Virus record (IMG/VR): IMGVR_UViG_2541047827_000012 | Source of the DNA: a virus | Taxonomy: Duplodnaviria > Heunggongvirae > Uroviricota > Caudoviricetes | Direction: 5' to 3' (one strand) | Length of the DNA: 39,749 nt | Part shown: positions 1 through 39,749 of the stretch, in pieces | Position numbering within the stretch: position 1 is the stretch's first letter | How the letters are laid out: every line of letters begins with the position of its first letter | Program-made: the position numbers and the translations under genes | The notes under the pieces: model-generated | What the model was told of the DNA's origin: nothing | Seen by the model: only the letters and a program-made list of their open reading frames with translations | The model's database searches: none

Positions 1-516
1 ATGAAATTTAAAAAATGTCTTCTGCCTGTGGCAACGTTAGCGTCATTCACTCTGGCAGGATGCCAGTCAAATGCTGATGATCATGCCGCCGATGTTTATC
101 AAACCGATCAACTGAATACCAAACAAGAAACTAAAACCGTTAATATTATTTCCATTCTTCCCGCAAAAGTTGCCGTAGACAACTCCCAAAATAAACGAAA
201 CGCACAAGCCTTCGGCGCGCTTATTGGTGCAGTCGCTGGCGGTGTTATTGGCCACAACGTCGGGTCTGGCAGCAATTCCGGAACGACGGCAGGTGCAGTT
301 GGCGGCGGAGCTGTTGGCGCGGCAGCGGGTTCTATGGTGAATGATAAAACCTTAGTGGAAGGTGTTTCTTTAACGTATAAGGAAGGCACCAAAGTGTATA
401 CCTCCACCCAGGTGGGTAAAGAGTGCCAGTTTACGACAGGTTTAGCCGTTGTTATTACCACGACGTATAACGAAACGCGTATTCAGCCAAATACGAAATG
501 TCCTGAAAAGAGCTAA
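1..516 (+). CDS. Lipoprotein with glycine-zipper domain (SlyB/Pcp-like), probably host
   Basis: ATG at 1; signal peptide ending in lipobox LAGC; Gly/Ala-rich GAVAGGVIGHNVGSG...GAVGGGAVGAAAG glycine-zipper stretch; stop 514-516. Confidence 0.6.
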   Translation: MKFKKCLLPVATLASFTLAGCQSNADDHAADVYQTDQLNTKQETKTVNIISILPAKVAVDNSQNKRNAQAFGALIGAVAGGVIGHNVGSGSNSGTTAGAVGGGAVGAAAGSMVNDKTLVEGVSLTYKEGTKVYTSTQVGKECQFTTGLAVVITTTYNETRIQPNTKCPEKS

Positions 517-531
517 TGATCAGGAGGAGTC

Positions 532-1071
532 ATGAAGAAAGTTTTTCTTTGCGCCATCTTAGCCTCCTTAAGCTATCCGGCTATCGCCTCATCATTGCAG
601 GATCAACTCTCTGCTGTCGCAGAAGCGGAACAGCAAGGTAAAAATGAAGAGCAAAGGCAGCATGACGAATGGATCGCGGAGCGCAACAGGGAAATCCAGC
701 AAGAGAAGCAACGTCGCGCAAACGCCCAGGCCGCCGCTAACAAAAGAGCGGCAACGGCAGCGGCAAATAAGAAAGCTCGTCAGGATAAACTGGATGCCGA
801 AGCCACTGCGGACAAAAAACGCGATCAAAGTTATGAAGATGAGCTACGCAGCTTAGAGATTCAGAAACAAAAACTGGCGCTGGCGAAAGAAGAAGCCCGC
901 GTTAAGCGCGAAAACGAATTTATCGATCAGGAACTGAAGCACAAAGCTGCGCAAACCGATGTGGTGCAATCTGAAGCTGACGCAAACAGGAATATGACTG
1001 AGGGCGGTCGCGATCTGATGAAAAGCGTGGGCAAAGCAGAAGAGAACAAATCGGACAGCTGGTTTAACTAA
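532..1071 (+). CDS. Secreted Lys/Glu/Ala/Gln-rich coiled-coil protein, function unknown, probably host
   Basis: Strong SD (caggaggag) before ATG 532; N-terminal Sec signal MKKVFLCAILASLSYPAIAS; low-complexity charged helical body. Confidence 0.5.
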   Translation: MKKVFLCAILASLSYPAIASSLQDQLSAVAEAEQQGKNEEQRQHDEWIAERNREIQQEKQRRANAQAAANKRAATAAANKKARQDKLDAEATADKKRDQSYEDELRSLEIQKQKLALAKEEARVKRENEFIDQELKHKAAQTDVVQSEADANRNMTEGGRDLMKSVGKAEENKSDSWFN

Positions 1072-1118
1072 GCGATGTCAGTAACTTCAAGCCTATGATT
1101 CGTGAGTATAATAAATAT

Positions 1119-1142
1119 CCTCCGGCATAGCCGGAGGTTTTT
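1119..1142 (+). terminator. Rho-independent terminator after the host gene
   Basis: 8-bp GC-rich stem CCTCCGGC/GCCGGAGG with 3-nt loop, followed by TTTTT. Confidence 0.6.
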
Positions 1143-1151
1143 CAAATGCGC

Positions 1152-1858
1152 CTATAAGGCTCTCTTACCAGCCGCGCCCTAACAGGCGCACACGATCTGA
1201 CATTTGCATCCAACTTCGTTACTTACGGCCCGTAAACGGGCTGCCCGGATAGGGAATCGATAACTGCTCTCCCATTTTATCCTCTTCAAGCTGGTGCTTT
1301 ATGTAATCCTGTATCTTCGCCGTGTTCTTACCCACTGTATCGACGTAGTACCCTCTGCACCAGAACTCCCTGTTCCTGTATTTGAATTTCAAATCACCAA
1401 ACTGCTCGTAAAGCATCAGACTGCTTTTCCCTTTCAGATATCCCATAAACCCGGATACGCTCATTTTAGGCGGGATCTCCACAAGCATATGGATATGATC
1501 TGCACAGCATTCAGCTTCCAGAATCCGTACGCTTTTCCACTCACACAGCTTTCTCAAAATACTGCCTATTGCTCTACGCTTCTCTCTGTAGAACACCTGT
1601 CTTCGGTATTTTGGCGCAAAAACTATGTGATATTTACAGTTCCATCGGGTGTGCGCTAAGCTCTTTTCGTTCCCCATTGGGACCCCCTTTTGATTTCTTG
1701 TTTGACACTTGCAGTTGCCAGACCGCAAGGTGTTTTAACAAATCAAAAGGGGTTTTAATAACTGGCTCAAAGCTGAAAGCTTTCCGGAACCCCCAGCCTA
1801 GCTGGGGGTTTTCTGTGCACAAAAAACCCTCTGTAGTAACAGAGGGTTTTGTTCATTC
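1152..1858 (-). mobile_element. IS200 insertion sequence (IS200/IS605 family), ends approximate
   Basis: Contains the IS200 TnpA gene; upstream of tnpA are the two hairpins expected at the IS200 left end (CCCCCAGC/GCTGGGGG at 1790-1808 and A-run/CCCTCTGT-agta-ACAGAGGG/T-run at 1821-1850). About 707 bp fits IS200; exact ends not determined. Confidence 0.7.
1219..1677 (-). CDS. tnpA: IS200 transposase TnpA (Y1 HUH transposase), 152 aa
   Basis: Translation MGNEKSLAHTRWNCKYHIVFAPKYRR...HIHMLVEIPPK...GYYVDTVGKNTAKIQDYIKHQLEEDKMGEQLSIPYPGSPFTGRK matches IS200 TnpA as I recall it; the HxH and catalytic Tyr regions are present; start chosen at the internal ATG (1677) with SD AGGGGG, not the track start at 1728. 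Confidence 0.9.
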   Translation of the reverse strand: MGNEKSLAHTRWNCKYHIVFAPKYRRQVFYREKRRAIGSILRKLCEWKSVRILEAECCADHIHMLVEIPPKMSVSGFMGYLKGKSSLMLYEQFGDLKFKYRNREFWCRGYYVDTVGKNTAKIQDYIKHQLEEDKMGEQLSIPYPGSPFTGRK

Positions 1859-1999
1859 ATAGTGCAGGGTCAAATCATTCCCACTCAATTATTTACGATA
1901 ACCATAACCAATTGAGTGATAACATTTTTCCAAATCTCAATTTTTATCGTACCGTTTTATATACCGTCACCGGAAATCAGTACCATGAAAAATGCCATG

Positions 2000-2482
2000 C
2001 TATCTGGTCAGGGTGTCGTACTGTTTTTCACAGACTCTTCCGGCTTCGGCTGCCCGGTCAGCATACTCTGCCAGTTGTCTGTTTCTCTCGAGAGATTTAC
2101 TGAGCACGTCGGCAAGCAAAACTCCGGTGTCTGCGGCTGACGTCCCAGCGCCGACAATGGCGTTATACTGCCTGAGCTGCTCACGGATGGCAACGAGCTG
2201 TTGCTGCAACCGGCCAGCGCGAGCGGCAGCATCAAGAGCATCATTGCGCGCCTGGTCGATCCTCTGCTGCGCTTCACGTTCATTGATCGCTTTCTCCTGT
2301 TCGTAGTGCTGACGAATTCTCTCATCTTCGGTTTTGCGGTCTTCTTTCGCCTGCGCATACCCGGCGTCGTACTGACGACTGCCGTGTACACTCCAGGCAA
2401 CAACTCCTGATATGACCAGAACAGCAAGCACCGCCATGATAATCAACTGTTTCCGGTATGCTTTTACGAATGCCCAGATCAT
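2000..2482 (-). CDS. Rz-like i-spanin (lysis)
   Basis: N-terminal TM segment then Ala/Gln/Arg-rich coiled coil; directly downstream of the endolysin and overlapping its stop; contains an embedded lipoprotein ORF in another frame. Confidence 0.6.
2008..2283 (-). CDS. Rz1-like o-spanin lipoprotein embedded in Rz (+1 frame)
   Basis: Frame inside Rz encodes [26 protein letters not shown] (signal plus lipobox LAGC) followed by a Pro/Ser-rich short tail; start could instead be the ATG at 2244. Confidence 0.5.
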   Translation of the reverse strand: MNVKRSRGSTRRAMMLLMLPLALAGCSNSSLPSVSSSGSITPLSALGRQPQTPEFCLPTCSVNLSRETDNWQSMLTGQPKPEESVKNSTTP

Positions 2483-3108
2483 ACCGCCAGCACCTTACTG
2501 GCATTGATGTATCGCGCGCGCCGGTCGTCGATGCCGTTCCGGCCACCATTGATAATCAGAGTTACACGTGCAATATCGCCGGTATACTTCATGCATCCTT
2601 TGCTGGCAAAGAACCACGCCGCGCTACGAGCCGCGTATTCGTCCTGCGCCAGCAGTTCAGGACTCTCCAGCAGGTCAACCTTAAGACCGTTTCCACAGTC
2701 ACGATAGTTATTCAAACCGGTAACCTGGATAAGCCCGCGCCCACGGTAGTTCCAGCCATCACCAGGGGCATTGTTCCCCATGCGTTTGCTGTACACCAGA
2801 TTGGCAATCGCTCTCTGGCGCTCAAGTGGCAATGGTGGTTCGCCTGCACGTCGCCCCAATGCGTTGGCCTGTCCCTGAGTGAGACGCCCAGCCCGAACAA
2901 AGTTAGCCAGTCCGCTGACGCTGTAGTTGAAATTCTCCTGCAACCGGGTGAAGCCTCCAGACTCATGCCCGACCTGAGCAATAAACATAGCCTGATCTTC
3001 TGGTTTGCTGATACCAAACTCTTTCATCGCAGAAGTTATATGCGAGAACCAGCGTGCGGCCAGTGCCTCGCTGATACCAGCAGCTCGCTGGAATTGTTTA
3101 ATCTCCAT
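2479..3108 (-). CDS. Endolysin, glycoside hydrolase family 19 (chitinase-like lysozyme)
   Basis: Motifs GHESGGF and [15 protein letters not shown] resemble GH19 catalytic/signature regions; sits between holin candidates and Rz. Confidence 0.75.
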
Positions 3109-3406
3109 GTTTAGACCTCGATACTTTGAAAATTTGAACGACGTTACCGCGCGTTTTAATAACCGCAGCTAGCATGACAGCGTTGATAATGACCTCAGAT
3201 AAATCCACAGCCATTGGCGTACGTAACCAGATTGCATAGGCGACACGAACAGGAATACTGGCCGCAGCAACAATCAGGAAATAAGCAAGCCATCCTCCCC
3301 ACCTTCGGTGTTGAGAGCCGTTACGCCGGAATGTGACAACGCGAATTGCTATGCCAGTGCAAATAACTGCATTGGTGATAAGCAAAAAAAACTCATGCGT
3401 TACCAT
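3098..3406 (-). CDS. Small membrane protein, putative holin or antiholin
   Basis: 102 aa with 2-3 hydrophobic helices, directly upstream of and overlapping the endolysin gene. Confidence 0.45.
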
Positions 3407-3806
3407 CGTCTTTTCTCCCCGGAATTAACTCGCGTGGATTATCGGAACGGTGATAGAGCCATATACCAATACGCACAGCGACAATTGCTGACACGAATGC
3501 GCCTGCAGAGAAAACAATCCCTTTTTCAAAAGAGTCCTGCGTGATGGTAGGGATCAGGCTGGCTATGCCGATAAGAATTGATGCTGCTGGTTTGTAAAAG
3601 AGAAGGCCGCAAAGAAAGCTGAGCATCGACAGGAGCACCCGGCGACGGATGGGGTACTCTACTGCAGAGGTAACAAAAATTACCGCTCCAGCCAAAGCAC
3701 CCAAAGCAACCTCAGGAGGAACTCCTGCTATCACCGCCGCCAGAGAACTCATGCTAAGCCACTGATTTAAAGTTTCACTGGTTAGTTGAGCTGACATGTT
3801 TTCCAC
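3393..3806 (-). CDS. Membrane protein, putative holin
   Basis: 137 aa with about 3 TM helices and a charged C-terminus; first gene of the lysis cassette. Confidence 0.5.
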   Translation of the reverse strand: MENMSAQLTSETLNQWLSMSSLAAVIAGVPPEVALGALAGAVIFVTSAVEYPIRRRVLLSMLSFLCGLLFYKPAASILIGIASLIPTITQDSFEKGIVFSAGAFVSAIVAVRIGIWLYHRSDNPRELIPGRKDDGNA

Positions 3807-3999
3807 CGTTTATATGCATAACAACCTCCTGAACAGTAAAGCATTACGCATAATAAACCATTTATGGTTTTTTGTTACTTTAACATCGTCAATTCCCTGT
3901 TTTTCATGCCGAGAATAAAGCTCACCTTTTACATGACTCTGAAGAAACAAACAGTGAAGAGCAGGTTGAATACCGCACCATTTAATGGCGCGGTAGCAG

Positions 4000-4296
4000 T
4001 CAAATAGAGAAATAAACACAAAAACAAAAAACAACAGGAACAGCAAAATCCAACAGACTTCCCACATCCCACACGCGTGGATCAAAACCTCCCCACCACG
4101 GCATGTTGATACGTTTCCCTTTCCCAAACTTTTCTATCCAGCGATATTCTGCCTGGGTGTGTTCACGCGCAATGAAGAACGTACAACCGGCTATCGCACC
4201 GTAAGCCCAGTTTCCGGTAAAAATACCAACCAGTACCTGAGCCACAAAAGCGCAAAGCGAGTGAAGAAATGGAGTGACATCAATGCTCTTAATCAT
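4000..4296 (-). CDS. Small membrane protein of unknown function, translationally coupled to the tailspike
   Basis: 98 aa with two hydrophobic segments; start overlaps the tailspike stop; AT-rich. Confidence 0.45.
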   Translation of the reverse strand: MIKSIDVTPFLHSLCAFVAQVLVGIFTGNWAYGAIAGCTFFIAREHTQAEYRWIEKFGKGKRINMPWWGGFDPRVWDVGSLLDFAVPVVFCFCVYFSI

Positions 4297-6482
4297 GAAA
4301 CTTCCCCATTGGTTGAAAATATGGCTCCTCCAACGCCAAGTGTATTTCGTGTTGTGCTCAACCTCAGAGGGCTGGAGTCAGAATTAGAATATCCTGTAGC
4401 AGAAATAAAAGATCCTCCACTAATAGTCAACTGCGGAACATCGGCTATATCTGAATAAGTTCTGTCAGCAACAGTATTATTTATAGCCACATATGATCCA
4501 AAAAAACTTCTTATTGTTTGGTTTTTAACTTTACTTCCTTCAATGGTTATCCTACTACCACAGTCGGCAATAAATCCTGAATCTGCATCCAGCGTTGCAT
4601 TCATAAAAGAAGCTTCAGATCTCTCTACATCAATCCATCTAATATCTTTTGTGGGATTTGCACCAAATACATGACAAATATTAGAGTTAAACCTTACACC
4701 ATCTTGGAGGTGCATTAATTTTTTTATATCTGTACCCCATAGCCTTGGAAAATTAACAGATGCTCCTGCATGGCAATCAAATCCCAGCTCAGCCCCTGAG
4801 ATATCTACAGCCTTTCCTGAAATAACAGCACCAGTGTCTGCATTAACGGCTGTTCCACAATTGCGCATATCATTACCAGCAACATCAACGCAACCCGCAC
4901 CATCAATACGCACACCAAGTGCACATCCATAAAAACCTTTTTCAATATTTGGTTCAAGGACTTTACCACTTGTTTCTGCATCACTTTCTTCAACGTCATG
5001 TCGTCTTGCATCAACATATGCTGTATGAATGCAGGTTAATCCACGATATGAGCAATGTATAGTTTTATGGTCGCGTATATTAACATTTGAACCATCTCTT
5101 ACATTCCATCCTATATAACAATAGCTTGCACTTGACCCCTGAAAATCTGCTTTAACATTATAAATACAATTAACTGACGCAACCGTACTCTCTGTGCACC
5201 GTTCAAACTTGCTTACAGGCATTGATGCCTTGACATTATTTACCAGTTGCAGGGAAGAGTATCTGCTATAAGAAAAATCACATACGTAATACCCTTCTGG
5301 CATATATGCAGCAACACTTTCCTCATCAGGAGCACATCCGGTATGATATGCACTAATTTTTGCACCAAAACTACCATGAATTCCAACGTAGAACTTTCGA
5401 GCACCTGAATACGGATAGAAATTAAGTTCAGCTTTTTGAGTTACAATAAATGCACAAACATCGCTATCATCTCTATTTTCTTCGATCTGAATAGCAAATA
5501 CAGGACTTTTTGCTGCATCGCAAATGTAAAATAAATACTTGTATTCGTAATACGTTCTAACGATTTTAGTAAACAAACGAGTGTCAGAGAAAACCACTGA
5601 GTCTTCTGATGTTATTTTAATCCAAGACAAATCAACACCTGAACTGAATTCAATTTGATAGTTGATAATATGCCCGGTCTTAATTCTTATTTCGCAGAAA
5701 GCATTACCACCATCCCACATAGGTCTCATTGACTGGGCTGCAATGATTGCATCTTTGAGTGTAGGGTAATCACCCCATTCGCCAACAGTAATAACAAAAG
5801 TATAATATGAGTTAAAAACAGCGGCATTTTTGCCTTTGGATATCAACTCCTTAATCATAAAAATATTATCTTCGTAATCACAAGGAGAAATTATATCCCT
5901 CATTTTGCTTTGAAATGTTCGTTGTCTTGCCCCGCTTCCTGACGGTATAAACCAACCAAAACCACCAACAACCCCGGCGATTGCAGCATCGACATAATTA
6001 CGCATTGAGCGATTATTTACAGCGTCCTGCTCAAATGATGGATCTGCAAGGTTAGAAATTTTGTTTTGCTTTGCATCGTAATATTTTGCAAGCAAAGATG
6101 GTTTCATCAATGCACGTCTGAACCACCCAAAACATCGCTGGATCAGCATCGTCAGGTAGTCAAATGCATCTTCATGAACTTCGGGGAAAAATTTTCCCTG
6201 ATTGCGAAGATCAGTCTCCTGCACCACATCAAGCACACGCTCTATCGTAATTCGCCAGCCAGCAGCAAGCGGCGACGGGAGAACCACTTCACCGCCACTA
6301 TAAGTGCCCGCTCCAGTTACCTTATAACCGGTATCCAGAACCAATTCTGTTACGTTCCCGTTCAGGTCAGACACCTGAACAACCAGGTCGGTTTTTTTGA
6401 AAATACGGAAGGTATACGGAAATGATGTCGTAACGCCGTTACCGGTGTATTCGTTGTGGTCAACTTCGGTTGAGACCGTCAT
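4293..6482 (-). CDS. Tailspike/tail fiber: conserved T7 gp17-like N-terminal domain plus divergent C-terminal receptor-binding domain
   Basis: 729 aa; N-terminus MTVSTEVDHNEYTGNGVTTSFPYTFRIFK...DTGYKVTG follows the tail-fiber N-terminal adaptor pattern; C-terminal 500 aa is AT-rich with Gly/Ser/Asn/Cys-rich repeats typical of beta-helix receptor-binding domains. Confidence 0.8.
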   Translation of the reverse strand: MTVSTEVDHNEYTGNGVTTSFPYTFRIFKKTDLVVQVSDLNGNVTELVLDTGYKVTGAGTYSGGEVVLPSPLAAGWRITIERVLDVVQETDLRNQGKFFPEVHEDAFDYLTMLIQRCFGWFRRALMKPSLLAKYYDAKQNKISNLADPSFEQDAVNNRSMRNYVDAAIAGVVGGFGWFIPSGSGARQRTFQSKMRDIISPCDYEDNIFMIKELISKGKNAAVFNSYYTFVITVGEWGDYPTLKDAIIAAQSMRPMWDGGNAFCEIRIKTGHIINYQIEFSSGVDLSWIKITSEDSVVFSDTRLFTKIVRTYYEYKYLFYICDAAKSPVFAIQIEENRDDSDVCAFIVTQKAELNFYPYSGARKFYVGIHGSFGAKISAYHTGCAPDEESVAAYMPEGYYVCDFSYSRYSSLQLVNNVKASMPVSKFERCTESTVASVNCIYNVKADFQGSSASYCYIGWNVRDGSNVNIRDHKTIHCSYRGLTCIHTAYVDARRHDVEESDAETSGKVLEPNIEKGFYGCALGVRIDGAGCVDVAGNDMRNCGTAVNADTGAVISGKAVDISGAELGFDCHAGASVNFPRLWGTDIKKLMHLQDGVRFNSNICHVFGANPTKDIRWIDVERSEASFMNATLDADSGFIADCGSRITIEGSKVKNQTIRSFFGSYVAINNTVADRTYSDIADVPQLTISGGSFISATGYSNSDSSPLRLSTTRNTLGVGGAIFSTNGEVS

Positions 6483-6586
6483 GTTAAATCTCCAGATAGT
6501 CGCAGCACCCGTTGCGCCGCATATCTGGTTATTCTATTACCTGTAAAACCACATATGGATAGAAAGACTGTAAATACGAATAGATA

Positions 6587-6601
6587 TTACCTTTCAGGTA
6601 A
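6587..6601. promoter_or_regulatory. Operator-like palindrome TTACCTTTCAGGTAA
   Basis: Perfect TTACC-N5-GGTAA inverted repeat about 40 bp upstream of the LexA box and antirepressor-paralog gene. Confidence 0.6.
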
Positions 6602-6638
6602 TTTGCAAAACGTGCTGGATAGCAAACAAATTATTTGA

Positions 6639-6658
6639 TACTGTATAAATATACAGTT
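6639..6658. promoter_or_regulatory. LexA (SOS) box
   Basis: TACTGTATAAATATACAGTT matches the CTGT-N8-ACAG LexA consensus; 20 bp upstream of ATG 6678 and overlaps a TATAAA -10-like element. Confidence 0.7.
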
Positions 6659-6677
6659 ATTGCATGGAGAAGATAAG

Positions 6678-6935
6678 ATGCAGCAGTATCACTATCCACT
6701 GGAAGACGGATTTACCGAAAGGATTCACACGCCGGGAGGCGTCAGGTCACTGGTGGAGGGATCGCACTTGATGAAATTACTCCGGGATCTCGATAAGGAT
6801 GGATTTAATGTCGATGGCCCACTTGCCGAACTGACTGCACTGATTAACTACGTCACCAGCTCACAGATGTCTATGCGGGATCTGCAAACACATCTCGACT
6901 ATTGTGCCGAACAATTACGAAAACAAACCAGATAA
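6678..6935 (+). CDS. Antirepressor C-terminal-domain paralog (lacks Bro-N domain), 85 aa
   Basis: SD GGAG before ATG 6678; sequence ...GVRSLVEGSHLMKLLRDLDKDGFNVDGPLAELTALINYV...RDLQTHLDY aligns at roughly 40-45 percent identity to the last 85 residues of the Bro-N protein at 7249..7935. Confidence 0.6.
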   Translation: MQQYHYPLEDGFTERIHTPGGVRSLVEGSHLMKLLRDLDKDGFNVDGPLAELTALINYVTSSQMSMRDLQTHLDYCAEQLRKQTR

Positions 6936-6966
6936 GGTTTGCAATTGCCAAGTGGAGTGCTTATAT

Positions 6967-6981
6967 TTACCTTTGCGGTAA
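6967..6981. promoter_or_regulatory. Operator-like palindrome TTACCTTTGCGGTAA
   Basis: Perfect TTACC-N5-GGTAA in the 312-bp non-coding stretch between the paralog and the antirepressor gene. Confidence 0.55.
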
Positions 6982-7248
6982 ATTTACATCGCACTCCTCT
7001 TGTGCCATAGTAATCGGGCACTGGCAAAATCCAGTGCCGGGATTGGCGTCCCGAGTTACTACAGAGGCACATATGCCGCATAAGCGGTTTTTTTTATGTG
7101 TAAAGCGCACCTATTCTATGGTGGGCTGTGTGGGGGCACCGAAAGGTGCGCCGGGTCCTTTGTAGCCGGTTACGCCAACCCTGCACAGTTCACCACCAAC
7201 CGATTGGCGTCGGTAGTGGTGATTAACCTAACTACAAAGGTGATCACT

Positions 7249-7935
7249 ATGACTGCTAACGTAACCCCATCTGTTTTTCATTTTGAATCAGAAGCAACCA
7301 TTCGAGCCATTGTTATTGATGGAAATCCTTGGTTTGTTGCCAAAGACGTTATTAAAGCTCTTCAACTGACAAACCCCACTATGTCAATAAAATCTCTTGA
7401 TGATGATGAAAGGGCTAAATTTAACTTAGGCCGTCAAGGCGAAACCAATATTATCAACGAGTCAGGCCTCTACACACTGATCCTCCGCTGCCGCGATGCA
7501 GTAACACCAGGCACTATCCCCTACCGCTTTCGCAAATGGGTTACAGGTGAGGTTCTTCCTCAGATCCGCCGCACCGGAAGTTACATTAAAAACTCGCTCC
7601 CGCAGGAAGAACGCATAAAGATGGTTGCCGACCAGGTTGCAAACGCCACAGCATCAGCAGTGATGCAGGCAATGAAGATAGAGAACAAAACCTACAGCGC
7701 CCCACTGAAGCCCGGCTACCGCAGCCTGATTCATTCGCCGTCTGGTGTTCTCGGCCTGACGGAGAACTCACTGCTGATGAATTTGCTGAACCAGTTACAG
7801 GAAGACGGGCATGACGTATCGGGCGCGGCGGCGGAGCTGACTACCATGTTCTGCTACATCGTCGGTGTGAGCAAATGCCTGCGTGATATCCAGACGCACG
7901 CGGAGTACATCAACGACAAGGCAGGGTTCTTCTGA
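7249..7935 (+). CDS. Antirepressor (Bro-N domain plus KilA-C-like C-terminal domain)
   Basis: SD AAAGGTGA before ATG 7249; Bro-N pattern FHFESEATIRAIVIDGNPWFVAKDVIKALQL...ESGLYTLILRCRDAVTPGTIPYRFRKWVTGEVLPQIRRTGSYI. Confidence 0.8.
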   Translation: MTANVTPSVFHFESEATIRAIVIDGNPWFVAKDVIKALQLTNPTMSIKSLDDDERAKFNLGRQGETNIINESGLYTLILRCRDAVTPGTIPYRFRKWVTGEVLPQIRRTGSYIKNSLPQEERIKMVADQVANATASAVMQAMKIENKTYSAPLKPGYRSLIHSPSGVLGLTENSLLMNLLNQLQEDGHDVSGAAAELTTMFCYIVGVSKCLRDIQTHAEYINDKAGFF

Positions 7936-8008
7936 CAGAACGGCGGCACAGGGATGTGCCTTTAAATAATTCTGTACAGATTGCAGACCGGGGGTGAATA
8001 GCGTACTA

Positions 8009-8023
8009 TTACCTTAAAGGTAA
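8009..8023. promoter_or_regulatory. Operator-like palindrome TTACCTTAAAGGTAA overlapping a putative promoter
   Basis: Perfect TTACC-N5-GGTAA; putative -35 TTGCAG (7981-7986) and -10 TACTAT (8004-8009) with 17-bp spacing put the site over the -10 and start of the 8050 operon. Confidence 0.55.
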
Positions 8024-8049
8024 ACCATGTGTTTACATGAGGAGGAGAT

Positions 8050-8259
8050 ATGGGATTTTGGTTCGCTCGTACAAAAACGAGGGATAATGCACCCAGCCCT
8101 CAGGCAAAAAATGCAGAAGTTCCGGCGTCAGCGCAGGTTAACAAGCGTGGTGGTGTGTATATCTCATCACAGCAAATTTCTGAGCTTCCTGAGGTTAAGG
8201 AGATGCGTCGTCTCGCTGCTGCAATCGTTAAACAGGATCTTGCCACTGTAAGGAAATAG
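8050..8259 (+). CDS. Hypothetical 69-aa protein, first gene of accessory operon
   Basis: Strong SD GAGGAGGAG 6 nt before ATG 8050; stop overlaps start of the next gene. Confidence 0.5.
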   Translation: MGFWFARTKTRDNAPSPQAKNAEVPASAQVNKRGGVYISSQQISELPEVKEMRRLAAAIVKQDLATVRK

Positions 8260-9125
8260 TGTTGTTAGCTCTTCTAATTATCCCCATTCTGGTTAGTGGT
8301 TATATTATGATAACCGCTAACCAGTATCATTATTTCCGTTTATACCGACATGAAGGCCAGCTTCTTTATATGAAAGTAGCTGCATTAGGTACATATTGCC
8401 TTGTTGCTTCGGTAATAATTGCCGCATTTATAAAATATAAATATCCTGATTTTCACCTAGTTCACGATATGGTGGAAACTTTTAATGTAACGTCAAAACC
8501 AGAAACAGATAGAATTTACATGTGGCTGCTTCTTCTCTCAGCCACATCCATTTGCTTCTCTTTGTGTTATGTGTCTGTTGTGTGGGTGAAAGATTTTCTT
8601 CTTGGTTGTTTTTATAAACGTGATATTTATGAGCAAAAAACAGAGGCAATGAAGGCCAGAGTACTGCGAAAAACTTACTCGCAAGGTTCTTTAGACTTAC
8701 TATTGCTTGATGCTATTGAATCGGATCCTAAACGACCAATGCTGATTACTTTATCATCAAACAAAGTGTATGTTGGAATAATAAATGGTTCTGGTGAACC
8801 AACGGAAAATCAGGGTCCGCATCAGCACATATCTTTTGTTCCTTTAATGTCAGGATACAGGAACAAAGACAACTTATCTGTCACATTCACTAATGCTTAT
8901 CCAGGAGAAATACAGGTCAAGCGGACTGCAGCAATAAGAGGAATTAGCAGAAAGAAAGTGCCAGGACTTGAGATCATGGTGTCTATTGACGAAATAAGTT
9001 ATATATCATGGTTTGATTTTGAAGTATATAAAGCAACAAATAACAAAGTAGAATCCAGGGGGCACGTTATTCGTGTTACCAAAAATGGAAGAAATATATA
9101 TCAAAGAAATAGCAAAAAAGAATAG
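8259..9125 (+). CDS. Membrane-anchored protein of unknown function (N-terminal TM helices plus 160-aa soluble domain)
   Basis: GTG start at 8259 overlapping upstream stop (SD AGGA 8251-8254); about 3 hydrophobic helices in the first 110 aa; markedly AT-rich versus flanking phage DNA; followed by a terminator. Confidence 0.6.
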   Translation: MLLALLIIPILVSGYIMITANQYHYFRLYRHEGQLLYMKVAALGTYCLVASVIIAAFIKYKYPDFHLVHDMVETFNVTSKPETDRIYMWLLLLSATSICFSLCYVSVVWVKDFLLGCFYKRDIYEQKTEAMKARVLRKTYSQGSLDLLLLDAIESDPKRPMLITLSSNKVYVGIINGSGEPTENQGPHQHISFVPLMSGYRNKDNLSVTFTNAYPGEIQVKRTAAIRGISRKKVPGLEIMVSIDEISYISWFDFEVYKATNNKVESRGHVIRVTKNGRNIYQRNSKKE

Positions 9126-9145
9126 CCCGCGCTGCGGGCTTTTTT
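9125..9145 (+). terminator. Rho-independent terminator after the membrane-protein operon
   Basis: GCCCGC-gct-GCGGGC hairpin followed by TTTTTT. Confidence 0.6.
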
Positions 9146-9217
9146 GTGGACGAAACAAAAGCCAGTGCTACACTCATTGACGCCACATTGAGGTGGCTTA
9201 TAGATGGAAATTTCACA

Positions 9218-9379
9218 ATGAAAAAAGCATTTGCTGCACTGTTCGTTTTGTTGTCTCTGGTAGCTTCAACTCAGGCCTTTGCCGGTCGTTGTCAGCACGA
9301 CAGCGATACTGCCGCTGACGGCTCCCGCTGCGGTGGGCGTTCTGCGGATTCCCGCCCGGGTGGCGGTGGCATTCGTTAA
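9218..9379 (+). CDS. Small secreted peptide (signal peptide plus about 31-aa Cys-containing mature part), hypothetical
   Basis: MKKAFAALFVLLSLVASTQAFA then GRCQHDSDTAADGSRCGG...; weak RBS; the track ORF from 9146 starts inside the upstream terminator so the internal ATG was chosen. Confidence 0.35.
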   Translation: MKKAFAALFVLLSLVASTQAFAGRCQHDSDTAADGSRCGGRSADSRPGGGGIR

Positions 9380-9401
9380 AAACAAGGCCGCGAAAGCGGC
9401 C
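9378..9401 (-). terminator. Rho-independent terminator for the minus-strand gene 9411..9707
   Basis: GGCCGC-gaaa-GCGGCC hairpin (9386-9401) followed on the minus strand by TGTTTTT. Confidence 0.55.
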
Positions 9402-9402
9402 T

Positions 9403-9414
9403 GTGACATGTCAC
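9403..9414. repeat. 12-bp palindrome GTGACATGTCAC (copy 1 of 3)
   Basis: Exact 12-mer shared with 26927-26938 and 29192-29203; overlaps the stop codon of 9411..9707 and abuts its terminator. Confidence 0.8.
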
Positions 9415-9707
9415 GTCCCTTTTCTGAATGATAGCCATTCGAAAAATGATGACATTCCACCGCAGACAATAGCAAAGATGATCCCACCAAAGAAGAGAAG
9501 GCCAGCCTGCCACCACTCCCACCGCCATACATCCACAGCGCCAACCATACCAACAATCGCTCCAACAAATGGAATATAGCTCACGATGAAAGCAATGGGG
9601 GCTGCAATTATCCAGTGCAATCCCCACCATGATTCAAGCCCAGCCATAATTGCTGCCAACTGAAAAAGACCAACGACGATATAAACAATGAATCCTATAG
9701 CTTGCAT
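9411..9707 (-). CDS. Small integral membrane protein (3 TM, Trp-rich), unknown function
   Basis: SD AGGTGA before ATG 9707; 98 aa, almost entirely hydrophobic helices. Confidence 0.55.
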   Translation of the reverse strand: MQAIGFIVYIVVGLFQLAAIMAGLESWWGLHWIIAAPIAFIVSYIPFVGAIVGMVGAVDVWRWEWWQAGLLFFGGIIFAIVCGGMSSFFEWLSFRKGT

Positions 9708-9719
9708 GTAGTCACCTAT

Positions 9720-9893
9720 TTACCCAGTAAAAATAAGAGGCCTCCCCTCAATAAGGCTTGCAACAAGAACTACTCCCTGCACAACAAAGATGAACCAGCA
9801 AATAGCTTGAGTCTGAGGGTTAAGAAAATATTTGTAGCGGTCAATAAATAACAATACACCAGAAATTATCACACTCAAAATAATTAAAAACAC
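9720..9893 (-). CDS. Putative 57-aa hydrophobic membrane peptide (GTG start), not in the supplied ORF track
   Basis: My own translation: GTG at 9893 preceded by SD AAGGAAG, encoding VFLIILSVIISGVLLFIDRYKYFLNPQTQAICWFIFVVQGVVLVASLIEGRPLIFTG; stop abuts the SD of the next gene; AT-rich. Confidence 0.35.
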   Translation of the reverse strand: MFLIILSVIISGVLLFIDRYKYFLNPQTQAICWFIFVVQGVVLVASLIEGRPLIFTG

Positions 9894-9902
9894 AACACTT
9901 CC

Positions 9903-12377
9903 TTATTGCGGAGTGACATCCTGAGGTCGCCACCAGTATGTCTGGTTAAACTCTTTCTTCGAACGTTGCTCCATTTTACGCAAATAGCCTGGTGAAAAAT
10001 ACTCCTGCATCTGGTTAAAGATCATGTGATCGAGAGCCGCCTTCAAGTACCAGAGATTCGCACCAGGCATCAAACCTTTCCCCAGCTTCACCAGATCACC
10101 ACCAGTCTGCTCACTCTTCCCTTCCACAGCATTTAACGGTATGCCCTGAGCAATCTTCACTACGTCATCAACTAGACCAGCTACCGGGCCAAGCATCGAC
10201 GCCAGCGCGCCGCTTCCGTACCTAGTGTGATCTGACAATAAAAAGTCACCGTAAAGGCCAAGACCACCACCTTTCAGTAGAGCACCAAGCCAGAATTTTG
10301 CGGCATCTTCTCCTGTCATCTCTCGAGGATTACGACCAGACGCAAGGTCGTTAAGTTGTTGCGACAAAGCGCCAAGAATGGTCGTACTGGCAATAAACGT
10401 CGCAATATATGCCGCACGCCCACCAGCAGACGGCATACCCATAGCGCGTGACCAGTGACGCATAACAACCGAGATAGGGAACGATTTAAACAGGAAAACA
10501 CTTCTCGTTAATTCACCTTTCCATGTTCCACGCTGAATACCAGAACCGGTTATCAGTTGCTCACGTGCTCCCGGTGTAATAACAGCCATATCAACTTCTT
10601 CAGTTACGGCACCGAGCAGTTTACGCATTGCCTCAAATTTCACGCGTTCAGGCTCACCAAGATGTTTAACTGCTGAATCAGGGATACGCATAATGCTTTC
10701 CGGTGTCAGCATCGTATTATTACCGTTCCCCCAGTCCTCCTGTTGCGCCAACTTCCATACGCTCCAGTCTGTGTCAGTAATCCCTTTGCTTTTCAGGATA
10801 CGAAAATCAGAGTCATCGAGGCGACGAAGGTCTGGTGTCCGTGACACTACTTCTCCCAGGCTTCCCATCATGGTTACGCCATAGGCGCGCTTGTGCGCAT
10901 CTGACCATGCTGTAAGCCCACTGGCACGCATTACCGCCGTTGCAGCCCAACGAGACACAGACGGCCCCATATTATCCATCGCCCAGCGGTTAACGCTGCC
11001 AAGTAGAGATTCCATCGCCAGACCAGCGCGGCGCGCCCGCGCAAGTTCTGTACGGTTCGTTGGGTCCATAGCTTCAAGCTGGTTGCGGAATAACTGGTTC
11101 ATTGGAAGGTTGGTAACCTTCGCAGACAGATACATGGTTCCAAGATCAGAGAACGATGACAGCAACGCGGATCCGAGTCTGCTGGCAACCAGCCAGTTGC
11201 GGATATTGTCAGACCATCGCGCGATGTGCGGATTCGCTACAGGCTGTGTCTTTCCGGAAATAAAGTTGTACAGATTCTCTGTGTTGTTCGCCAGCCGCTC
11301 GACTTTACCGGTTTTACTCGGGTTAGCTGTTGCCGTTTCTGCCTTCACCTGATCAAGAAGAGAGCGGAAAACATGATCGGGGTTTGGACCATATGTTTCC
11401 ACCAGTGCAATATCTTTACTGATACCTTCCAGGTGACCGACCATGATTTCCCATAGAGAGCGATCGCCATAAAGTTGCTGATATTGCAGATAGGAATCTG
11501 CATCTTTGAAATGTATCTGTCGTGATGCATTACCACGGTTAGCACGTGCGCCGGAAATTCGCATTCCGGTATCAGTAAGCTTATTCAGCCCACCAGTAGC
11601 GATCGTGTTATAAGCCTCTCCAAGAAATGCAGACAACTCGGCATCGTTCATCAGTTGTCCATCGGCTCGGGTATAATATTTGCGATCCAGCTTACCTATA
11701 ACATCGCTAACCCATTTATCTTTTGATACCGCCCCAACCTTTTCCATAGAATGATGTTGAGGGATCCCCCAGTTTTCGAGATAGCCAATGTCCCCACCAG
11801 CATCATTAAACCGGCGGCGCAGTAGCTCTGTCACTTCTCTCCACGCCTTAGCACCTTTTCTTGCTTTAGCATTGCCAGTATTTTGCCCCCGCATTTCATA
11901 TACCAGGTCACGTACGCCCGCTTCATCTTCAAACAGACCAAAAAAGCGAGGATCAACTGCTTCGAATGCCTCCTGCAATTGACTCAATGCATAATCACGG
12001 GTGGCTTTTGTTCTGGATTCAACAGAGAGGAAATTCGATTTACCGTCTGCATTAAAAGCAATAGTACGGTTAAGAGCGCCAAGTTTCCCATCAGCCCCTT
12101 GATAGCTATTGATAAATTTATCCAATCTCTGACGTGCGGCTATAGTGAGGGCCACACGACGTTTCTTTAATGCCGCTTCTCGCTGTAATTCTTCAGATGC
12201 CAATTGTGCTGCACGATACAGCCGCTCTGATTCGGAAAGTTGTCGCCACGACATCGGGTCATCACGAGCAATGGAGCGCATATTTCGATAAATGCGGTCT
12301 TCAATGTTCTGTATTTCTCGCGCCGTTAACGTGCGCTGCGCCGCCTGCTGGACCGCTTGTATACATTCCTGTCTCAT
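9903..12377 (-). CDS. Internal virion/ejection protein (824 aa), T7 gp16-like position
   Basis: Large protein at the distal end of the structural operon; no enzymatic motif recognised; assignment by position. Confidence 0.65.
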   Translation of the reverse strand: MRQECIQAVQQAAQRTLTAREIQNIEDRIYRNMRSIARDDPMSWRQLSESERLYRAAQLASEELQREAALKKRRVALTIAARQRLDKFINSYQGADGKLGALNRTIAFNADGKSNFLSVESRTKATRDYALSQLQEAFEAVDPRFFGLFEDEAGVRDLVYEMRGQNTGNAKARKGAKAWREVTELLRRRFNDAGGDIGYLENWGIPQHHSMEKVGAVSKDKWVSDVIGKLDRKYYTRADGQLMNDAELSAFLGEAYNTIATGGLNKLTDTGMRISGARANRGNASRQIHFKDADSYLQYQQLYGDRSLWEIMVGHLEGISKDIALVETYGPNPDHVFRSLLDQVKAETATANPSKTGKVERLANNTENLYNFISGKTQPVANPHIARWSDNIRNWLVASRLGSALLSSFSDLGTMYLSAKVTNLPMNQLFRNQLEAMDPTNRTELARARRAGLAMESLLGSVNRWAMDNMGPSVSRWAATAVMRASGLTAWSDAHKRAYGVTMMGSLGEVVSRTPDLRRLDDSDFRILKSKGITDTDWSVWKLAQQEDWGNGNNTMLTPESIMRIPDSAVKHLGEPERVKFEAMRKLLGAVTEEVDMAVITPGAREQLITGSGIQRGTWKGELTRSVFLFKSFPISVVMRHWSRAMGMPSAGGRAAYIATFIASTTILGALSQQLNDLASGRNPREMTGEDAAKFWLGALLKGGGLGLYGDFLLSDHTRYGSGALASMLGPVAGLVDDVVKIAQGIPLNAVEGKSEQTGGDLVKLGKGLMPGANLWYLKAALDHMIFNQMQEYFSPGYLRKMEQRSKKEFNQTYWWRPQDVTPQ

Positions 12378-12382
12378 TTAAT

Positions 12383-14185
12383 TTAACCTCTCAAGAAACA
12401 CGCCACAGCAACATCAAACAGGCTGGAATCCTGTATTGCCTGCTCACTTTCCCTGTTCGCTTCATCCAGTACTTCACGCGCACTGCGCGATTGTGGATTA
12501 CCATCATCATCCAGCACGGTGATTATCATGTCAGGTGATTCAAGCAGCGAGTCTTCAGCTATACGCAGATCAATATCTCCTGCCGGATCTGCCATCATTT
12601 TTTGTTCTGTCTGTTGCAATATCTTACCGGGCTCAAAAGGAGCTACTTCTTCTGGCGTCCTGACCTCTGCTGTTTTATAGAATGAAACAGCCTGAGCATT
12701 AAGTTCACTTTCTGCCTGCTGTCGTCGTGCCAGTTCTGCTCGAGCTTCAAAAAACTGACCTCCAGGCTCGTGCGGCGCCAACGCGTTACGAGAAAATTCC
12801 AGGCGTTCTTGTGCCTGCCGGATTCGTTGGTCAATATCGCGAAGTCTGGCCTGTTTATCTGATCGAGCACGAGATAAAGCCTTACCGCTACCGGTTGGCT
12901 CTTCTGCAAGAATTTGTGCGCGCTGTTCAGTGAGATTTTCAATAATTCGTTGGCTATTAGCGATTTCAGACTGGTAAACCTTTCTATCGCCACGCGACAA
13001 AAGCTGCGCGGCCTGTTCTTCAAGCAACCGATTTTCTATAGCGCGCGCCGTTACTCCATCATCTACAGATGACAGAGCCTCATTAACTGCCTGAGACAGC
13101 AGACTCTTGCGCCCAGGAATTTCACTGAAAGATGCAGACTCAACAATGCTGGCAACGTCTACAGGTCTCCCCTGGCTAACATCAGACATGGCTTTTCGCA
13201 GAGCCTGAATGTGCGAATTACGCGAAAGCACGTTGATCGGAACGCCGGGAGCAATATCAATTTCAGCATGATGAGCGGCATTCGCCGCCAGTGCAGCATC
13301 AATATCAACTGGTGAAAAATTTGGTGCGCTTGTAGACTCGCCGCGAGAGTTAATAAATCTGCCGACACCACCAAACGCCACCCCAAGAACAGCATCAATA
13401 GCAATTGCCTGTCGATCCAACACATCATACTGGTTAGCCATTTCGCTATAGCCACCATCACGAAGCGTTTTTGCAGTAAGCCCACGCTGTGCCATACCGA
13501 ACGCAATATTTGTACCTGCGGCATAGGCAATATCTGGCGTTGCACGTACTGCTGTTGCTGCGGCGCGTCGCACTGAACTTTCACCCGTCCGCGCAAGCTG
13601 AGCCGCCACACCTTCCGCCAGCGCACCACCAGCACGTAACCCGAGGCTCATAGGGATCAGTGTTCCGGCACCAGCAGTAATACCCTGCACTAATCCCGCT
13701 TCCTGCGCCGTCCTGAAATCAACACCCTGTGCTGTCAACCGTTCAAACTCAGAAAAACCCTGTAGAGAAGTTACCGCCGCAGCACCTCCGACCGGACCAC
13801 CGAGCGTTGTACCGACAACAGCCTGCCCGCCCATATCGAACAACCCATAAAGGACCTGCCCGGCGGTTCCGGTTGTCGCGGCATCAGGCGTCAGCCGCTT
13901 AACCTGCTGCTCTGCTAGTTTTCTCTGCTCAGCAATGTATGAAACTGAAGTGTCATTGAGCGAGGTGTTTTCGTTAACAAGCTGAGCAATCGGGGATACG
14001 ATTTTATCCATCCCTGCCCATAGCAACTGATCTGGCTTTGCCACCAGCCCGGAGTACAAACCAGACAATGCCGCTCCTACAGCATTGTCGAAAAAACCAA
14101 CATCGCTGTTAAAGCCAACTGGATTTGATGCTGCTTCGTCAAGCTGCTGATTCTGGTTTACTGGATTAAGGCCAAAGTAACTCAT
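12383..14185 (-). CDS. Internal virion/ejection protein (600 aa)
   Basis: Gly/Ala-rich N-terminal half, coiled-coil C-terminal half; in the tail-tube/internal-core block. Confidence 0.65.
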   Translation of the reverse strand: MSYFGLNPVNQNQQLDEAASNPVGFNSDVGFFDNAVGAALSGLYSGLVAKPDQLLWAGMDKIVSPIAQLVNENTSLNDTSVSYIAEQRKLAEQQVKRLTPDAATTGTAGQVLYGLFDMGGQAVVGTTLGGPVGGAAAVTSLQGFSEFERLTAQGVDFRTAQEAGLVQGITAGAGTLIPMSLGLRAGGALAEGVAAQLARTGESSVRRAAATAVRATPDIAYAAGTNIAFGMAQRGLTAKTLRDGGYSEMANQYDVLDRQAIAIDAVLGVAFGGVGRFINSRGESTSAPNFSPVDIDAALAANAAHHAEIDIAPGVPINVLSRNSHIQALRKAMSDVSQGRPVDVASIVESASFSEIPGRKSLLSQAVNEALSSVDDGVTARAIENRLLEEQAAQLLSRGDRKVYQSEIANSQRIIENLTEQRAQILAEEPTGSGKALSRARSDKQARLRDIDQRIRQAQERLEFSRNALAPHEPGGQFFEARAELARRQQAESELNAQAVSFYKTAEVRTPEEVAPFEPGKILQQTEQKMMADPAGDIDLRIAEDSLLESPDMIITVLDDDGNPQSRSAREVLDEANRESEQAIQDSSLFDVAVACFLRG

Positions 14186-16695
14186 TGCGGAATATCTCCG
14201 GAGAATCTCTGACGCTTCTGTGTCAGATCAAGAACAACGGGAGAACCATCATCTTTTAGCAGATAACCAGTACCAAGTTTCACCAGGTACTGACTATCGC
14301 CGTAACTTTGCAAACCATACTGACCAGGCGGTGTTTTTATCCCTGTGCCAACAACTTGTTCATTCCAAGCCTGATTAACCTGCTTATCGAATTGCTCTGC
14401 AGACATTCCCCACGGCAAAAGAACATTCCCCATTCCGTTATAGTCATGCACGCCACCTGTAGCTACGTTAACAGCCTGTTTCCAGATATCATTGTCAATT
14501 TCGCCTGATACCACGCCTTTTTTCGCCATCACACCAGCGTAATAGTCCTTTGCGATCTCGTATGCCATTGATGCCCCCTGAGCATCACCAGCAAATGCAT
14601 TCTTCACCATGTCAGAAAACTCAAGGCGAAGATCAGCATCTTTAGGCATCGGAATACCTTTCTCGTCATCAGTACCTTTACGAGCCGCCGCGCCAGCAAG
14701 AATTGTCTGCGCAGCGGTTTCTGGAGACACGGAAACATCCGGATTAAACCAGTTTTTTTCTGCCAAAATACCACCTGGCTTATCCATCAGTATCCCGGCA
14801 ACGGCAGCAGATGGAGCGTTGGCACTGATCTGCTGTAGTGCTGACATATACACCTGCCCACCACCAGTGCTCTGCCTGATGGTATCGAGATATGCTGCCT
14901 GTTGGGAAACGGGCGCATCACGAAAGAAAACACCGATCTGATTGGCCTCGTCTTTGGAAAAGAACGTCAGTGGAGTGCCATATGACTTAGCAAGGTCACT
15001 GACCTGAGCAGCACGCAAGGCAACGCTCTGTCCAAAGTTATCCTTATTGCTCATGTCGATAGGCTTTGCCTGTCCGGCGGCAAGAGAGAACTGTACAGGA
15101 TCAGCCTGTCGCTGCTTTATCACCTGACTTGCAGCCGACACAACGTTGTCATAAAGAGCGGCTCGTGCCGCATAACCCTCCCCTGTCTCACCAGTATCCG
15201 GGCGTAATTGCTCAACATATGCTGTAATGCTGCTTGTCGGCATGTTGCGGAAAGAGCCTATATACTGTCCGGCGATTTGCGTATTTCTGAACTCGGTATA
15301 TCGCAGGTTTCCTTCTCTTACTCCATAAGCTGCAATAAAATCAGCCTCACCAGGTGGGTTAGGAAATTCAACGCCACGCATATACGCAGCTGTCGCATCG
15401 CGAACCTGGCTGTCAATCATCGTTTTATATTCAGCCTGCTGCTGCCGACGCAGTTGATCCGCCTGTCGCATAAAACTTGCCTGCGCCTCAGGAGATGCCG
15501 CATCGAATGCTGCATTACCGGTATAGCGTTTGGTGTTGGTTGGAATTGTTGATAAACCAAGTGCTGCACTGACACCAGCAGTTAACTGCTGATCACTGTA
15601 TGGCTGGCTACCGTTCTCATGATGGATAATGGCTGCACAAAGCGCCTTCAGGGTATCAGGATTAGATGCATCGAGAGGCTCATCAGCAGAAACGCCAAGT
15701 TGTTCGCACACTGCTTTGATATACGACATAGTGTCATTTTTATCAGCAGGCGGTGCCCAGCGATTAATTATCTCGCTGACGGTATCAATACCCTGCCTCT
15801 GATACGACATCAGGTTCCGCCCTAATGCACGAATCCCGTGTTCAGGTGTTTCGAATTTAGCAAATCGACCATCATCACCGGTCTGGCCTACCCACGGATT
15901 AGTTTTGCTGTATTCGAGATTTCCTGGGTTATTGTTGCGTATGCCACGGGCACGCTCGGAAGAGTCACTATCTGCTACAGCACGGCGAGCTCCAGCAGCA
16001 GTATCACTTAACTCGCCATTACTTTGGATGAATGCGGTCGCATTGTTTGCCGACCACTGGGACAATGCGGCATCAGCAACCTTCTCTTTAAACTCGATTT
16101 TCTTGGCCTGGATTTGCTCGTCGCTCCAGCCATGCGCAATGCCGTAATCCTCAATTTGCTGGAAAGTTTGCTTATTAGCCAATACGTATGCGGCGTTGTC
16201 GCCATACAATGCTGCGGCATTTTTACCATTGTTCAGCAGCGTCGCCTGAAACTGGCCTTCTTCGTAGGCATTTATTTGCCCTATCTCGTGCCGCCCGGCC
16301 TGCGTAGTGAACTGAATGCGCTGCTGCTGCGCCTGCTGCATGAAAGCATTACGAGCCTGTTCATCCGGCAGCGACATAGCCAATTGTTCGACCTGAGCAT
16401 CAAACTGCTGCGTATACTCATGGCCTTTTCCAATAGCATTTTTCCCTTTCAGGTTAAGCAATCCTGTTTCAGGATTATTCAGCAAATCACTGCTTATCTG
16501 ACTGAGGTTAAGAGATGCCTCCTGAGCCAAGGCAATATTGGCACGCTGTTTTGCCTGCCCAAAAACATCAATTGCCTCTTCCCCTGCCAGAACAAAAGCA
16601 TCACCAATACCTGGCTGAGAAAACGTCTGCAAGCCTGCTGACTGAACTCCACGGCTCTCAACCTGACGTCCGGATACTGTTGGTACGACTGGCAT
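14182..16695 (-). CDS. Internal virion protein (about 837 aa) with conserved NNPGN-containing domain
   Basis: Start set at ATG 16695 (SD GGAGG; overlaps upstream stop as TAATG) rather than track start 16770; contains RNNNPGNLEY...FAKFETPEHG motif of unknown function. Confidence 0.65.
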   Translation of the reverse strand: MPVVPTVSGRQVESRGVQSAGLQTFSQPGIGDAFVLAGEEAIDVFGQAKQRANIALAQEASLNLSQISSDLLNNPETGLLNLKGKNAIGKGHEYTQQFDAQVEQLAMSLPDEQARNAFMQQAQQQRIQFTTQAGRHEIGQINAYEEGQFQATLLNNGKNAAALYGDNAAYVLANKQTFQQIEDYGIAHGWSDEQIQAKKIEFKEKVADAALSQWSANNATAFIQSNGELSDTAAGARRAVADSDSSERARGIRNNNPGNLEYSKTNPWVGQTGDDGRFAKFETPEHGIRALGRNLMSYQRQGIDTVSEIINRWAPPADKNDTMSYIKAVCEQLGVSADEPLDASNPDTLKALCAAIIHHENGSQPYSDQQLTAGVSAALGLSTIPTNTKRYTGNAAFDAASPEAQASFMRQADQLRRQQQAEYKTMIDSQVRDATAAYMRGVEFPNPPGEADFIAAYGVREGNLRYTEFRNTQIAGQYIGSFRNMPTSSITAYVEQLRPDTGETGEGYAARAALYDNVVSAASQVIKQRQADPVQFSLAAGQAKPIDMSNKDNFGQSVALRAAQVSDLAKSYGTPLTFFSKDEANQIGVFFRDAPVSQQAAYLDTIRQSTGGGQVYMSALQQISANAPSAAVAGILMDKPGGILAEKNWFNPDVSVSPETAAQTILAGAAARKGTDDEKGIPMPKDADLRLEFSDMVKNAFAGDAQGASMAYEIAKDYYAGVMAKKGVVSGEIDNDIWKQAVNVATGGVHDYNGMGNVLLPWGMSAEQFDKQVNQAWNEQVVGTGIKTPPGQYGLQSYGDSQYLVKLGTGYLLKDDGSPVVLDLTQKRQRFSGDIPQ

Positions 16696-17240
16696 TATAA
16701 TCCTCCGGGTAATCTGGTTCCTGCTGCTGCCCCGATTGGCGCAGGAGTGCTTTGAGTAAACGGACTCCACGTCCCACCAAACATCTGGTACGCACCGTAT
16801 GCCTTCAGAGGCGCAGTGAGCAATGTTGTTGCTGCTCCCACATTCCCCTGTTTACGGGCTGAACTGGCTTCTGCTTTATAGTTAGCAGCCTGCATCTGAT
16901 AACCGTAAGCCTCGCGTTGCGCATTATTCACCGTCGTCAGAGAATCAAGAGCGCCAAACTGAGCTGTGTCGCCAAATATATCCAGCGCGTTACCGGTAGA
17001 TAAATCGGCGCCGGTCGCCCCCATTGTCGCCGCCTGTGTACCAAGCCGCTGTCGGGTCTCTCTGCGCCGTTGCTCAGCTTCAGCGTTACCTCTGTTTATT
17101 GCATCATTTGCCTGAGCTGTGGCTATATCTGCGTTCGCTTCTGCAACCTTCGAGGCATACTTTCCCTGTTGGTACTGGGTGTATGCCTGAATGCCACTCA
17201 TGGCGAGCATTGCGCCACCAGCAATAACCGGATCGCACAT
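16695..17240 (-). CDS. Internal virion protein (181 aa), T7 gp14-like position
   Basis: Ala/Gln/Gly-rich small protein in the internal-core gene block; by position. Confidence 0.55.
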   Translation of the reverse strand: MCDPVIAGGAMLAMSGIQAYTQYQQGKYASKVAEANADIATAQANDAINRGNAEAEQRRRETRQRLGTQAATMGATGADLSTGNALDIFGDTAQFGALDSLTTVNNAQREAYGYQMQAANYKAEASSARKQGNVGAATTLLTAPLKAYGAYQMFGGTWSPFTQSTPAPIGAAAGTRLPGGL

Positions 17241-17704
17241 TATTTTCTCTCCATGTGAAATCTGTGGAAATTAAGACCAAGAGCACCATAAGGCGCGGCT
17301 TCTTCAAGCCTGAATCCAAGCCAGTGCAGCCATGCTTTGGCAACATGGTTTCGCTCGTCGACATAGTTTTCCAGGCGCGGATAAACTGCCAGCATCTGCT
17401 GCAATACAGGGCGGCAGTGGCGAAGAAATGTCTTCTGATATTTTTCGATACGGCTGGTTCCGACCAGCCAGGGCGTACCATTGCCACCGATCATTGACGC
17501 CGGAGATACGCCAAACATGGTTACCAGTTCTCCGTTCGCAAATCCTGACCAGGCCATAGTCGCAGTACGCAGACCAACACGCAGCGCATCTTCGGTAGTC
17601 ATCAGTGATACCGCATACAGTTCGTCAATATCAGCCTGACGAACATCCGGCAAAATCATCTGAAGATGCTCTTCGGTTGCGGGAATAATTTGAACATAGA
17701 TCAT
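17240..17704 (-). CDS. Virion-associated protein (154 aa), T7 gp13-like position
   Basis: Follows the tail tube B gene with a 1-nt overlap; by position. Confidence 0.5.
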   Translation of the reverse strand: MIYVQIIPATEEHLQMILPDVRQADIDELYAVSLMTTEDALRVGLRTATMAWSGFANGELVTMFGVSPASMIGGNGTPWLVGTSRIEKYQKTFLRHCRPVLQQMLAVYPRLENYVDERNHVAKAWLHWLGFRLEEAAPYGALGLNFHRFHMERK

Positions 17705-20175
17705 CAGAATCCCCCAACAGTAAGGCGAGGAATAACGGCAAGAACAGACAGCGGCAACGGATCAAGCTGACGGATTTTTACACGTCCGTTTTTGCCCCAG
17801 TTACTGTCCAGTTTCACTTCTACTTTTCCGGTAGCATCATCAACAGGATCATCGTAGAACTCGAATTCACGCTGTGGATATTCGTACCATTTACCGCCGG
17901 GCGTAGTCGCCCAGATGCCGCGACTGGCATTCACAACCAGAGTAACGGAGGGGATCACCTGTTTTTTGTCCAGCAGCGTTTCCTGTCCGTTAATGTTGAT
18001 ATCCAGTGTTTCGAATTCAGCAGTTATTGGCAGGCCGATGTGCACTACAGCCCCCGGAGATTCCAGCGTGACGGCACCTCTGGAAACCACTTTCTGTGGT
18101 TCCACGTTCGCATCAGAGAGAATGTTTACGGTCTGGCCTTCAAGATGAGACAGGCCTCCAAATGTCCGGCGCGCCATCTGCCAGTTCGTGGTGGCCACAT
18201 TCCTGAGGGATGGCGGGACGTTCCTGTTAGCACGAACCACTACAGCGGTATTGCTGGTTACAGAAATAATGTCGCAACGTAATTCTTTTGACACTTCATC
18301 GCCAGTACCAGGATCAGTTCCGGTATAAGGGAACTGTAGTTGCGCGCCGACATCACTACTGGTGAAGTACGCACCACCAGAAACACTGATTGTATATTCT
18401 GCACGGTAATCCCATTCACCAGAACCACCAGTGATGGTCATCGTTCTGTCAGACGTATTTCTTCCATCATAGCTAAGGCCAGAATCAACAAAGAAAGCAT
18501 CTTCATCGCTGGTAAATAAACGGCTGGACAGTCGCTCGATGTATCTCACTGTTTGCCCGTTAACGGTTCGGTTAATGACGAAATACACCGCATCTTCATT
18601 GCCTTCGCTGATACTGCATGTGCTTTCATATTTTCCGGTACTGGACTGTGGTGCCCATGCAAAAACCTGTTGATCACGCAAATAGGTCATCACCAGTAAT
18701 TTACCGTCATCACGAATGCAGAAGGCGCTGGAGTAAGGGACAATAGAGAAGCACCAGTCAACAATGCTGTGCTTCTGAAAAAGATGATTGGCAAGGATAG
18801 TAAGGTCGTTCCCCTGATAGCCGTCAACATCGAATGAGTAGGCCAGATCACGGACAACACTGCCTTTCTCCTGTACGAACAGAGCAATATTCGCCACGGC
18901 AATTGGTGGGACATTGCTCGAGCCATTTGATCCCTGAGAGCTGAATGCAAATGATGATGGGGTTAACACTTTGTTCTGGTCGCCGGTGATGACGTACTCA
19001 CCTCCGGAAGTCAGCGCCACCAGCGAACCAACATCAATCAGGTGGCGGATCTCATTAACCTGACGCCCGGCATAGGTGTAGATAATTCTGTCGTCATCCT
19101 GCGTAGGATTGCTTTTGCCAAAATCCTTATAATCCCCGGTACGGCTGGCCCAGATAGTCTGAGGGAACGCAGTCGATGCGGCGAAGTAAAGACGCTGTTG
19201 ATAATAAACAACAGTGCCAGGATAACCATTAACACTGTTCCAGGCATATTTAGCCCATTTATAGCTGGCATTATCCTCGCCAACTACCTGCGAAGGGATA
19301 TAGGAAATCACCTCAGCAGTTGCAGTAGTGCCATTTACAGCAGTTATACGGGCAATGCCAAAACCACTGTGCAGATACTCCCACTCAATGCCAGTATCAT
19401 CATCACCGGATCCGCCCCAGCCATCCCATGATGTGCCTTCTGTATGCGAAGGGCGCAAAGTGCCTGTTTTGCCTGCTGTAACGGCTCGATAGTAGTTACT
19501 GTCTGCACGGCGAATATCGCCAATCGACGTACTCTTACTGGTTTCCCATACCGGCACTGAATCCACTGCAGGCTGTTCCAGATAGAACAATTTGCCTACC
19601 TGCTCCGCGCCAAAAATAGAGGCGCTTGCCGTTAACGTAATTGTCCCGGTGCTGGCGCTGGCATAAACCGTCACTGACTCGTCAATATTGATATCTTCAA
19701 ATGGCCCGTTCTTCGTTACCACATCAACCAGTTGCCAGTTGTCATGAGCATATCGGCGCAACTCTTTCGGCGGGTATGCCGGGTGAACCAGCGTAAGCAC
19801 GTCGGCGCTTTGCGTGAATTTAATTCGGAACAGATCGGCTTCAGTATATGGCGTGGCAATTTCATAAATAACATTGCTGCTGTTCAGCACCAACGCACCA
19901 TCTTTGATAACGCGCATGTACTGGTGTCCGAACTCCAGAGCATAGGTCTGAACCGTCGAGAACTGGAACGGGATCAGGCGGCATTTCCGATTTGGGTATT
20001 TGGCGGCACCGACAAAACGCGTACCAGGTCGATTCTCAACGCCGCCATACTGCCGCACGATAAAGTTATCGCACTTGCGCAATGCCACCTGGTACTTCGC
20101 CATGTCGATACGACCGTACAACGACGGTCCAATCTCACCACCGGCAAAGCTGGGCTGGATCCAACTGATAGCCAT
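17704..20175 (-). CDS. Tail tubular protein B-like (T7 gp12-like nozzle), 823 aa
   Basis: Size, position after the gp11-like gene and N-terminus MAISWIQPSFAGGEIGPSLYGRID resembling the T7 gp12 N-terminal pattern. Confidence 0.7.
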   Translation of the reverse strand: MAISWIQPSFAGGEIGPSLYGRIDMAKYQVALRKCDNFIVRQYGGVENRPGTRFVGAAKYPNRKCRLIPFQFSTVQTYALEFGHQYMRVIKDGALVLNSSNVIYEIATPYTEADLFRIKFTQSADVLTLVHPAYPPKELRRYAHDNWQLVDVVTKNGPFEDINIDESVTVYASASTGTITLTASASIFGAEQVGKLFYLEQPAVDSVPVWETSKSTSIGDIRRADSNYYRAVTAGKTGTLRPSHTEGTSWDGWGGSGDDDTGIEWEYLHSGFGIARITAVNGTTATAEVISYIPSQVVGEDNASYKWAKYAWNSVNGYPGTVVYYQQRLYFAASTAFPQTIWASRTGDYKDFGKSNPTQDDDRIIYTYAGRQVNEIRHLIDVGSLVALTSGGEYVITGDQNKVLTPSSFAFSSQGSNGSSNVPPIAVANIALFVQEKGSVVRDLAYSFDVDGYQGNDLTILANHLFQKHSIVDWCFSIVPYSSAFCIRDDGKLLVMTYLRDQQVFAWAPQSSTGKYESTCSISEGNEDAVYFVINRTVNGQTVRYIERLSSRLFTSDEDAFFVDSGLSYDGRNTSDRTMTITGGSGEWDYRAEYTISVSGGAYFTSSDVGAQLQFPYTGTDPGTGDEVSKELRCDIISVTSNTAVVVRANRNVPPSLRNVATTNWQMARRTFGGLSHLEGQTVNILSDANVEPQKVVSRGAVTLESPGAVVHIGLPITAEFETLDININGQETLLDKKQVIPSVTLVVNASRGIWATTPGGKWYEYPQREFEFYDDPVDDATGKVEVKLDSNWGKNGRVKIRQLDPLPLSVLAVIPRLTVGGF

Positions 20176-20780
20176 CAGGACAACCTCGCAATGGTAAACT
20201 CGTCAACCGGTGGCTGTGGTTCCTGTGATTCATTCTGGCTATGCGAGCCAGCACTAAGAATCACGCGATTGTACATATTGAGGGCAAACGTACCGAGGTC
20301 TGCATTCCCAGTCAGCGCCATGTTAATGGCTGCCGCAAGACGCCAGGCCAACGCCTCCATAAAAATGGCATCAAACATGTTCACATCTGAAACGCGAGAT
20401 ACATACTTGAGCCATGCCTGCGGCTGGTCTGTGTAGATCAACTTTCCTGTTCCGTTGGTGTCTGCACCAACTTCGTACTGAACGCGCATTGCTGCTGTTG
20501 GATTGCGTACACCAGGAAGCATAATTTCAGTAATGCGCAGACAATCGGACGGGTACTGGTACGCATATTCCCAGTCAGGCGGTGGATTGCTCGTATCTGC
20601 AAGCGCCACGCGTTTGGTAGCAAAGTTCCAGTCAAAATCAGAAAGCACAGCATCACGGCAGGCCTCAAAGTGCAGCGAACATTCCCCCGCTTCCTTGCTG
20701 GCTTCCGTCAGGCTGTTAATACTGCGGCTATTGCCAATATTGGACAGCGCACGATTGCAGATCTCTACTACAGAGGCCAT
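20175..20780 (-). CDS. Tail tubular protein A-like (T7 gp11-like adaptor), 201 aa
   Basis: N-terminus VEICNRALSNIGNSRSINSLTE resembles the gp11 N-terminal motif; size and position fit. Confidence 0.65.
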   Translation of the reverse strand: MASVVEICNRALSNIGNSRSINSLTEASKEAGECSLHFEACRDAVLSDFDWNFATKRVALADTSNPPPDWEYAYQYPSDCLRITEIMLPGVRNPTAAMRVQYEVGADTNGTGKLIYTDQPQAWLKYVSRVSDVNMFDAIFMEALAWRLAAAINMALTGNADLGTFALNMYNRVILSAGSHSQNESQEPQPPVDEFTIARLS

Positions 20781-21109
20781 TACTCACCCCCATTGCCGTA
20801 CAGGGTTTCAGCCGCTGATTTTTCTACATCCCCGGAAACAGGAGCGATCGCCATATCAGTGATCTGCAGATCGGCGCTGCGATTAACACCATCGTCAGTT
20901 TCTCTGGCAGACAGGCCTCGAATAACAGCTTTTGCAGTTATCATCACTTCTGTTCCGACGCCCTGAGGTTGCGCCTTCAGCTTATTCAATGTGTCGTTAT
21001 TAAGAGTGATGCACAGCCCCCACGGGTATTCATCGCGAGTTCTGGTTTCTCCGCTCTCATCCTGGTAGCTGTCAGTGCCGGTTTTGAGGTTTACGAGTTC
21101 CATATACAC
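20780..21109 (-). CDS. Hypothetical head-tail joining or virion protein (109 aa)
   Basis: Tightly coupled between the capsid-proximal genes and the tail tube genes. Confidence 0.5.
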   Translation of the reverse strand: MYMELVNLKTGTDSYQDESGETRTRDEYPWGLCITLNNDTLNKLKAQPQGVGTEVMITAKAVIRGLSARETDDGVNRSADLQITDMAIAPVSGDVEKSAAETLYGNGGE

Positions 21110-21153
21110 TCCTGCAATAAAGGGGCCGAAGCCCCTTGTCGGATTCGCGAGGC

Positions 21154-21498
21154 TTACACGCCTAGTTCTTTACGCTTATCTGCGATCTTCTCGCGGAGCG
21201 TTTCGGCTTTAGCGTTATGGTGTGGCTTCTCGTTAAAGAGCAATTCGTACTCTTCACGGAGCTTATCCAGTTCACCATCATCTGACACATCGTTGATGAT
21301 TTTGGTGCTGGTTGCTGCCATTGACACCTTTCCTGCAACTTTTGCTTTTGCCTGTCTGGCTGCATCGTTAACAGGTTCCAGTGCGCTACCAGGCTCACCT
21401 TCGTATTCGATTTCTGCCCCCTCCGGCCACAGAGTGTTATGGATATGAGAGAGGCGCAGAACGCGGTATCTTGGTTTCTCACCTGACATCGATATCAC
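21154..21498 (-). CDS. Hypothetical virion protein (114 aa)
   Basis: ORF with start adjacent to upstream stop; followed by a GGGGC-ttcg-GCCCC hairpin at 21118-21135. Confidence 0.5.
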   Translation of the reverse strand: MISMSGEKPRYRVLRLSHIHNTLWPEGAEIEYEGEPGSALEPVNDAARQAKAKVAGKVSMAATSTKIINDVSDDGELDKLREEYELLFNEKPHHNAKAETLREKIADKRKELGV

Positions 21499-21499
21499 C

Positions 21500-21937
21500 T
21501 TAACCAGTTACTTTTGAGCGGATCGGATACGGCGTATTGGCATCAACATCAAGACTGATACCAGCAGTGAATTCGCCAGCCGTTAGTGGGCCAGTTGCGA
21601 CGGAGTAGTTAACACGCAGATATCGCTGAACACCGGCAGGCACCTTTGCAGAAACAACTCGTTTACCTGCTGTCAGGGCGGTCTTTGCCAGTGCGCCACT
21701 ATCATAAATAGTGGTCCATGAGCTGTTATTCTCACTCGTCTGCAACTGGATGTTTACAGTTGCATCACCGCTTGCCGCGGCGGCTGTGTTAACCAGCGCC
21801 CAAAACTCAAGCGGGTAACCCACGCCGATATCACGACGTTTTCCGTCAATTGGACCGAGATCGATTACGTCAGTAGAAGCCGCGGTATTCGTAACCGCCT
21901 GAGCTTCGGAGAACATCAACAGTTTGTCGGTGATCAT
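21500..21937 (-). CDS. Putative capsid decoration/accessory protein (145 aa)
   Basis: Immediately downstream of the major capsid gene; Thr/Ala/Ser/Val-rich, beta-rich-looking sequence. Confidence 0.45.
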   Translation of the reverse strand: MITDKLLMFSEAQAVTNTAASTDVIDLGPIDGKRRDIGVGYPLEFWALVNTAAAASGDATVNIQLQTSENNSSWTTIYDSGALAKTALTAGKRVVSAKVPAGVQRYLRVNYSVATGPLTAGEFTAGISLDVDANTPYPIRSKVTG

Positions 21938-21988
21938 CTTCTTTCTCCATTAGTGGGTCTGTTACGACCCACAGGTTAATAACAGGCG

Positions 21989-22981
21989 TTACACCACGCG
22001 GGCTTCTGTTTCCAGAAGCGCATCAGTTTCACGGATTGGTACACCACGGAATGAAGTCCACCACTCGCCTTCTGTCTCTTTTACGCTGATCGCCAGAGAT
22101 GTTTTCTCCAGAGATTGCAGATCAAGAGCCTGGCCTACAGTGCGGTTCATGTAGAACACCGGGCGACCCATGCCACGATTTGGAATGCGATGCAGTGCTT
22201 TAACCATCAACTTCGCAATATTTGCGGCAGAGGAAGGTTCTGAAAGATTGCTGACATCGATGTTTGCAATGCGAACAACATAACGCCAGTCACGCAGAGC
22301 AAGTCCGTTGTCCCATTTGTAATGGGTACGGTAGCCTTCGTACTTGCCGCCATTAGCATCTTCCAGTGTCACCTGGCCTTTATCTTCCATCTGAATGCCA
22401 GCCTTCTGCCCTTTCGGGAAGATGCCATGCACGGTGTTTTCGCCCCACACCACTAACCAGATTGAGGTGTTATCTGTACCCGTGCCACCAGCATCAATGA
22501 TGTTCTGAGCATTACCTGCAGACAGGCTGGAATAGCGGGAGGACAGTCCCATAAACTGCTGAGGGTTAACGCTGGAATCACCATAAAACAGCGTCTGCGC
22601 CATCTGCTGATTCATCGCTTCAATAAATGCGCGGTCTTCAGACAGGCGGAATTCGGCGGTATTGCCGTTCAGATCAGCCAGTGACTTATCGACTTCAGCA
22701 TAGGTTTCCAGCATGCCAACGGAATCGGTTACCTGCACTGTGGTTGATTTGCTTGGCTGTACGCCATAGTTCAGCAAACGCCAGGTAGCTGAAGGTAAAC
22801 CAGAACGAATGGTGGTTCGGTGTCCGGTAGGAAGGTTCCCTTCGACAAAAGGCATATCCTGAAGGATCGGGTTAGTTTGACCGAGAAGCTCGATAATCTT
22901 ATCGACTTTCCCGTTTGGATCGACGCGCTTACCCCAGTCAGCCAGCGTTAGCGCAGTTAAGCCTTTAACAGCCATTGTCAT
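21989..22981 (-). CDS. Major capsid protein (330 aa)
   Basis: Position after the scaffold gene, size typical of HK97-fold capsid proteins, hairpin after stop. Confidence 0.7.
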   Translation of the reverse strand: MTMAVKGLTALTLADWGKRVDPNGKVDKIIELLGQTNPILQDMPFVEGNLPTGHRTTIRSGLPSATWRLLNYGVQPSKSTTVQVTDSVGMLETYAEVDKSLADLNGNTAEFRLSEDRAFIEAMNQQMAQTLFYGDSSVNPQQFMGLSSRYSSLSAGNAQNIIDAGGTGTDNTSIWLVVWGENTVHGIFPKGQKAGIQMEDKGQVTLEDANGGKYEGYRTHYKWDNGLALRDWRYVVRIANIDVSNLSEPSSAANIAKLMVKALHRIPNRGMGRPVFYMNRTVGQALDLQSLEKTSLAISVKETEGEWWTSFRGVPIRETDALLETEARVV

Positions 22982-22989
22982 TTCCTCTC

Positions 22990-23691
22990 TTATTTGCCAT
23001 AGAGCACTTCGGCCGCACTACGCTGGCCTTCATTACCACCGGTGACCATGCCATCTTCAGACATCGCCTTTCCGATTTTCACGAACGTTTTGACCAGATC
23101 AGGGTGATTACCCAGCCCGGTGGTGTTCAGATATTCTTTGAGTTCAGGTGTCCCGAACTGGTCAAGCGCACGCTGTGCGGCGCTAAGGTTAGAAATCAAC
23201 TTGTCGCCACCGATTTCTTTGTCAGCTTTTACATCAGCAGCCCACTGCTCGGTTGTTTTCTGCCAGGCTTCTGCCTGGCGCTGCTGCACACCTGCCAGAA
23301 TCTTCGGATAAGCATCAACCAGCTTTTGCGCTTGCTCGTTGGTCAGGTTAAGTTCTCGCGCCACCGGCTCGAATTCCTTCAACGCTTCTGTATCCAGCTC
23401 TACGCCTTCGGCAGCCTGAAACTCGTACTTCTCAGGCGCACCCTCTGGTTTATCGCCGTCCTTTTTTTCATCCTGCTTATCGTTTTCAGGCTTTTTGTCA
23501 TCAGCAGGTTTATCGCCATCAGCAACAGGTTGTGGCTTATCACCTTCCGATTGTGATGGATCACCAACTGGAGCAGGGTTATCACCTGCAGGCGCTGACG
23601 GTTCTGACGCAGCCGGAGCTGCTCCACCATCGACTGGTTGCTCATTGCAAAGACGGCGATACAGCAAACGCTCAAATAAATTCATGATCAC
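22990..23691 (-). CDS. Scaffolding protein (233 aa)
   Basis: Acidic Pro/Asp/Glu/Lys-rich N-terminus and helical C-terminus; between portal and capsid. Confidence 0.6.
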   Translation of the reverse strand: MIMNLFERLLYRRLCNEQPVDGGAAPAASEPSAPAGDNPAPVGDPSQSEGDKPQPVADGDKPADDKKPENDKQDEKKDGDKPEGAPEKYEFQAAEGVELDTEALKEFEPVARELNLTNEQAQKLVDAYPKILAGVQQRQAEAWQKTTEQWAADVKADKEIGGDKLISNLSAAQRALDQFGTPELKEYLNTTGLGNHPDLVKTFVKIGKAMSEDGMVTGGNEGQRSAAEVLYGK

Positions 23692-23984
23692 TCCTGTTCA
23701 CTGGCCTCTTTGGCCATCTTCAAATACTGTTCAGGGCAATGCGCCATAACGCGCTGAAACAGTTCCAGCGCCAGATTGCGTTGCCCCTCATTAAATGCCA
23801 TTGCCATAGCGTCCATCGGTGAGATAGCGGAAAACACACGGCCTTTCTCCAGCACCGACCAGACAACGCGACGCCCCTGTTCACTGCTCATGACAAAGCG
23901 AATGTCATCAATTTCACGCTGTGCCATGTCACGTTGCTTACGGGCGCTTTCTTCTTTCAGTTGATCATCTTCGTAATCTGTCAT
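23688..23984 (-). CDS. Hypothetical head protein (98 aa)
   Basis: Overlaps portal stop and scaffold start by 4 nt each. Confidence 0.5.
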   Translation of the reverse strand: MTDYEDDQLKEESARKQRDMAQREIDDIRFVMSSEQGRRVVWSVLEKGRVFSAISPMDAMAMAFNEGQRNLALELFQRVMAHCPEQYLKMAKEASEQE

Positions 23985-25660
23985 TGTGATTGCCCACCCT
24001 GACCACTAACTGCATTCGCCATAGCTGACAAAACACTCGGATCCGAAGTTTTAGCTTCGCTTAGCGTCTTGGCGCCCTGTGCCGCCGCCATTCCCATCGC
24101 CATCATTTGTTGCTGCTGTTGCTGCTGTGCCCGTTGCTGGCGAGCCTGCTCAACCTGTTCCTGCGGAACAATGACGGTTGGAGACACTCCGGACATATCA
24201 GCGAATGCATCGATCGCCTGATCAACGTTGAGTTTGTCGAGAGCTTCTGGTTTCGCTTGCGCAAGTTGACCAATGAAGTTGACCGTAGACGCCAGACTGG
24301 ACAGGCCGATAGACTTCTGCGCCTGAGCCATGACGGAAATGTATTCGACCTTCAGGGGCATACCTTCCATCGCGTCAGGCGGTGGCGGCAGCATGTTTTT
24401 ACGCACCATCATCGAGAAAGCGCGGTCAATGAGAGGATTAAGACATTCGTCGTTCAGACGCTCCAGAACCGGCCCCAACATCAGAAGTTTTTCTTCTTTC
24501 ATTTCGATCACCGCTTCAACAGGCATCGAGCGGGTATTGATGTTCTGCAACATCATGAACAGATCGACAAAGTAGGCGCTGTTAATGATTTGACGAGTGT
24601 CCTGAATGTCTGCCACCAAATCTGCTGTACTGGGGTTAACCAGATAAGCAGGCCTGAAACCATCCTGACCAGTAATCTGATCGATATACGTGATGTCGCC
24701 AGGAAGAAGGGAGGCACGCTGATTCTTGAGGGAAGTCGGAGCAACCATCGGCGGATTGGTGGCTTTATCAATCAACTGCGACTTGCGCTTCTGGAGAAGC
24801 TGCAATGCCTTAACAGGTCCAAGCGCCAGCATACCCGGGCATGATGATCCATAAACATCTTCGCCGTTAACTTCCCAGCGCGGAGCCATAATTGGAAACT
24901 CATCGAATCCGGACTCACGCAACAACTTGTCGTTATCGCCACCAACCTCGTAATAAACCGATTTGAATGGCTTGTTCTTGCTATCCAGCTTCGATGTATC
25001 GCGGTCAATGTTCGGGTAAACCGAATGCATCACTTCAATCCACTTCTCGTAGGTTCCGCTTTCCCACATGCTTTTTACGGATTCGCTGACGTTATTTAGC
25101 CCGAACTCCTGAACAAGCTGACGAACAGTCATAGAGAACTTGCGAAAACAGGTGTCCACACTGCCACGAGGTGAGTTAGCCAGGTAGTAACTGCCTATCG
25201 GGAATGGCATTGTGCGAATGATGTCCTCATCATCCTCCAGTACCGCCATTGCACCGGTGCTGTATGTGCCGAGGCTTCCGTATAACTGCGGCAGCGACTG
25301 ATAGAGATTCGACTTATTGAACATATCGTTCATGCGGTTCTGCACCGCCTCAAGCCACAACTTAACAGGGCCATAATCCATCATTTCAGGATCTGGCGTA
25401 GCCAGGCGAAACCACGGACGCGCGGGGCTTGTGATGCCTGACATCATGCCGCTGGCGAGAGTGCGCGCCGCCATAGTCCCGGTCGAATCAATAATGCGTG
25501 TATTGCGTCGATCGTTACGGTTGACCTCAGAAGTCAGAAAGCGGGAACCACGCGGGTTGATGTAATCACTCAACTCGCGCCAGTGCGGCTCGAACGACTG
25601 ACGCTCGCTTTCAAGTTGTGCGAACTGTTTGTTCAATCGCTCTTTAGTTGTTTCCGCCAT
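23981..25660 (-). CDS. Portal (head-to-tail connector) protein, 559 aa
   Basis: Size, position downstream of terminase, Gln/Ala-rich C-terminal tail. Confidence 0.75.
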   Translation of the reverse strand: MAETTKERLNKQFAQLESERQSFEPHWRELSDYINPRGSRFLTSEVNRNDRRNTRIIDSTGTMAARTLASGMMSGITSPARPWFRLATPDPEMMDYGPVKLWLEAVQNRMNDMFNKSNLYQSLPQLYGSLGTYSTGAMAVLEDDEDIIRTMPFPIGSYYLANSPRGSVDTCFRKFSMTVRQLVQEFGLNNVSESVKSMWESGTYEKWIEVMHSVYPNIDRDTSKLDSKNKPFKSVYYEVGGDNDKLLRESGFDEFPIMAPRWEVNGEDVYGSSCPGMLALGPVKALQLLQKRKSQLIDKATNPPMVAPTSLKNQRASLLPGDITYIDQITGQDGFRPAYLVNPSTADLVADIQDTRQIINSAYFVDLFMMLQNINTRSMPVEAVIEMKEEKLLMLGPVLERLNDECLNPLIDRAFSMMVRKNMLPPPPDAMEGMPLKVEYISVMAQAQKSIGLSSLASTVNFIGQLAQAKPEALDKLNVDQAIDAFADMSGVSPTVIVPQEQVEQARQQRAQQQQQQQMMAMGMAAAQGAKTLSEAKTSDPSVLSAMANAVSGQGGQSQ

Positions 25661-25674
25661 TTCAATGACTCCGG

Positions 25675-25881
25675 TTACTGACCAAGCAGCGTTTTACCGC
25701 TGGTATTAGCGGTTGATGTGTCGCCCTGAGAACCGGTAAGCAGCGTAGAACTACGACCAGCAGCAGCGCGACGGCGACGTGTTTCTTCGTCGCGGGCATC
25801 AACAACGGCGGCATCCTGCTCCTGTGGTGCTGCCTGAACTTCTGGTGTTGCAGGCACTGATGGTGAGCTACCCATGCACAT
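25675..25881 (-). CDS. Small hypothetical protein upstream of portal (68 aa)
   Basis: ORF in frame with plausible start; low-complexity Ala/Gln/Arg-rich; the alternative frame 25662..25901 looks less protein-like. Confidence 0.3.
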   Translation of the reverse strand: MCMGSSPSVPATPEVQAAPQEQDAAVVDARDEETRRRRAAAGRSSTLLTGSQGDTSTANTSGKTLLGQ

Positions 25882-25971
25882 ATCAATGACTCCGTACGCA
25901 ATTAAATTATTACCAATTTAACCACATATGATTTATTTATCGTAGGTGGTTGACATTTAACGCATAAATTA

Positions 25972-25986
25972 TTACCTTTCAGGTAA
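25972..25986. promoter_or_regulatory. Operator-like palindrome TTACCTTTCAGGTAA at head-operon promoter
   Basis: Identical 15-mer to the site at 6587; lies upstream (minus direction) of the 25881/portal operon next to a TTGACA hexamer. Confidence 0.55.
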
Positions 25987-26308
25987 GTAAAGAGTTCATT
26001 CCGGTTATTAACCTGACTGGCTTGTCGTTAAATTGAACAGATGGGGTGAGCTTTTATTTTGAGCAGTACGGTGTATGGCACATGCGTCGATAGCGGTCTG
26101 GATACGTTTAAGGGGCACCCTCCCTTGCTCGAGCAAACGAACCAGGTAGCCGGAATGTGCAAGTCGAGCGGTTTTATTCCGCGCACGGGGATTCACCATC
26201 CCGGCGATTCGGTGTGACGCCTCGGAAGAGACGAGGGTACAACGATGAGAGCATTTATGGAGCCGCGACAAAGTGTGGCGCCTTAACAGGCTAAGTGCTC
26301 TCAGCGTT

Positions 26309-26385
26309 GTGGCATTAGCTCAGTTGGACAGAGCAACCGCCTTCTAAGCGGTTGGTCGCAGGTTCGAATCCTGCATGCCACGCCA
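26309..26385 (+). tRNA. tRNA-Arg (anticodon TCT, reads AGA)
   Basis: Cloverleaf folded by hand: acceptor GTGGCAT/ATGCCAC, D-arm GCTC-AGTTGGACA-GAGC, anticodon stem ACCGC/GCGGT with loop CTTCTAA, T-arm GCAGG-TTCGAAT-CCTGC, discriminator G plus CCA. Confidence 0.9.
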
Positions 26386-26547
26386 GAATCACGCCTAAGG
26401 ACCGTGATGCCAGAAGTTCCAGGTGCTTGGCGGTGATGGTTTCCTTTGAAGGACTATCACCGCCCTTTTTACAGCAGGACGCCATTGCGATGACTTCATG
26501 CTGTAAACCAGTACAGCCACGGAAGGCATAACTCATTGCTTCCAGTT

Positions 26548-26570
26548 CGCCCGGTTCGCCGGGCATTTTT
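26548..26570 (+). terminator. Rho-independent terminator between tRNA and gp49-like gene
   Basis: GCCCGG-ttcg-CCGGGC hairpin followed by ATTTTTTT. Confidence 0.5.
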
Positions 26571-26583
26571 TTAAGGTGAGATT

Positions 26584-26922
26584 ATGAACAACCAGCAAAT
26601 CGAAAAAGAAATCGTTGAGAAAGGCAAAACGGCACCGCGCGTTACGCCAGGCCATATCGAAAGCATTATTCTTGCGGAAACGTACTTCACTGCTGCTGAT
26701 GGGGCTATTGCAACTGGCGATGACTATCACGACAGTTTGGCTCTGCTGACATTTTGTGTATTGACTCTACAAAATGGCTTCACCGTCACCGGAGAGAGTG
26801 CCTGTGCAAGCCCTGAAAACTTTGACGCAGAAATTGGTCGGAAGATTGCCCGGCAGAATGCTGTAAACAAAATCTGGATGCTCGAAGGTTACTTGCTGAA
26901 GCAGAAGCTAAGCGAGCAATAA
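26584..26922 (+). CDS. Phage Gp49-like protein (112 aa), function unknown
   Basis: SD AAGGTGA before ATG 26584; resembles the small gp49/Sf6 gp66-like phage protein family by recollection. Confidence 0.55.
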   Translation: MNNQQIEKEIVEKGKTAPRVTPGHIESIILAETYFTAADGAIATGDDYHDSLALLTFCVLTLQNGFTVTGESACASPENFDAEIGRKIARQNAVNKIWMLEGYLLKQKLSEQ

Positions 26923-26926
26923 CACC

Positions 26927-26938
26927 GTGACATGTCAC
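26927..26938. repeat. 12-bp palindrome GTGACATGTCAC (copy 2 of 3)
   Basis: Exact 12-mer, 5 bp after the gp49-like stop and 4 bp before the terminator hairpin. Confidence 0.8.
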
Positions 26939-26942
26939 AAAC

Positions 26943-26970
26943 AGCCAGCCGATGAGCTGGCTTTGTTTTA
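26943..26970 (+). terminator. Rho-independent terminator of the tRNA/gp49 moron
   Basis: AGCCAGC-cgatga-GCTGGCT hairpin followed by TTGTTTTA. Confidence 0.6.
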
Positions 26971-27012
26971 TCCTCATCAGAGGATATCAACGACATTATC
27001 CCCACCAGCGGA

Positions 27013-28488
27013 TTAAGCATACGGGTCATAATCTGTGATGGCCTTGCCTTGCTGGTTCTGCTGCCCAGGAATTCGCAGACGCTTCGACACAGGGAAAGCA
27101 AACGTCAGCAGTAGCGCATCGCCTTTACCAGGAGAACGCCCAAGCCGCTCCTTGATATCTTCCTTCGGTTCGATAACGATTTTACCGTCCACTCGAACTT
27201 TGTACTCTGCCGCAGACAGGTCGTCCGCTGTTTCCTGGTCATCCAGCATGCCGCCCAGCCTCAGCCATGTCTTGCATGAATTGAACATCTCCCCACGCTT
27301 GTTAAGCATCTGCGGGTCAGTAGACGCGCCACCGAACGGAACAAGTTGCCATGTACGACCCCAGCCATCACCGATTGACTTCAGACCAGTTCCGTAACCG
27401 AAGTCGATGAACACTGCGTCAGCCTGGTACTGGTCTTCAAAGTCAGCGATACGCTTCGCCATAATCAGATCGTCGGTAGTCTTGTTGCCAGTCCACAGCA
27501 CCTTACTGTGTAGCCCCTGCCGTAGGTATATCACCGCGTCATCAACGCCTGAATATGCCGGGTCAACACCGATTATCACCGGAGCATGCGCCACCTGCGC
27601 AGCGGTTACCACCCGTTTCATTGCCTCATCAGTAAGACCGGTAGGGATAAACTGCAATTCAGATGCATCAGGGAATATGCCGCGCACACGGATTTTAACG
27701 AAGTCGCTGTCTTCCCCGTAGTCATCAACCCATTTCTGCAACTGCTGTTTGTTAGTGCCTTCCACCGTCCGGCTGTCAATCTGCGCAGTTTTCCAGCGGT
27801 GTTTATATTTGCGGAAACATTCGCGGAAACGCCCGGTGTTACGTGTAGGGTTTCCGAACGCCACCCAGATAATCTCAGTGTCTTCGTCCGTAAGCGCACC
27901 CTCAGCAACTTCCCACACCAGATCCGCAATGTTCGACGCTTCATCGAATACCACGATGATGCGTTTGCGCTCGTTGTGTAGTCCGGCGAATGCCTCAGTG
28001 TTGTGCTCAGACCAGGGGATTGCGTCAGCTCGCCACCGCTTGTCGTGCCCAGGATCATTGCTGTACATCGCGGTAGCGGTACAGGTAAACCAGTCTTTCG
28101 TGATAGCAAGGTTCGACCACTTGATAATTTCCGGCCAGGTCTTCGTTCGTAGCTGGTTGTCGGTGTTGGCGGTCACCACGACCTTACAATCCTCGCAAGT
28201 GGACATGCCCCAGTTGATCAGCATTGAGATGAATGCGGATTTACCAATACCGTGACCAGAAGCGCGTGCCAGCATAAGCGGCTGATAGCGCGTCTCTGGA
28301 TTCTGCAGGTGATCACGTATCTCTCGGAACGCATCAGCCTGCCACTGACGTGGGCCGGTAGCATGTGCCAGTTCAGTCCCCTCTTCCCCCCACGGGAACG
28401 CATAGAGGGCATAGCCAAGCGGATCGTGAGTGAACCCTGCAATATCATCGATCAACTGCTCTTCAGGAGATAACGCTGTATCTGTCAC
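27013..28488 (-). CDS. Terminase large subunit
   Basis: P-loop ARASGHGIGKS and acidic nuclease-domain motifs; 491 aa; ATGA overlap with TerS stop. Confidence 0.9.
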   Translation of the reverse strand: MTDTALSPEEQLIDDIAGFTHDPLGYALYAFPWGEEGTELAHATGPRQWQADAFREIRDHLQNPETRYQPLMLARASGHGIGKSAFISMLINWGMSTCEDCKVVVTANTDNQLRTKTWPEIIKWSNLAITKDWFTCTATAMYSNDPGHDKRWRADAIPWSEHNTEAFAGLHNERKRIIVVFDEASNIADLVWEVAEGALTDEDTEIIWVAFGNPTRNTGRFRECFRKYKHRWKTAQIDSRTVEGTNKQQLQKWVDDYGEDSDFVKIRVRGIFPDASELQFIPTGLTDEAMKRVVTAAQVAHAPVIIGVDPAYSGVDDAVIYLRQGLHSKVLWTGNKTTDDLIMAKRIADFEDQYQADAVFIDFGYGTGLKSIGDGWGRTWQLVPFGGASTDPQMLNKRGEMFNSCKTWLRLGGMLDDQETADDLSAAEYKVRVDGKIVIEPKEDIKERLGRSPGKGDALLLTFAFPVSKRLRIPGQQNQQGKAITDYDPYA

Positions 28489-29081
28489 TGATTACCATCC
28501 TGACGTTCTTTGAGTCGCTTCCTGGCTGCTGCTATGCGATCAGCAATTGTCACATTCACATTAACATCCAGACGTTCTTTGAACGCGTTGACATCAACAT
28601 GCTTACCAATCAGCTCAAGGTTCTTCACCTTGTCAGGCCATTTAATTTTTTTGAGGATTGTCTCTATCGAATCCTCGTTCATGTTCATGATGGTCGATGA
28701 CAGATCAAAGCCACTAAGCGTAGTGCGCCAGATTTTCGGCCACTCACGGATTGGTTTAAGGCTCCCATCGTCGTTGAGGATGTCGATCACGTCCATCTGG
28801 TCGATCTCCACCAGGCGCATGAGAACGTAATCAGCACTGACGCGCATTCGTTTGTTGCGCTCCTCCATCAACTCGGCAATCCGTTTTTGAATGCGTTCAT
28901 CGCGCATCATGACACTGGCTTTAACTGCCGCTGTATTTGGGGAGAATCCTGCGTTAATCGCTGCCTGAGTCTGGTTTTCAGGCGTTTTGATGTATGACTG
29001 GCAATAAGCCTCCTGCATTGCTGTTAGTGGCTTAAATTGCGTTGATTTGCGTTTATAGGTTTTAGGTTCAGCAGGCATCAT
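28485..29081 (-). CDS. Terminase small subunit
   Basis: Start set at internal ATG 29081 because the track N-terminal extension runs through upstream direct repeats; typical TerS size and position. Confidence 0.65.
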   Translation of the reverse strand: MMPAEPKTYKRKSTQFKPLTAMQEAYCQSYIKTPENQTQAAINAGFSPNTAAVKASVMMRDERIQKRIAELMEERNKRMRVSADYVLMRLVEIDQMDVIDILNDDGSLKPIREWPKIWRTTLSGFDLSSTIMNMNEDSIETILKKIKWPDKVKNLELIGKHVDVNAFKERLDVNVNVTIADRIAAARKRLKERQDGNQ

Positions 29082-29088
29082 AACCACC

Positions 29089-29120
29089 GTGGTAATAGTT
29101 ACCGTTGTGGTAATAGTACC
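29089..29120. repeat. Direct repeat GTGGTAATAGT(T)ACC x2 upstream of TerS
   Basis: Two copies at 29089-29103 and 29107-29120; each contains GGTAA-N3-(T)TACC, the operator half-sites in inverted order. Confidence 0.6.
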
Positions 29121-29122
29121 AT

Positions 29123-29150
29123 GCAAAATAAAGCCGCCATAGTTGGCGGC
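29123..29150 (-). terminator. Rho-independent terminator upstream of the TerS/late operon
   Basis: GCCGCC-aactat-GGCGGC hairpin followed on the minus strand by TTTATTTTGC; 42 nt before the TerS start. Confidence 0.55.
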
Positions 29151-29191
29151 AGTATTCAAAACCCATCAAATTCATCATGCATAATCTACTC

Positions 29192-29203
29192 GTGACATGT
29201 CAC
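29192..29203. repeat. 12-bp palindrome GTGACATGTCAC (copy 3 of 3)
   Basis: Exact 12-mer overlapping the stop codon of 29200..29541, about 40 nt upstream (minus direction) of the terminator at 29123-29150. Confidence 0.8.
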
Positions 29204-29541
29204 ACTATTAATTTCGTTTCATGCCAGCCTTTAGTCACCCAGCATTGCGAGTCACCATTGCACGGGCATGAATTAACTGGAACTCTCTCGCCGCACTTAC
29301 CGCAACGTTTTCTGCTGATCGATTTTATACGCCCGCGCACGCGTGCATCATCCTGGCGGATCAGTAACGCTATATACTCACCAAATTCGTAAGGTGCACG
29401 CCCGGGGCGACGCGTGGCACAGTTACGCTCCAGCATTTCAATTTCCTGAGCATCAAGCACAATCTCCAGCTTACGCACACCAGATGCAGCTTGTCTGGCT
29501 CTCTGAGCGGCTTTGCGCTCTGCTGCTGATTTAGCCATCAA
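29200..29541 (-). CDS. Small Arg-rich protein with C-terminal Cys cluster (putative zinc-finger regulator)
   Basis: 113 aa; C-terminus CGKCGERVPVNSCPCNGDSQC (C-x2-C...C-x-C); last gene before the late-operon terminator. Confidence 0.5.
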   Translation of the reverse strand: MMAKSAAERKAAQRARQAASGVRKLEIVLDAQEIEMLERNCATRRPGRAPYEFGEYIALLIRQDDARVRGRIKSISRKRCGKCGERVPVNSCPCNGDSQCWVTKGWHETKLIV

Positions 29542-29818
29542 TATTCACCTTTATCGCGAACACCTTTACCGGTTTATCACCGAAGTGCGGATGTGTGATT
29601 GTCTTGATTTCATACCCTTCATACGGGACGTCAATTCTTCGACTGAAGTCGTCGCGCTTCGGATATCCCTTTGTGATAATCAGGAGGTCATACTCCCTGA
29701 ACATAATTCGCTTATTCCAGTAGTCATTACACAGGCGATACTCCTCGGTTTTCTCTCCGCGCTTCATCGCGTCAAAGTATTCGCCATTAACGGCCAACTG
29801 TAGATCAGCCACCTGCAA
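29531..29818 (-). CDS. ASCH/DUF3850-like small phage protein
   Basis: Pattern VNGEYFDAMKRGEKTEEYRL...YDLLIITKGYP resembles the DUF3850/ASCH fold family by recollection. Confidence 0.45.
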   Translation of the reverse strand: MQVADLQLAVNGEYFDAMKRGEKTEEYRLCNDYWNKRIMFREYDLLIITKGYPKRDDFSRRIDVPYEGYEIKTITHPHFGDKPVKVFAIKVNIDG

Positions 29819-30332
29819 CCTCCTCCCGTCCTACTGGCGGAAGCATATAAAACCAGTGGGTCGCGTCTCTGCAAACTGTCTTAAAGAGCGAGGCGGGCAC
29901 GAAGCGGTAGCGCATATCTTCATGGTTGGTAGGTGTGAACGCGCACACGCGCTTTTCGCTAGACGGATCCGGCATTTCTTCGAAGCGGGAGATCCAACTA
30001 TCCGGAGTTACCGGAGAGTTGCCATTTATATCGAAGTTTGGCTCTGCGTCCTGAACCAGGAGGATGTAACCATTCTTGGCAGTATCAAGTTCTAACGCCT
30101 CGGTGACGGTACCGAAATAGCGATTACCTAAATCCGCATCACAAGTGCTTACATCAATGGAAACCTCCATGCCTTCGATTAATTCTGGCAAGTTGTAAGT
30201 TTGGCTTACAGGTTCTGCTCCCAGTGATGCCAGTGCAATTCGTGCCAGTTCCATTTGTTCGCCACGAGTAAGCCCGTTTTCAAGCGGATTTTTAATGAAT
30301 AATTCGATACGTTCTTTGGTAATAGTGGTCAT
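29805..30332 (-). CDS. Hypothetical phage protein (175 aa)
   Basis: SD AAGGTGA before ATG 30332. Confidence 0.55.
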   Translation of the reverse strand: MTTITKERIELFIKNPLENGLTRGEQMELARIALASLGAEPVSQTYNLPELIEGMEVSIDVSTCDADLGNRYFGTVTEALELDTAKNGYILLVQDAEPNFDINGNSPVTPDSWISRFEEMPDPSSEKRVCAFTPTNHEDMRYRFVPASLFKTVCRDATHWFYMLPPVGREEVAGG

Positions 30333-30334
30333 AG

Positions 30335-30526
30335 CTATTTCACCTTAATCTCAACATTTCGCAGCTTTAGCTCTACTGGCAGGTCTGACTTTCCTGTTAA
30401 TGCTAATGCGAGATTTTCTGGGGTAATGAGAGCAGTTATTGCTTTCCCCATTGCCAGACGAATAATTATTCGTATTTCGCGATCGTCACATGCTCCTGGT
30501 CGAACGATTGATATTTGTCCGTCCAT
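30335..30526 (-). CDS. Hypothetical small protein (63 aa)
   Basis: Start set at ATG 30526 (SD AAGGAG; 1-nt gap to upstream stop) rather than track start 30577. Confidence 0.4.
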   Translation of the reverse strand: MDGQISIVRPGACDDREIRIIIRLAMGKAITALITPENLALALTGKSDLPVELKLRNVEIKVK

Positions 30527-30527
30527 C

Positions 30528-31181
30528 TCACTCTCCTTTGATGCGAATGCCAGCGGCGCGGATTGCAGCGATGACATCAGAAACTTTGTATGCCATTACC
30601 GTTTGGTAATCATCGTGAAAATCTGTTCGATGAAGCATGCTGCTACGTTCCGGGAGCAGTATTTCCCGCTCCTCCAGTTCTGCTATGCGCTTACTTCCAT
30701 CCGCGATTACTCCCTCGTAATATTCACGCTGCTCGTTGAGTCTTGATTTTGCTGCTTCAAGCTCAACGCGCAGCTTCCCTACCGTTAGCGCAATTTCCTC
30801 GTTCTCCTGGTCGCGGGATTTGATGTATTGCTGGTTCCTTTCCCGTTCATCCAGTAGTGCCAAAGCAACCTTTGGATTAAAGGCAGCAATAAATTCAGCG
30901 TTGTTTTTCAGAACGTGTTGCGCAATCGCCTGACTACTTAGTCGGACCTCATAACCACGTGCGCCACGGTTGATAACCTTGATTTCGTCCATAGCGCCAG
31001 ACTTCAGCCCCGCATTCTCCGCCGCCAGCGCATTAGCACGCGCCAGTTGCACTTCCAGTTGCGTTGCCAAATCGCTGATCAGCTTTGCCACACTGCGCAT
31101 ATCAACGGCACCACATTCTGCTTTCAGTTCCGAAGCCATCTCATGCCCGGCGGCAACTAACCCTTTGATATTACTTTCCAT
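30528..31181 (-). CDS. Hypothetical coiled-coil protein (217 aa)
   Basis: Long predicted coiled-coil segments; early/nin-like region. Confidence 0.5.
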   Translation of the reverse strand: MESNIKGLVAAGHEMASELKAECGAVDMRSVAKLISDLATQLEVQLARANALAAENAGLKSGAMDEIKVINRGARGYEVRLSSQAIAQHVLKNNAEFIAAFNPKVALALLDERERNQQYIKSRDQENEEIALTVGKLRVELEAAKSRLNEQREYYEGVIADGSKRIAELEEREILLPERSSMLHRTDFHDDYQTVMAYKVSDVIAAIRAAGIRIKGE

Positions 31182-31242
31182 CTTTACCCTCGCTTATCCA
31201 CATAACTTATTGATTACATTGATAACTAAAAAGATCGTCGAT

Positions 31243-31587
31243 TCAGAACTCTTCGATGTTCCAGCCACCACCTGCTTTCTTTGGTTTAACCGTTACCCCG
31301 ATGATTCGGAACGGATACTGATCTGCGGCGACTTTGGTTTTCACCCTGGCGTCGTCGGTCCAGAAACCTTTCACTTCGTGCAGTTCCATCTCGCCGGTGA
31401 CGAGCATCACAGCGAAATCGGGCGTATAGAACGTGTTGTCAGCTAACCGCAGCTTGATACCCTCGAATCGATACCAGGCGATTTCCCCTGCACGTTTACG
31501 CTGCTCAAGGTGCTGGCAATACGCAGATTCTGTTTTGTTCATCTGGCCTGTTTTGAGTCGACCAAGAGCCTGTATCTGTTTTCTCAT
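31243..31587 (-). CDS. Putative PD-(D/E)XK-fold nuclease (114 aa)
   Basis: Motif YTPDFAVMLVTGEMELHEVKG resembles the D...E-x-K nuclease core; SD GAGG lies within the palindromic site at 31591-31605. Confidence 0.45.
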   Translation of the reverse strand: MRKQIQALGRLKTGQMNKTESAYCQHLEQRKRAGEIAWYRFEGIKLRLADNTFYTPDFAVMLVTGEMELHEVKGFWTDDARVKTKVAADQYPFRIIGVTVKPKKAGGGWNIEEF

Positions 31588-31590
31588 GAT

Positions 31591-31605
31591 TTACCTCTGA
31601 GGTAA
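31591..31605. promoter_or_regulatory. Operator-like palindrome TTACCTCTGAGGTAA
   Basis: Perfect TTACC-N5-GGTAA, 4 bp upstream of the nuclease start codon and overlapping its RBS. Confidence 0.55.
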
Positions 31606-31652
31606 TTAAAAACCACATAAGACACTAAATCAATAGAATTTAGAATATTTTG

Positions 31653-31667
31653 TTACCCAATAGGTAA
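31653..31667. promoter_or_regulatory. Operator-like palindrome TTACCCAATAGGTAA
   Basis: Perfect TTACC-N5-GGTAA in the 117-bp gap between the P-like and nuclease genes. Confidence 0.55.
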
Positions 31668-31704
31668 CTATCGAGGCGTAAAAAAATGCGCTATCGCGCT
31701 GGTA

Positions 31705-32505
31705 TTACTTGATAAATCCTGCCGCCTTTCCCCGCCTGTATTCCTCCATCAGCCACTGCGCCGGTGTTATTCCCCCAAGGGTGGCGGCGTTAGGCATGCA
31801 CCCGAAACTTCGCCCTGGCGGGTGGTAAACGTCTCTCCCTGTGTCCGGAGGTGTACTCATGGGTTCTGGCTTTGCCTGTATGCTGATCACCGGATCGGGT
31901 ATCTGCTGTCCGGAAGCCACCTTTTTCGCCCAATCATCGAGCAGCCTGCGCGCGTGTTTCTCAACCTCAATCTCGCTAAGCTGGCGCTGATACATTGCAC
32001 GGCGGGTATCACATACGACCCAGTACATAACCGGATGTCGCCACGGGAATCTTTCGGGACCGCCAGGATATAAACTTTTTTCCTTGCTGTACCGGTGAAA
32101 CTCCGCCATCACATCGTCAATGGTGACGCCAAGAACCATCTTGCTGTCTTTGCACCACTTGATGAATTGCCCTGGCGACGGCCAGAACGGAGATTCACTG
32201 GCGCGGGCGTGGCGCATACCAGCAGAAACCTGTTCACGGGTTCGGATCCCCCCTTCGGCAAACGCAGCAATCCACTGCTGTTTTGCAGCAACTTCCTGCT
32301 CTGGCGTCTTCAGGTTGGTTACCACTGCCGCCGGAAACAGTTGTTTCAGCTGTTTAAAAAGGGCATCAACAAGCCTCTCTGCTGACATGTTCACCACATT
32401 GTCATTGTTGACGTATTGATGCTCATAACCTGACATGCGAGAAAGGGCTTCTCCGTCACGGTTTTGTATCGCGGTAAAAACGTTGTTCACAAGAAATCCT
32501 CCCAT
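31705..32505 (-). CDS. Replication protein P-like (DnaB helicase loader)
   Basis: Central region ...QQWIAAFAEGGIRTREQVSAGMRHARASESPFWPSPGQFIKWCKD... closely parallels lambda P as I recall it. Confidence 0.75.
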   Translation of the reverse strand: MGGFLVNNVFTAIQNRDGEALSRMSGYEHQYVNNDNVVNMSAERLVDALFKQLKQLFPAAVVTNLKTPEQEVAAKQQWIAAFAEGGIRTREQVSAGMRHARASESPFWPSPGQFIKWCKDSKMVLGVTIDDVMAEFHRYSKEKSLYPGGPERFPWRHPVMYWVVCDTRRAMYQRQLSEIEVEKHARRLLDDWAKKVASGQQIPDPVISIQAKPEPMSTPPDTGRDVYHPPGRSFGCMPNAATLGGITPAQWLMEEYRRGKAAGFIK

Positions 32506-33278
32506 GCTTCAGGGCTGTTCCAGTGCGGAACGTTGTTATCAGGTAATGTTGATTGCTTCTGTCTGCTAATCTGCAGCCGCCTTGCCAGCTTCTGCTCCCA
32601 CTGTGCCTGATGGTATGCCTTACCCTCAGCCATCCAGTAAATTCTGAACTCTGCAAGTTCCTGTGCCGTTGGCAGACTGTCCAGGTAGATCCCCTGCAAT
32701 GAGCTTTTCCGAAGAAAGTCATCTGATGGCTGCCATTGTTCATGCATGACAAATTTGCCTAATTGCCCTGGCCCACCAGGAGGAACAAAGTTATTCATCA
32801 CGGCGTTGTTTGCGCCGGGGTCATGAGGCACAGAATCCCCGCTTTTTGTCCTGCTCTCCCTCTCTTGGTTAAATGACTGGTTATATGACTGGTTCTGGAT
32901 CCCGTTTTTGGGATCATTCAACATCCCGTTTTTGGGTATATTCCCTTTTTCGGTAACATTACCGTTTTCGGGTTCATTGCCCCCCTCTCGGTTGCCTTTA
33001 ATGTTCCCGTTTTTGGTTATATTAAGAGAGAAAACCCGCACTCTTTTTGTCGCTCCCTTTCTCTCCCCGGTATCTGAAATAAGCCCCATTTTCATGAGCG
33101 ATATAAGTCCGGCCTGCACGGTTTTTTTATTCAGGCAAGTGTCTTTAACGAGGCGTTCTATGCTGGGGTAGCAGAGGTTATATTCATCGGCTCTGTCAGC
33201 CATCGAGAGCAGTATGAGCTTTAATGACGAGCTACCTGGATCTGTCTCCCAGGCCCAATCTGTTGCATGTCTGCTCAT
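32487..33278 (-). CDS. Replication initiator (lambda O-like / DnaD-like HTH), contains the origin
   Basis: N-terminal HTH-like segment, low-complexity Asn/Gly/Lys linker encoded by iteron DNA, conserved C-terminal domain; overlaps P-like gene start. Confidence 0.65.
   Translation of the reverse strand: MSRHATDWAWETDPGSSSLKLILLSMADRADEYNLCYPSIERLVKDTCLNKKTVQAGLISLMKMGLISDTGERKGATKRVRVFSLNITKNGNIKGNREGGNEPENGNVTEKGNIPKNGMLNDPKNGIQNQSYNQSFNQERESRTKSGDSVPHDPGANNAVMNNFVPPGGPGQLGKFVMHEQWQPSDDFLRKSSLQGIYLDSLPTAQELAEFRIYWMAEGKAYHQAQWEQKLARRLQISRQKQSTLPDNNVPHWNSPEAWEDFL
32866..33020. repeat. Putative replication origin: five iteron-like repeats (CCCGTTTTTGG) plus tandem ATGACTGGTT repeats
   Basis: Iteron cores at 32901-32911, 32925-32935, 32943-32953 (CCCTTTTTCGG), 32961-32971 (ACCGTTTTCGG), 33006-33016; tandem ATGACTGGTT at 32873-32882 and 32885-32894; all inside the O-like linker region as in lambda ori. 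Confidence 0.6.
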
Positions 33279-33293
33279 GATTAATCTCCGCTA

Positions 33294-33494
33294 TCAGCTT
33301 GAATGTTGTGGGGAGGAATTAATCATGATCTGCTTAATCTCTGCCCTGATACGACGGTTTGATTCCATGGTGCACTCAACACAGTGTCCGTTGTAAACCC
33401 AGCGTTCACTGTCATGTCCGTGCTTACATGTTTTTCCGGTGTAGTAGCGTTTAAGTCCGCGCTTTGCGGCATCAATACGTGTAATGATTTCCAT
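33294..33494 (-). CDS. Small Cys/His-containing protein (66 aa), hypothetical
   Basis: Start set at ATG 33494 (SD-like AGGG); motif C-K-H-G-H...C-V-E-C; the two upstream in-frame ATGs lack RBS. Confidence 0.4.
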   Translation of the reverse strand: MEIITRIDAAKRGLKRYYTGKTCKHGHDSERWVYNGHCVECTMESNRRIRAEIKQIMINSSPQHSS

Positions 33495-33574
33495 GGTAAG
33501 CCCTGTTATTAGTATTGGGATTACGGTCATTTTGTGCTGACACAAAAAAAATATCAACCAGATTTGGTTTTTTA

Positions 33575-33589
33575 TTACCTTTGAGGTAC
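33575..33589. promoter_or_regulatory. Operator-like site TTACCTTTGAGGTAC (one mismatch)
   Basis: TTACC-N5-GGTAc between the Cro-like terminator and the next early gene. Confidence 0.4.
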
Positions 33590-33593
33590 GAAT

Positions 33594-33622
33594 AGATATG
33601 AAAAGACCGCCGGGTGGCGGTC
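33594..33622 (-). terminator. Rho-independent terminator after the Cro-like gene (tR1-like position)
   Basis: GACCGCC-ggg? hairpin (GACCGCC/GGCGGTC at 33605-33622) followed on the minus strand by TTTTCAT. Confidence 0.5.
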
Positions 33623-33644
33623 TACAGAGGGTTGTAGCTGGATA

Positions 33645-33875
33645 TCATGAGTAGAAGAAGTATGCCAGTTCTGCTTTTGAGCGCAGCCATTGTCTTGTTT
33701 TACAGGCTTTAAAAAGCCCATTCATCAATACTTTACCTGGCATTTTGCGCTTACCTGTTAAGTGAGTCTGGATATAGTGACTCGTCGTTCCGGCTTCCTG
33801 TGCGAAGGCTTCACGCTCATCCGGAGTAAGTGCAAGCCAGTGCTTTTTGAAATCGAAATGTCCGTTATCGCTCAT
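33645..33875 (-). CDS. Cro-like HTH regulator (YdaS/Cro family)
   Basis: 76 aa; ...EREAFAQEAGTTSHYIQTHLTGKRKMPGK... parallels the lambda Cro HTH; divergent from the repressor gene across a three-operator region. Confidence 0.6.
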   Translation of the reverse strand: MSDNGHFDFKKHWLALTPDEREAFAQEAGTTSHYIQTHLTGKRKMPGKVLMNGLFKACKTRQWLRSKAELAYFFYS

Positions 33876-33911
33876 AGCTATTGCCTGATATTTATTTCAG
33901 ATAATAAATAT

Positions 33912-33974
33912 TCACCCATAAGGTAACAAAAATCAAGGATAGTTACCTATGAGGTGCATTTACCTGTTGGGTAA
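33912..33974. promoter_or_regulatory. Three clustered operator sites between the Cro-like and repressor genes (OR-like)
   Basis: 33912-33926 tCACC-N5-GGTAA, 33943-33957 TTACC-N5-GGTgc, 33960-33974 TTACC-N5-GGTAA; centre spacings 31 and 17 bp. Confidence 0.6.
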
Positions 33975-34029
33975 TATTGCTTTAAATTGAATCATCTACT
34001 GATTCATATATGAGGCGATTTTCCAGAAA

Positions 34030-34614
34030 ATGAAAAGTATCCAGGACGTCCGCAGGCAAAATCTCAACGACTTGATCGACCGTGAATTCAATGGTGTTCA
34101 GACGCGGATGGCAGAAAAACTTGGAACTCAGGCAAATCTGGTAAACCGCTGGGCTCTTGGCAAGAAGGTTATCGGCGACCAGGTTGCACGAAAAATTGAA
34201 GCTGCCGCCAATAAACCCCGTAACTGGCTTGATATTGATCGCTCGCTTTCTCAGGAGGGTTTTCAGCCTGTCGGCCCGAGCGATATAGGTCAGCTGGCGG
34301 CTCACAACCTGGAACGCTGGATGAGCGAAAGCCGCGACCTTTCAACGCAGGGAAAACTACACCGCGCATCCGGCGTCGCCCAGGTGACAATCAGCCGCCT
34401 GTTAAACAATGAGGTCAGCGTTTCCATTTCCACCCTGGAGAATGTTGCATCCGCATTCGGGCGTCACGGCTATGAATTACTGATTCACCCGCACGACCCT
34501 GCGACCATCAACTATGATCGCTCGCGCTACGCATTGTTACCCGAAACCGAGAAAGCAAAGATCGAAAGTTACATTGAATTTGTCATCAACCAGAACGAAA
34601 AAAACAAACAATAA
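34030..34614 (+). CDS. Prophage repressor, double-HTH, no S24 peptidase domain (CI-like position)
   Basis: 194 aa with two HTH-like segments; no Ala-Gly cleavage site or Ser/Lys peptidase motifs seen; flanked by operator clusters; followed by a terminator. Confidence 0.65.
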   Translation: MKSIQDVRRQNLNDLIDREFNGVQTRMAEKLGTQANLVNRWALGKKVIGDQVARKIEAAANKPRNWLDIDRSLSQEGFQPVGPSDIGQLAAHNLERWMSESRDLSTQGKLHRASGVAQVTISRLLNNEVSVSISTLENVASAFGRHGYELLIHPHDPATINYDRSRYALLPETEKAKIESYIEFVINQNEKNKQ

Positions 34615-34636
34615 AATCATATTTTTCAGTAAGTAA

Positions 34637-34658
34637 GCCGCCAGAAGGCGGCTTTTTT
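34637..34658 (+). terminator. Rho-independent terminator after the repressor gene
   Basis: GCCGCC-agaa-GGCGGC hairpin followed by TTTTTT. Confidence 0.7.
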
Positions 34659-34671
34659 ATTGCCTATTCGA

Positions 34672-34686
34672 TTACCTAATGGGTAA
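34672..34686. promoter_or_regulatory. Operator-like palindrome TTACCTAATGGGTAA (OL-like, distal)
   Basis: Perfect TTACC-N5-GGTAA upstream of the TTGACA hexamer at 34706-34711. Confidence 0.55.
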
Positions 34687-34733
34687 TTTTTTTAACTCAT
34701 ATCTATTGACATCAAACCAGATACGCATAATTA

Positions 34734-34748
34734 TTACCTCAACGGTAA
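34734..34748. promoter_or_regulatory. Operator-like palindrome TTACCTCAACGGTAA overlapping the early rightward promoter (OL-like, proximal)
   Basis: Perfect TTACC-N5-GGTAA just downstream of TTGACA-N17 and followed by a GGTAAC half-site within the RBS of the first early ORF. Confidence 0.55.
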
Positions 34749-34767
34749 CAGACCGAGGTAACAAGTT

Positions 34768-34920
34768 ATGCAGTGGAAAATCATCAACGGTTGGTACTGC
34801 GTTACTGCATGCGGATTCATGAGCTGGAAGTTCCGCACCTTACAGGAAGGCATTAAGTGGGCTTTCGTCAGCAAAGAAGCTCGCGATGTGGCAAACGATA
34901 ACGAGATATGGGAGGGCTGA
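34768..34920 (+). CDS. Small early ORF (50 aa), hypothetical; not in the supplied ORF track
   Basis: My own translation MQWKIINGWYCVTACGFMSWKFRTLQEGIKWAFVSKEARDVANDNEIWEG; SD GAGGT 7 nt upstream; stop 2 nt before the next start. Confidence 0.4.
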   Translation: MQWKIINGWYCVTACGFMSWKFRTLQEGIKWAFVSKEARDVANDNEIWEG

Positions 34921-34922
34921 TA

Positions 34923-35222
34923 ATGAACGTTAATCAGCAGAAAAATCTTCAAAAAATCATGCTGGCATTCGACAAGGACTACCGCCTGTCAGAACAGCTA
35001 TATGACCGACAAGTTGAACTGATTGAGAGTATCCGGCTTCATCAACTGACCTCAACTTTCGACGTTGTAACAGGCAAAGGCGTTCGTCAGGAAGTGCTGG
35101 AGGCTGCTAAAGACAGCCCTGAGTTCGAAGAACTGATGGATGCCTACCGGCGCGAGGCAATGGCAATTATCGCCCGCTGGGATCTGGCGGATCAGCTTGA
35201 TGGACAGAGGGACGCGGCATGA
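34923..35222 (+). CDS. Hypothetical early protein (99 aa)
   Basis: Start set at ATG 34923 with SD GGAGG; ATGA overlap with the exonuclease gene. Confidence 0.5.
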   Translation: MNVNQQKNLQKIMLAFDKDYRLSEQLYDRQVELIESIRLHQLTSTFDVVTGKGVRQEVLEAAKDSPEFEELMDAYRREAMAIIARWDLADQLDGQRDAA

Positions 35223-36040
35223 ATCCGGGAATTTATTTCGATATCAGCAACGAAGACTACCACGCCGGTGACGGCGTGAGTAAGTCGCAACTGGACATGG
35301 TTGCCAAGAATCCGGCGCTTCTTAAATGGGTTCAGGCAGCACCAGAAGACGAAGAGAAAAAGTCTGCACTGGATATGGGAACCGCATTGCACTGTCTGCT
35401 TCTGGAGCCTGGAGAGTTCGACAAACGCTTCATTGTTTCACCGAAATTCGATCGTCGGACGAAACAAGGTAAAGCTGACGAAGAGGCATTTCTTCGTGAT
35501 GTGGCGGATATGGGGATTACGGTACTTGATGCCGAGCAGTGGCGGAAACTGGAGTTGATGCGTGATAGCGCAATGGCTCATCCGGCGGCACGCTGGATGC
35601 TGGAAGCACCTGGTTACTGCGAAGCATCAATGTACTGGAACGATGAAGAGACGGGTGAGTTGTGCCGAATTCGTCCAGACAAATGGCTAAACGAGCACAA
35701 CGTGATCGTCGACGTGAAAAAGGTTGCAGATATGGACCGTTTTGCACGCCACATCGAGGAATTCCGCTACCACGTGCAGGACGCAATGTACCGCGAAGGC
35801 GCAATGAGGGTTACTGGTCAGCCACATGGTTTTTTCTTTCTTGCCGTGAGCGAAAGCATTGATTGTGGTCGGTATCCGGTACGCGTGTTCGGGCTGGATG
35901 CGCCAGATGTCGATGCCGGGCACGCTCTGTTCCGCCGGGATCTGAATACCTATCACGAATGCCGCATCAACGATGAATGGGGCGGCGTGGAAATTATTAA
36001 ACGCCCTGAGTGGGCACGCAAACAGGATATGTACGTATGA
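35219..36040 (+). CDS. RecE-like exonuclease (exodeoxyribonuclease VIII-like PD-(D/E)XK nuclease)
   Basis: 273 aa; directly upstream of and overlapping RecT; acidic/Lys catalytic-looking core (...VIVDVKKV...). Confidence 0.65.
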   Translation: MNPGIYFDISNEDYHAGDGVSKSQLDMVAKNPALLKWVQAAPEDEEKKSALDMGTALHCLLLEPGEFDKRFIVSPKFDRRTKQGKADEEAFLRDVADMGITVLDAEQWRKLELMRDSAMAHPAARWMLEAPGYCEASMYWNDEETGELCRIRPDKWLNEHNVIVDVKKVADMDRFARHIEEFRYHVQDAMYREGAMRVTGQPHGFFFLAVSESIDCGRYPVRVFGLDAPDVDAGHALFRRDLNTYHECRINDEWGGVEIIKRPEWARKQDMYV

Positions 36041-36954
36041 GCAACGAAATTGCAATCACCAATGATGTGTTGGCTATTCGGGGAATCGATGAAGTTACAT
36101 GGAGCGCTCTGAAAAACAGTATTTACCCTGGGGCAAAAGATGAATCGGTAATGATGGCAGTCGATTACTGCCGGGCGCGTCAACTCGATCCTCTTCTTAA
36201 GCCGGTACACCTGGTACCAATGAGTGTTAAAGACTCGAAGAGTGGAAAGAATGAATGGCGCGACGTGGTCATGCCTGGCATTGGACTTTATCGCATTCAG
36301 GCCTACCGTTCCGGCGATTACGCAGGCGCTAATGAACCTGAGTTCGGTCCAGATGTAACACAAACGCTTTCAGGCGTGGAGGTTACCTTCCCTCAGTGGT
36401 GTAAGTACACCGTCAGCAAGCGAATGGCAAGCGGGGAAATCGTAGAGTTTAGCGCCAAAGAATACTGGATTGAGAACTATGCAACTGGGGGGCGTGACAC
36501 ATCGGCACCAAATGCCATGTGGAAAAAGCGCCCTTATGCGCAGTTGGCAAAATGCGCAGAGGCACAGGCATTACGTAAAGCATGGCCGGAGATTGGTCAA
36601 CAAGCCACAGCTGAGGAAATGGAAGGTAAATATATCGACTCACCTGACATTATTGAACGTGACGTAACTCCAAGAAGTCAGGCAAAGCACGGCACAGCAT
36701 CCAGCATGAACAGTCTGATCAACGCTAAAACAGTGAAAAAGCCTGATGAGCAAACGCGTAAAGCGGATAGCCGTGATCCAGAAGAAATGCTGATGGCCTT
36801 TACCAGCGCAGCGATGAATTACAGCACTGTCTCCGAACTGGATAAGGCTTACAAATACATTGCACAAAAACTTTCAGATGATGACGAACTGCTGGCAAAA
36901 GCCACCGACGTTTACAGCGTTCGTCGGGAAGAATTAAACGAAACATCTATGTAA
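36037..36954 (+). CDS. recT: RecT-family single-strand annealing protein
   Basis: Start set at ATG 36037 (ATGA overlap with the exonuclease stop); conserved RecT-like central region; paired with the RecE-like nuclease. Confidence 0.75.
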   Translation: MSNEIAITNDVLAIRGIDEVTWSALKNSIYPGAKDESVMMAVDYCRARQLDPLLKPVHLVPMSVKDSKSGKNEWRDVVMPGIGLYRIQAYRSGDYAGANEPEFGPDVTQTLSGVEVTFPQWCKYTVSKRMASGEIVEFSAKEYWIENYATGGRDTSAPNAMWKKRPYAQLAKCAEAQALRKAWPEIGQQATAEEMEGKYIDSPDIIERDVTPRSQAKHGTASSMNSLINAKTVKKPDEQTRKADSRDPEEMLMAFTSAAMNYSTVSELDKAYKYIAQKLSDDDELLAKATDVYSVRREELNETSM

Positions 36955-37003
36955 CCACCACCGCGGCGCCACGCGCGCCGCACTGCAACCAAGAGAGGTA
37001 TTT

Positions 37004-37252
37004 ATGAAAGGTGCATTAGGTAAGAAGGAACTCCTGGCGGTGGTGCCACTGTCATGGAGCACTATCGACCGTATGGAGCGCGCAGGGGAATTTCCTAAAC
37101 GCTGGTATATCACCGATAAACGCTGCGCATGGAACCGTGATGAAGTTGAGCGTTGGCTTGATGAACGTCAGGCAGCAAGCCCGGCAGAGTTCCAGGGTAA
37201 AAAGCCTCCTGTTCAGCAACGTGTATATCGTCCCGTGAGCAACGCTGCATGA
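37004..37252 (+). CDS. AlpA/Xis-like HTH protein (putative excisionase or regulator)
   Basis: 82 aa; ...LAVVPLSWSTIDRMERAGEFPKRWYITDKRCAWNRDEVERWLDE... fits the AlpA-family winged-helix pattern usually associated with P4-type integrases. Confidence 0.65.
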   Translation: MKGALGKKELLAVVPLSWSTIDRMERAGEFPKRWYITDKRCAWNRDEVERWLDERQAASPAEFQGKKPPVQQRVYRPVSNAA

Positions 37253-37412
37253 GTGCGCTGCTAAGGCACTGGAGCAAATGGTCAGGATGGTACTTATTCC
37301 TGGCCTCTGTTTCAGCATGGCTTTATCTGCTGGCATTAATTTTCAGAGAGGGTTGGATTAAGTGAGAAAGTTAAGCCGACTTGAAAAATATCACATGAAT
37401 AAGGTTTCAATG

Positions 37413-37661
37413 CGCAGTCCGTCAAAGATTGTCGCCGTTACTCCTGCGGCGATAGAGATCGAAAAACGCGCGATTGAAAGAGAGAAAAAAGGGCAATTCC
37501 GCATTGCCGCTCACCTTTGGCTTCAGTGTATGGATGTTGCTTCTGGTGATGTTGAACGTGCAAGGATCGCGGTTCGCAGGGACCAATGTATCACAAAAGG
37601 TAACGGCCTTCGCCGTGGCGACTATAGCGGCATAGGATGTTGTGGGGTGGTTTATGACTAA
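37413..37661 (+). CDS. Hypothetical protein (about 82 aa)
   Basis: Start set at ATG 37413 (SD AAGG); the frame is open back to 37362 (GTG) and 37395 (ATG), both without RBS. Confidence 0.4.
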   Translation, partial: RSPSKIVAVTPAAIEIEKRAIEREKKGQFRIAAHLWLQCMDVASGDVERARIAVRRDQCITKGNGLRRGDYSGIGCCGVVYD

Positions 37662-38304
37662 GAAATACACACTAATCTATGCAGATCCACCCTGGGTATA
37701 CCGGGACAAAGCCGCAGATGGTAATCGCGGTGCCGGTTTTAAATATCCGGTTATGAGTGTGCTGGATATCTGCCGCCTTCCTGTATGGGATTTGGCCGAT
37801 GAAAACTGTCTGTTGGCCATGTGGTGGGTGCCAACACAACCACTCGAAGCACTAAAAGTTGTTGAAGCCTGGGGATTCCGTCTGATGACGATGAAGGGCT
37901 TCACGTGGATAAAATGTGGTAGTCGACAACCAGATAAACTGGTTATGGGTATGGGACACATGACTCGCGCCAATAGTGAAGATTGCCTGTTTGCGGTAAA
38001 GGGAAAACTACCTCCGCGCATTAATGCAGGGATCGTTCAGTCATTTACCGCACCGCGGCTTGAGCACTCAAGAAAACCAGATGTCGTTCGTGAAAAACTT
38101 GTGCAATTGTTAGGCGATGTTTCTCGCATTGAACTGTTCGCCCGCCAGTCGTCTCATGGCTTCGATGTTTGGGGTAATCAGTGTGAAGACCCGGCAGTGC
38201 AACTACACCCTGGATACGCGTTGGATATTGCCAGATTAACAAATGCATTCAGCAATGCTCCGCTGTCACCAACAGACAACCAGGGGCGGGAGCGTGCAGC
38301 ATGA
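37654..38304 (+). CDS. MT-A70 family DNA N6-adenine methyltransferase (orphan)
   Basis: Catalytic DPPW motif in MTKKYTLIYADPPWVY; start set at ATG 37654; no adjacent restriction endonuclease. Confidence 0.8.
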   Translation: MTKKYTLIYADPPWVYRDKAADGNRGAGFKYPVMSVLDICRLPVWDLADENCLLAMWWVPTQPLEALKVVEAWGFRLMTMKGFTWIKCGSRQPDKLVMGMGHMTRANSEDCLFAVKGKLPPRINAGIVQSFTAPRLEHSRKPDVVREKLVQLLGDVSRIELFARQSSHGFDVWGNQCEDPAVQLHPGYALDIARLTNAFSNAPLSPTDNQGRERAA

Positions 38305-38495
38305 ACCGGGCATCACCAGCAGATTTAAGGAAATGCCTTGAAACTGCAAACATGCTTGCACACAGCGGGATCAGGTTTGTTCCAATTCCCGCTGTCACCG
38401 ATGCTGAATTTGCAATGCTGTCAGCAATATTCGCAGACAAAATTGAATCACTGGCAGCAGAAGCCGAGATGGAAGAAAATCAGCAGAACTATTAA
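38301..38495 (+). CDS. Hypothetical small acidic protein (64 aa)
   Basis: ATGA overlap with the methyltransferase stop. Confidence 0.45.
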   Translation: MNRASPADLRKCLETANMLAHSGIRFVPIPAVTDAEFAMLSAIFADKIESLAAEAEMEENQQNY

Positions 38496-38498
38496 ACG

Positions 38499-39749
38499 TT
38501 ATTCCCCCGCCATCCACTTCTCAAACTTCGACGGGGAGAACGGAATCAGATCCGTATGCTCCCCGTTAATCCAGGAATCAATCATATCGGCCCACTGCTG
38601 CAACATGTAGGCGCGCTGTCTGGCGTATTCCGCTTTGTTATATACGGCGCGCACACCTTTCTGCTCATGTGCCAGAGCCTTTTCAATCCAGTCTGAAGGA
38701 TAACCAGCCTCATGCAACAACGTACTGGCTGTACGGCGCATATCGTGTACGGTGAAGTCCTGAATATGCTCACCATCTTCATTTATTATTTTCACCGTTC
38801 TGTCGATCAGAGAGTTCAGCGCGGCATTAGATAATGGCTTCCGGAAATTGTAACGACCAGGAACCAGATATTCACTTCCACCAGCGCACATCTGCAACCC
38901 GACCAATATATCCTGTGCCTGTTTAGGCAGGTAAATAACGTGCGCCCGGCTTCCCTTCATGCGGTCTGAAGGAATTGTCCATGTCCATTTTTTAAAATCT
39001 ATTTCATCCCACGTTGCATTGGTGAATTCGCCTTTACGAACCATAGTGATAAGCACCAGCTTTAAAGCCATTTTCATAGTGCCCATAGCACCAATGGCAT
39101 CCAGCGTGCGGAAGAACAGGCCAATTTCTTCTGGTGTCAGTGTTCGCTCTCGTGGTTTAAATATGGCGATAGACGAAGGTTTAATGTCAGCCGCAGGATT
39201 AAACAAACCATGACCACGGTCATTGGCGTGACGGTATACGCTGCTGATGATCTCCCTGGCCTGTACTGCTGTTGCCCGACCACCGCGTTCGACAATCCGG
39301 TCACACAAATCACGAACCATCGATGTGGTAATTTCAGCCATCATTTTGTTGCCAAGAACCGGAAGTATGTCACGGTCGATCACCGCCTGCTTCATTGCGC
39401 GGGTACTGTCAGCCAAGATGACGTGTTTCATATAACTGTCGGTATGTACCGCAAACGTCTCGGCACCACGAATCTTTTTGATACCGTCACGTTTAGCCGC
39501 AGCCGGCGACTGGCCTGCTTTAAGCAGCTTCTTTGCAGCAATCAGTTCTTCTCGCGCTTCTGCCAGGCTGATACCGTCACGCCCATACTGCCCGATTACC
39601 AATGTTTCGCGGCGACCGTTGATACGGTAGTCATAGCGAAACGAGACCGTGCCTGACGTAAGCACAGCTACATACAGCCCGTCACGATCGGAGACCTTGT
39701 ACAGTTTGTCCTGCGGCTTGAGGTTTTTTAATTTTGTATCGGTAAGCAC
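38499..39749 (-). CDS. int: Tyrosine integrase, P4-like; N-terminus at or just beyond the window edge
   Basis: N-terminal LTDTKLKNLKP arm-binding motif; C-terminal catalytic residues (HDMRRT...AHE...VRAVYNKAEY); the ORF is open to the last base, so the first codon(s) may lie outside. Confidence 0.85.
   Translation of the reverse strand: MLTDTKLKNLKPQDKLYKVSDRDGLYVAVLTSGTVSFRYDYRINGRRETLVIGQYGRDGISLAEAREELIAAKKLLKAGQSPAAAKRDGIKKIRGAETFAVHTDSYMKHVILADSTRAMKQAVIDRDILPVLGNKMMAEITTSMVRDLCDRIVERGGRATAVQAREIISSVYRHANDRGHGLFNPAADIKPSSIAIFKPRERTLTPEEIGLFFRTLDAIGAMGTMKMALKLVLITMVRKGEFTNATWDEIDFKKWTWTIPSDRMKGSRAHVIYLPKQAQDILVGLQMCAGGSEYLVPGRYNFRKPLSNAALNSLIDRTVKIINEDGEHIQDFTVHDMRRTASTLLHEAGYPSDWIEKALAHEQKGVRAVYNKAEYARQRAYMLQQWADMIDSWINGEHTDLIPFSPSKFEKWMAGE

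Follow-up and report, generated by a model that had tools for sequence, protein, structure and literature searches.

An IS200C element beside an ε15/phiV10-type prophage at the guaA 3′ end of Escherichia coli

The window analysed here, a viral record of 39,749 nucleotides (IMG/VR IMGVR_UViG_2541047827_000012), starts with the E. coli host genes yfgH and yfgI and runs as far as a phage integrase, up to its start codon. An IS200 element lies close to the lysis cassette of the prophage, and this raised the question of whether the IS had inserted into the prophage-host junction, where it could have affected excision or marked a later rearrangement, or whether it belongs to the host DNA beside the prophage. 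The answer depends on the exact borders of the IS, on the position of the attachment site, and on the occurrence of the two elements, together or apart, in other genomes. The features of the locus are collected in Table 1.

Table 1. Coordinates of the host, IS200C and prophage features of the window
Feature	Position	Strand	Basis or remark
yfgH, host gene	1-516		E. coli gene at the start of the window
yfgI (DUF5384), host gene	532..1071	+	Pfam DUF5384 9.1e-62; RefSeq annotation of the identical MS 198-1 sequence
Host intergenic remnant 3′ of yfgI	1072-1109		
IS200C, complete, 711 bp	1110..1820	-	left end (upstream of tnpA) 1820, right end 1110
IS200 right-end subterminal hairpin	1119..1137	-	9 nt from the IS end; DNA fold -10 kcal/mol, z -3.5
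tnpA, 152-aa Y1 (HUH) transposase, intact	1219..1677	-	Pfam Y1_Tnp 3.8e-38, profile positions 2-121 of 121
IS200 left-end regulatory region	1687..1810	-	Rfam STnc490 (RF01405) 146.4 bits vs gathering score 56, E 1.3e-31, full length
guaA terminator, bidirectional, common to convergent yfgI	1821..1850	-	A6, stem CCCTCTGT/ACAGAGGG, T4
Host DNA, guaA terminator to guaA stop codon (bacterial att arm)	1851..1872	.	identical to K-12 attB
att core AATCATTCCCACTCAAT, 17 bp	1873..1889	.	lysis-side prophage end
Phage arm of att site, 110 bp	1890..1999	.	aligns with phiV10 and ε15 attP
Rz-like i-spanin (DUF2514), last lysis-cassette gene	2000..2482	-	Pfam DUF2514 1.9e-41; phiV10 annotation
Embedded Rz1 o-spanin	2008-2283	-	+1 frame inside Rz; lipobox LALAGC
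P4-type tyrosine integrase	38499..39749	-	Pfam Arm-DNA-bind_3, Phage_int_M, Phage_integrase

Borders of the IS200C element and the host terminator beside it

Positions 1000-2100 of the window were 100% identical to E. coli MS 198-1, in which the RefSeq annotation gives the order yfgI, IS200C transposase, DUF2514 (Rz-like), GH19 endolysin, holins, other phage genes, tyrosine integrase, and guaA. In K-12 the gene order is yfgH-yfgI-guaA, and yfgI and guaA are convergent neighbours 92 bp apart, so the prophage sits between these two genes. A scan of positions 1000-2100 for promoters found none.

The borders of the IS were defined by comparison with ten IS200C copies located elsewhere, next to deoD, glcA, galU, yeaH, tonB, plaP, mdtP, and hypT, on a plasmid, and in Nissle 1917. 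All ten copies started with AATAAATATCCTCCGG and ended with ...TTTTCTGTGCAC, measured 711-712 bp and had unrelated flanks, and other E. coli IS200C copies matched the window only over 1110 to 1825/1826. Removal of 1110-1820 restored the uninterrupted yfgI-guaA spacer of the empty-site strain EC36 exactly, over 89/89 nt, with neither a target-site duplication nor a loss of host sequence. The borders of the IS are therefore 1110 and 1820, with an uncertainty of up to 2 nt due to the flanking A run, instead of the ~1119 to 1858 given in an earlier note on this DNA. Near-identical copies were present at unrelated loci, and up to 36 matching places were found per genome, a number that includes host-flank matches. 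The two ends, GTGCAC... and ...ATATTTATT, were not inverted repeats. In these properties the element resembles the IS200 group of the IS200/IS605 family, which likewise has a single Y1 HUH transposase gene, no terminal inverted repeats and no target duplication (PMC4513863); the Salmonella reference IS200 is 707 bp long compared with 711 bp here, and nothing else of note differs.

The coding content agreed with these borders. TnpA contained the residues HIH at positions 61-63 (HUH motif), and Tyr125 in the C-terminal DYIKHQ stretch is the predicted catalytic residue. The protein was identical to the RefSeq IS200C family transposase WP_000526135.1, annotated in the 100%-identical MS 198-1 sequence. 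The claim that the element is a complete IS200 with an intact tnpA was thus borne out by the Y1_Tnp match, the HUH motif and the borders taken from the ten other copies. At the left end, a terminator hairpin was located at 1788-1810, corresponding to IS nt 11-33 on the minus strand, and a stem-loop at 1684-1752 was predicted to sequester the Shine-Dalgarno sequence of tnpA; the z-scores of the folds in these two regions were -3.7 and -6.3. By the Rfam match, this region is also the location of the antisense sRNA art200/STnc490. The left-end layout matched that of the published IS200, in which the terminator occupies nt 12-34 and the stem-loop nt 69-138 (PMC4513863).

Two hairpins of this short region had to be reassigned. 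The hairpin at 1119-1137 was terminator-like on both strands and was found in all IS200C copies at other loci, and it is therefore the right-end hairpin of the IS. Read on the plus strand it resembles a yfgI terminator, which was the source of an earlier misreading: the IS had been placed between a host gene terminator and Rz, and its position between yfgI and Rz holds, but the supposed terminator belongs to the IS itself. The hairpin at 1823-1850, formerly counted inside the IS, is in fact the host guaA/yfgI terminator. It was composed of a perfect 12-nt inverted repeat (AAAACCCTCTGT/ACAGAGGGTTTT) with a fold of -12.9 kcal/mol and a z-score of -5.8, and the whole terminator (1821-1850) was identical in K-12 and EC36, both of which are without IS or prophage at this locus. 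In the window the terminator is parted from guaA by the prophage, and on its other side, reading along the minus strand, its T-run is directly followed by the left end of IS200. In practice, raw sequence makes it easy to mistake the two end hairpins of IS200 and a neighbouring host terminator for one another.

The attachment core and the prophage

The window was identical to the empty site of K-12 over 1821-1889 and diverged from 1890, and homology to phages began at 1873 in 27 phage records matched with near-full coverage, including HEMP4, phiV10, and ε15. In the alignment, the only block common to the K-12 attB, the attP of phiV10 and ε15, the junction in the window and the integrase-side junction of MS 198-1 was the 17-mer at 1873-1889. 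Read on the opposite strand, it consists of the final codons of guaA, ATT GAG TGG GAA TGA, plus 2 nt, and it exactly matched ATTGAGTGGGAATGATT, the core of Uetakevirus attP and of the guaA 3′ end. For phiV10 and ε15, the attP/attB core reported as proven is this 17-mer (attgagtgggaatgatt), at a distance of 190 bp from int, and the same core was verified for vB_EcoP_ZX5 by junction PCR and sequencing (PMC9782041).

In MS 198-1 the 17-mer occurred exactly twice, 40,862 bp apart and bracketing the prophage, and in IAI39 it was present between the integrase and an intact guaA. The window itself, which ends at the integrase start codon, holds one copy, and the second copy was seen in these two proxies, from which it would be expected about 190 bp beyond the window end. 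As aligned, attB, attP, and both junctions form a textbook Campbell arrangement, with the integrase-side junction taken from MS 198-1 and IAI39. The observation named in advance as evidence against an IS at the junction was a core within 1859-1999 with a counterpart beyond the integrase. Such a core was found at 1873-1889, with its repeat in MS 198-1 and IAI39, which places the whole IS in host DNA, 52 bp away from the core, rather than at the prophage-host junction.

The distance from the IS to Rz was 179 bp, not the 140 bp reported earlier, and consisted of 52 bp of host DNA (1821-1872), the 17-bp core and the 110-bp phage arm. A tRNA-derived att site was rejected, since ARAGORN found only a phage-internal tRNA-Arg (26309-26385) and none near the junction. 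The earlier note, which could not locate attL, missed the core because it is not derived from a tRNA. The tRNA-Arg (anticodon TCT) is phage-borne, lies on the plus strand and is opposite in orientation to the adjoining structural genes.

The phage side of the site was well preserved. Positions 1873-1999 matched the attP side of HEMP4, a free-phage record, at 100% identity. The integrase arm-type site ATACCGTCAC (a label from the annotation of the ε15 record) was kept at 1961-1970, and the arm contained a stretch aligning with the IHF sites annotated in the ε15 record. In addition, an inverted repeat was observed (CACTCAATTATTTA / TAACCAATTGAGTG, at 1882-1895 and 1905-1918) in which the right half of the core pairs with a stretch that lies 15 bp inside the phage arm; two core-type sites for the integrase are one possible reading of this repeat, and chance is another.

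By its sequence, the prophage is of the ε15/phiV10 type (Uetakevirus) and is integrated at the 3′ end of guaA. It shares with ε15, phiV10, and vB_EcoP_ZX5 the same 17-bp core with a P4-type integrase about 190 bp away, as well as a lysis cassette of holins, GH19 endolysin, and Rz/Rz1 on the other side of attP. Across the junction region, and in the lysis genes, the window was 95% identical to phiV10. The Rz1 frame is annotated in the phiV10 record and absent from the RefSeq annotation of MS 198-1. The integrase was 98.6-99.2% identical to those of MS 198-1 and IAI39 (99.2% for IAI39), and over the integrase-proximal 6.7 kb the closest complete E. coli genome showed 98.7% identity. HEMP4 was colinear with the prophage and 97-99% identical in most blocks. 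The annotation of the related MS 198-1 prophage includes a gp10 capsid staple and a T7 gp14-like core protein. In contrast to the Uetakevirus phages, the prophage of the window is mosaic with a different tail-fibre module, and its host arm carries IS200 at 52 bp from the core.

Several further observations concerned the phage records. The prophage was mosaic relative to HEMP4, MS 198-1, and IAI39. The segments noted in the comparison with HEMP4 were located at 7226-9118, 26592-26927, and 29538-33553, and several blocks, including parts of the early region, had no counterpart in HEMP4. The MS 198-1 prophage exceeded that of the window in length by about 2.8 kb. The circular record of HEMP4 (OR424387.1) contains a terminal duplication of 127 bp (1-127 and 39765-39891) that includes the att core and is probably an untrimmed assembly overlap; a literature search for HEMP4 returned nothing relevant. 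In the RefSeq record of TL-2011b (NC_019445.1, 148-1723), the host genes yfgG, yfgH, and yfgI are given as phage genes, with yfgH labelled as 'DNA methyltransferase'. TL-2011b is a prophage record in which the host flanks were deposited as phage genome.

Probable target choice of IS200C

In the IS200/IS605 family, as represented by IS608 and ISDra2, the left end of the element lands 3′ of a short target. The flanks of the IS200C copies were consistent with this rule. In 11/11 copies the left end adjoined a GC-rich hairpin followed by a T-rich run, and the T-run touched nt 1 of the IS; the flank before nt 1 ended with TT in all 11 copies and mostly with TTTTT. This hairpin and T-run form the downstream edge of an intrinsic terminator, usually that of a gene in the same orientation. 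The occurrence of all 11 copies at such a structure argues that the IS was drawn to the guaA terminator and not to the prophage junction, and the guaA terminator is most likely the target chosen by the IS200 of the window. The 3′ end of guaA is used by the IS as well as by the prophage, which explains why they lie next to each other.

The flanks agree with a published over-representation of terminator-like sequences just upstream of IS200/IS605 elements (ISME J 2026, PMC13548323). That work described a statistical enrichment within 150 bp, whereas here the T-run was directly at nucleotide 1 of the IS in every copy (n=11). We tentatively propose, as a possibility somewhat short of an even chance, that IS200C selects intrinsic terminators as a structural target, with its left end placed on the last T. 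Such tight contact with the T-run could stem from genuine recognition of a single-stranded DNA target, and not from selection acting once the element has inserted. If terminators are indeed the structural target, the guaA terminator beside the phage attB would be a predictable hotspot.

Probable order of the two insertions

A survey of 5426 complete E. coli genomes separated the two elements. The junction of yfgI and IS200 was present in 131 genomes, and in 22 genomes the IS was followed by the arm of a Uetakevirus phage; the prophage junction without the IS was found in 529. In about 109 of the 131 IS-bearing genomes, attB was not occupied by such a prophage, and in most of these the IS was directly followed by guaA, as in strain M12. 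The 22 genomes with IS and prophage contained three arm variants (99-100%, 97%, and 94% identity) with different tail-fibre genes, which points to a minimum of three different prophages among the lysogens with the IS. By parsimony rather than from a strain phylogeny, the IS most likely predates the prophage and has been inherited within one E. coli lineage.

We hold with high confidence that the locus consists of the host yfgI-guaA spacer, an IS200C beside the guaA terminator and an ε15/phiV10-type prophage at the guaA core, placed side by side. IS200C inserted immediately behind the T-run of the guaA terminator, without duplicating its target and facing the same way as guaA, presumably through the single-strand 'peel-and-paste' reaction of its Y1 HUH transposase, with the left end joined 3′ of a short T-rich target beside the hairpin, by analogy with IS608 and ISDra2. 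The tyrosine integrase of the prophage recombined the attP core AATCATTCCCACTCAAT with the identical 3′ end of guaA. The integrase-side phage arm, as seen in MS 198-1 (2985-3009 of the locus read), contains a terminator hairpin with the stem CCCTCTG/CAGAGGG, the same as the stem of the host guaA terminator, which implies that in the lysogen the phage would supply, on the integrase side, replacement terminal codons for guaA as well as a terminator that resembles the one of the host. On the scale of the lineage, one old IS insertion would have been followed by several independent phage integrations into a working attB.

The short distances of the IS to the core (52 bp) and to Rz (179 bp), and the 22 genomes that carry both elements, would also fit a transposition of IS200 into the junction of a resident prophage, which would mark or cause a later rearrangement. 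We consider this very unlikely, since about 109 of the 131 IS-bearing genomes lack such a junction and M12 has the IS directly beside guaA, the IS-bearing lysogens hold at least three different prophages, and neither a deletion nor a duplication disturbs the colinearity of the flanks with the empty site. The later rearrangement suggested by the earlier note left no sign, given the many IS-bearing genomes without such a prophage, the exact restoration of the ancestral spacer and the intact phage arm. A phage-borne IS, whether native to the phage genome or acquired by it and moving with it, seemed to be indicated by the database match to PKF11, which covered the IS and the phage end and did not include yfgI, but in PKF11 and PKF4 this match is explained by an IS1414 between yfgI and IS200. 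No phage record reaches to the left of 1873 except TL-2011b, which has host flanks and no IS, and HEMP4, phiV10, and ε15 join both phage arms directly at the core. The chance that the IS is phage-borne is accordingly close to nil, the comparison of attP sequences already refuting it.

Whether the IS alters the function of attB, raising or lowering integration or excision through local structure or transcription, was also considered. A bacterial site recognized by lambda-type integrases requires only about 20-25 bp around the crossover. Prophage occupancy was 16.8% with the IS and 10.0% without it (Fisher p = 0.018, calculated over genomes that are phylogenetically non-independent), and the IS adds two terminator-like hairpins at no more than 100 bp from the core. 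We attribute the difference in occupancy to shared ancestry and, since these are related genomes, do not read it as an effect of the IS. The core, the 52 bp of host arm and the whole phage arm are untouched, and together with the small size of the bacterial site this makes an influence of the IS on attB highly unlikely. The IS interrupts neither the att core nor the phage arm and should be without effect on integration or excision; as to the idea that it affects excision, nothing suggests an impairment, and the phage arm (1873-1999) is the same as in HEMP4.

The two elements are well known, as is the attachment site; the IS is already annotated in RefSeq, and the arrangement is an ordinary one. 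The significance of the locus lies in little beyond its correct annotation: the prophage boundary is fixed at 1873-1889, and the att site is the 3′ end of guaA and not a tRNA. The IS is a marker of the host lineage and not a sign of prophage decay. In the kite isolates PKF11 and PKF4, the IS1414 (IS256-like) was located at 4758-5966 of the locus read, between yfgI and the right end of IS200, so that the short yfgI-guaA spacer of these strains holds three mobile elements.

Follow-up and report, generated by a model that had tools for sequence, protein, structure and literature searches.

The window (the whole stretch of DNA analysed, 39,749 nucleotides) begins with 1,872 bases of E. coli host DNA and continues with lysis, tailspike, antirepressor, virion, packaging, replication, immunity, and integrase genes (Table 1).

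Table 1. Positions of genes and sequence elements in the window
Feature	Position	Strand	Basis or remark
yfgH	1-516	+	Megablast to E. coli chromosomes, annotation
yfgI	532-1071	+	Megablast to E. coli chromosomes, annotation
IS200C transposase gene	1219-1728	-	RefSeq annotation of identical stretch
STnc490 5' leader RNA of IS200C transposase	1687-1810		Rfam, 146 bits
Original guaA terminator	~1824-1852		
att core copy ATTGAGTGGGAATGATT	1873-1889	-	Last guaA codons and stop; prophage/host junction at lysis-gene end
Lysis cassette	2000-3806	-	Pfam; 81-99% identity to phiV10, phiv142-3; phiV10 annotation
Rz-like i-spanin	2000-2482	-	DUF2514
Embedded o-spanin, predicted	~2008-2283	-	Inside i-spanin gene
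GH19 endolysin	2479-3108	-	
Holin	3098-3406	-	
Holin-like membrane protein	3393-3806	-	
Hydrophobic protein, 98 aa	4000-4296	-	phrog_1443; hydropathy
Tailspike, 729 aa	4293-6482	-	
Rep operator, ant1 unit	6587-6601		
LexA box CTGTATAAATATACAG	6641-6656		Perfect; 22 bp upstream of ant1
ant1, small antirepressor, 85 aa	6678-6935	+	PDB 5d50_E anti-repressor, E 1.9e-46
Rep operator, ant2 unit	6967-6981		
isrK-like RNA	7018-7094	+	Rfam, 74 bits, above gathering score
C4 antisense RNA	7114-7200	+	Rfam, 79.5 bits, above gathering score
C4 target CTACAAAGG	7232-7240		Over ant2 ribosome-binding site
ant2, BRO-N/Ant-domain gene	7249 (probable start)-7935	+	Pfam Bro-N
Accessory cargo block	8009-9707	both	
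Rep operator, cargo block	8009-8023		
Cargo ORF, 74 aa	8027-8251	+	
Cargo ORF, 288 aa	8259-9125	+	N-terminal membrane helices
Cargo ORF, 77 aa	9146-9379	+	Signal-peptide-like
Cargo ORF, 98 aa	9411-9707	-	Membrane
Internal virion (ejection) protein, 824 aa	9903-12377	-	PHROG internal virion/head-protein/transglycosylase families across the set
Internal virion protein, 600 aa	12383-14185	-	
Internal virion protein, ~837 aa	14182-16695	-	Transglycosylase-like region
T7 gp14-family protein, 181 aa	16695-17240	-	Pfam T7_gp14 (PF24072), E 1e-7
T7 gp13-like protein, 154 aa	17240-17704	-	
Nozzle (tail tubular B-like), 823 aa	17704-20175	-	
Adaptor (tail tubular A-like), 201 aa	20175-20780	-	
gp10-type staple	20780-21109	-	Pfam Gp10-like
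gp9-like	21154-21498	-	
Bbp16 cement	21500-21937	-	Pfam Bbp16
Major capsid protein, epsilon15 GP7 family	21989-22981	-	Pfam GP7
gp6 protease/scaffold candidate	22990-23691	-	
Bbp19-like	23688-23984	-	Pfam Phage_Bbp19
Portal	23981-25660	-	Pfam Head-tail_con (PF12236)
gp3-like	25675-25881	-	
tRNA-Arg, anticodon TCT	26309-26385	+	ARAGORN; Rfam tRNA
N4 gp49/Sf6 gp66-family gene	26584-26922	+	Pfam
Terminase large subunit (TerL)	27013-28488	-	99-100% identity to phiV10 (TerL, TerS)
Terminase small subunit (TerS, Terminase_2)	28485-29159	-	Pfam; 99-100% identity to phiV10 (TerL, TerS)
Mosaic early/accessory genes	29200-31587	-	Pfam; identity to relatives variable
epsilon15 gp49-like regulator candidate	29200-29541	-	
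Ead/Ea22	30528-31181	-	
DUF1064	31243-31587	-	
Lambda P homologue	31705-32505	-	Pfam Phage_lambda_P, E 1.5e-56
Initiator with HTH_36 and DnaT domains	32487-33278	-	Pfam
Five ~21-nt iterons	32899-33024		Inside initiator gene; repeat search
cro-like gene	33645-33875	-	
Right operators	33912-33926, 33960-33974		Imperfect site near 33943
Repressor Rep	34030-34614	+	PDB 5d50_A repressor, E 4e-42; phrog_35
Terminator after Rep	34635-34654		Promoter/terminator scan
Left operators	34672-34686, 34734-34748		Flank TTGACA promoter at 34706
Early-left operon	34908-38495	+	Pfam
ORF, 104 aa	34908-35222	+	
RecE-like PD-(D/E)XK nuclease	35219-36040	+	
RecT	36010-36954	+	
AlpA-family excisionase candidate	37004-37252	+	epsilon15 homologue annotated excisionase
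PerC	37362-37661	+	
MT-A70 methyltransferase	37642-38304	+	
DUF1382	38301-38495	+	
P4-type tyrosine integrase, 416 aa, complete	38499-39749	-	Pfam Arm-DNA-bind_3, Phage_int_M, Phage_integrase

Identity, boundaries, and integration site

Megablast matches to phage genomes start exactly at position 1873, with 96 to 98% DNA identity to HEMP4, phiv142-3, PAS61, ZX5, and phiV10 over most of the element. The structural, lysis, terminase, repressor, and integrase proteins are 92 to 100% identical to those of phiV10, the exceptions being the holin (81%) and the tailspike, which matches in its N-terminal quarter only. Positions 1873 to 39749 almost certainly represent a phiV10-like prophage of the genus Uetakevirus (epsilon15 group), to all appearances intact, which a P4-type integrase placed at the 3' end of E. 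coli guaA. No evidence contradicts this identification, and the kind of prophage is already known and ordinary. The first-pass annotation had proposed an epsilon15-like temperate podovirus: the best matches are indeed podoviruses of the epsilon15/phiV10 group rather than siphoviruses or myoviruses, and all of the gene classes that it listed were located (adaptor, nozzle, core set, tailspike, integrase, repressor/cro-like pair, replication genes, RecE-like nuclease, and RecT). That description holds for the most part, each of the checks proposed with it having turned out favourably. Its left boundary, position 1859, has to be moved 14 bp further in, to the att core copy.

The core sequence ATTGAGTGGGAATGATT has one exact match in the window, versus 0 expected. 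It has been published as the attP/attB of ZX5, phiV10, and epsilon15, and was experimentally shown for ZX5 (PMC9782041). The related lysogen E. coli MS 198-1 has this prophage inserted between guaA and yfgI, with the 17-bp core directly repeated at its two ends; one copy is right at the guaA end and 190 bp upstream of int. The integrase is 99% identical to phiV10 Int over 100% coverage and 28% identical to P4 Int over its full length (E = 3e-41), which, together with its Pfam domains, bears out the P4-type assignment. As had been noted, this full-length gene reaches the right edge of the window, its start codon being the final three bases. Since the window closes with the first base of this open reading frame, guaA and the second att copy fall outside it and should be found ~190 bp past that edge. 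The earlier view that both attR and the integration target lie outside thus holds for the second att copy; the target itself can be named as the guaA 3' end without extending the window, since one att copy is inside it. Insertion through the 17-bp core, shown for close relatives, would have left junctions at positions 1873 to 1889 and, assuming that the latter is intact, ~190 bp beyond the right end. Since the core repeats the final codons of guaA, that gene would stay whole.

The prophage has in common with phiV10, HEMP4, phiv142-3, PAS61, and ZX5 the gene order, att core, guaA target, tRNA-Arg (the same tRNA is present in phiV10 and phiv142-3), and isrK and C4 elements; its repressor is 100%, its integrase 99%, and all its virion proteins 97 to 100% identical. 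It differs from this group by other alleles of RecT and several early genes and by the absence of an O-acetyltransferase next to the tailspike: a 98-aa hydrophobic protein lacking a Pfam match stands where phiV10 has that gene. The genome is also colinear with that of epsilon15, the type Uetakevirus, which has counterparts of nearly all the prophage proteins in the same order (28 to 94% identity), including the nozzle (88%), adaptor (85%), portal (81%), TerL (94%), and Int (88%), as well as an identical att core and, scattered over the genome, the operator motif seen here. In contrast, the capsid, cement, and staple proteins are merely 36 to 43% identical and the large internal proteins 28 to 59%; epsilon15 has O-antigen conversion genes and is devoid of the lambda P homologue, BRO-N antirepressor, isrK, and C4 RNA.

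Virion proteins and their relation to T7

The nozzle matched the Carin-1 protein 8ck1_A ("Tail Nozzle"; E = 1e-216) and, by hhalign, T7 gp12 (96.9% probability), in agreement with its prior designation as tail tube B. The predicted tail tube A, the adaptor, matched 8ck1_E ("Connector"; E = 3e-26). Its AlphaFold2 model (pLDDT of 85) matched T7 gp11 (7box_M, E = 3e-6) in Foldseek, and also KP32 tail tubular protein A. The profile comparison with gp11 gave an hhalign E value of 0.037, and 0.1% probability with T7 gp11 alone. The adaptor thus matches gp11 by its modelled fold, not by profile. For the internal core set, which is 98 to 100% identical to that of phiV10, the anticipated likeness was detectable by Pfam and hhalign in the gp13-like (94.5% probability) and gp14-like (E = 0.024) proteins; the 824-aa and 600-aa proteins aligned only weakly with T7 gp16 (E = 0.005 and 0.07, respectively), and hhalign found no match to T7 gp15 in the three large internal proteins. 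The portal matched T7 gp8 (96.4%).

The tailspike N-terminal ~205 residues form a particle-binding domain common to epsilon15, phiV10, and Carin-1 Dpo31, residues 1 to 202 being matched by PDB 28lx/8ck1. The proposed likeness of this domain to the T7 gp17 N terminus was borne out by hhalign (97% probability, E = 9e-11), although the Pfam model of the T7 fibre N terminus did not match the tailspike. Tblastn matches to phiV10, epsilon15, and phiv142-3 are confined to the N-terminal 23 to 28%. The C-terminal 524 residues make up a receptor module that has been swapped, of low GC content (0.39 for the tailspike). It is 100% identical to that of HEMP4, the sole match in the group of close relatives, and unlike those of phiV10 and phiv142-3; this swappable part would set the host range.

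The capsid, gp6 candidate, and TerL showed no T7-specific similarity by hhalign (for TerL, neither T7 gp19 similarity nor a Pfam match, Pfam matching TerS only), and no T7-type RNA or DNA polymerase families were found among the scanned open reading frames. The idea of a T7-like structural module stands for the portal, adaptor, nozzle, gp13/gp14-like core, and tailspike N terminus but not for the capsid shell, gp6 candidate, and TerL. Could even this likeness reflect convergence or chance rather than common ancestry of the tail and core genes? BLAST shows nothing in common with T7, and several pairs are weak (adaptor, gp14, and the missing gp15). Against this, four independent pairs reached 94 to 97% hhalign probability, whereas all 42 off-diagonal control pairs (E > 0.1) and a further 12 mismatched pairs in the comparison of portal, capsid, gp6 candidate, and TerL failed; two curated Pfam families are in common, the adaptor fold matches, and the genes run parallel to T7 gp8 and gp11 to gp17 in order and size. 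We consider convergence extremely unlikely. Homology covers the portal, adaptor, nozzle, gp13, gp14, and fibre N-terminal anchor, in the same order and with similar sizes. Unlike T7, the phage is temperate, has a tailspike in place of the fibre shaft, splits a gp16-sized function into the 600-aa and 824-aa proteins, and in the scans yielded no similarity to T7-type RNA polymerase, DNA polymerase, capsid, scaffold, or terminase. By homology, the virion would be a short-tailed particle, in which a capsid of the epsilon15/BPP-1 type, fitted with staple and cement proteins, would bear portal, adaptor, nozzle, and fibre anchor of the T7 type; the T7-type internal proteins (gp13, gp14, and the larger ones) would be packaged and then ejected to build a DNA channel.

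Repression, antirepression, and replication

A CI/Cro-like switch had been proposed, and the divergent repressor/cro-like layout is present. The likeness to lambda ends with this layout: Pfam detected in Rep a helix-turn-helix only, with no peptidase S24 (autocleavage) domain; judged by its sequence, the repressor is of the SPC32H Rep type and belongs to a Rep/Ant system. Operator-like sites (TTACC-N5-GGTAA) occur 13 times across the prophage versus 0.65 expected, 11 of them intergenic, and have the motif of the repressor sites annotated in the epsilon15 RefSeq record. They flank rep and precede the antirepressor genes, the cargo block, and the head-gene operon; others lie in the replication/early region and, within its 5' end, in the small terminase gene. 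To judge from the analogous systems of SPC32H, P1, and Gifsy-1, the two-domain Rep would bind these operators in lysogeny, and self-cleavage is probably not the route to induction.

Rep is probably countered by the LexA-boxed Ant1 and by a second, BRO-N antirepressor behind the isrK/C4 elements. SPC32H Rep/Ant is described as an antirepression system (PDB 5d50; Kim & Ryu 2013, as cited in PMC7380047), and the prophage has a full-length homologue of the repressor, a homologue of the small antirepressor, and, ahead of ant, a LexA box. Once LexA is cleaved in the SOS response, Ant1 would be expressed and would strip Rep from DNA. The predicted second antirepressor, which SPC32H lacks, combines BRO-N with an Ant-like C terminus (5d50_E, E = 1.5e-13) under putative isrK/C4 control. 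As in P1 immI, where the c4 antisense RNA controls ant, a C4-family RNA lies upstream of the antirepressor gene, and its loop CCUUUGUAG, as read from the sequence, is complementary to positions 7232 to 7240; pairing there would restrain ant2. As in Gifsy-1 isrK/anrP, an isrK-family terminated leader comes first, and the whole unit follows a repressor operator (for the context of IsrK, see PMC4825925). Unlike in P1, the main repressor is unrelated to C1, no icd-like open reading frame was recognised between C4 and ant2, and the regulation is predicted. The roles of LexA, Ant1, Ant2, and C4 RNA, like inducibility and virion morphology, are drawn from homologues.

Of the O/P-like replication genes announced earlier, the P homologue is genuine; the initiator was rejected as a lambda O homologue, being an HTH_36 and DnaT protein, though it carries internal iterons as O does. 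This initiator would act with iterons within its own gene, and the P homologue would recruit host DnaB. The expected RecET pair is present as the RecE-like and RecT genes (Pfam).

Lambdoid likeness, intactness, and cargo

Beyond the P homologue and iterons, the prophage resembles lambda in its Ea22-type accessory genes and in a repressor gene set between operators and divergent promoters. These features, with DUF1064 and other lambdoid accessory genes, would suit a strict lambdoid phage, with a self-cleaving CI, N/Q antitermination, an O/P pair, and a P22-type podovirus tail. That reading is highly improbable, since the repressor appears not to be self-cleaving, lambda O, N, and Q families are absent among the scanned open reading frames, and operators extend beyond the immunity region over the whole genome. 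Moreover, the structural genes are of epsilon15/T7 type, with 0 P22-type family matches among the structural proteins scanned and no P22-like phage among the megablast matches listed for these genes. A defective or cryptic Uetakevirus remnant, rather than an inducible prophage, is also unlikely, if somewhat less so. In its favour, IS200C is only ~20 bp away from the att copy, the cargo is a mosaic, and the second junction is outside the window; yet IS200C is beyond the att core, and the phiV10 genes for structure, lysis, packaging, replication, immunity, and integration are all there, full length, free of frameshifts, and 92 to 100% identical (holin, 81%). The total length of ~38 kb, which we count as matching, is comparable to that of free phages (39.1 to 39.9 kb), and the isolated phages HEMP4, PAS61, and ZX5 are near-identical.

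The cargo open reading frames gave no Pfam, PADLOC, or NCBIfam matches, and their PHROGs carry no assigned function. The 74-aa and 288-aa frames are missing from phiV10, epsilon15, and phiv142-3, and 28 of 5426 complete E. coli genomes carry the cargo block.

Identity and chromosomal boundaries of the prophage

Comparison with 50,697 phage records by megablast revealed that the prophage, from position 1873 on, is 96-98% identical to Escherichia phages HEMP4, phiv142-3, PAS61, ZX5, and phiV10 and 75-82% identical to Enterobacter phage Tyrion and Salmonella epsilon15-type phages, the annotated best matches all being classified in the genus Uetakevirus. A gene-by-gene tblastn table indicated that the gene order is colinear with that of phiV10 and epsilon15. 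The structural, lysis, packaging, immunity, and integration genes of phiV10 were all found at full length with 92-100% identity (81% for the holin), and the epsilon15 counterparts occurred in the same order with 28-94% identity. The sole exception was the tailspike, which matched its phiV10 counterpart over the N-terminal quarter only. No truncated or frameshifted gene was detected in this table. The epsilon15-like affiliation proposed in the first-pass annotation was therefore correct, and the element belongs to an already described phage genus, with near-identical copies among sequenced phages and genomes. The integrase region of this prophage type was present in 554 of 5426 complete E. coli genomes, approximately 1 in 10. 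From the 97-100% identity of the virion proteins, we infer that the virion would be short-tailed, bearing six tailspikes and enclosing an internal core.

The host flank in the window carries yfgI and yfgH, and guaA is located on the opposite side in a related lysogen. In E. coli MS 198-1, a prophage of the same type lies between guaA and IS200C-yfgI and is bordered on both flanks by a 17-bp direct repeat, ATTGAGTGGGAATGATT, which corresponds to the final four codons of guaA plus its stop codon. The attP/attB core has this sequence in ZX5, for which it was demonstrated by experiment, and in phiV10 and epsilon15, for which it has been reported (PMC9782041). The window contains one exact occurrence (zero expected by chance), and the original guaA terminator hairpin is still found on the host side. 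Since the integrase open reading frame (ORF) starts at the last base of the window and, in MS 198-1, 190 bp separate the start of int from the att core upstream of it, the second junction and guaA should lie just outside the right edge. A location of attP immediately upstream of int was also reported for ZX5 (PMC9782041). The first-pass annotation had placed both the second junction and the integration target outside the window. This holds for the junction and for guaA itself, but the target, the 3' end of guaA, is nameable from the att copy inside the window.

The IS200C copy, with its STnc490 leader, has yfgI on one side and the displaced guaA terminator on the other and lies just outside the prophage junction. 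This exact IS200C/yfgI/guaA-terminator arrangement is common to 134 complete genomes.

Coordinates of the features discussed in the text
Feature	Position	Remarks
yfgH and yfgI	1-1071	E. coli chromosomal DNA
Region of the IS200C insertion	1140-1860
IS200C transposase gene	1219-1728	Leader recognized by Rfam as STnc490
STnc490 leader	1687-1810
guaA terminator hairpin	~1824-1852	Host side
att core ATTGAGTGGGAATGATT	1873-1889	Minus strand
Hydrophobic ORF	4000-4296	98 aa
Tailspike receptor-binding part	4293-5867	GC content, 0.39
LexA box CTGTATAAATATACAG	6641-6656	Perfect; 22 bp upstream of ant1
ant1	6678-6935	85 aa
Rep operator	6967-6981	Upstream of ant2
isrK-family RNA	7018-7094	Directly upstream of ant2; above Rfam gathering score
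Annotated start of ant2 ORF	7096	279 aa
C4 antisense RNA	7114-7200	Directly upstream of ant2; Rfam 79.5 bits (gathering score, 45)
C4 hairpin loop CCUUUGUAG	7157-7165
C4 target CTACAAAGG	7232-7240
Likeliest ant2 start	7249	ATG
Cargo block	8027-9379	ORFs of 74, 288, and 77 aa; Rep operator in front
tRNA-Arg(TCT)	26309-26385	Strand opposite structural genes
Iterons	32899-33024	Within initiator gene
cro-like gene	33645-33875	76 aa
Repressor gene	34030-34614	194 aa
Operator-like sites (start positions)	6587, 6967, 8009, 25972, 29081, 29099, 31591, 31653, 33575, 33912, 33960, 34672, 34734	TTACC-N5-GGTAA

Extent of the relationship to T7

BLAST searches against T7 revealed nothing in common, and Pfam was limited to the portal (PF12236, Head-tail_con, the T7 gp8 family; E 1.6e-187) and a 181-aa protein (PF24072, T7_gp14; E 1e-7, 32.5 bits versus a curated cutoff of 27). 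We therefore built small family alignments for epsilon15-like (window, epsilon15, BPP-1, and BcepC6B) and T7-like (T7, SP6, phiKMV, and P-SSP7) phages, which were compared all against all by hhalign. In the controls, 42 mismatched pairs all had E values above 0.1, and 12 further mismatched pairs all failed, with probabilities of 1.7% or lower.

Comparison of prophage proteins with T7 proteins by hhalign
Prophage protein	T7 protein	Probability	E value	Remarks
Portal	gp8	96.4%	1e-9	485 columns
Adaptor, 201 aa	gp11 (tail tubular protein A)		0.037	Weak profile
Nozzle, 823 aa	gp12 (tail tubular protein B)	96.9%	1.8e-10
154 aa	gp13	94.5%	7.8e-8
181 aa	gp14		0.024
About 837 aa	gp15			No match; for gp15 and gp16, only position and size agree
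600 aa	gp16		0.07	Position and size agree
824 aa	gp16		0.005	Position and size agree
Tailspike aa 10-126	gp17 aa 9-115	97.0%	9.4e-11

The gene order and sizes follow those of T7, with products of 201, 823, 154, 181, 837, and 600 plus 824 aa versus 196, 794, 138, 196, 747, and 1318 aa for gp11 to gp16. The cryo-EM structure of Carin-1 contains a chain labeled "Tail Nozzle" (8ck1_A), to which the nozzle is also closely related in sequence (E 1e-216). None of the three large internal proteins matched a Pfam family, nor did the nozzle, adaptor, tailspike, or TerL, and the tailspike was not hit by the T7 fibre model of Pfam at an E value of 0.01 or below. Pfam by itself would wrongly imply the absence of a T7 relationship.

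For the adaptor, comparison with T7 gp11 alone by hhalign gave nothing, and a profile search of the PDB with the alignment of the adaptor retrieved Carin-1 and LME-1 only, not T7 gp11. AlphaFold (AF2) afforded an unusable model of the 201-aa protein from the single sequence (pLDDT 38) and a model with a pLDDT of 85 from an alignment of 31 homologues. Foldseek matched the latter to the Carin-1 connector (E 1e-15), the LME-1 adaptor, KP32 tail tubular protein A (5mu4), and T7 gp11 (7box_M; E 3e-6, TM 0.57). The link between the adaptor and T7 gp11 needed this comparison of predicted folds.

The relationship did not extend to the major capsid protein, the gp6 protease/scaffold candidate, or TerL, for which hhalign detected no T7-specific signal. 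The major capsid protein is a member of the epsilon15 GP7 family, with Bbp16 cement and gp10 staple proteins alongside. Unlike the Autographiviridae, the T7-like phages proper, the prophage lacks T7-type single-subunit RNA polymerase, DNA polymerase, capsid, and terminase families among the ORFs scanned. The T7 likeness is thus confined to the portal, the tail, and the ejection proteins; neither the head shell nor the packaging enzyme shares it. The T7-like structural module claimed from the sequence alone is to be restricted accordingly. Within it, the tail tube A/B-like genes (adaptor by fold, nozzle by hhalign) and the gp17-like N terminus of the tailspike were recovered as described, and the internal core set was recovered for gp13 and gp14, with E values of 0.005 and 0.07 for gp16 and no match for gp15.

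The epsilon15 RefSeq genes gp11, gp12, and gp13 encode products of 201, 825, and 154 aa. Table 1 of PMC8954989 lists the epsilon15 ejection proteins gp11, gp12, and gp13 with 229, 499, and 708 aa, respectively; these sizes do not fit the RefSeq genes and conflict with the gp13/gp14/gp15-17 assignment supported here.

Recombination, replication, and immunity genes

Pfam identified Arm-DNA-bind_3 (PF13356), central (PF22022), and catalytic (PF00589) domains in the integrase, which displayed 28% identity with P4 Int over 409 aa, in an alignment running the full length of the protein (BLASTP, E 3e-41). The gene for a RecE-like PD-(D/E)XK nuclease adjoins a RecT gene. These results are in agreement with the P4-type integrase and the RecET system assigned at first reading. 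An AlpA-family protein is likely to be the excisionase, as annotated for its epsilon15 homologue.

The replication genes had been designated O/P-like. The 266-aa protein is a true homologue of the lambda P helicase loader (PF06992, E 1.5e-56). The initiator encoded upstream contains HTH_36 and DnaT domains only (Pfam), and its assignment to the lambda O family was rejected on this basis. Five iterons of roughly 21 nt (ATCCCGTTTTTGGGATCATTC-like) are located between the HTH_36 and DnaT domains. The origin of lambda similarly lies inside gene O, although the protein encoded here is not an O homologue; by analogy, the iterons inside the initiator gene would provide an O-like function. Because a lambda P homologue is combined with an HTH_36/DnaT initiator containing internal iterons, the designation is justified by homology in the case of P and solely by function in the case of O.

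The repressor gene is divergent from the cro-like gene, with TTACC-N5-GGTAA sites on both sides, which is the layout of the CI/Cro-like switch reported in the first-pass annotation. However, lambdoid phages produce a self-cleaving CI, composed of HTH and peptidase S24 domains, and N/Q, whereas the prophage repressor contains HTH domains only, with no peptidase S24 domain detected by Pfam, and is a full-length homologue of the repressor of Salmonella phage SPC32H (5d50_A, E 4e-42). No N or Q antiterminator family was found among the ORFs scanned, which comprised part of the small ORFs. Thus, the switch is CI/Cro-like in its layout but not in its repressor, which is of the SPC32H Rep type, and the immunity mechanism probably differs from that of lambda in four ways. 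The window contains 13 TTACC-N5-GGTAA sites, distributed along the entire prophage, versus 0.65 expected by chance. Eleven are intergenic and precede the tailspike/ant1 region, ant2, the cargo block, the head operon, and the DUF1064 region; the other two are inside terS, at its 5' end. In the epsilon15 RefSeq record, this motif is likewise annotated throughout as a repressor-binding site.

The product of ant1 is a close homologue of the SPC32H antirepressor (5d50_E, E 1.9e-46). Among Salmonella prophages, SPC32H included, Ant is released by cleavage of LexA and then binds and inactivates the repressor (reviewed in PMC7380047). The prophage possesses the same set of elements, namely, Rep and Ant homologues and a LexA box before ant. 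Since a perfect LexA box lies upstream of an SPC32H-type ant1, induction is probably driven by LexA and the antirepressor rather than by self-cleavage of the repressor, a distinction that bears on predictions of which stresses mobilize the phage. The CTGT-N8-ACAG pattern matched at two further positions, 21959 and 26501, where the spacers are GC-rich; both matches were attributed to chance (0.6 expected).

The product of the second antirepressor gene, ant2, combines a BRO-N domain with a C terminus related to SPC32H Ant (E 1.5e-13). The annotated ORF start probably overcalls ant2, the downstream ATG being likelier. The loop of the C4 hairpin is the exact 9-nt complement of a target overlapping the ribosome-binding site of this ATG. 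In phage P1, the c4 RNA controls ant by loop pairing over the ribosome-binding site; the prophage would share with P1 immI the pairing of a C4-family RNA loop with the start region of a downstream antirepressor gene. The argument for this pairing is based on the short complement between the loop and the ribosome-binding site, since the whole-length RNA duplex of C4 with the flanks barely beats shuffles (7-8/300). The isrK and C4 pair is also present in phiV10 and phiv142-3 and absent from epsilon15. For ZX5, the BRO-N antirepressor was tested by overexpression, and the publication mentions neither LexA nor antisense RNA (PMC9782041).

Strain-specific genes and a candidate three-layer circuit

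Strain-specific content of the prophage is limited to the swapped tailspike and the cargo genes, which lack annotation. The C-terminal 524 aa of the tailspike are 100% identical to those of HEMP4, about 91% identical to those of three other coliphages, and unrelated to the tailspikes of phiV10, phiv142-3, and epsilon15; no sequence relative was found in the PDB. The low GC content of this region fits a module exchange. Unlike phiV10, in which an O-antigen acetyltransferase gene is located beside the tailspike gene, the prophage contains a small hydrophobic ORF at this position. The cargo block was detected in 28 of the 5426 complete E. coli genomes versus 554 for the integrase region. Its three ORFs matched no family in Pfam, NCBIfam, or PADLOC. 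The 288-aa protein has predicted N-terminal membrane helices, and a homologue search returned "hypothetical protein" entries only.

We tentatively consider, as an improbable scheme, that the E. coli branch of Uetakevirus (here, the prophage, phiV10, and phiv142-3) possesses a three-layer immunity circuit and, jointly, that the cargo block specifies a new exclusion or defence function. The first layer would consist of a non-cleavable repressor acting at operators across the whole genome, the second of a LexA-gated small antirepressor providing the SOS input, and the third of a BRO-N/Ant fusion antirepressor under the control of a C4 antisense RNA of the P1 type and an isrK RNA. We found no description of such a circuit for the genus Uetakevirus. 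Beyond correct annotation, the significance of the prophage is slight, its biology being already known from phiV10, epsilon15, SPC32H, and ZX5. Three results are of use: the integration target is nameable from inside the window, the T7-like label is bounded, and induction probably involves LexA and an antirepressor. Further work may be worthwhile only on the control by two antirepressors and on the unannotated cargo.

A tRNA-Arg(TCT) gene is located between the terminase and head operons. phiV10 also has a tRNA-Arg(TCT), which there overlaps the annotated hypothetical coding sequence PhiV10p04.

What the first reader, a model, noticed from the sequence alone, without database searches (positions are those of the whole stretch)
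4000..6482. Mosaic tailspike with a swapped AT-rich receptor-binding domain and a coupled small membrane protein
The first 150 residues look like the conserved particle-attachment domain while the remaining 580 are encoded by clearly AT-richer DNA, indicating domain exchange that would set host range. The 98-aa membrane protein translationally coupled to the tailspike is also AT-rich. In epsilon15-like phages small membrane proteins after the tailspike mediate O-antigen serotype conversion, so a similar role is a hypothesis only.
Basis: partly seen in the sequence, partly recalled or inferred. Interest (0 to 1): 0.5.

Follow-up and report, generated by a model that had tools for sequence, protein, structure and literature searches.

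The report
Mosaic phage tailspike plus conserved membrane gene
This is an ordinary modular tailspike of an epsilon15/phiV10-like E. coli prophage whose AT-rich receptor-binding part was swapped in from P22-like phages, followed by a widespread, unstudied small membrane-protein gene that marks the downstream edge of the swapped piece and is probably not an O-antigen conversion gene.

Summary
Window 4293-6482(-) is a 729-aa Uetakevirus tailspike. It has a conserved N-terminal anchor (aa 1-~180; GC 0.46, GC3 0.46) and an AT-rich body (aa ~185-729; GC 0.385, GC3 0.25) that models as a right-handed beta-helix.

The exchange is shown directly. Positions 5665 to ~4057 are 98% identical to the P22-like phage JEP4, while both flanks are Uetakevirus backbone.

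The 98-aa ORF (4000-4296) overlaps the tailspike stop by ATGA and models as three helices. It is not notably AT-rich (GC 0.451).

It belongs to an uncharacterised family (PHROG 1443, 'Ybl63') found in 35% of complete E. coli genomes. In 78 of 80 viral loci it lies directly after a tailspike or fibre gene, with at least eight different receptor-binding proteins. Sphingomonads carry chromosomal copies.

The downstream crossover of the exchange lies inside this gene (4220-4057).

The serotype-conversion idea is not supported. There is no homology to known conversion genes, no co-variation with the binding domain, and the gene is co-oriented with the late operon, whereas phiV10 oac and the E15-type Wzy-like gene sit on the opposite strand.

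Its function remains unknown; my best guess is a general envelope-acting or exclusion-type factor. The tailspike is ordinary; the small gene is moderately interesting.

The parts
4293..6482 (-). Tailspike gene (729 aa) of a Uetakevirus (epsilon15/phiV10-like) prophage
   Evidence: ORF. Full-length match to phrog_5662 'tail fiber protein'. The region is 99.4% identical to phage HEMP4 and at least 99% identical in 11 of 5426 complete E. coli genomes.
5949..6482 (-). N-terminal particle-binding anchor, aa 1-178 (backbone-type sequence)
   Evidence: Window 6700->5947 is 95.5% identical to Uetakevirus phiv142-3. About 20 tail PHROGs match only aa 1-~166/203. PDB Dpo31/Dpo36 tailspike residues 1-207 match aa 1-202, E 2e-31. 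GC is 0.464.
5666..5948 (-). Proximal part of the receptor-binding domain, aa 179-272: a diverged allele with no known DNA donor
   Evidence: No blastn match to JEP4 or phiv142-3. This DNA is found only in 11 of 5426 E. coli genomes and, within the full-region match, in HEMP4. In the alignment to the P22-type homologue P0122, the mismatches are concentrated in about aa 185-305. GC is 0.378.
4296..5665 (-). Distal receptor-binding domain, aa 273-729: beta-helix body recently shared with P22-like phages
4000..4296 (-). 98-aa three-helix membrane protein, family PHROG 1443 / 'Ybl63'; conserved motif FIAREHTQAEYRWI...GKR.NMPWWGGFD.RVW
   Evidence: phrog_1443 E 3e-55. 428 clusters at 90% identity, all named 'hypothetical', and 438 clusters at 50% identity, nearly all 58-146 aa. 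Alignments. AF2 pLDDT 90.8, three helices. No Pfam, NCBIfam, PADLOC, PDB or fold match.
4293..4307 (-). Translational-coupling junction: GGGGAAG (4301-4307), then ATGA (4293-4296), where the small-ORF start overlaps the tailspike stop
   Evidence: Read directly from the sequence.
4057..4220 (-). Crossover zone inside the small ORF: the DNA island shared by the P22-like donor type and the Uetakevirus backbone type
   Evidence: Three-way alignment. The window equals JEP4 and differs from Uetakevirus L009 upstream of about 4225. It equals both (1 mismatch each) from 4220 to 4057. It equals L009 and differs from JEP4 downstream of 4056. The same pattern is seen with phiv142-3 and Gally.
3971..3995 (-). 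11-bp stem hairpin 5 nt after the small-ORF stop, with no U-tract
   Evidence: RNA fold of 3930-4010(-): -21.4 kcal/mol, z -3.9 against shuffles. The simple terminator scan did not call it.
2000..3806 (-). Downstream lysis cassette (context only): holin-like 3393-3806, holin 3098-3406, GH19 endolysin 2479-3108, Rz-like spanin 2000-2482
   Evidence: Pfam PF16931, PF05449 and PF00182. PHROG lysis families.

Best explanation
SHOWN: genome context. The window is an almost complete epsilon15/phiV10-like (Uetakevirus) prophage.

SHOWN: the tailspike. Gene 4293-6482(-) is modular. A backbone-type anchor (aa 1-~180) attaches it to the virion. An AT-rich right-handed beta-helix (aa ~185-729) is the receptor-binding, probably polysaccharide-degrading, part that sets host range.

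SHOWN: the exchange.
- The beta-helix belongs to a family that circulates among phages with unrelated anchors.
- Its distal 1.6 kb was recently exchanged (98% nt identity) between P22-like and epsilon15-like phages.
- The exchange was homologous recombination. One crossover lies inside the binding domain at about 5665. The other lies inside the next gene, at 4220-4057.

SHOWN: the next gene. ORF 4000-4296(-) encodes a 98-aa three-helix membrane protein. It belongs to a large uncharacterised family that, in temperate proteobacterial phages, is the last gene of the receptor-binding module whatever the binding domain is. Its near-invariant core gives otherwise unrelated phage backbones a shared stretch of DNA, so it acts as the downstream homology arm for cassette exchange.

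INFERRED: here it is made together with the tailspike through the ATGA overlap.

INFERRED, low confidence (about 0.3): the protein acts on a conserved inner-membrane or envelope component, for example blocking genome entry of other phages (superinfection-exclusion type). It does not remodel a particular O-antigen.
For: Tailspike modules:
- Searches show the anchor.
- One search shows the same body fused to PF09008, PF18668, PF12571 and PF03906 N-termini.
- One search shows GC3 0.25 against 0.46.

Junctions:
-.

Small-gene family and linkage:
- define the family.
- In 78 of 80 IMG/VR loci it lies -4 to +80 nt after a receptor-binding gene on the same strand. These are six Uetakevirus tailspike lengths, two P22-type lengths and the lambdoid fibre protein.
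- It also follows J-like, tail or tailspike genes in Comamonas, Chelativorans, Halomonas and Desulfovibrio.
- It is present in 1918 of 5426 complete E. coli genomes.

Homology island:
- Other Uetakeviruses regain similarity at 4283/4284, 4254 or 4218.
- P22-like, lambdoid and P2-like loci match only about 4284-4031.

General, not O-antigen-specific, target:
- Chromosomal copies next to ligA/prmA in Sphingomonadaceae keep the motif.
- Distant copies in virulent Aeromonas phages lie away from fibre genes.
- An intact copy is retained in the decayed Qin prophage of BL21(DE3).
Against: - No function of the small protein was tested, and no homologue has a known function.
- Exclusion-type activity is only an analogy to receptor-binding-gene-adjacent genes such as T5 llp and phi80/N15 cor (my knowledge). 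There is no PADLOC hit.
- Coupling to a late gene fits poorly with a prophage-expressed exclusion function.
- Moron-like terminator and promoter signals upstream of the gene in Gally and phiv142-3 are only weak consensus matches, not above shuffle expectation.
- Membrane topology is unresolved. The conserved loop carries about 5.7 K+R in phage members, which points to the cytoplasm. The Arg-rich C-tails of sphingomonad members point the other way.
- The direction of the exchange (P22-like to Uetakevirus or the reverse) cannot be told.
- The receptor of the binding domain was not identified.
Confidence: 0.7

Rival explanations
1. First reader's idea. The small membrane protein converts the O-antigen serotype of the lysogen, for example by inhibiting the host O-antigen polymerase or changing chain length, so that the prophage's own tailspike no longer binds.
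For: - It occupies the same slot (tailspike to holin) that holds oac in phiV10 and an O-antigen-ligase-family (Wzy-like) gene in an E15-type phage.
- It is a membrane protein.
- A published review-type statement says some Lederberg- and Uetakeviruses carry O-antigen modification genes behind the receptor-binding gene (PMC10408124).
Against: - No similarity to any acyltransferase, Gtr, Wzy or Wzz family.
- tblastn listed no phiV10 or epsilon15-type record; the only Salmonella phage shown is an unrelated 156-kb phage with a partial match, and 10 of the 70 records were not listed.
- The known conversion genes in that slot are on the opposite strand, whereas this one is ATGA-coupled to the late gene.
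- The same protein (60-90% identical) follows at least eight different binding domains and lambdoid, P2-like and J-like fibres.
- Chromosomal homologues exist in Sphingomonadaceae, which lack LPS O-antigen (my knowledge).
Confidence: 0.1
2. The small protein is part of the lysis system (a holin, antiholin or pinholin-like protein), because it is a small three-helix membrane protein just upstream of two holin-type genes.
For: - Its size and three helices resemble class I holins (my knowledge of holin classes).
- It lies directly upstream of the holin, holin, endolysin, spanin cassette in this phage and in phiv142-3.
- In Comamonas it is followed by several small genes after the J-like gene.
Against: - No holin Pfam or PHROG match, although both neighbouring holins match.
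- In P22-like phages it lies next to the integrase, and in lambdoid prophages next to Pin invertase, far from lysis genes.
- The long, strongly conserved polar loop (aa 44-80) is unlike the short loops of holins.
- Cellular copies lie beside ligA/prmA.
Confidence: 0.1
3. The small protein is an accessory factor for the receptor-binding protein itself (assembly, folding or membrane-proximal maturation of tailspikes and fibres), like the chaperone genes that usually follow fibre genes.
For: - It is immediately downstream and co-oriented, and often overlapping or within 30 nt of receptor-binding genes in four tail types.
- Translational coupling is present here.
Against: - It is an integral membrane protein, whereas tailspikes fold and assemble in the cytoplasm (my knowledge of P22 tailspike).
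- Its sequence does not co-vary with the binding domain.
- Cellular copies exist without any phage genes nearby.
- Copies in Aeromonas phages are not next to fibre genes.
Confidence: 0.1
4. The GC difference along the tailspike is only a by-product of amino-acid composition or local mutation bias, not of exchange.
For: - GC already declines from about aa 100, before the homology boundary at aa 178.
Against: - The difference is strongest at third codon positions (0.46 against 0.25).
- Explicit donor-type sequences and junctions are seen.
- The same body is fused to unrelated anchors.
Confidence: 0.02

Closest known systems
Tailspikes of Uetakevirus phages (epsilon15 gp20, phiV10 gp25) and the published anchor/binding-domain modularity of Uetake- and Lederbergvirus tailspikes (PMC10408124)
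   Same: - Same N-terminal anchor: about 91% nt identity to phiV10 over the first approximately 240 nt, and 95-96% to ZX5 and phiv142-3 over the anchor.
- Same genome position.
- Beta-helix binding domain exchanged with P22-like phages, as that paper describes in general terms.
   Different: - This binding domain has no Pfam family and its receptor is unknown.
- The tailspike itself has three segments with different histories.
- The downstream breakpoint lies in the next gene rather than at the gene end.
Tailspike of Lederbergvirus JEP4 / E. coli 174750 'bifunctional tail protein' (P22-type head-binding anchor)
   Same: - From about aa 308 to 729 the protein is identical apart from one residue, and the DNA is 98% identical.
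- The first approximately 80 codons of the following small gene are also shared.
   Different: - Unrelated N-terminal anchor (PF09008).
- Diverged proximal binding-domain segment.
- Different last approximately 16 codons of the small gene and different downstream DNA (integrase side rather than lysis genes).
Serotype-conversion genes in the same slot: phiV10 oac (O-acetyltransferase) and the Wzy-like gene of E15-type phages
   Same: - Located between the tailspike gene and the holin genes.
- Membrane proteins.
   Different: - Those are 338-392 aa enzymes on the opposite strand.
- This one is a 98-aa protein with no detectable similarity, on the same strand and coupled to the tailspike gene.
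Receptor-binding-gene-adjacent exclusion genes (T5 llp, phi80/N15 cor) and inner-membrane exclusion proteins (P22 SieA, T4 Imm, HK97 gp15). This comparison rests on my own knowledge; SieA is also described in PMC10883804 (listed, not read).
   Same: - Small accessory envelope protein encoded beside the receptor-binding genes.
- Widely spread among prophages and retained in a decayed prophage.
   Different: - No sequence or fold similarity and no PADLOC hit.
- Llp and Cor are outer-membrane lipoproteins tied to one receptor.
- This family is far more conserved across hosts and has cellular members.

Membership tests
Uetakevirus (epsilon15/phiV10-type) tailspike | Conserved N-terminal anchor homologous to epsilon15 gp20 / phiV10 gp25 | tested here: met
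   - blastn shows 91% identity to phiV10 over the first approximately 240 nt, and 95-96% to ZX5 and phiv142-3 over the anchor.
- PHROG tail families match aa 1-166/203.
- A solved tailspike N-domain matches at E 2e-31.
Uetakevirus (epsilon15/phiV10-type) tailspike | Position in the genome between the antirepressor region and the lysis cassette | tested here: met
   The gene order is the same as in phiv142-3 and phiV10.
Uetakevirus (epsilon15/phiV10-type) tailspike | C-terminal right-handed beta-helix receptor-binding domain | tested here: met
Uetakevirus (epsilon15/phiV10-type) tailspike | Binding and cleavage (or deacetylation) of a host surface polysaccharide | not testable with these tools
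   Needs purified protein. The receptor and host serogroup were not determined. JEP4, which carries the same domain, lysed 32 of 67 AMR E. coli strains (PMC8425383).
Phage O-antigen serotype-conversion genes (Oac, GtrABC, Wzy-beta / polymerase inhibitors) | Homology to an O-antigen-modifying enzyme or known inhibitor | tested here: not met
   - No Pfam or NCBIfam hit for the protein or for 40 family members.
- No match listed in phiV10 or E15-type phages; 10 of 70 records were not listed.
Phage O-antigen serotype-conversion genes (Oac, GtrABC, Wzy-beta / polymerase inhibitors) | Encoded next to the tailspike gene | tested here: met
   The gene occupies the same slot as phiV10 oac and the E15-type Wzy-like gene.
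Phage O-antigen serotype-conversion genes (Oac, GtrABC, Wzy-beta / polymerase inhibitors) | Transcribed independently of the late operon (expressed from the prophage) | tested here: inconclusive
   - Here the gene is on the same strand and ATGA-coupled.
- The known examples are on the opposite strand.
- Weak terminator and promoter-like sites lie upstream of the homologues in Gally and phiv142-3.
- No expression data were found.
Phage O-antigen serotype-conversion genes (Oac, GtrABC, Wzy-beta / polymerase inhibitors) | Specificity matched to the O-antigen recognised by the phage's own binding domain | tested here: not met
   - The same family follows at least eight binding-domain types and fibre types.
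- The crossover lies inside the gene.
- Homologues occur in Sphingomonadaceae chromosomes.
Phage O-antigen serotype-conversion genes (Oac, GtrABC, Wzy-beta / polymerase inhibitors) | Altered LPS or loss of adsorption in lysogens | not testable with these tools
   This is an experiment only.
PHROG 1443 / 'Ybl63' small membrane protein family (uncharacterised) | Full-length profile match and the motif AREHTQAEYRWI...MPWWGGFD.RVW between hydrophobic helices | tested here: met
   phrog_1443 E 3e-55 over aa 5-98. Invariant columns are listed. UniRef name 'Ybl63'.
Holins | Match to a holin family; encoded with the endolysin | tested here: not met
   - No holin Pfam or PHROG hit, although both neighbouring holins hit.
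- The gene is adjacent to lysis genes only in Uetakeviruses, not in P22-like or lambdoid contexts.
Known superinfection-exclusion / defence proteins | Homology to a described exclusion or defence protein | tested here: not met
   No PADLOC hit. No significant BFVD or PDB fold match.
Known superinfection-exclusion / defence proteins | Reduces plating or DNA entry of phages when expressed | not testable with these tools
   This is an experiment only.

The most novel reading that the evidence does not exclude
The 98-aa protein is a member of a so far unrecognised, very widespread class of inner-membrane proteins. Members occur in about a third of complete E. coli genomes, in alpha-, beta-, gamma- and deltaproteobacterial prophages, and as cellular copies in sphingomonads. 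Phages of all tail types would carry it as the terminal gene of their receptor-binding module. In this reading it acts on a universally conserved envelope component, for example to block genome entry or to alter export of lipid-linked glycans. Its invariant core would at the same time serve as the shared DNA handle that lets unrelated phages trade receptor-binding cassettes.
Probability: 0.3. Interest if true: 0.6.

Novelty: new member of a known kind. Interest (0 to 1): 0.35.

Why it matters
The tailspike adds one more documented case to the known picture of exchangeable receptor-binding domains. The junctions are mapped to the base, and the binding-domain family has no Pfam entry. That is useful for host-range prediction and for engineering tailspikes or tailocins.

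The small gene is more interesting. It is one of the commonest unannotated prophage genes in E. coli, it is tightly linked to receptor-binding genes, and it is highly conserved. It marks a recurrent recombination boundary.

If it proves to be an exclusion or envelope-modifying factor, it would affect phage-therapy host-range predictions in about a third of E. coli strains. If it does nothing measurable, it still explains where binding-domain cassettes break.

Tried and rejected
Searches on the small protein that gave nothing:
- Pfam, NCBIfam and PADLOC scans of the protein and of 40 distant relatives.
- PDB sequence profile search.
- The afdb50 fold library was not available.
- An exhaustive HMM search found only stand-alone small proteins and no fusion to an informative domain.

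Literature:
- No paper mentions phrog_1443, FIG00639861, WP_000355603 or Ybl63 in a relevant sense.
- The phiv142-3 study deleted orf6 (the tailspike) but never tested orf5, the homologue. orf5 is not among its serum-induced genes.
- The JEP4 paper gives host range but no receptor.

Host O-serogroup of the 11 E. coli carriers:
- It could not be obtained. Strain names gave no serotype in the literature.
- The search tool cannot be aimed at one genome's O-antigen locus.

Other:
- An alignment-based genome scan with the distant alignment failed for lack of a conserved word, so the closer alignment was used.
- The greedy ORF maps in high-GC genomes were unreliable. They were replaced by targeted family scans.

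Rejected ideas:
- The small ORF as a chance ORF. Hundreds of conserved homologues rule this out.
- The small ORF as a holin.
- GC shift as a composition artefact.
Full report
1. What is there

The window is an almost complete Uetakevirus (epsilon15/phiV10-like) prophage.
- The region 3800-6600 is 99.4% identical to Escherichia phage HEMP4, and at least 99% identical in 11 of 5426 complete E. coli genomes.
- An integrase, virion genes, antirepressor genes and a lysis cassette are in the expected places.
- On the - strand, 4293-6482 encodes a 729-aa protein and 4000-4296 a 98-aa protein.
- The two ORFs overlap by ATGA (start 4296-4294, stop 4295-4293). A GGGGAAG site lies at 4301-4307.
- Downstream lie a 193-nt spacer with a strong hairpin (3971-3995), two holin-type genes, a GH19 endolysin and an Rz-like spanin.

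2. Check of the composition claim

| Segment | GC | GC3 |
|---|---|---|
| Whole window | 0.488 | not computed |
| Tailspike aa 1-150 | 0.462 | 0.46 |
| Tailspike aa 151-729 | 0.385 | 0.249 |
| Small ORF | 0.451 | 0.41 |

- The 1737-nt tailspike body lies at the 0.9th percentile of same-size windows. The AT-rich body is real and is most marked at silent positions.
- The small ORF sits at the 18th percentile, like its holin neighbours. It is not AT-rich in any notable way.
- GC begins to fall near aa 100. The sequence-homology boundary of the anchor is at aa 178-184, not aa 150.

3. The tailspike

Anchor:
- About twenty PHROG tail families match only aa 1-~166/203. One family (phrog_5662) matches over the full length.
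- The only solved relative (Dpo31/Dpo36 tailspike) aligns to aa 1-202, E 2e-31.

Body:
- The rest has no Pfam family.
- It has 24 full-length relatives (37-100% identity). These are fused to P22-type head-binding domains (PF09008), PF18668, PF12571 and PF03906 N-termini. Some carry an extra SGNH esterase. The Pfam names are from my knowledge, supported by the source names in that table.
- With that alignment, AlphaFold2 gives a confident model (pLDDT 91.6, pTM 0.87) made of short strands.

Enzymatic activity and the receptor are not shown.

4. The mosaic, mapped

| Window segment | Closest relative | Identity |
|---|---|---|
| 6700->5947 (upstream DNA plus anchor) | Uetakevirus phiv142-3 | 95.5% |
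| 5946->5666 (aa 179-272) | no DNA match in JEP4 or phiv142-3; only 11 of 5426 E. coli genomes and HEMP4 (whole-region match) | not applicable |
| 5665->4037 | P22-like phage JEP4 (Lederbergvirus) and P22-type prophages | 97.9% |
| 4283->3700 | phiv142-3 | 88.4% |

- In the protein alignment to the P22-type homologue P0122, the mismatches lie in about aa 185-305. From about aa 308 to 729 the two are identical apart from one residue.
- A three-way alignment of the small-gene region is a textbook recombinant pattern. The window equals JEP4 and differs from Uetakevirus L009 upstream of about 4225. It equals both from 4220 to 4057, with one mismatch each. It equals L009 and differs from JEP4 downstream of 4056.
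- So one crossover lies inside the binding domain near 5665, and the other inside the small gene.
- The older segment 5946-5666 shows that an allele of the same binding-domain family was already present or was acquired separately.
- The direction of transfer cannot be told.
- That such tailspikes are modular and exchanged between Uetake- and Lederbergviruses is published (PMC10408124). This part of the finding is a well-documented instance of a known phenomenon.

5. The small gene

Family:
- It matches phrog_1443 (unknown function) at E 3e-55.
- It has 428 clusters of relatives at 90% identity, all named 'hypothetical'. One UniRef entry calls it Ybl63.
- An exhaustive profile search finds 438 clusters at 50% identity. 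Nearly all are 58-146 aa and none carries a further domain.
- The family shares H12, R44-E45, Q48-A49-E50 and W76. In closer members it shares the block FIAREHTQAEYRWI..FG.GKR.NMPWWGGFD.RVW.

Structure:
- AlphaFold2 gives three helices (8-27, 30-57, 78-97) at pLDDT 90.8.
- No Pfam, NCBIfam, PADLOC, PDB-sequence, BFVD or PDB-fold relative was found.
- Topology is unresolved. The conserved loop is rich in K/R in phage members. Sphingomonad members have a basic residue in the helix 1-2 turn and Arg-rich C-tails, which would put the loop in the periplasm.

6. Where the family occurs

In viral contigs (80 IMG/VR loci), the gene lies -4 to +80 nt downstream of a receptor-binding gene, on the same strand, in 78 loci:
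- 51 after a 227-346-aa fibre protein of lambdoid prophages, which is itself preceded by a lambda Stf-like fibre.
- 16 after Uetakevirus tailspikes of six different lengths.
- 9 after P22-type tailspikes of two lengths.
- 1 after a P2-like tail-collar fibre.

In other bacteria and genomes:
- In Comamonas it follows a 2520-aa J-like protein.
- In Chelativorans, Halomonas, Desulfovibrio, Leclercia and Pantoea the nearest large upstream gene is a tail, fibre or tailspike gene.
- It is present in 1918 of 5426 complete E. coli genomes, with a median of 2 and up to 7 copies.
- An intact copy sits in the decayed Qin prophage of BL21(DE3), beside pinQ.

The link to receptor-binding genes is not universal:
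- In Sphingomonadaceae the gene is chromosomal. ligA lies upstream in three genomes and prmA downstream in one. Another genome shows a different housekeeping context. The motif is fully kept.
- Distant copies in virulent or jumbo Aeromonas phages lie among early-type or replication genes.

7. Consequence for recombination

- Other Uetakeviruses with different binding domains regain similarity to the window at 4283/4284 (three loci), 4254 or 4218.
- P22-like, lambdoid and P2-like loci share only about 4284-4031 with the window.
- The small gene is therefore an island of shared DNA among otherwise unrelated backbones. Its roughly 130-nt core (about 4207-4079) is identical between the window and phiv142-3, and JEP4 and Gally differ there by only 1-3 bases. 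In this phage it contains the downstream crossover.
- This is the best-supported role of the gene in the mosaic. It is the 3' homology arm of the exchangeable cassette.

8. What the small protein does

This is not shown by anything here.

The serotype-conversion idea is weak:
- There is no homology to conversion enzymes.
- There is no co-variation with the binding domain.
- Relatives exist in bacteria without LPS O-antigen (my knowledge).
- In phiV10 (oac) and an E15-type phage (O-antigen-ligase-family gene), the conversion genes in the same slot are large enzymes on the opposite strand. This gene is coupled to the late gene.

A holin role is unlikely, because the gene is far from lysis genes in P22-like and lambdoid phages and matches no holin family. 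A fibre-chaperone role fits the position but not an integral membrane protein with cellular homologues.

I commit, at about 0.3, to a general envelope-acting accessory factor of the exclusion type that targets a conserved inner-membrane component. The reasons are:
- the extreme conservation across hosts;
- the position typical of accessory genes beside receptor-binding genes;
- retention in a decayed prophage;
- presence in early regions of virulent phages.

Weak terminator-plus-promoter signals upstream of the homologues in Gally and phiv142-3 would allow prophage expression there. They are only consensus matches, not above shuffle expectation. No expression or phenotype data exist. The phiv142-3 study never tested orf5.

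9. Verdict

- The tailspike is an ordinary, already sequenced member of a known modular family, now with mapped junctions and a confirmed beta-helix fold.
- The small gene is a real, very common, uncharacterised family. Its linkage to receptor-binding genes and its role as a recombination boundary are worth a modest follow-up.
- The specific hypothesis of O-antigen conversion is not supported.

Noticed in passing
window 8259-9125 (+): 288-aa ORF in a second AT-rich stretch (GC 0.36-0.39) with a hydrophobic N-terminus. It matches phrog_3630 (unknown function) and has no PADLOC hit. It sits between the antirepressor genes and the virion genes on the opposite strand, which makes it a candidate accessory (moron) gene.
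   Followed up: partly
window 6660-6935 (+) and 7096-7935 (+): The 91-aa ORF repeats the C-terminal domain (phrog_450 / phrog_15539) of the 279-aa Ant-type antirepressor just downstream. This is a partial duplication of the antirepressor C-terminus.
   Followed up: no
window 1219-1728 (-): Transposase-like ORF (phrog_2577/2393) in a lower-GC stretch (about 1350-2100, GC 0.42-0.46) between the spanin gene and a DNA methyltransferase gene (1-516). It is possibly an insertion-sequence remnant inside the prophage.
   Followed up: no
window 3971-3995 (-): Perfect 11-bp stem hairpin 5 nt after the small-ORF stop. It is conserved in phiv142-3 and L009 but has no U-tract, so it may be an RNA-stabilising or processing element rather than an intrinsic terminator.
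   Followed up: partly
L155 (phiV10) 968-1984 and L154 (Salmonella phage VB_ST_E15) 414-1592: In both reference-type Uetakeviruses the slot between the tailspike and the holin holds a large conversion-type gene (oac; O-antigen ligase family) on the strand opposite to the tailspike. In the window the slot holds the small co-oriented gene.
   Followed up: yes
L151 (E. coli BL21-Gold(DE3), Qin prophage) 4961-5254: An intact copy of the small gene (WP_000355603.1) lies next to pinQ. The flanking fibre-assembly and Stf-like genes are pseudogenes and an IS3 has inserted nearby. This suggests the small gene may be kept by selection, or may sit in or beside a Pin-invertible fibre segment.
   Followed up: no
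L141, L142, L148, L125 (Sphingomonadaceae genomes), match at about 5900-6300: Chromosomal homologues with the full motif lie in housekeeping contexts: ligA upstream, prmA downstream, or a methyltransferase, a beta-barrel OMP and a SIS-CBS protein nearby. This is a cellular branch of a family otherwise seen in phages.
   Followed up: partly
L003 (phage Gally) 4393-4459 and L002 (phiv142-3) 2443-2495: A terminator-like hairpin right after the tailspike stop, followed by a promoter-like site upstream of the small gene. This is a moron-like layout, in contrast to the ATGA overlap in the window and in JEP4. The matches are weak and not above shuffle expectation.
   Followed up: partly
L001 (phage JEP4) tailspike 5256-7406: JEP4 carries the same distal binding domain and was reported to lyse 32 of 67 antimicrobial-resistant E. 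coli strains, including 74% of phylogroup A (PMC8425383). That is unusually broad for an O-antigen-specific tailspike, so the receptor may be a more widely shared glycan.
   Followed up: no
L152 (Aeromonas phage PS1) 5917-6180; L153 (Aeromonas phage 62AhydR11PP) 3493-3780: Distant family members in a 237-kb jumbo phage and a 44-kb phage lie next to a helicase/terminase-like gene, or within a run of small early-type genes. They are not next to fibre genes.
   Followed up: partly

Follow-up and report, generated by a model that had tools for sequence, protein, structure and literature searches.

A dispersed palindrome as the probable Rep operator set of a Uetakevirus prophage of Escherichia coli

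The prophage, its regulators and the palindrome

The window, that is the whole stretch of 39,749 nucleotides analyzed here, is a Uetakevirus (epsilon15/phiV10-like) prophage of E. coli. Its repressor, Rep (34030..34614, plus strand), consists of an N-terminal HTH DNA-binding domain and a second HTH-like dimerization/tetramerization part; its Pfam matches are to HTH_3 and YdaS-like only, and an S24 peptidase (autocleavage) domain was not found in it by the Pfam search. Rep is 100% identical to phiV10 p40 and matches the SPC32H repressor (PDB 5D50_A, E 4e-42) over residues 1-190. The repressor of phage ZX5, which according to its description is the same protein as that of phiV10 (PMC9782041), is N-terminally identical to Rep. 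Divergent from rep lies the gene for a small Cro-like HTH protein (33645..33875, minus strand), which matches phrog_35, "transcriptional repressor", with an E value of 5.6e-13. The recognition-helix stretch NLVNRW of Rep is invariant in six phages despite an overall identity of only 43%, and the HTH stretch AGTTSHYIQ(T/V)HLT of the Cro-like protein is also invariant in six phages.

An exact scan of the window for the palindrome TTACC-N5-GGTAA returned ten perfect copies, at 6587, 6967, 8009, 25972, 29099, 31591, 31653, 33960, 34672 and 34734. A previous sequence-only reading had reported nine of these, all of which were recovered, and had missed the one at 29099; it had similarly reported three mismatched copies, at 33575, 33912 and 33943, which we confirmed, and had missed a fourth with one mismatch at 29081. 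Shuffles that preserved dinucleotide composition contained a mean of 0.01 perfect palindromes (maximum 1). When up to one mismatch was allowed, 13 palindromes were found versus 0.65 expected, the additional ones being 29081, 33575 and 33912, and the two-mismatch copy at 33943 brings the total to 14. A weight matrix trained only on the sites of phiV10, Tyrion and SPC32H ranked exactly these 14 palindromes at the top of the window, with scores of 15.9-26.3 for 12 of them and of about 9 for 29081 and 33943, each of which is on its own no better than the shuffle maxima. The next match in the window scored 5.1, and the scan revealed no sites there beyond the 14.

As had been proposed, the sites are all intergenic: non-coding DNA, only 7.3% of the prophage part, contains 14 of 14, and none is in coding sequence (P ~4e-12 for the ten perfect copies). 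All except 29081, which is within the terS leader, coincide with or adjoin promoter-like elements or conserved late-promoter boxes. At five sites (34734, 6967, 8009, 31591 and 29099) the palindrome begins on the last T of a -10 hexamer and covers the start site, while at 25972 it contains the -10 and at 33912 it lies inside the cro promoter. Several of these -35/-10 assignments are our own reading of weak matches, and a promoter scan overall gave no more sites than in shuffles.

Is the palindrome a property of this one prophage? Six related genomes, from phages of E. coli, Enterobacter, Salmonella and Klebsiella, have 13-18 copies each versus ~0.5 expected, and alignments of orthologous regions show no change in any of the ten half-site bases, in the -35 boxes or in a 62-bp spacing, whereas the five spacer bases differ between phages. 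In the epsilon15 record (AY150271.2), seven copies of the palindrome carry the annotation "protein_bind" repressor / lysogeny, and these are syntenic with five site groups of the window. Specifically, a site upstream of terS (12-27) corresponds to 29099, one upstream of the portal operon (2931-2947) to 25972, and one between ant and the tailspike gene (19895-19911) to 6587; annotation at the early-left promoter corresponds to 34672/34734 and that between the replication and nuclease genes to 31653. The earlier suggestion that the palindrome is a repressor operator is thus supported by the epsilon15 annotation and its synteny, by the invariance of half-sites, -35 boxes and 62-bp spacing in the six phages, and by the homology of Rep to the SPC32H repressor. 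We conclude that the palindrome is the one already annotated as a repressor-binding site in epsilon15 and that this prophage is an ordinary, well-conserved case of a known switch.

We did consider whether the motif might instead be the target of a host factor or of a different phage regulator, or whether it reflects composition or chance in AT-rich intergenic DNA, as half-sites alone are ~3-5x denser in non-coding than in coding DNA. However, shuffling the non-coding segments alone gave 0.0035 copies versus the ten observed, which effectively refutes a chance origin. In addition, the half-sites are invariant over four host genera while the spacers drift, the motif is annotated as a repressor site in epsilon15, and it travels with Rep homologs, even into Pseudomonas phage PseuP_224, in which TTACC-N4-GGTAA palindromes lie directly upstream of the gene for a distant homolog of the Rep N-terminus. 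We regard this explanation as highly improbable.

Operators at the early, replication and nuclease promoters

Three operators occupy the region between the cro-like gene and rep (33912..33974), in agreement with the OR-like arrangement proposed for 33912, 33943 and 33960. The first (33912-33926, one mismatch) overlaps the cro promoter TTGTTA-17-TATTAT (33929-33901), the second (33943-33957) has two mismatches, and the third (33960-33974) is perfect and lies next to the rep promoter region. The 48-bp spacing of this cluster (or 17+30-bp) recurs in phiV10, Tyrion, epsilon15, SPC32H and phiv142-3.

The position of these sites raises the possibility that the Cro-like protein is the main or an additional reader of the palindromes, so that the dispersed copies would damp transcription during lytic growth and not in the lysogen. 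Consistent with this, its small HTH gene is divergent from rep with three sites between them, its HTH is as invariant across the six phages as the half-sites are, and lambda Cro shares its operators with CI. Repression in the lytic phase at the terS leader, nuclease and antirepressor promoters would, however, harm the phage; furthermore, the epsilon15 record names the repressor as the protein that binds them, and the palindromes in the Pseudomonas phage adjoin a relative of Rep. We therefore consider this reading unlikely, although the Cro-like protein could share sites at OR only.

The early-left promoter (34672..34748, plus strand; TTGACA(34706)-17-AATTAT(34734)) has an operator on either side, as had been described for the OL-like pair: a distal one (34672-34686) and a proximal one (34734-34748), with 62 bp between their centers. 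The -10 hexamer and the proximal operator share one base, a T that ends the former and begins the latter. In an alignment of six phages the half-sites and the -35 box are invariant and the spacers vary, and among 80 IMG/VR contigs that encode an identical Rep, almost all have the pair at the same fixed positions.

The same arrangement is found at the promoter of the DUF1064 nuclease-like operon (31591..31667, minus strand; TTGATT(31633-31628)-17-TTTAAT(31610-31605)), whose proximal (31591-31605) and distal (31653-31667) operators are also 62 bp apart. The ATG of the operon follows the proximal operator by 3 nt, and both operators, the -35 box and GGTAAA..TCATG are invariant in the six-phage alignment. 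A single operator with one mismatch (33575..33589) lies just past the cro terminator and 17 nt upstream of the -35 of the replication-gene promoter TTGATA(33557)-17-CAAAAT(33529); its orthologs are GTACC variants in phiV10 (33112), Tyrion (35365) and phiv142-3 (31909).

Operators at the antirepressors, the cargo slot and the late genes

The prophage has two different antirepressors, a LexA-controlled SPC32H-type Ant and a Bro-N protein. In the first unit (6639..6935, plus strand), a pattern search identified a perfect LexA box, CTGTATAAATATACAG (6641-6656), 22 bp upstream of the start codon of ant (6678-6935); the box is conserved in the alignment. The 85-aa Ant matches PDB 5D50_E, "Anti-repressor protein" (E 1.4e-46), and the SPC32H ant is 87% identical to it. 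The second module (6939..7935, plus strand) begins with the promoter TTGCAA(6939)-17-TATATT(6967), whose -10/+1 region is covered by operator 6967-6981, and continues with an isrK-like RNA (7018-7094), a C4-like antisense RNA (7114-7200; a full-length Rfam C4 match of 79.5 bits) and the Bro-N antirepressor (7249-7935; matches to Pfam Bro-N and PHROG "anti-repressor Ant"). The complement of the C4 loop (7157-7165) is found at 7232-7240, across the RBS of the Bro-N antirepressor gene. Operator 6967 is also present in phiV10 (20497) and phiv142-3 (5138).

A further operator (8009-8023) lies on a weak promoter (7981..8023, plus strand; TTGCAG(7981)-17-TACTAT(8009)). Homology to phiv142-3 is ~96% identical through the base after this palindrome and then ends, and behind it is a variable, swappable cargo slot with ORFs at 8050-8259 and 8259-9125, which gave unknown-function PHROG matches only and none in Pfam, NCBIfam or PADLOC. 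The operator had been placed at antirepressor promoters; this is correct for 6967, at the head of the isrK/C4/Bro-N module, but 8009 heads the cargo slot.

On the late side, tandem operators 18 bp apart (29081..29113, minus strand) occupy the leader of terS-terL, a late operon; they are flanked by an intrinsic terminator (29133-29150) on one side and by the probable start codon of terS (ATG 29066) on the other, and a TACTAT hexamer ends on the first T of operator 29099-29113. The pair is intergenic only if terS starts at ATG 29066 and not at TTG 29159, and the former is supported by the presence of the terminator within the longer ORF and by the annotated terS starts of Tyrion and SPC32H. The tandem pair also occurs in phiV10 (87/105), Tyrion (67/85), epsilon15 (12/30) and phiv142-3 (26454/26472).

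Operator 25972-25986 overlaps the promoter TTGACA(25950)-17-TACCTT(25973) (25950..25986, plus strand), and the six-phage alignment shows the same TTGAC box throughout, always at one distance from the palindrome. The site had been attributed to the promoter of the portal operon, but the promoter it overlaps points the opposite way, toward a tRNA-Arg(UCU) (26309-26385) and a gp49/66-family gene (26584-26922); on the other strand the portal operon has its conserved late-promoter box ~80 bp downstream of the operator. Similarly, operator 6587..6601, between the tail-fiber gene (start 6482, minus strand) and ant (plus strand), is followed one base downstream by a conserved TTGCA box and lies, by alignment, ~70 bp upstream of the tail-fiber late-promoter box. 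The conserved late box, CATATnnGGTT-N5/6-GGTAATA, has no -35 element and so looks activator-dependent. Direct control by the repressor, claimed for late and accessory promoters alike, is consequently unsupported for the portal and tail-fiber promoters, given the orientation of the 25972 promoter and the gaps of 70-80 bp to the late boxes.

Do these sites, then, act on late genes at all? It is possible, if somewhat short of an even chance, that 6587, 25972 and the terS pair spare the late promoters and instead regulate divergent small units (ant, tRNA-Arg) or anchor looping by Rep, with the late genes off for want of an early-encoded activator. The distances of 6587 and 25972 from late boxes that lack a -35, the opposite direction of the perfect TTGACA at 25972, and the candidate early regulators (AlpA-like, PerC-like) in the early-left operon all fit this idea. 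On the other hand, the terS ATG comes directly after the operator pair, whose -10-like hexamer has the register seen at the early promoters, and overexpression of the ZX5 repressor lowered endolysin and holin transcripts by more than 99.9%, abolishing lysis-gene transcription, though perhaps indirectly (PMC9782041).

Known systems and the proposed switch

The epsilon15 repressor-binding sites are reportedly those of Kropinski et al. 2007 (Virology 369:234). The window shares with epsilon15 identical half-sites (there annotated as 16-17-bp sites), the repressor family, the genome architecture and operator placement at five loci, although the epsilon15 repressor is only 43% identical overall to Rep. 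A third early-left operator and a perfect site ahead of the lysis genes occur in epsilon15 but not in the window, whereas the Bro-N/C4 module and the cargo-slot site of the window are absent from epsilon15; the epsilon15 record also gives no annotation for the OR sites or for the proximal site of the nuclease promoter. For SPC32H, a Rep-Ant lytic switch is said to have been described by Kim and Ryu 2013 (J Virol 87:11775) and Kim et al. 2016 (PNAS 113:E2480; PDB 5D4Z, 5D50). Rep and Ant are homologous in the two phages, a LexA box precedes ant, Rep lacks an autocleavage domain and the palindrome is perfect ten times in the SPC32H genome, but the window adds the Bro-N antirepressor behind its isrK/C4 leader and a cargo slot predicted to be Rep-controlled.

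More distantly, the layout recalls the C1 regulon of P1/P7, in which the immI operon (c4 RNA-icd-ant) is reportedly under Op51 (Heinrich, Velleman and Schuster 1995, FEMS Microbiol Rev). In both, the operators of one repressor are numerous and dispersed over the genome, each at a separate promoter, and one such promoter drives an antirepressor operon also held down by a C4 antisense RNA. The window differs in lacking an icd-like ORF and in having an isrK-like RNA in the leader as well. P1 operators are asymmetric 17-bp sites, and their sequence is unrelated to the window palindrome. The stoperators of cluster A mycobacteriophages (L5 gp71) are said to have been described by Brown et al. 1997 and Pope et al. 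2011. They resemble the window sites as many copies of one repressor site reaching beyond the immunity region. Stoperators, of which there are 20-30 or more, are asymmetric, share one orientation within transcribed regions and stop elongation, whereas the 14 window sites are symmetric, intergenic and mostly on or beside promoter-like elements, and we do not retain the stoperator-like layout earlier proposed for them. As in lambda OL/OR, repressor and cro genes diverge from a gap that contains three sites, and another operator group lies at the early-left promoter. In the window, however, operators extend to seven further loci, paired operators 62 bp apart bracket a promoter, and induction of the S24-less Rep is proposed to occur by antirepressor.

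We put the probability at roughly 0.85 that the 14 palindromes, as read from the sequence, constitute the Rep operator set in the lysis-lysogeny control of Uetakevirus (epsilon15, phiV10, SPC32H). According to secondary sources, the SPC32H Rep tetramer binds palindromic DNA sites and tetrameric Ant disassembles Rep (PMC9638917, PMC9986798). By homology and published work, Rep would likewise act as a tetramer in which each pair of N-terminal domains reads one palindrome, so that a tetramer could hold two. Bound Rep would block RNA polymerase at 34734, 6967, 8009, 31591, 29099, 25972 and 33912, and the second palindrome exactly 62 bp upstream at two promoters suggests a single tetramer clamping the promoter from both sides. 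In the lysogen, Rep would silence separate transcription units directly and without a cascade, namely the early-left, cro/early-right, replication and nuclease operons, the terS leader, the tRNA-Arg unit, the Bro-N antirepressor module and the cargo slot. As Rep has no autocleavage domain, induction would proceed as in SPC32H: upon DNA damage LexA would leave the box before ant, and Ant would take apart the Rep tetramer. All operators would then open together, including that of the Bro-N antirepressor, the opening of which would lock in the decision to induce.

Number, placement and conservation of the sites

An exact scan of the window found ten perfect copies of TTACC-N5-GGTAA (6587, 6967, 8009, 25972, 29099, 31591, 31653, 33960, 34672 and 34734), against an expectation of 0.01 from dinucleotide-preserving shuffles, and allowing one mismatch raised the count to 13, against 0.65 expected, by adding the copies at 29081, 33575 and 33912. 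With a two-mismatch copy at 33943 the set comprises ten perfect and four imperfect sites, which fall into nine separate groups. The comparison with shuffled controls suggested along with the sequence-only reading came out in favor of that reading, and every site it listed was correct, but it had missed 29099 and 29081, which the exact and mismatch scans recovered. A weight matrix for which the phiV10, Tyrion and SPC32H sites were the sole input gave exactly the same 14 sites as its top matches in the window, followed by a sharp drop. When the window was divided using a gene map after phiV10, by which 7.3% of the prophage is non-coding, all 14 sites lay in non-coding DNA and none in coding DNA, as had been claimed; a shuffle of the non-coding DNA only gave 0.0035 copies against the 10 observed, and the 16-kb structural operon holds none of the 14.

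For the pair 29081/29099 this intergenic placement holds only if terS begins at the ATG at 29066, which, judged from the sequence, is its probable start. The longer terS ORF holds an intrinsic terminator (29133-29150), and both Tyrion and SPC32H annotate the equivalent ATG; the terS start in the phiV10 record (41) takes in the terminator and is probably too far upstream. The terS pair are the sole sites located downstream of a promoter-like site and a terminator. An invariant palindrome, GTGTGACATGTCAC (29190-29203), overlaps a promoter-like site and is followed by the terminator, which is strong, and then by the terS operators. This palindrome is kept at the genome ends of Tyrion and SPC32H, and the arrangement across 29133-29203 is reminiscent of late antitermination at lambda PR'/tR', or else of a packaging site.

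The attachment core ATTGAGTGGGAATGATT, its sequence taken from PMC9782041, was located at 1873-1889, so that the prophage extends from about 1873 to the window end, the int start codon; an int-upstream operator would fall past that end. Bases 1-1872 are host DNA with an IS200 copy. This flank has an IS200-type transposase gene (1219-1728, minus strand), an Rfam match to STnc490 (1687-1810), and ORFs of glycine-zipper/TraT-like (1-516) and DUF5384 (532-1071) type.

The immunity region of the window is 97-98% identical to that of Escherichia phage phiV10 and of related members of Uetakevirus, the genus of the epsilon15 group. That the palindrome is the repressor operator, as the sequence-only reading proposed, is corroborated by the GenBank record of epsilon15, in which the same palindrome is annotated as repressor-binding at syntenic positions: the record has seven features labeled "protein_bind: repressor / lysogeny", and all seven contain TTACC-N5-GGTAA. 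They lie upstream of terS (window counterpart 29099), upstream of the gp3/portal operon (25972), between gp19, the ant homologue, and the tailspike gene (6587), between gp37 and the repressor gene (three sites; 34672/34734) and between the replication and nuclease genes (31653), the last agreeing with the operator claimed for the gap between the P-like and nuclease genes. A dispersed layout of repressor sites was thus already on record for the type phage. Full-text literature searches for the motif or operator with these phage names returned secondary mentions only, the primary papers being outside the searched text.

A search of related phages found copies with at most one mismatch far above the roughly 0.5 expected per genome in all six: 15 in epsilon15, 14 in phiV10, 15 in Tyrion, 18 in SPC32H, 15 in phiv142-3 and 13 in Klebsiella phage BUCT711. 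As judged from the six site lists and alignments A1, A2, A6, A7 and A8, the sites are syntenic at terS, upstream of the portal gene, between ant and the tail fibre gene, at the early-left promoter, in the OR cluster and in the replication/nuclease gap. At the early-left and replication/nuclease-gap promoters all six phages share the ten half-site bases and the -35 box exactly and differ in the five central bases. At both promoters the paired operators have their centres 62 bp apart in all genomes (once 63 in BUCT711), the terS pair is 18 bp apart wherever both members were found (phiV10, Tyrion, epsilon15 and phiv142-3), and the OR cluster spans 47-48 bp across related genomes. An operator also lies upstream of the lysis genes in phiV10 (24692), epsilon15 (24704), Tyrion (26408) and SPC32H (24782), and is absent from the window segment searched for it (3806-4296); there a small gene (4000-4296, phrog_1443) stands in place of the O-antigen modification genes, and an AACCA-N4-TGGTT palindrome is retained.

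Promoter geometry and the units under predicted control

Which transcription units would these sites silence? In our own reading of the sequence, the first T of the palindrome is also the last T of a -10-like hexamer at five promoters: TTGACA-17-AATTAT with operator 34734, TTGCAA-17-TATATT with 6967, TTGCAG-17-TACTAT with 8009, TTGATT-17-TTTAAT at 31605 on the minus strand, and, also on the minus strand, TACTAT at 29113, which has no -35 box. Operator 33912 is inside the cro promoter. In all, eight sites share bases with a core element of a promoter, be it a -10 hexamer or another. The distal sites 34672 and 31653 stand 19 nt upstream of the -35 box, and 33575 stands 17 nt upstream. A generic sigma-70 promoter scan gave no enrichment over shuffles, so that our promoter calls rest on conservation and the recurring register and not on the scan.

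The site at 25972 had been placed at the promoter of the portal operon. We rejected this assignment because the only good -35 box there, a TTGACA invariant at a fixed distance in the six phages, faces along the plus strand; given this box, TACCTT within the palindrome is the -10 hexamer, and the promoter points toward tRNA-Arg(UCU) (26309-26385) and a gp49/66-family gene (26584-26922). The ~320 nt between this promoter and the tRNA gene (25987-26308) hold neither a convincing ORF nor an Rfam match; for the corresponding stretch of epsilon15 the record annotates a site of RNase III processing. The tRNA gene is followed by a strong terminator (26429-26464).

On the late-gene strand, 6587 and 25972 lie ~70 and ~80 bp, respectively, upstream of CATATnnGGTT-N5/6-GGTAATA, an element without a -35 box that shows no variation upstream of the portal and tail-fibre genes in the six-phage alignments and probably serves either as a late promoter dependent on an activator or as a site for another regulator. 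Direct repressor control of late promoters had been suggested; with the sites at such distances, it is not well supported by the geometry for those of the tail-fibre and portal operons. Direct repression of early and accessory transcription, and possibly that of terS, is by contrast a prediction well supported by the geometry.

A second palindrome, AACCA-N4-TGGTT, gave eight matches with at most one mismatch against 1.46 expected, including those at 3856-3869, 6547-6560, 6926-6939, 25920-25933 and 33556-33569. It precedes the lysis, tail-fibre and portal operons and adjoins the -35 boxes of two other promoters, and the epsilon15 record has IHF sites near the regions of this palindrome and the late box.

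The resemblance to stoperators drawn by the sequence-only reading does not survive these results. The stoperators of mycobacteriophage L5 are asymmetric, keep a fixed orientation to transcription and occur dispersed inside transcription units and between the genes of long operons, 3' of promoters, whereas the window sites are perfect hyphenated palindromes outside coding DNA, eight of them on core promoter elements.

The repressor, its antirepressors and a proposed switch

The prophage repressor (Rep, 34030-34614, plus strand) has two HTH-like regions, and Pfam matched only HTH in it; neither Peptidase_S24 nor any other peptidase domain was detected by Pfam. It is 100% identical to phiV10 p40 and matches the SPC32H repressor (PDB 5D50_A) over its whole length (residues 1-190, E 4e-42). 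It is therefore of the SPC32H type, with an N-terminal HTH, a C-terminal dimerisation/tetramerisation part and no peptidase domain. Ant (6678-6935, 85 aa) matches the antirepressor chain 5D50_E (E 1.4e-46) and shares 87% identity with SPC32H ant. Just 5' of ant is a perfect LexA box, CTGTATAAATATACAG (6641-6656), kept in the six phages, and together with the 5D50_E match it marks Ant as a predicted small, LexA-controlled antirepressor. Control of ant by LexA was reportedly described by Kim and Ryu in 2013.

According to secondary literature on SPC32H, its Rep binds palindromic sites as a tetramer in which each DNA-binding pair comes from different dimers, and is disassembled by tetrameric Ant (PMC9638917). 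Another secondary source describes an N-terminal DNA-binding, a middle dimerisation and a C-terminal tetramerisation domain, the last of a type linked to DNA looping (PMC9986798). The conserved 62-bp geometry of the paired operators fits the tetramer and looping behavior proposed for Rep.

From the sequence comparisons we assign the window sites to the epsilon15/SPC32H Rep-operator system. The best-supported account would be that in the lysogen Rep tetramers occupy the sites, singly or in pairs, with looping between paired sites, and block initiation at each promoter; upon DNA damage LexA would leave the ant promoter and Ant would dismantle Rep, so that all units would open together, among them the second antirepressor, a Bro-N protein, once C4 control had been overcome. 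The basis of this account is homology, site statistics, conservation and geometry.

The system resembles lambda CI/Cro in its tripartite operator, since, as claimed, three OR-like sites (33912, 33943 and 33960) lie between the divergent cro-like (33645-33875, minus strand) and repressor genes, in the interval 33875 to 34030. It differs from lambda, whose repressor has an S24 autocleavage domain and is induced by RecA, in that no such domain was detected in Rep; the switch is antirepressor-based and the operators are dispersed. It also resembles the P1 C1 regulon and immI, with dispersed operators, each with its own promoter, one of them at an antirepressor operon controlled by c4 RNA. The P1 C1 operator consensus is asymmetric and 17 bp long, whereas the window motif is symmetric, Rep belongs to the SPC32H Rep family, and there is no sequence relation to P1. 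In the immI operon of P1 and P7, ant is held down by a repressor-controlled promoter and by C4 RNA, a logic matched by the module behind operator 6967.

As the sequence-only reading had it, 6967 lies at an antirepressor promoter, namely that of an isrK/C4/Bro-N module. Rfam gave two full-length matches, to isrK-like RNA at 74 bits (7018-7094) and to C4 antisense RNA at 79.5 bits (7114-7200). The C4 loop CCTTTGTAG (7157-7165) is complementary to CTACAAAGG (7232-7240), over the ribosome-binding site of the Bro-N gene, and bases 7172-7178 are complementary both to 7204-7210 and to 7043-7049; P1 c4 has decoy and target pairs that these complementarities resemble. The Bro-N ORF call from 7096 is too long, the likely start being ATG 7249. 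The Bro-N gene of ZX5 is annotated as an anti-repressor whose overexpression lowered lysogeny, and its product shares only 39% identity with those of phiV10 and phiv142-3 (PMC9782041).

Cargo exchange and shared operator half-sites

Operator 8009 had also been assigned to an antirepressor promoter. We rejected this because the two ORFs that it heads (8050-8259 and 8259-9125) have no similarity to Bro-N or Ant, and neither gave a Pfam, NCBIfam or PADLOC match. A hairpin with a 15-bp stem (CTGGTTAGTGGTTAT...ATAACCGCTAACCAG, 8289-8324) lies in the 5' end of the second ORF. The ~96% identity between window 7900-8110 and phiv142-3 6045-6255 ends exactly one base past the 8009 palindrome, and TL-2011b has other genes at this position, including one for a YafO-family toxin, from which we conclude that the promoter-operator cassette is conserved and its cargo exchanged. 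At the nuclease promoter, likewise, the operator-GGTAAA-TCATG block is invariant and the gene behind it differs (DUF1064 or RuvC).

The HTH of the Cro-like protein is conserved, the one observation bearing on whether this protein might share the Rep operators. Within Rep the predicted recognition-helix stretch NLVNRW, in the second helix of the N-terminal HTH, is invariant while overall identity falls to 43%, which agrees with the invariant operator half-sites. One such helix and one half-site are kept across phages of E. coli, Enterobacter, Salmonella and Klebsiella. We sought Rep relatives in which an altered recognition helix accompanied an altered palindrome. All 80 contigs listed by the IMG/VR scan for Rep encode a 100% identical protein, and in nearly all of them the offsets of the OR site and of the 62-bp pairs are fixed. 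Helices are altered in distant homologues of the Rep N-terminus from two phages, PseuP_224 of Pseudomonas and Mcat9 of Moraxella, and TTACC-type half-sites still lie nearby; in PseuP_224 (1410-1480) these form TTACC-N4-GGTAA palindromes upstream of the Rep-homologue gene. Across the identical-Rep contigs, PseuP_224 and Mcat9 there was only co-occurrence of Rep or its homologues with TTACC-type half-sites and no signal of covariation.

In substance the finding is already known and, as a discovery, carries little weight: the epsilon15 record already shows the motif at dispersed positions and assigns it to the repressor, and for SPC32H the structure of the Rep-Ant switch has been determined. New for a phiV10-type prophage, though possibly published in part, are the complete site list, the probable start of terS, the way the 25972 promoter points, the conserved 62-bp pairing, and the prediction that Rep controls both the C4/Bro-N module and a cargo slot whose content is swappable. 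Their use lies in a complete predicted operator map, including sites missing from the phiV10 record, for a very common E. coli prophage whose identical Rep occurs in at least 80 IMG/VR contigs, in the likely correction of the terS start, and in a conserved pairing that could guide mechanistic work. We think two further ideas rather unlikely, namely that the cassettes are fixed module-exchange junctions and, separately, that immunity specificity is not set by the operators as it is in lambdoid phages. A shared helix and shared half-sites at 43% Rep identity bear on whether, and in what way, immunity specificity varies among these phages: if operator recognition does not set it, they would be mutually immune, or specificity would reside elsewhere, for example at the Rep-Ant interface.

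Follow-up and report, generated by a model that had tools for sequence, protein, structure and literature searches.

The proper precedent for the lysis–lysogeny switch described here is that of SPC32H, a phage of the same genus, in which LexA-controlled antirepression is already established. Structural work on this system reportedly showed an Ant tetramer binding the C-terminal domains of two Rep dimers, and its authors are said to have described Ant as a structurally distinct class. The switch itself was reportedly described by Kim & Ryu 2013 (J Virol 87:11775), and PDB entries 5D50 and 5D4Z are the SPC32H Rep–Ant structures (Kim et al. 2016, PNAS 113:E2480). Other published accounts give SPC32H Rep as a tetramer that is released by tetrameric Ant (PMC9638917), and, with reference to Kim & Ryu 2013, mention antirepressors under LexA control in Salmonella phages (PMC7380047). 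In Gifsy-1, supplying IsrK RNA in trans brings about a 139-fold increase in translation of the antirepressor gene downstream (Hershko-Shalev et al. 2016, PMC4825925).

Here we analysed a stretch of 39,749 nucleotides, hereafter the window, from an epsilon15/phiV10-like temperate podophage of the genus Uetakevirus whose host is E. coli. The window is a further case of LexA-controlled antirepression, and its lysis–lysogeny switch would be of the SPC32H type rather than one of repressor cleavage. We place the probability of this reading at roughly 0.85, a figure that covers the whole explanation, namely an SOS–Ant layer together with a separate, sRNA-controlled Bro-N layer. Sequence comparison found homology for all parts of both modules; we found no description in the literature of their composite layout, in which an SPC32H-type switch is combined with an isrK/C4/Bro-N module.

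Repressor, antirepressor and SOS box

The proteins of the core switch and the sites that would control them are the following.

34030..34614, + strand: rep, repressor of 194 aa; two domains of the HTH type, peptidase domain absent (PDB 5D50_A, 5D4Z)
33645..33875, − strand: Cro-like gene, divergent from rep (phrog_35, transcriptional repressor)
33912..33974, unstranded: three operator sites lying between rep and the Cro-like gene, with starts at 33912, 33943 (2 mismatches) and 33960
34672..34748, + strand: early promoter TTGACA-17-AATTAT at 34706-34734; two operators, 34672-34686 and 34734-34748, at a distance of 62 bp (motif and promoter search)
6678..6935, + strand: ant, small antirepressor of 85 aa (PDB 5D50_E, phrog_450)
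6639..6658, unstranded: LexA (SOS) box TACTGTATAAATATACAGTT (unique in the window and conserved; homologous ACAG arm mutated in SPC32N)
6616..6644, + strand: probable ant promoter, −35 TGGATA (6616-6621), 17-bp spacer, −10 TACTGT (6639-6644) (assigned from conservation)
6587..6601, unstranded: Rep operator-like palindrome TTACCTTTCAGGTAA upstream of ant (motif enrichment, four-phage alignment, conserved spacing)

Rep matches SPC32H Rep (5D50_A) over residues 1-190 with an E value of 4e-42, and the C-terminal domain entry 5D4Z with 4e-20. Its full-length identity to SPC32H Rep is 42-43%, as against 87% for Ant, whereas with the repressors of phiV10 and ZX5 the identity is 100%. All Pfam matches of Rep are of the HTH type, with HTH_3 in two stretches (best at 106-147) and a YdaS-type match at 21-61. 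A cryptic peptidase domain was considered and rejected, as permissive searches of Rep for Peptidase_S24 were empty both in Pfam (E<=1) and in NCBIfam (E<=0.01). Rep also has no Ala-Gly or Cys-Gly dipeptide, and the lack of both domain and cleavage site suggests that it is unable to cleave itself by the usual route.

The ant gene, which has a GGAG 8 nt upstream of its ATG, encodes a protein that matches SPC32H Ant (5D50_E) over residues 2-84 with an E value of 1.4e-46, at 86.7% identity (tblastn). Ant has no significant match in Pfam, and thus no Pfam antirepressor match, and its family, phrog_450, is annotated in PHROG as of unknown function. The phage records with homologues of Ant (35) and of Rep (37) are essentially the same.

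The LexA box agrees with the E. coli SOS-box consensus, TACTGTATATATATACAGTA, at 18 of 20 positions. A second match to TACTGTATAAATATACAGTT does not occur in the window even at 3 mismatches (0 expected), and among the window's three CTGT-N8-ACAG sites only that at 6639-6658 has an all-A/T spacer. Conservation was assessed in six related phages: the CTGT and ACAG arms are invariant at the homologous position in phiV10, TL-2011b, SPC32H and Tyrion, and the Klebsiella relative has ATGT in place of CTGT. Between SPC32H and SPC32N, the sole difference in the ant-proximal intergenic region is a C to A change in the ACAG arm, equivalent to window position 6654; Kim & Ryu 2013 are said to have reported that SPC32N makes Ant constitutively.

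A consensus promoter scan of 6483-6677 on both strands returned no site with at least 9 of 12 matching positions, the hexamers of the ant promoter being weak and under this threshold. The motif CTGGAWA is, however, kept 26-27 bp upstream of the LexA core in six phages with divergent flanks, and the conserved arrangement TGGATA-17-TACTGT is probably the ant promoter, with its −10 hexamer coinciding with the left arm of the LexA box.

Read together, these features suggest a simple scheme. Rep would hold the early promoters off by binding TTACC-N5-GGTAA operators, while host LexA would occupy the SOS box at 6639-6658, which overlaps the −10 hexamer and the probable transcription start of ant. On DNA damage, LexA would be cleaved and the 85-aa Ant synthesised, and Ant would bind Rep and remove it, uncleaved, from the DNA. 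From the sequence comparisons we infer LexA binding, Rep binding and Rep–Ant binding in the window phage, and the Rep–Ant interface is assumed to carry over from SPC32H. That Ant and Rep are homologous to the SPC32H pair, that the LexA box is unique and conserved, and that Rep has no S24 domain all argue that this core reading is right. The preliminary description of the locus, which was made from the sequence alone, therefore stands in its main points: a near-consensus LexA box over a probable promoter (the overlap being deduced from the conserved hexamers), an antirepressor-like product of 6678..6935, and a repressor with two HTH segments and no S24 domain. Its proposal that induction proceeds by LexA derepression of an antirepressor acting on a non-cleavable repressor is strengthened, as both proteins are homologous to the crystallised SPC32H pair and the box is homologous in position.

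The operator motif TTACC-N5-GGTAA is strongly enriched, with TTACCT-N4-GGTAA at up to one mismatch giving 23 strand-matches at 12 sites in the window versus 0.32 expected. The same motif has 18 matches in SPC32H versus 0.48 expected, and three operator sites lie in the equivalent rep–cro region of that phage. In the window, the leftward promoter of the Cro-like gene (TTGTTA-17-TATTAT) has the operator at 33912-33926 inside its spacer, and at three promoters (34706-34748, 6939-6981 and 7981-8023) an operator covers the −10/+1 junction. The last of these lies downstream of the antirepressor genes.

7981..8023, + strand: promoter-like TTGCAG-17-TACTAT (7981-8009), its start site covered by Rep operator TTACCTTAAAGGTAA (8009-8023) (read from the sequence; under the 9-of-12 scan threshold)

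This promoter is predicted to drive ORFs 8050-8259 and 8259-9125, which match phrog_5739 and phrog_3630, both annotated as of unknown function. For this Rep-operated operon (8050-9125), searches of Pfam, PHROG, PADLOC and NCBIfam yielded only families annotated as of unknown function, with no match in PADLOC.

The operator at 6587-6601 is placed differently, ~14 bp upstream of the probable ant −35, unlike the three promoters with an operator over −10/+1. Five phages have it 54 bp from the LexA core, the Klebsiella phage 53 bp, and this exact spacing across diverged phages suggests a functional link to the ant promoter. Dual control of ant by LexA and the repressor, as put forward in the preliminary description, thus holds in part: an operator is present at a spacing conserved in six phages, but with that operator upstream of the −35, control by Rep is only half shown. 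Tight repression by Rep would also defeat SOS induction, and any effect of Rep on ant could therefore be of either sign and of any size. Rep bound 54 bp before the LexA core, at about −57 from the probable start, may stimulate the weak ant promoter instead of repressing it, in which case ant would fire only with Rep present and LexA absent.

Alternatively, the operator at 6587-6601 might not regulate ant, and might instead control the divergent tailspike gene (4293-6482, − strand) or anchor a Rep loop to the operators at 6967 and 8009. We lean against this alternative while granting it a substantial share of the probability. It would account for the unusual position of the site and would avoid the block to SOS induction that, by reasoning, tight repression of ant would impose; a palindromic TTGCAA also adjoins the operator and could be a leftward −35. 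A tailspike promoter on the minus strand was accordingly considered and rejected, since a convincing or conserved leftward −10 was not found by eye and the promoter scan was likewise without a match. The constant distance to the LexA core, maintained although the sequence in between has diverged, also speaks for a role at ant.

The Bro-N/Ant-domain protein and its leader

Downstream of ant, a second antirepressor gene is preceded by an array of promoter-like and RNA elements.

6939..6967, + strand: promoter-like TTGCAA-17-TATATT, its last T being the operator's first base (architecture as in the early promoter 34706-34734)
6967..6981, unstranded: Rep operator TTACCTTTGCGGTAA, flanked by the two promoters that serve the sRNA/Bro-N module (motif enrichment)
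6983..7011, + strand: isrK promoter-like TTTACA-17-CATAGT with TG; its end lies 7 nt upstream of the IsrK 5′ terminus (promoter scan, phage comparison)
7018..7094, + strand: IsrK-family sRNA with a1/b1 decoy sites and intrinsic terminator (Rfam RF01394)
7114..7200, + strand: C4 antisense RNA, loops a′ (CCTTTGTAG, 7157-7165) and b′ (ACGCCAA, 7172-7178) (Rfam RF01695)
7204..7240, + strand: C4 targets in the Bro-N leader, b2 TTGGCGT at 7204-7210 and a2 CTACAAAGG at 7232-7240 (exact complementarity)
7249..7935, + strand: second antirepressor of 228 aa, Bro-N (residues 18-104) plus an Ant-like C-terminal domain (~147-226) (Pfam Bro-N, PDB 5D50_E)

The product of 7249..7935 had been taken for a Bro-N antirepressor, and a Bro-N domain is indeed present at residues 18-104, but the protein is a fusion with an Ant-homologous C-terminal domain. 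This domain shares 41% identity with Ant (E 2e-16), and the protein matches 5D50_E with an E value of 1e-13 as well as phrog_450 and phrog_130. Small Ants and Bro-N C-domains have 19 invariant positions in common, including a DG..V.G..AE core, and in our phage collection every phage with the Ant-like C-domain has a Rep homologue as well. The last 88 aa are identical to those of ZX5 ORF4, a Bro-N protein whose overexpression lowers lysogeny, with the prophage titre ~1000-fold down; the ZX5 lysogen, whose Rep is identical to that of the window, is inducible by mitomycin C (PMC9782041). The published ZX5 study names neither LexA nor the small Ant (PMC9782041). These similarities suggest that the Bro-N fusion also targets Rep. 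The second module would serve as an amplifier or in anti-immunity, coming into play upon superinfection or once Rep has first been inactivated.

It is unlikely, in our judgement, that the protein does not act on its own Rep and is directed instead at the repressors of other prophages or at another Bro-type role such as DNA binding, with the Ant-like domain serving only for oligomerisation. Such a role would fit the identity to Ant of just 41%, the diverse roles proposed for Bro-N proteins (PMC7313666) and the antirepressor cross-talk reported between Gifsy prophages (PMC3121763). The gene is moreover broken by a frameshift in phiV10, from which it follows that at least some phages are viable without the second module. 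Against this, the Ant-like C-domain is confined to Rep-carrying phages in the collection, the 19 positions are invariant between the two kinds of protein, all Rep-type phages examined have a Rep operator at the promoter of this gene, and ORF4 overexpression had its ~1000-fold effect on prophage titre in a phage with an identical Rep.

The 313-bp spacer that separates ant from the Bro-N gene (6936-7248) thus contains two promoter-like sites and an operator, followed by an IsrK sRNA that ends in an intrinsic terminator and by a C4 antisense RNA. The operator before isrK has a fixed position in all five Rep-type phages and is absent from a Stx phage with the same RNA cassette. IsrK scores 74.2 bits against RF01394 (gathering score 50), and the same region scores 44.3 bits against RF03163 c4-a1b1, just under the gathering score of 46.7. 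Its decoy sites are TTGGCGT at 7043-7049 and CTACAGAGG at 7059-7067, and its terminator consists of a stem at 7075-7088 followed by a T run.

C4 scores 79.5 bits against RF01695 (gathering score 45), and its fold was computed. Its a′ loop (7157-7165) is exactly complementary to both 7232-7240 and 7059-7067, and b′ (7172-7178) is exactly complementary to both 7204-7210 and 7043-7049; a2 at 7232-7240 overlaps the Shine-Dalgarno sequence of the ATG at 7249. The pairing of C4 with its targets covaries, falling into three specificity classes across six phages. An equivalent of orf45 was sought in the spacer and rejected, because the reading frame is not conserved and the region scores as C4 RNA. 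An ATG at 7119 opens 15 codons only, another at 7096 is in frame into the Bro-N gene and lacks a Shine-Dalgarno sequence, and no separate ORF of the icd leader type ends at the ATG at 7249.

In operation, the two promoters around the Rep operator (6939-7011) would drive an IsrK sRNA ending at a leaky terminator, and read-through past IsrK would yield C4 and then the Bro-N mRNA. C4 would pair with the Bro-N Shine-Dalgarno region and block translation, and IsrK, which bears the same target sequences, could act as a decoy for C4. The layout is that of a portable Bro-N cassette under sRNA control, which has acquired the operator of the resident repressor together with an effector domain matched to it.

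One operon or two modules

We part from the preliminary description in its assignment of ant and the Bro-N gene to one operon, because the spacer between them holds its own promoter-like sites, a Rep operator, the intrinsic IsrK terminator with its T run, and a C4 RNA whose pairing partner is the Shine-Dalgarno sequence of the Bro-N gene. A single LexA-controlled operon, from which both antirepressors would be made together on SOS induction, now seems improbable. No terminator-like site was found from the ant stop (6935) to isrK, so transcripts from the ant promoter probably enter the spacer and some may pass the IsrK terminator, as its counterpart in Gifsy-1 is leaky (PMC4825925). In related phages, however, the two parts occur separately: ant stands alone in this slot in SPC32H, and the isrK–C4–antirepressor cassette occurs by itself in a Stx phage. 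In TL-2011b, a 1.1-kb insertion between ant and isrK leaves 1.1 kb, including a feature on the opposite strand, between ant and the Bro-N gene, implying that read-through coupling of the two modules is not universal.

The two modules could still be joined in one staged induction circuit with P1/P7-like heteroimmunity, a circuit that we have not found described; we put this forward tentatively and would not be surprised to see it fail. SOS induction would free Ant, and the ant mRNA, without a terminator of its own, would end in IsrK and so supply the C4 decoy. The first inactivation of Rep would derepress the Rep-operated promoters at 6939-7011, and with C4 titrated the Bro-N/Ant-domain protein would be translated and lock in the loss of Rep by positive feedback. 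If true, the module would confer P1/P7-like heteroimmunity among phages with identical Rep and different C4 specificity, of which the window phage and phiV10 are an example.

A classical lambda-type switch, with RecA-assisted cleavage of Rep and the LexA box as a chance match, can be dismissed as extremely improbable, as we found no point in its support in the window, Rep aligns over its whole length to the all-HTH SPC32H Rep and has neither an S24 domain nor an AG/CG dipeptide, and the box has no second match in the window, is conserved and is the site of the SPC32N mutation.

For annotators and experimenters, assignment to the SPC32H type would show how these common prophages are induced, with the prediction that induction requires cleavage of LexA and not of the repressor. 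The complete ant/isrK/C4/Bro-N stretch is present at a coverage of at least 80% in 293 of 5426 complete E. coli genomes, in which ant is annotated merely as "hypothetical protein"; some carriers of these prophages are O157 and other pathogenic strains.

Comparison with known systems

Understanding of the mechanisms themselves is left unchanged by the window, as they were worked out earlier in SPC32H, P1/P7 and Gifsy-1. The window Rep is without the C-terminal S24 domain and Ala-Gly/Cys-Gly site of repressors of the lambda CI/LexA type. The Gifsy antirepressors (Lemire et al. 2011, PMC3121763) and Tum of phage 186 (Shearwin et al. 1998), which the preliminary description had offered as precedents, are similar in that a LexA-repressed small protein inactivates a non-cleavable repressor. 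This likeness is one of mechanism only, the Pfam and PHROG annotation of Ant having given no sign of homology.

The second module resembles isrK–orf45–anrP of Gifsy-1 in its order, with IsrK and a terminator (leaky in Gifsy-1) followed by a conserved structured region and then an antirepressor gene. In contrast to Gifsy-1, the window has no orf45 frame and no AUGA stop–start coupling, the region scores as C4, and the promoter bears a Rep operator.

SPC32H has the closest core switch. Both phages belong to the same genus and have ant in the same slot, between late genes and tailspike, with homologous Ant (87%) and Rep (42%, full length), a LexA box at the homologous position and a common TTACC-N5-GGTAA operator core that includes the site 54 bp before the LexA core. 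They differ in that SPC32H has ant alone, whereas in the window it is joined by the isrK/C4/Bro-N module and by another operon of two genes under a Rep operator, and in that Rep has diverged far more than Ant.

At the promoter of the window's RNA-controlled module stands the operator of the main repressor, just as the main-repressor operator Op51 stands at the module promoter of immI in P1 and P7. As in immI (Citron & Schuster 1990), a C4-family RNA lies on the same transcript as the antirepressor mRNA, with target repeats a1/b1 upstream and a2/b2 downstream, the downstream set covering the ribosome-binding site; the window phage and phiV10 furthermore combine the same main repressor with differing C4 specificity, as do P1 and P7. 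The window differs from immI in having no icd-like leader, so that C4 pairs directly with the Shine-Dalgarno sequence of the antirepressor, in placing the upstream targets within a discrete, terminated sRNA (IsrK), and in encoding an antirepressor that is a fusion of Bro-N and Ant domains.

The probable ant promoter and the Ant–Rep pair

The window is an epsilon15/phiV10-like podophage of the genus Uetakevirus. The preliminary description had placed a LexA box before antirepressor-like and Bro-N reading frames, paired with a repressor of two helix-turn-helix segments and no S24 peptidase domain, and these elements are borne out here.

6616–6621 and 6639–6644, plus strand: predicted ant promoter (−35 TGGATA, −10 TACTGT, start near 6651; conserved CTGGAWA)
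6639–6658: LexA (SOS) box, 20-mer TACTGTATAAATATACAGTT
6678–6935, plus strand: ant, 85 codons, GGAG 8 nt before the ATG
7249–7935, plus strand: Bro-N gene, 228 codons, Bro-N domain at residues 18–104

With up to three mismatches allowed, the LexA box is still unique in the window (0 further matches expected), and TACTGTATAAATATACAGTT agrees with the E. coli SOS-box consensus at 18 of 20 positions; three CTGT-N8-ACAG sites occur in the window, with an all-A/T spacer only at 6639–6658. When the tailspike–ant intergenic regions of the window, phiV10, TL-2011b and SPC32H are aligned, both arms of the box (CTGT and ACAG) stay constant and the spacer varies. The box is also found in Tyrion, and a Klebsiella relative carries ATGT-N8-ACAG. 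A comparison of SPC32H with its variant SPC32N shows two base differences in the 5.2 kb around ant, and one of them is a C to A change in the ACAG arm at the equivalent of window 6654. Kim and Ryu (2013) are reported to have found that the SPC32N C-to-A change makes Ant synthesis constitutive and the phenotype lytic; reportedly, SOS leaves Rep uncleaved, LexA represses the Ant gene, and Ant inactivates Rep. Judged by comparison across phages, the box at 6639–6658 is probably functional. Kim and Ryu are cited in another article among cases of LexA self-cleavage freeing an antirepressor (PMC7380047). All six phages compared carry the motif CTGGAWA 26–27 bp 5′ of the LexA core, despite diverged flanks, and we infer that the left arm of the box is the ant −10, although the predicted hexamers are too weak for a consensus promoter scan. 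Downstream of the tailspike gene (4293–6482, minus strand) lies a full-length STnc490 Hfq-binding sRNA (RF01405, 146 bits; 1687–1810, minus strand).

Both proteins have counterparts in PDB 5D50, from Salmonella phage SPC32H: Ant matches its antirepressor chain (E 1.4e-46, residues 2–84), and the repressor Rep (194 aa, 34030–34614) its repressor chain (E 4e-42, residues 1–190). The C-terminal half of Rep also matches 5D4Z. Profile searches of Rep returned helix-turn-helix matches only, in two separate stretches, with no Peptidase_S24 at E<=1 in Pfam or E<=0.01 in NCBIfam, and Rep contains no Ala-Gly or Cys-Gly dipeptide. The 5D50 match spans both Rep domains and so leaves no space in which a peptidase domain could hide. 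The SPC32H Rep is a DNA-binding tetramer, split into dimers by tetrameric Ant (PMC9638917). The repressors of phiV10, ZX5 and about a dozen further E. coli phages are 100% identical to Rep of the window, and SPC32H Rep is 42–43% identical to it; a ZX5 lysogen is inducible by mitomycin C (PMC9782041). Ant is 98–100% identical to the Ants of phiV10/ZX5-type E. coli phages, and the phage records with an Ant homologue (35) and those with a Rep homologue (37) are essentially one set. E. coli and Salmonella (SPC32H) phages share 87% identity in Ant but only 42% in Rep, its presumed target; either a small conserved Rep contact surface or some other constraint on Ant may underlie this conservation, and cross-reactivity between the two groups is possible.

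Probable Rep operators

The palindrome TTACCT-N4-GGTAA occurs at 12 sites in the window at up to one mismatch, against 0.32 matches expected, and TTACC-N5-GGTAA has 18 matches in SPC32H, against 0.48. Three sites lie between rep and the divergent cro-like gene of SPC32H, and likewise three in the rep/cro interval of the window, one with two mismatches. This enrichment, together with the three rep/cro sites in both phages, makes TTACC-N5-GGTAA very probably the Rep operator.

6587–6601: putative operator palindrome near ant, of the TTACC-N5-GGTAA motif
34706–34734, plus strand: early promoter, TTGACA-17-AATTAT, with an operator starting at the last −10 base

The layout of the early promoter, with the operator on the end of the −10, recurs at 6939–6981 and 7981–8023; the promoter in the latter was read from the sequence and scores under the consensus-scan threshold. 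Dual control of ant by LexA and the repressor had been proposed, and it stands in part. Operator 6587–6601 lies 54 bp from the LexA core in five phages and 53 bp in a sixth, and this near-constant distance argues that it belongs with the ant promoter; however, unlike the operators at 34734, 6967 and 8009, it does not cover the promoter, and 14 bp separate it from the probable −35. Rep may repress the ant promoter, stimulate it or have no effect on it; strong repression would defeat SOS induction. An isolated half-site TTACC, 49 bp upstream of this operator within the invariant TTCTATTACC (6538–6547), is kept in 4/4 aligned phages.

Operators also occur in pairs exactly 62 bp apart, start to start, both in the window (34672/34734 and 31591/31653) and in SPC32H (33604/33666 and 35972/36034); one Rep tetramer could bridge two such sites, about six helical turns apart. 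Further perfect or near-perfect palindromes (25972–25986, 29081–29113, 31591–31667 and 33575–33589) are distant from rep and ant, being located close to the tRNA/late-gene region and among the early genes, so the Rep regulon seems to comprise about a dozen sites genome-wide, beyond two divergent promoters. The tRNA is a tRNA-Arg (anticodon TCT; 26309–26385, plus strand), and SPC32H also has an annotated tRNA-Arg (2788–2861). A third predicted Rep-operated promoter (7981–9125 region) drives a 69-aa and a 288-aa reading frame, the latter with a seemingly hydrophobic N terminus; they match only phrog_5739 and phrog_3630, both unknown-function families, with no match in Pfam, PADLOC or NCBIfam. 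Other cargo genes lie behind the operator at the equivalent place in TL-2011b (5174).

The IsrK/C4 spacer and the Bro-N fusion

The single operon suggested for ant and the Bro-N gene is not upheld, as the 313-bp spacer between them holds promoter-like sites, an operator, an IsrK terminator and a C4 RNA, in the following order.

6939–6967, plus strand: promoter-like site, TTGCAA-17-TATATT
6967–6981: predicted Rep operator, between the two promoter-like sites
6983–7011, plus strand: second promoter-like site, TTTACA-17-CATAGT with TG
7018–7094, plus strand: IsrK-family sRNA with a stem and T-run terminator at its 3′ end, 74.2 bits (gathering score 50)
7114–7200, plus strand: C4 antisense RNA, 79.5 bits (gathering score 45)
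7157–7165: C4 hairpin loop a′, CCUUUGUAG, pairing exactly with CUACAAAGG at 7232–7240 and, with one G-U pair, with CUACAGAGG at 7059–7067 in IsrK
7172–7178: C4 single-stranded b′, ACGCCAA, pairing with UUGGCGU at 7204–7210 (leader) and 7043–7049 (IsrK)

The target CUACAAAGG overlaps the Shine-Dalgarno sequence of the ATG at 7249. The C4-target pairings covary across phages: a′ is CCUUUUAG in phiV10 and TL-2011b, with CUAAAAGG at both targets, and CCUUUUUC in Stx phage phi296, with GAAAAAGG at both; in Tyrion and the Klebsiella phage, b′ is changed to AGACCAA and both targets to UUGGUCU. In the folded long transcript (6936–7260), the IsrK sites pair in cis with the C4 loops (z −7.5). The spacing from the operator to isrK is constant among the window, phiV10, TL-2011b, Tyrion and the Klebsiella phage; the Stx phage lacks the operator and has another promoter at this position. 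Because a terminator/promoter scan found no terminator between ant and isrK, SOS-driven ant transcripts would probably end in IsrK sequence and could titrate C4 themselves. Such coupling is not universal, judging from a 1.1-kb insertion between the two genes in TL-2011b.

The C-terminal domain of the Bro-N protein is homologous to Ant (41% identical, E 2e-16), and the protein matches 5D50_E (E 1e-13, residues 147–223) and phrog_450 (E 4e-36). Small Ants and Bro-N C-terminal domains have 19 invariant positions in common, and within the phage collection the Ant-like domain of the Bro-N protein occurs only in phages with a Rep homologue. The last 88 residues of ZX5 ORF4, a Bro-N protein, are identical to the window's; its overexpression took the prophage titre from 10^9 to 10^6, in a study that leaves LexA, the small Ant and the RNAs undiscussed (PMC9782041). 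In phiV10, the Bro-N gene (3071–3750) is frameshifted inside the Ant-like domain, giving p23 (194 aa) and p22 (29 aa), and the same gene is split in O157 typing phages 9 and 10, so that all of these phages probably lack an active second antirepressor.

The proposed switch and known systems

Homology and comparison show a predicted switch of three parts: Rep, which is non-cleavable; ant, which carries a LexA box; and a second antirepressor, gated by C4/IsrK and placed under a Rep operator. SOS would remove LexA, allowing Ant to be made and to strip Rep from its operators; loss of Rep would derepress the early promoters and the promoters at 6939–7011; and, with C4 outcompeted, the Bro-N/Ant-domain protein would be made and would reinforce the loss of Rep. 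Alternatively, this protein may provide an anti-immunity function on superinfection. Since the window phage and phiV10 have Rep in common and differ in C4 class, they may show heteroimmunity of the P1/P7 kind.

We found no published description of a LexA-controlled Ant beside a Rep-operated, C4-gated Bro-N/Ant-domain fusion, of the fusion itself, or of the fixed operator-to-LexA-box spacing; each part of the composite layout is of a known kind. The switch proposed in the preliminary description is a correct rediscovery of a known mechanism, to which useful corrections are added here. Of 5426 complete E. coli genomes, 293 contain the ant/isrK/C4/Bro-N stretch, and their annotations list ant as a hypothetical protein.

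The three sequence-level features that define the SPC32H-type switch are all found in the window, which by sequence is a member of that type; ant stands alone in SPC32H and its Salmonella relatives, whereas the window adds the isrK/C4/Bro-N module. The Gifsy and 186 systems, put forward earlier as precedents, resemble it in the way they work; the homology lies with the SPC32H Rep and Ant. The second module has the arrangement of the P1/P7 immI and Gifsy-1 isrK loci, including their RNA-level features, and is without the leader ORFs of both. In immI, C4 pairs around the ribosome-binding site and thereby prevents the antirepressor from being made (Citron & Schuster 1990, as summarised in PMC7313666 and PMC12197685). 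The Gifsy-1 isrK-orf45-anrP locus has a leaky terminator, and antirepressor translation there rises 139-fold when IsrK is supplied in trans (PMC4825925); the long-transcript fold of the window resembles the inactive structure described there. The Gifsy-1 'orf45' frame is not conserved in the window, where the corresponding region (7096–7248) contains a C4 RNA above the Rfam threshold. Gifsy-1 orf45 has conserved nucleotides, a variable peptide and a ~80-nt processed species (PMC4825925), which would agree with an RNA (C4) function. A cassette of isrK, c4 and Bro-N is also known from APSE phages (PMC7313666).

Follow-up and report, generated by a model that had tools for sequence, protein, structure and literature searches.

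A stand-alone antirepressor gene behind a predicted LexA box, and a second antirepressor gene with a different control region, in an epsilon15/phiV10-like coliphage

Background

The described system closest to the locus reported here is the Ant/Rep pair of Salmonella phage SPC32H (Kim and Ryu 2013; Kim et al. 2016; PDB 5D50 and 5D4Z). According to PMC7380047, which cites Kim and Ryu 2013, self-cleavage of LexA leads to the production of SPC32H Ant, which inhibits the repressor through protein-protein contact. PMC9638917 describes SPC32H Rep as binding DNA as a tetramer, and a complex of an Ant tetramer with two Rep dimers in which the Rep tetramer is broken; PMC9986798 places the contact of Ant on the C-terminal tetramerisation domain of Rep. 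Tum of coliphage 186 and GfoA and GfhA of the Gifsy prophages are, like Ant, small LexA-repressed antirepressors that bind and thereby inactivate a non-cleavable repressor, although we detected no sequence relationship between them and Ant.

The immI region of phages P1 and P7 is laid out as the c4 antisense RNA, icd and ant, and follows an a1b1-c4-a2b2 logic. In the isrK-orf45-anrP region of Gifsy-1, the leaky isrK terminator lies ahead of STnc1160, a C4-like RNA that arises by processing, and of the gene of a predicted antirepressor; transcripts that pass the terminator are not translated until IsrK acts, and the prophage is induced by AnrP (PMC4825925).

Here we describe a stretch of viral DNA of 39,749 nucleotides (IMG/VR record IMGVR_UViG_2541047827_000012), hereafter the window. 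Sequence matches of the region assign it to an epsilon15/phiV10-like podophage of the genus Uetakevirus, with E. coli as the host, whereas the host of SPC32H is Salmonella. We are confident that the window represents a temperate Uetakevirus in which positions 6678-6935 are ant, and in which a Bro-N gene further downstream is a second antirepressor gene that appears to be wired differently.

Results and Discussion

A stand-alone antirepressor gene divergent from the tailspike gene

The small gene at positions 6678-6935 (+ strand, ATG start) encodes a stand-alone antirepressor of 85 aa and is the orthologue of SPC32H ant. In a phmmer search, residues 2-84 of its product matched chain E of PDB 5D50 ("Anti-repressor protein") with an E-value of 1.4e-46, and a tblastn comparison with SPC32H Ant, which is of the same length, gave 86.7% (about 87%) identity. 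The gene occupies a slot divergent from the tailspike gene, which is common to the ant genes of the window, SPC32H, epsilon15 and phiV10. The identities of the window Ant are 83-87% with epsilon15 gp19 and with the product of the SPC32H gene annotated as ant, and they rise to 98-100% with proteins of phiV10, TL-2011b, ZX5, HEMP4 and phiv142-3 that are labelled "hypothetical". It was also matched by phrog_450 at 7e-48, for which the PHROG label is "unknown function". When a phage collection was searched with Ant by tblastn, the matches were confined to Uetakevirus-like entries and a handful from Klebsiella phages.

We also compared the coding sequence with that of the SPC32H orthologue and found 35.5 synonymous and 16.5 non-synonymous differences, which correspond to a dS of ~1.4 and a dN/dS of 0.07; the synonymous sites are near saturation against the Salmonella orthologues. 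Given this dN/dS value, 6678-6935 is a translated gene under strong constraint. Stand-alone homologues of 85-86 aa form more than 100 protein clusters, which occur in Escherichia, Salmonella, Citrobacter, Klebsiella and other Enterobacteriaceae. The original prediction, which was made from the sequence of the window, had called the small gene an N-terminally truncated paralog of the Bro-N antirepressor. However, the stand-alone and syntenic form of 85-86 aa is standard across the relatives, including epsilon15, SPC32H and phiV10, and Ant is therefore not an N-terminal truncation; to judge from these homologues, standing alone is the normal, ancestral state in this lineage. The prediction was nearer the mark in regarding the gene as a functional stand-alone copy rather than a decayed one, as is borne out by the low dN/dS, the conserved LexA box described below and the identity of about 87% to SPC32H Ant. 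The reading that the gene is what is left of an antirepressor gene duplication, decaying and no longer translated, would suit the "hypothetical" and "unknown function" labels that PGAP and PHROGs give, but it is almost certainly wrong, for it has to be set against the strong purifying pattern with near-saturated synonymous sites, a constant length of 85-86 aa throughout more than 100 clusters, the conserved Shine-Dalgarno sequence and LexA box, and an orthologue that has been crystallised.

Pfam assigned no curated domain to Ant and gave only a sub-threshold match to DUF724, and it contains no model for an Ant-like domain. The Bro-N domain (PF02498) was detected in the 228-aa product of the downstream gene only, so that the small product lacks a Bro-N domain, as had been predicted; without such a match, the 85-aa protein is not a member of the Bro-N family. 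Neither the two antirepressor proteins nor the three downstream ORFs had a match in PADLOC.

The control region of ant and the cognate repressor

A predicted LexA (SOS) box, TACTGTATAAATATACAGTT, lies at 6639-6658, 20 nt ahead of ant. It has two mismatches to the 20-nt LexA consensus and is the sole match in the window at up to three mismatches, where shuffled sequences lead one to expect 0. The box is conserved in SPC32H, epsilon15, phiV10, TL-2011b and HEMP4, and is degenerate in the Klebsiella relatives (ATATGTATATATATACAGTA). The Shine-Dalgarno sequence of ant, GGAG at 6666-6669 (+ strand), stands 8 nt before the ATG and is invariant in comparison with SPC32H and phiV10. Thus, the proposal that the gene has its own ribosome-binding site and sits directly behind a LexA box agrees with what we found. 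Farther upstream, between the tailspike gene and ant, a palindrome resembling an operator of the phage repressor (TTACCTTTCAGGTAA, 6587-6601) is kept in SPC32H and phiV10 as well, and the mean column identity of the upstream region in an alignment of the window, SPC32H and phiV10 is 87%. A consensus scan of the region upstream of ant showed no strong sigma-70 site. As a side observation, TGGATA-17-TACTGT and a TTGCAA beside the operator are weak candidates for the ant promoter.

The window also carries a cognate repressor gene, rep, at 34030-34614 (+ strand), the product of which is the presumed target of both antirepressors. This two-domain protein matches chain A of PDB 5D50 ("Repressor") at 4e-42 and is 100% identical to phiV10 Rep (p40), but it shares no more than 42% identity with SPC32H Rep. 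We counted 13 copies of the palindrome TTACC-N5-GGTAA in the window, where 0.65 would be expected; they cluster on either side of rep (33912, 33960, 34672 and 34734), and three more are located at 6587-6601, 6967-6981 and 8009-8023. In SPC32H there are 18 such palindromes, of which three separate rep from the early gene that diverges from it and one separates ant from the tailspike gene, and the GenBank record of epsilon15 annotates the palindromes as repressor binding sites.

The original prediction had left open whether the small protein itself binds the repressor, as the antirepressor proper, or modulates the full-length Bro-N protein. Its identity of about 87% to the Ant of SPC32H, present as chain E in the Rep-Ant complex 5D50, suggests that the former is most likely. 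Because the window Rep is only 42% identical to SPC32H Rep, we infer the binding of Ant to Rep and the resulting induction in the window phage from the SPC32H system. A comparison of eight genomes showed no covariation of Ant with Rep: an Ant identity of 83-87% goes with a Rep identity of 42%, and one of 60-64% with a Rep identity of 45%. The observation that gave rise to this analysis is therefore real and largely explained, in that ant is the SOS-triggered antirepressor gene known from epsilon15/phiV10-like prophages; it adds little new biology, since its Salmonella-phage orthologue has already been characterised structurally.

An Ant-like domain at the C-terminus of the Bro-N protein

The second antirepressor gene, at 7249-7935 (+ strand), encodes a protein of 228 aa that consists of a Bro-N domain (residues 18-104; PF02498, E-value 5e-20), a linker and an Ant-like domain at about residues 145-226. 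It had been predicted that the small product aligns with the C-terminus of this protein, and a pairwise alignment confirms it: in BLASTP, Ant residues 2-79 aligned with residues 147-224 of the Bro-N protein without gaps, with 32 of 78 positions identical (41%) and an E-value of 2e-16. The C-terminus of the Bro-N protein also matched chain E of 5D50 (1e-13) and phrog_450 (4e-36), so that both proteins are homologous to the antirepressor of solved structure. Structure prediction was less informative. The AlphaFold2 model of the Bro-N protein, based on a 31-sequence alignment, is confident in the Bro-N domain only; residues 115-175 have pLDDT values below 50 and the C-terminal 10-residue blocks average ~50-70. 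Thus, the model upholds the Bro-N domain but gives no structural confirmation of the C-terminal domain, which is poorly predicted.

The family of Ant-like domains, which we collected by word-indexed and exhaustive profile searches, is small, with 62 clusters at 50% identity among 1.84 billion representatives. Its members either stand alone or are placed at the C-terminus behind Bro-N, AntA, Phage_pRha or ORF6N heads. The two copies in the window belong to different clades, and 18 positions are invariant across both; in Kp4865-1, too, Ant is ~39-43% identical to the C-terminal domain of its own Bro-N protein. The C-terminal-domain sequence of the window was found at a nucleotide identity of at least 95% in nearly all of 469 E. 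coli genomes, in genes annotated as Bro-N, AntA/AntB or P22-type Ant. The membership of the Bro-N C-terminal domain in a clade of its own that is shuffled among several N-terminal heads likewise speaks against Ant as a truncated paralog of the Bro-N protein. A third Ant-like copy is present in TL-2011b and HEMP4; in TL-2011b this copy is part of a P22_AR_N fusion whose gene directly follows an Rfam sar RNA.

Experimental results are available for a close relative of the Bro-N protein, the ORF4 anti-repressor of E. coli phage vB_EcoP_ZX5 (ZX5). ORF4 is 82% identical to the window protein and differs from it in the first ~70 residues of the Bro-N domain, whereas residues 70-228, including the whole Ant-like domain, are identical. 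According to the ZX5 report (PMC9782041), overexpression of GST-tagged ORF4 reduced the lysogens from ~1e9 to 1e6, or about 1000-fold, and ZX5 Rep is of the same sequence as phiV10 Rep. The passages considered draw no link between the C-terminus of ORF4 and SPC32H Ant and mention no small upstream ant, and the full text of the paper (PMC9782041) never mentions LexA and, of the two genes, examines the Bro-N gene only.

These findings bear on two further readings of the pair. One of them, which takes up the dominant-negative role raised in the original prediction, has the small protein join the Bro-N C-terminal domain in mixed oligomers and, as a dominant-negative or buffering partner, modulate the Bro-N protein instead of acting on Rep itself. 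The homology of the two domains, with their 18 invariant positions, would allow such contacts, and mixed oligomers are conceivable for a protein whose SPC32H counterpart is reportedly a tetramer (PMC9638917). However, SPC32H, epsilon15 and BUCT711 all carry ant without a Bro-N partner, and Ant therefore has a function of its own. Furthermore, SPC32H Ant was crystallised bound to Rep (5D50), the two domains share only ~41% identity and fall into separate, separately conserved clades, and overexpression of ZX5 ORF4 favoured lysis. We thus regard a dominant-negative role as very unlikely.

The other reading is that the two proteins have different targets, Ant acting on the phage's own Rep and the Bro-N fusion on the Reps of other resident prophages, which would result in cross-induction or anti-immunity. 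Both clades are of long standing and have been maintained (41% identity in the window and ~39-43% in Kp4865-1), the C-terminal-domain clade swaps among Bro-N, AntA, Rha, ORF6N and P22_AR_N heads with nucleotide identities above 95% in E. coli, and antirepressors that act in trans are on record for the Gifsy and Fels-2 prophages (PMC3121763; reviewed in PMC7380047). On the other hand, ZX5 ORF4, with its identical C-terminal domain, reduced the lysogeny of ZX5 itself, which reportedly has the same Rep (PMC9782041), and Ant itself tracks Rep poorly (87% against 42%, and 60-64% against 45%). We consider separate targets unlikely, and the reading that both antirepressors act on the phage's own Rep is used below.

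The interval between the two genes carries isrK and C4 elements

The Bro-N gene had been placed 300 bp downstream of ant. The distance is essentially correct, the interval 6936-7248 being 313 bp long, but this is no empty spacer: it is dense with regulatory elements, including a palindrome, promoter-like sites, an isrK-like RNA and a C4 RNA. The palindrome TTACCTTTGCGGTAA at 6967-6981, which resembles a Rep operator, lies in the isrK promoter region; its arms are conserved and its centre is variable among phiV10, TL-2011b, HEMP4, Kp4865-1 and the window. It is accompanied by two promoter-like sites identified by a consensus scan. The first, TTTACA-17-(TG)CATAGT at 6983-7011 (+ strand), is a putative promoter with an extended -10 element conserved in five phages, and it predicts a transcript start at ~7018, which is exactly the 5' end of isrK. 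The second, TTGCAA-17-TATATT, is upstream of the palindrome.

The isrK-like RNA at 7018-7094 (+ strand) was identified with Rfam RF01394 at 74.2 bits, against a gathering score of 50, and ends in an intrinsic terminator at 7075-7094 (+ strand) that consists of a stem at 7075-7088 followed by a T run. The C4 antisense RNA at 7114-7200 (+ strand; RF01695) scored 79.5 bits against a gathering score of 45. In its predicted fold, CCUUUGUAG at 7157-7165 forms the loop of the b' hairpin and ACGCCAA at 7172-7178 (a') is unpaired. The C4 targets lie at 7204-7240 on the same strand, with a2 (UUGGCGU) at 7204-7210 and b2 (CUACAAAGG) at 7232-7240. The nine nucleotides of b' are exactly complementary to b2, which is in the Shine-Dalgarno region of the Bro-N gene (ATG at 7249), and the seven nucleotides of a' are exactly complementary both to UUGGCGU at 7204-7210 and to the isrK hairpin loop at 7043-7049. 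The isrK sequences complementary to C4, a1 at 7043-7049 and b1 at 7059-7067 (+ strand), constitute candidate decoy sites. We set aside RNAduplex energies of full-length C4 with the leader or with isrK, since duplexes of whole molecules are not meaningful for loop-loop contacts.

Both sets of segments (a1/a'/a2 and b1/b'/b2) show three-way compensatory changes across five phages. The b1/b'/b2 sequences are CUACAGAGG / CCUUUGUAG / CUACAAAGG in the window, CUAAAAGG / CCUUUUAG / CUAAAAGG in phiV10 and TL-2011b, and CUAAGUGG / CCACUUAG / CUAAGUGG in HEMP4; in Kp4865-1 it is a1/a'/a2 that have changed together, to AUUGAGAC / GUCUCAA / AUUGAGAC.

This arrangement is like that of P1/P7 immI in several respects: an RNA of the C4 family lies in the leader of an antirepressor gene, it has two single-stranded segments complementary to a1/b1 and a2/b2, the downstream sites cover the ribosome-binding site, and the specificity alleles covary between phages. 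Unlike P1 immI, the window has no identified icd homologue, its antirepressor is a Bro-N and Ant-like fusion and not P1 Ant1/2, and the operator is that of Rep and not of C1. Gifsy-1 shares both Rfam families, isrK and C4, in the same order; however, the promoter in the window is flanked by a Rep operator, and there is no antQ gene next to the locus. A further difference concerns the ORF overlapping C4. In the window, a frame that starts at ATG 7096 crosses C4 and is in frame with the Bro-N gene (7096-7935), unlike the separate 45-codon ORF of Gifsy-1. A separate 45-codon ORF is found at the position of this frame in Kp4865-1, and in phiV10, TL-2011b and HEMP4 there is no ATG-started ORF of at least 40 codons at the position equivalent to 7096.

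The pair of isrK and C4 also precedes the Bro-N gene in TL-2011b and Kp4865-1, in both of which ant and the isrK-C4-Bro-N unit are more than 1 kb apart, with other DNA in between. SPC32H, which resembles the window in its Ant, the slot of ant beside the tailspike gene, the LexA box, the upstream palindrome and the two-domain Rep, differs in the sequence of Rep and lacks the whole isrK-C4-Bro-N module. The original prediction had called ant the first LexA-controlled gene, which implies that the Bro-N gene is simply the next one of a LexA operon. Given that a promoter-like site, a Rep operator, a terminator and C4 precede it, the Bro-N gene looks like a separate, Rep-repressible and RNA-gated unit and not like the second gene of such an operon.

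If the two genes did form one LexA-controlled operon, SOS transcripts would have to read into the Bro-N gene. From the ant stop (6935) up to the isrK terminator, a scan showed no other terminator on the + strand, so that transcripts of ant must enter isrK, and in Gifsy-1 part of the isrK transcripts do pass the isrK terminator (PMC4825925). However, a strong intrinsic terminator (the stem at 7075-7088 with its T run) stands between the genes, a conserved promoter-like site and a Rep operator are located between ant and isrK, and the spacing of more than 1 kb in TL-2011b and Kp4865-1 means that the linkage of ant and the Bro-N gene is not conserved. A single operon is therefore improbable in our view, and we favor separate control of the two genes; the Bro-N gene is a known kind of modular, RNA-controlled antirepressor gene.

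A proposed induction circuit

Based on these comparisons, we propose the following circuit for the window phage. In a lysogen, host LexA bound at 6639-6658 would keep ant off, and the Bro-N gene would presumably be silent, held by Rep and C4. Upon DNA damage, LexA would be cleaved and the 85-aa Ant made; an Ant tetramer would then take two Rep dimers and split the DNA-binding Rep tetramer, which would free the lytic promoters without cleavage of Rep. With Rep lost to Ant, the isrK promoter would open and the Bro-N antirepressor could reinforce induction, and decoy sites of the IsrK type may relieve the control by C4. In an infection of a cell without a matching Rep or C4, the Bro-N gene would be expressed and could provide anti-immunity, so that the RNA-gated unit would serve on infection as an immunity/anti-immunity determinant like those of P1 and P22. 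The occurrence of several C4 specificity alleles among very similar phages fits such a role.

We also considered a broader speculation, namely that one Rep-binding (Ant-like) domain has been placed under up to three circuits: LexA and the SOS response for Ant, the Rep operator with isrK and C4 for the Bro-N protein, and a P22-type sar RNA unit for the P22_AR_N fusion of TL-2011b, with the first two coupled in the window because a1 and b1 in the ant 3' UTR could titrate C4. Transcripts of ant made in the SOS response have to continue into isrK and stop at its terminator, and their 3' UTR would therefore carry the a1/b1 decoys. If this speculation is true, the decoys in the ant 3' UTR would unlock the second antirepressor and act as a feed-forward lock on induction; we think, however, that the scheme as a whole is unlikely to be correct. 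In the literature searched, we found no description of SOS-gated and C4- or sar-gated versions of the Ant-like domain coexisting in one phage lineage. SOS-gated and RNA-gated antirepressors within one phage would provide a tractable system for asking why redundant induction switches are kept.

Occurrence of ant and of the Ant-like domain

The ant gene with its upstream region was found in 526 of 5426 complete E. coli genomes (about 10%), and among the matches listed all of the E. coli copies are labelled "hypothetical protein". The practical value of the identification is therefore one of annotation, in that a gene labelled "hypothetical" among the matches listed for about a tenth of the complete E. 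coli genomes can be named. The literature searched also contained no description that links the C-termini of Bro-N, AntA, Rha, ORF6N or P22_AR_N proteins to the fold of SPC32H Ant; the presence of an Ant fold at these C-termini points to the part of such proteins that probably contacts the repressor.

The C-terminal-domain clade also has "stand-alone" members of 95 aa. One of them, P0129, lies in a small Klebsiella islet beside AlpA and HicAB genes, has no phage context and probably represents a remnant. A frameshift within the Ant-like domain divides the Bro-N gene of phiV10 into p23 and p22.

Putative Rep operators and the region downstream of the Bro-N gene

The palindrome TTACC-N5-GGTAA occurs 13 times in the window, compared with 0.65 copies expected, and the copies lie at 6587-6601, 6967-6981, 8009-8023, 25972-25986, 29081-29113, 31591-31667, 33575-33974 and 34672-34748. 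A cluster of them surrounds the repressor gene rep (34030-34614), and further copies are located at several promoter-like sites. SPC32H carries 18 copies of the same palindrome, although its Rep and that of the window are only 42% identical. These copies are presumably Rep operators. If so, the copy upstream of the antirepressor gene ant (6678-6935) implies that Rep would also contact the control region of ant or of the tailspike gene.

A third promoter-like site flanked by a putative Rep operator (TTGCAG-17-TACTAT, with the operator at 8009-8023) precedes two ORFs, one at 8050-8259 (69 aa, phrog_5739) and one at 8259-9125 (288 aa with a hydrophobic N-terminus, phrog_3630), which are followed by a bidirectional terminator (9124-9140) and then by a 77-aa ORF. 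Pfam and PADLOC searches gave no match for any of these three ORFs. This cargo (7981-9379) is absent from phiV10 and SPC32H.

Possible RNA-level specificity upstream of the Bro-N gene

We compared the window region 7018-7240 with its equivalents in TL-2011b, phiV10, Kp4865-1 and HEMP4. The C4 recognition sequences fall into at least four specificity alleles among these otherwise near-identical phages, and the isrK decoy sites and ribosome-binding-site targets covary with them. This pattern suggests heteroimmunity at the RNA level, of the kind seen between P1 and P7.

Directly past the isrK terminator, an ATG at 7096 opens a frame that crosses the C4 RNA, extends up to 7248 and passes without a change of frame into the Bro-N gene, which would yield a product of 279 aa; many automatic gene calls choose this start. 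The corresponding frame of Kp4865-1 forms an ORF of its own, 45 codons long, which resembles Gifsy-1 orf45, a reading frame whose translation is coupled to that of anrP.

Other copies of the Ant-like domain

TL-2011b (L009, 31231-32244) and HEMP4 (L013, 1603-1872) each have a third Ant-like domain that shares 91-93% identity with the C-terminus of the window Bro-N protein. The TL-2011b copy is joined to a P22_AR_N domain, and a sar antisense RNA identified by Rfam lies upstream of it, so that the same effector domain appears to have been put under P22-type immI control. In phiV10 (L011, 19551-20230), p23 ('putative anti-immunity protein') and p22 together form a single Bro-N plus Ant-like gene with a frameshift within the Ant-like domain, which reflects either true inactivation or a sequencing error. 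The Bro-N C-terminal-domain clade also includes a stand-alone 95-aa protein (P0129) encoded at 6001-6288 in Klebsiella chromosomes L005-L008. Its gene belongs to a small islet, where it has an AlpA-like gene on one side and a HicAB toxin-antitoxin pair on the other. The surroundings contain no further phage genes, and the gene is probably a prophage remnant.

The Ant family, phrog_450, is labelled 'unknown function' in PHROGs, and PGAP calls ant a 'hypothetical protein' among the E. coli matches listed (526 genomes in all). These labels persist although the complex of an orthologue with Rep has been solved (5D50).

Elsewhere in the window, a full-length Rfam match (146 bits) to the Hfq-binding sRNA STnc490 was found on the minus strand at 1687-1810, flanked by ORFs at 532-1071 (plus strand) and 2000-2482 (minus strand).
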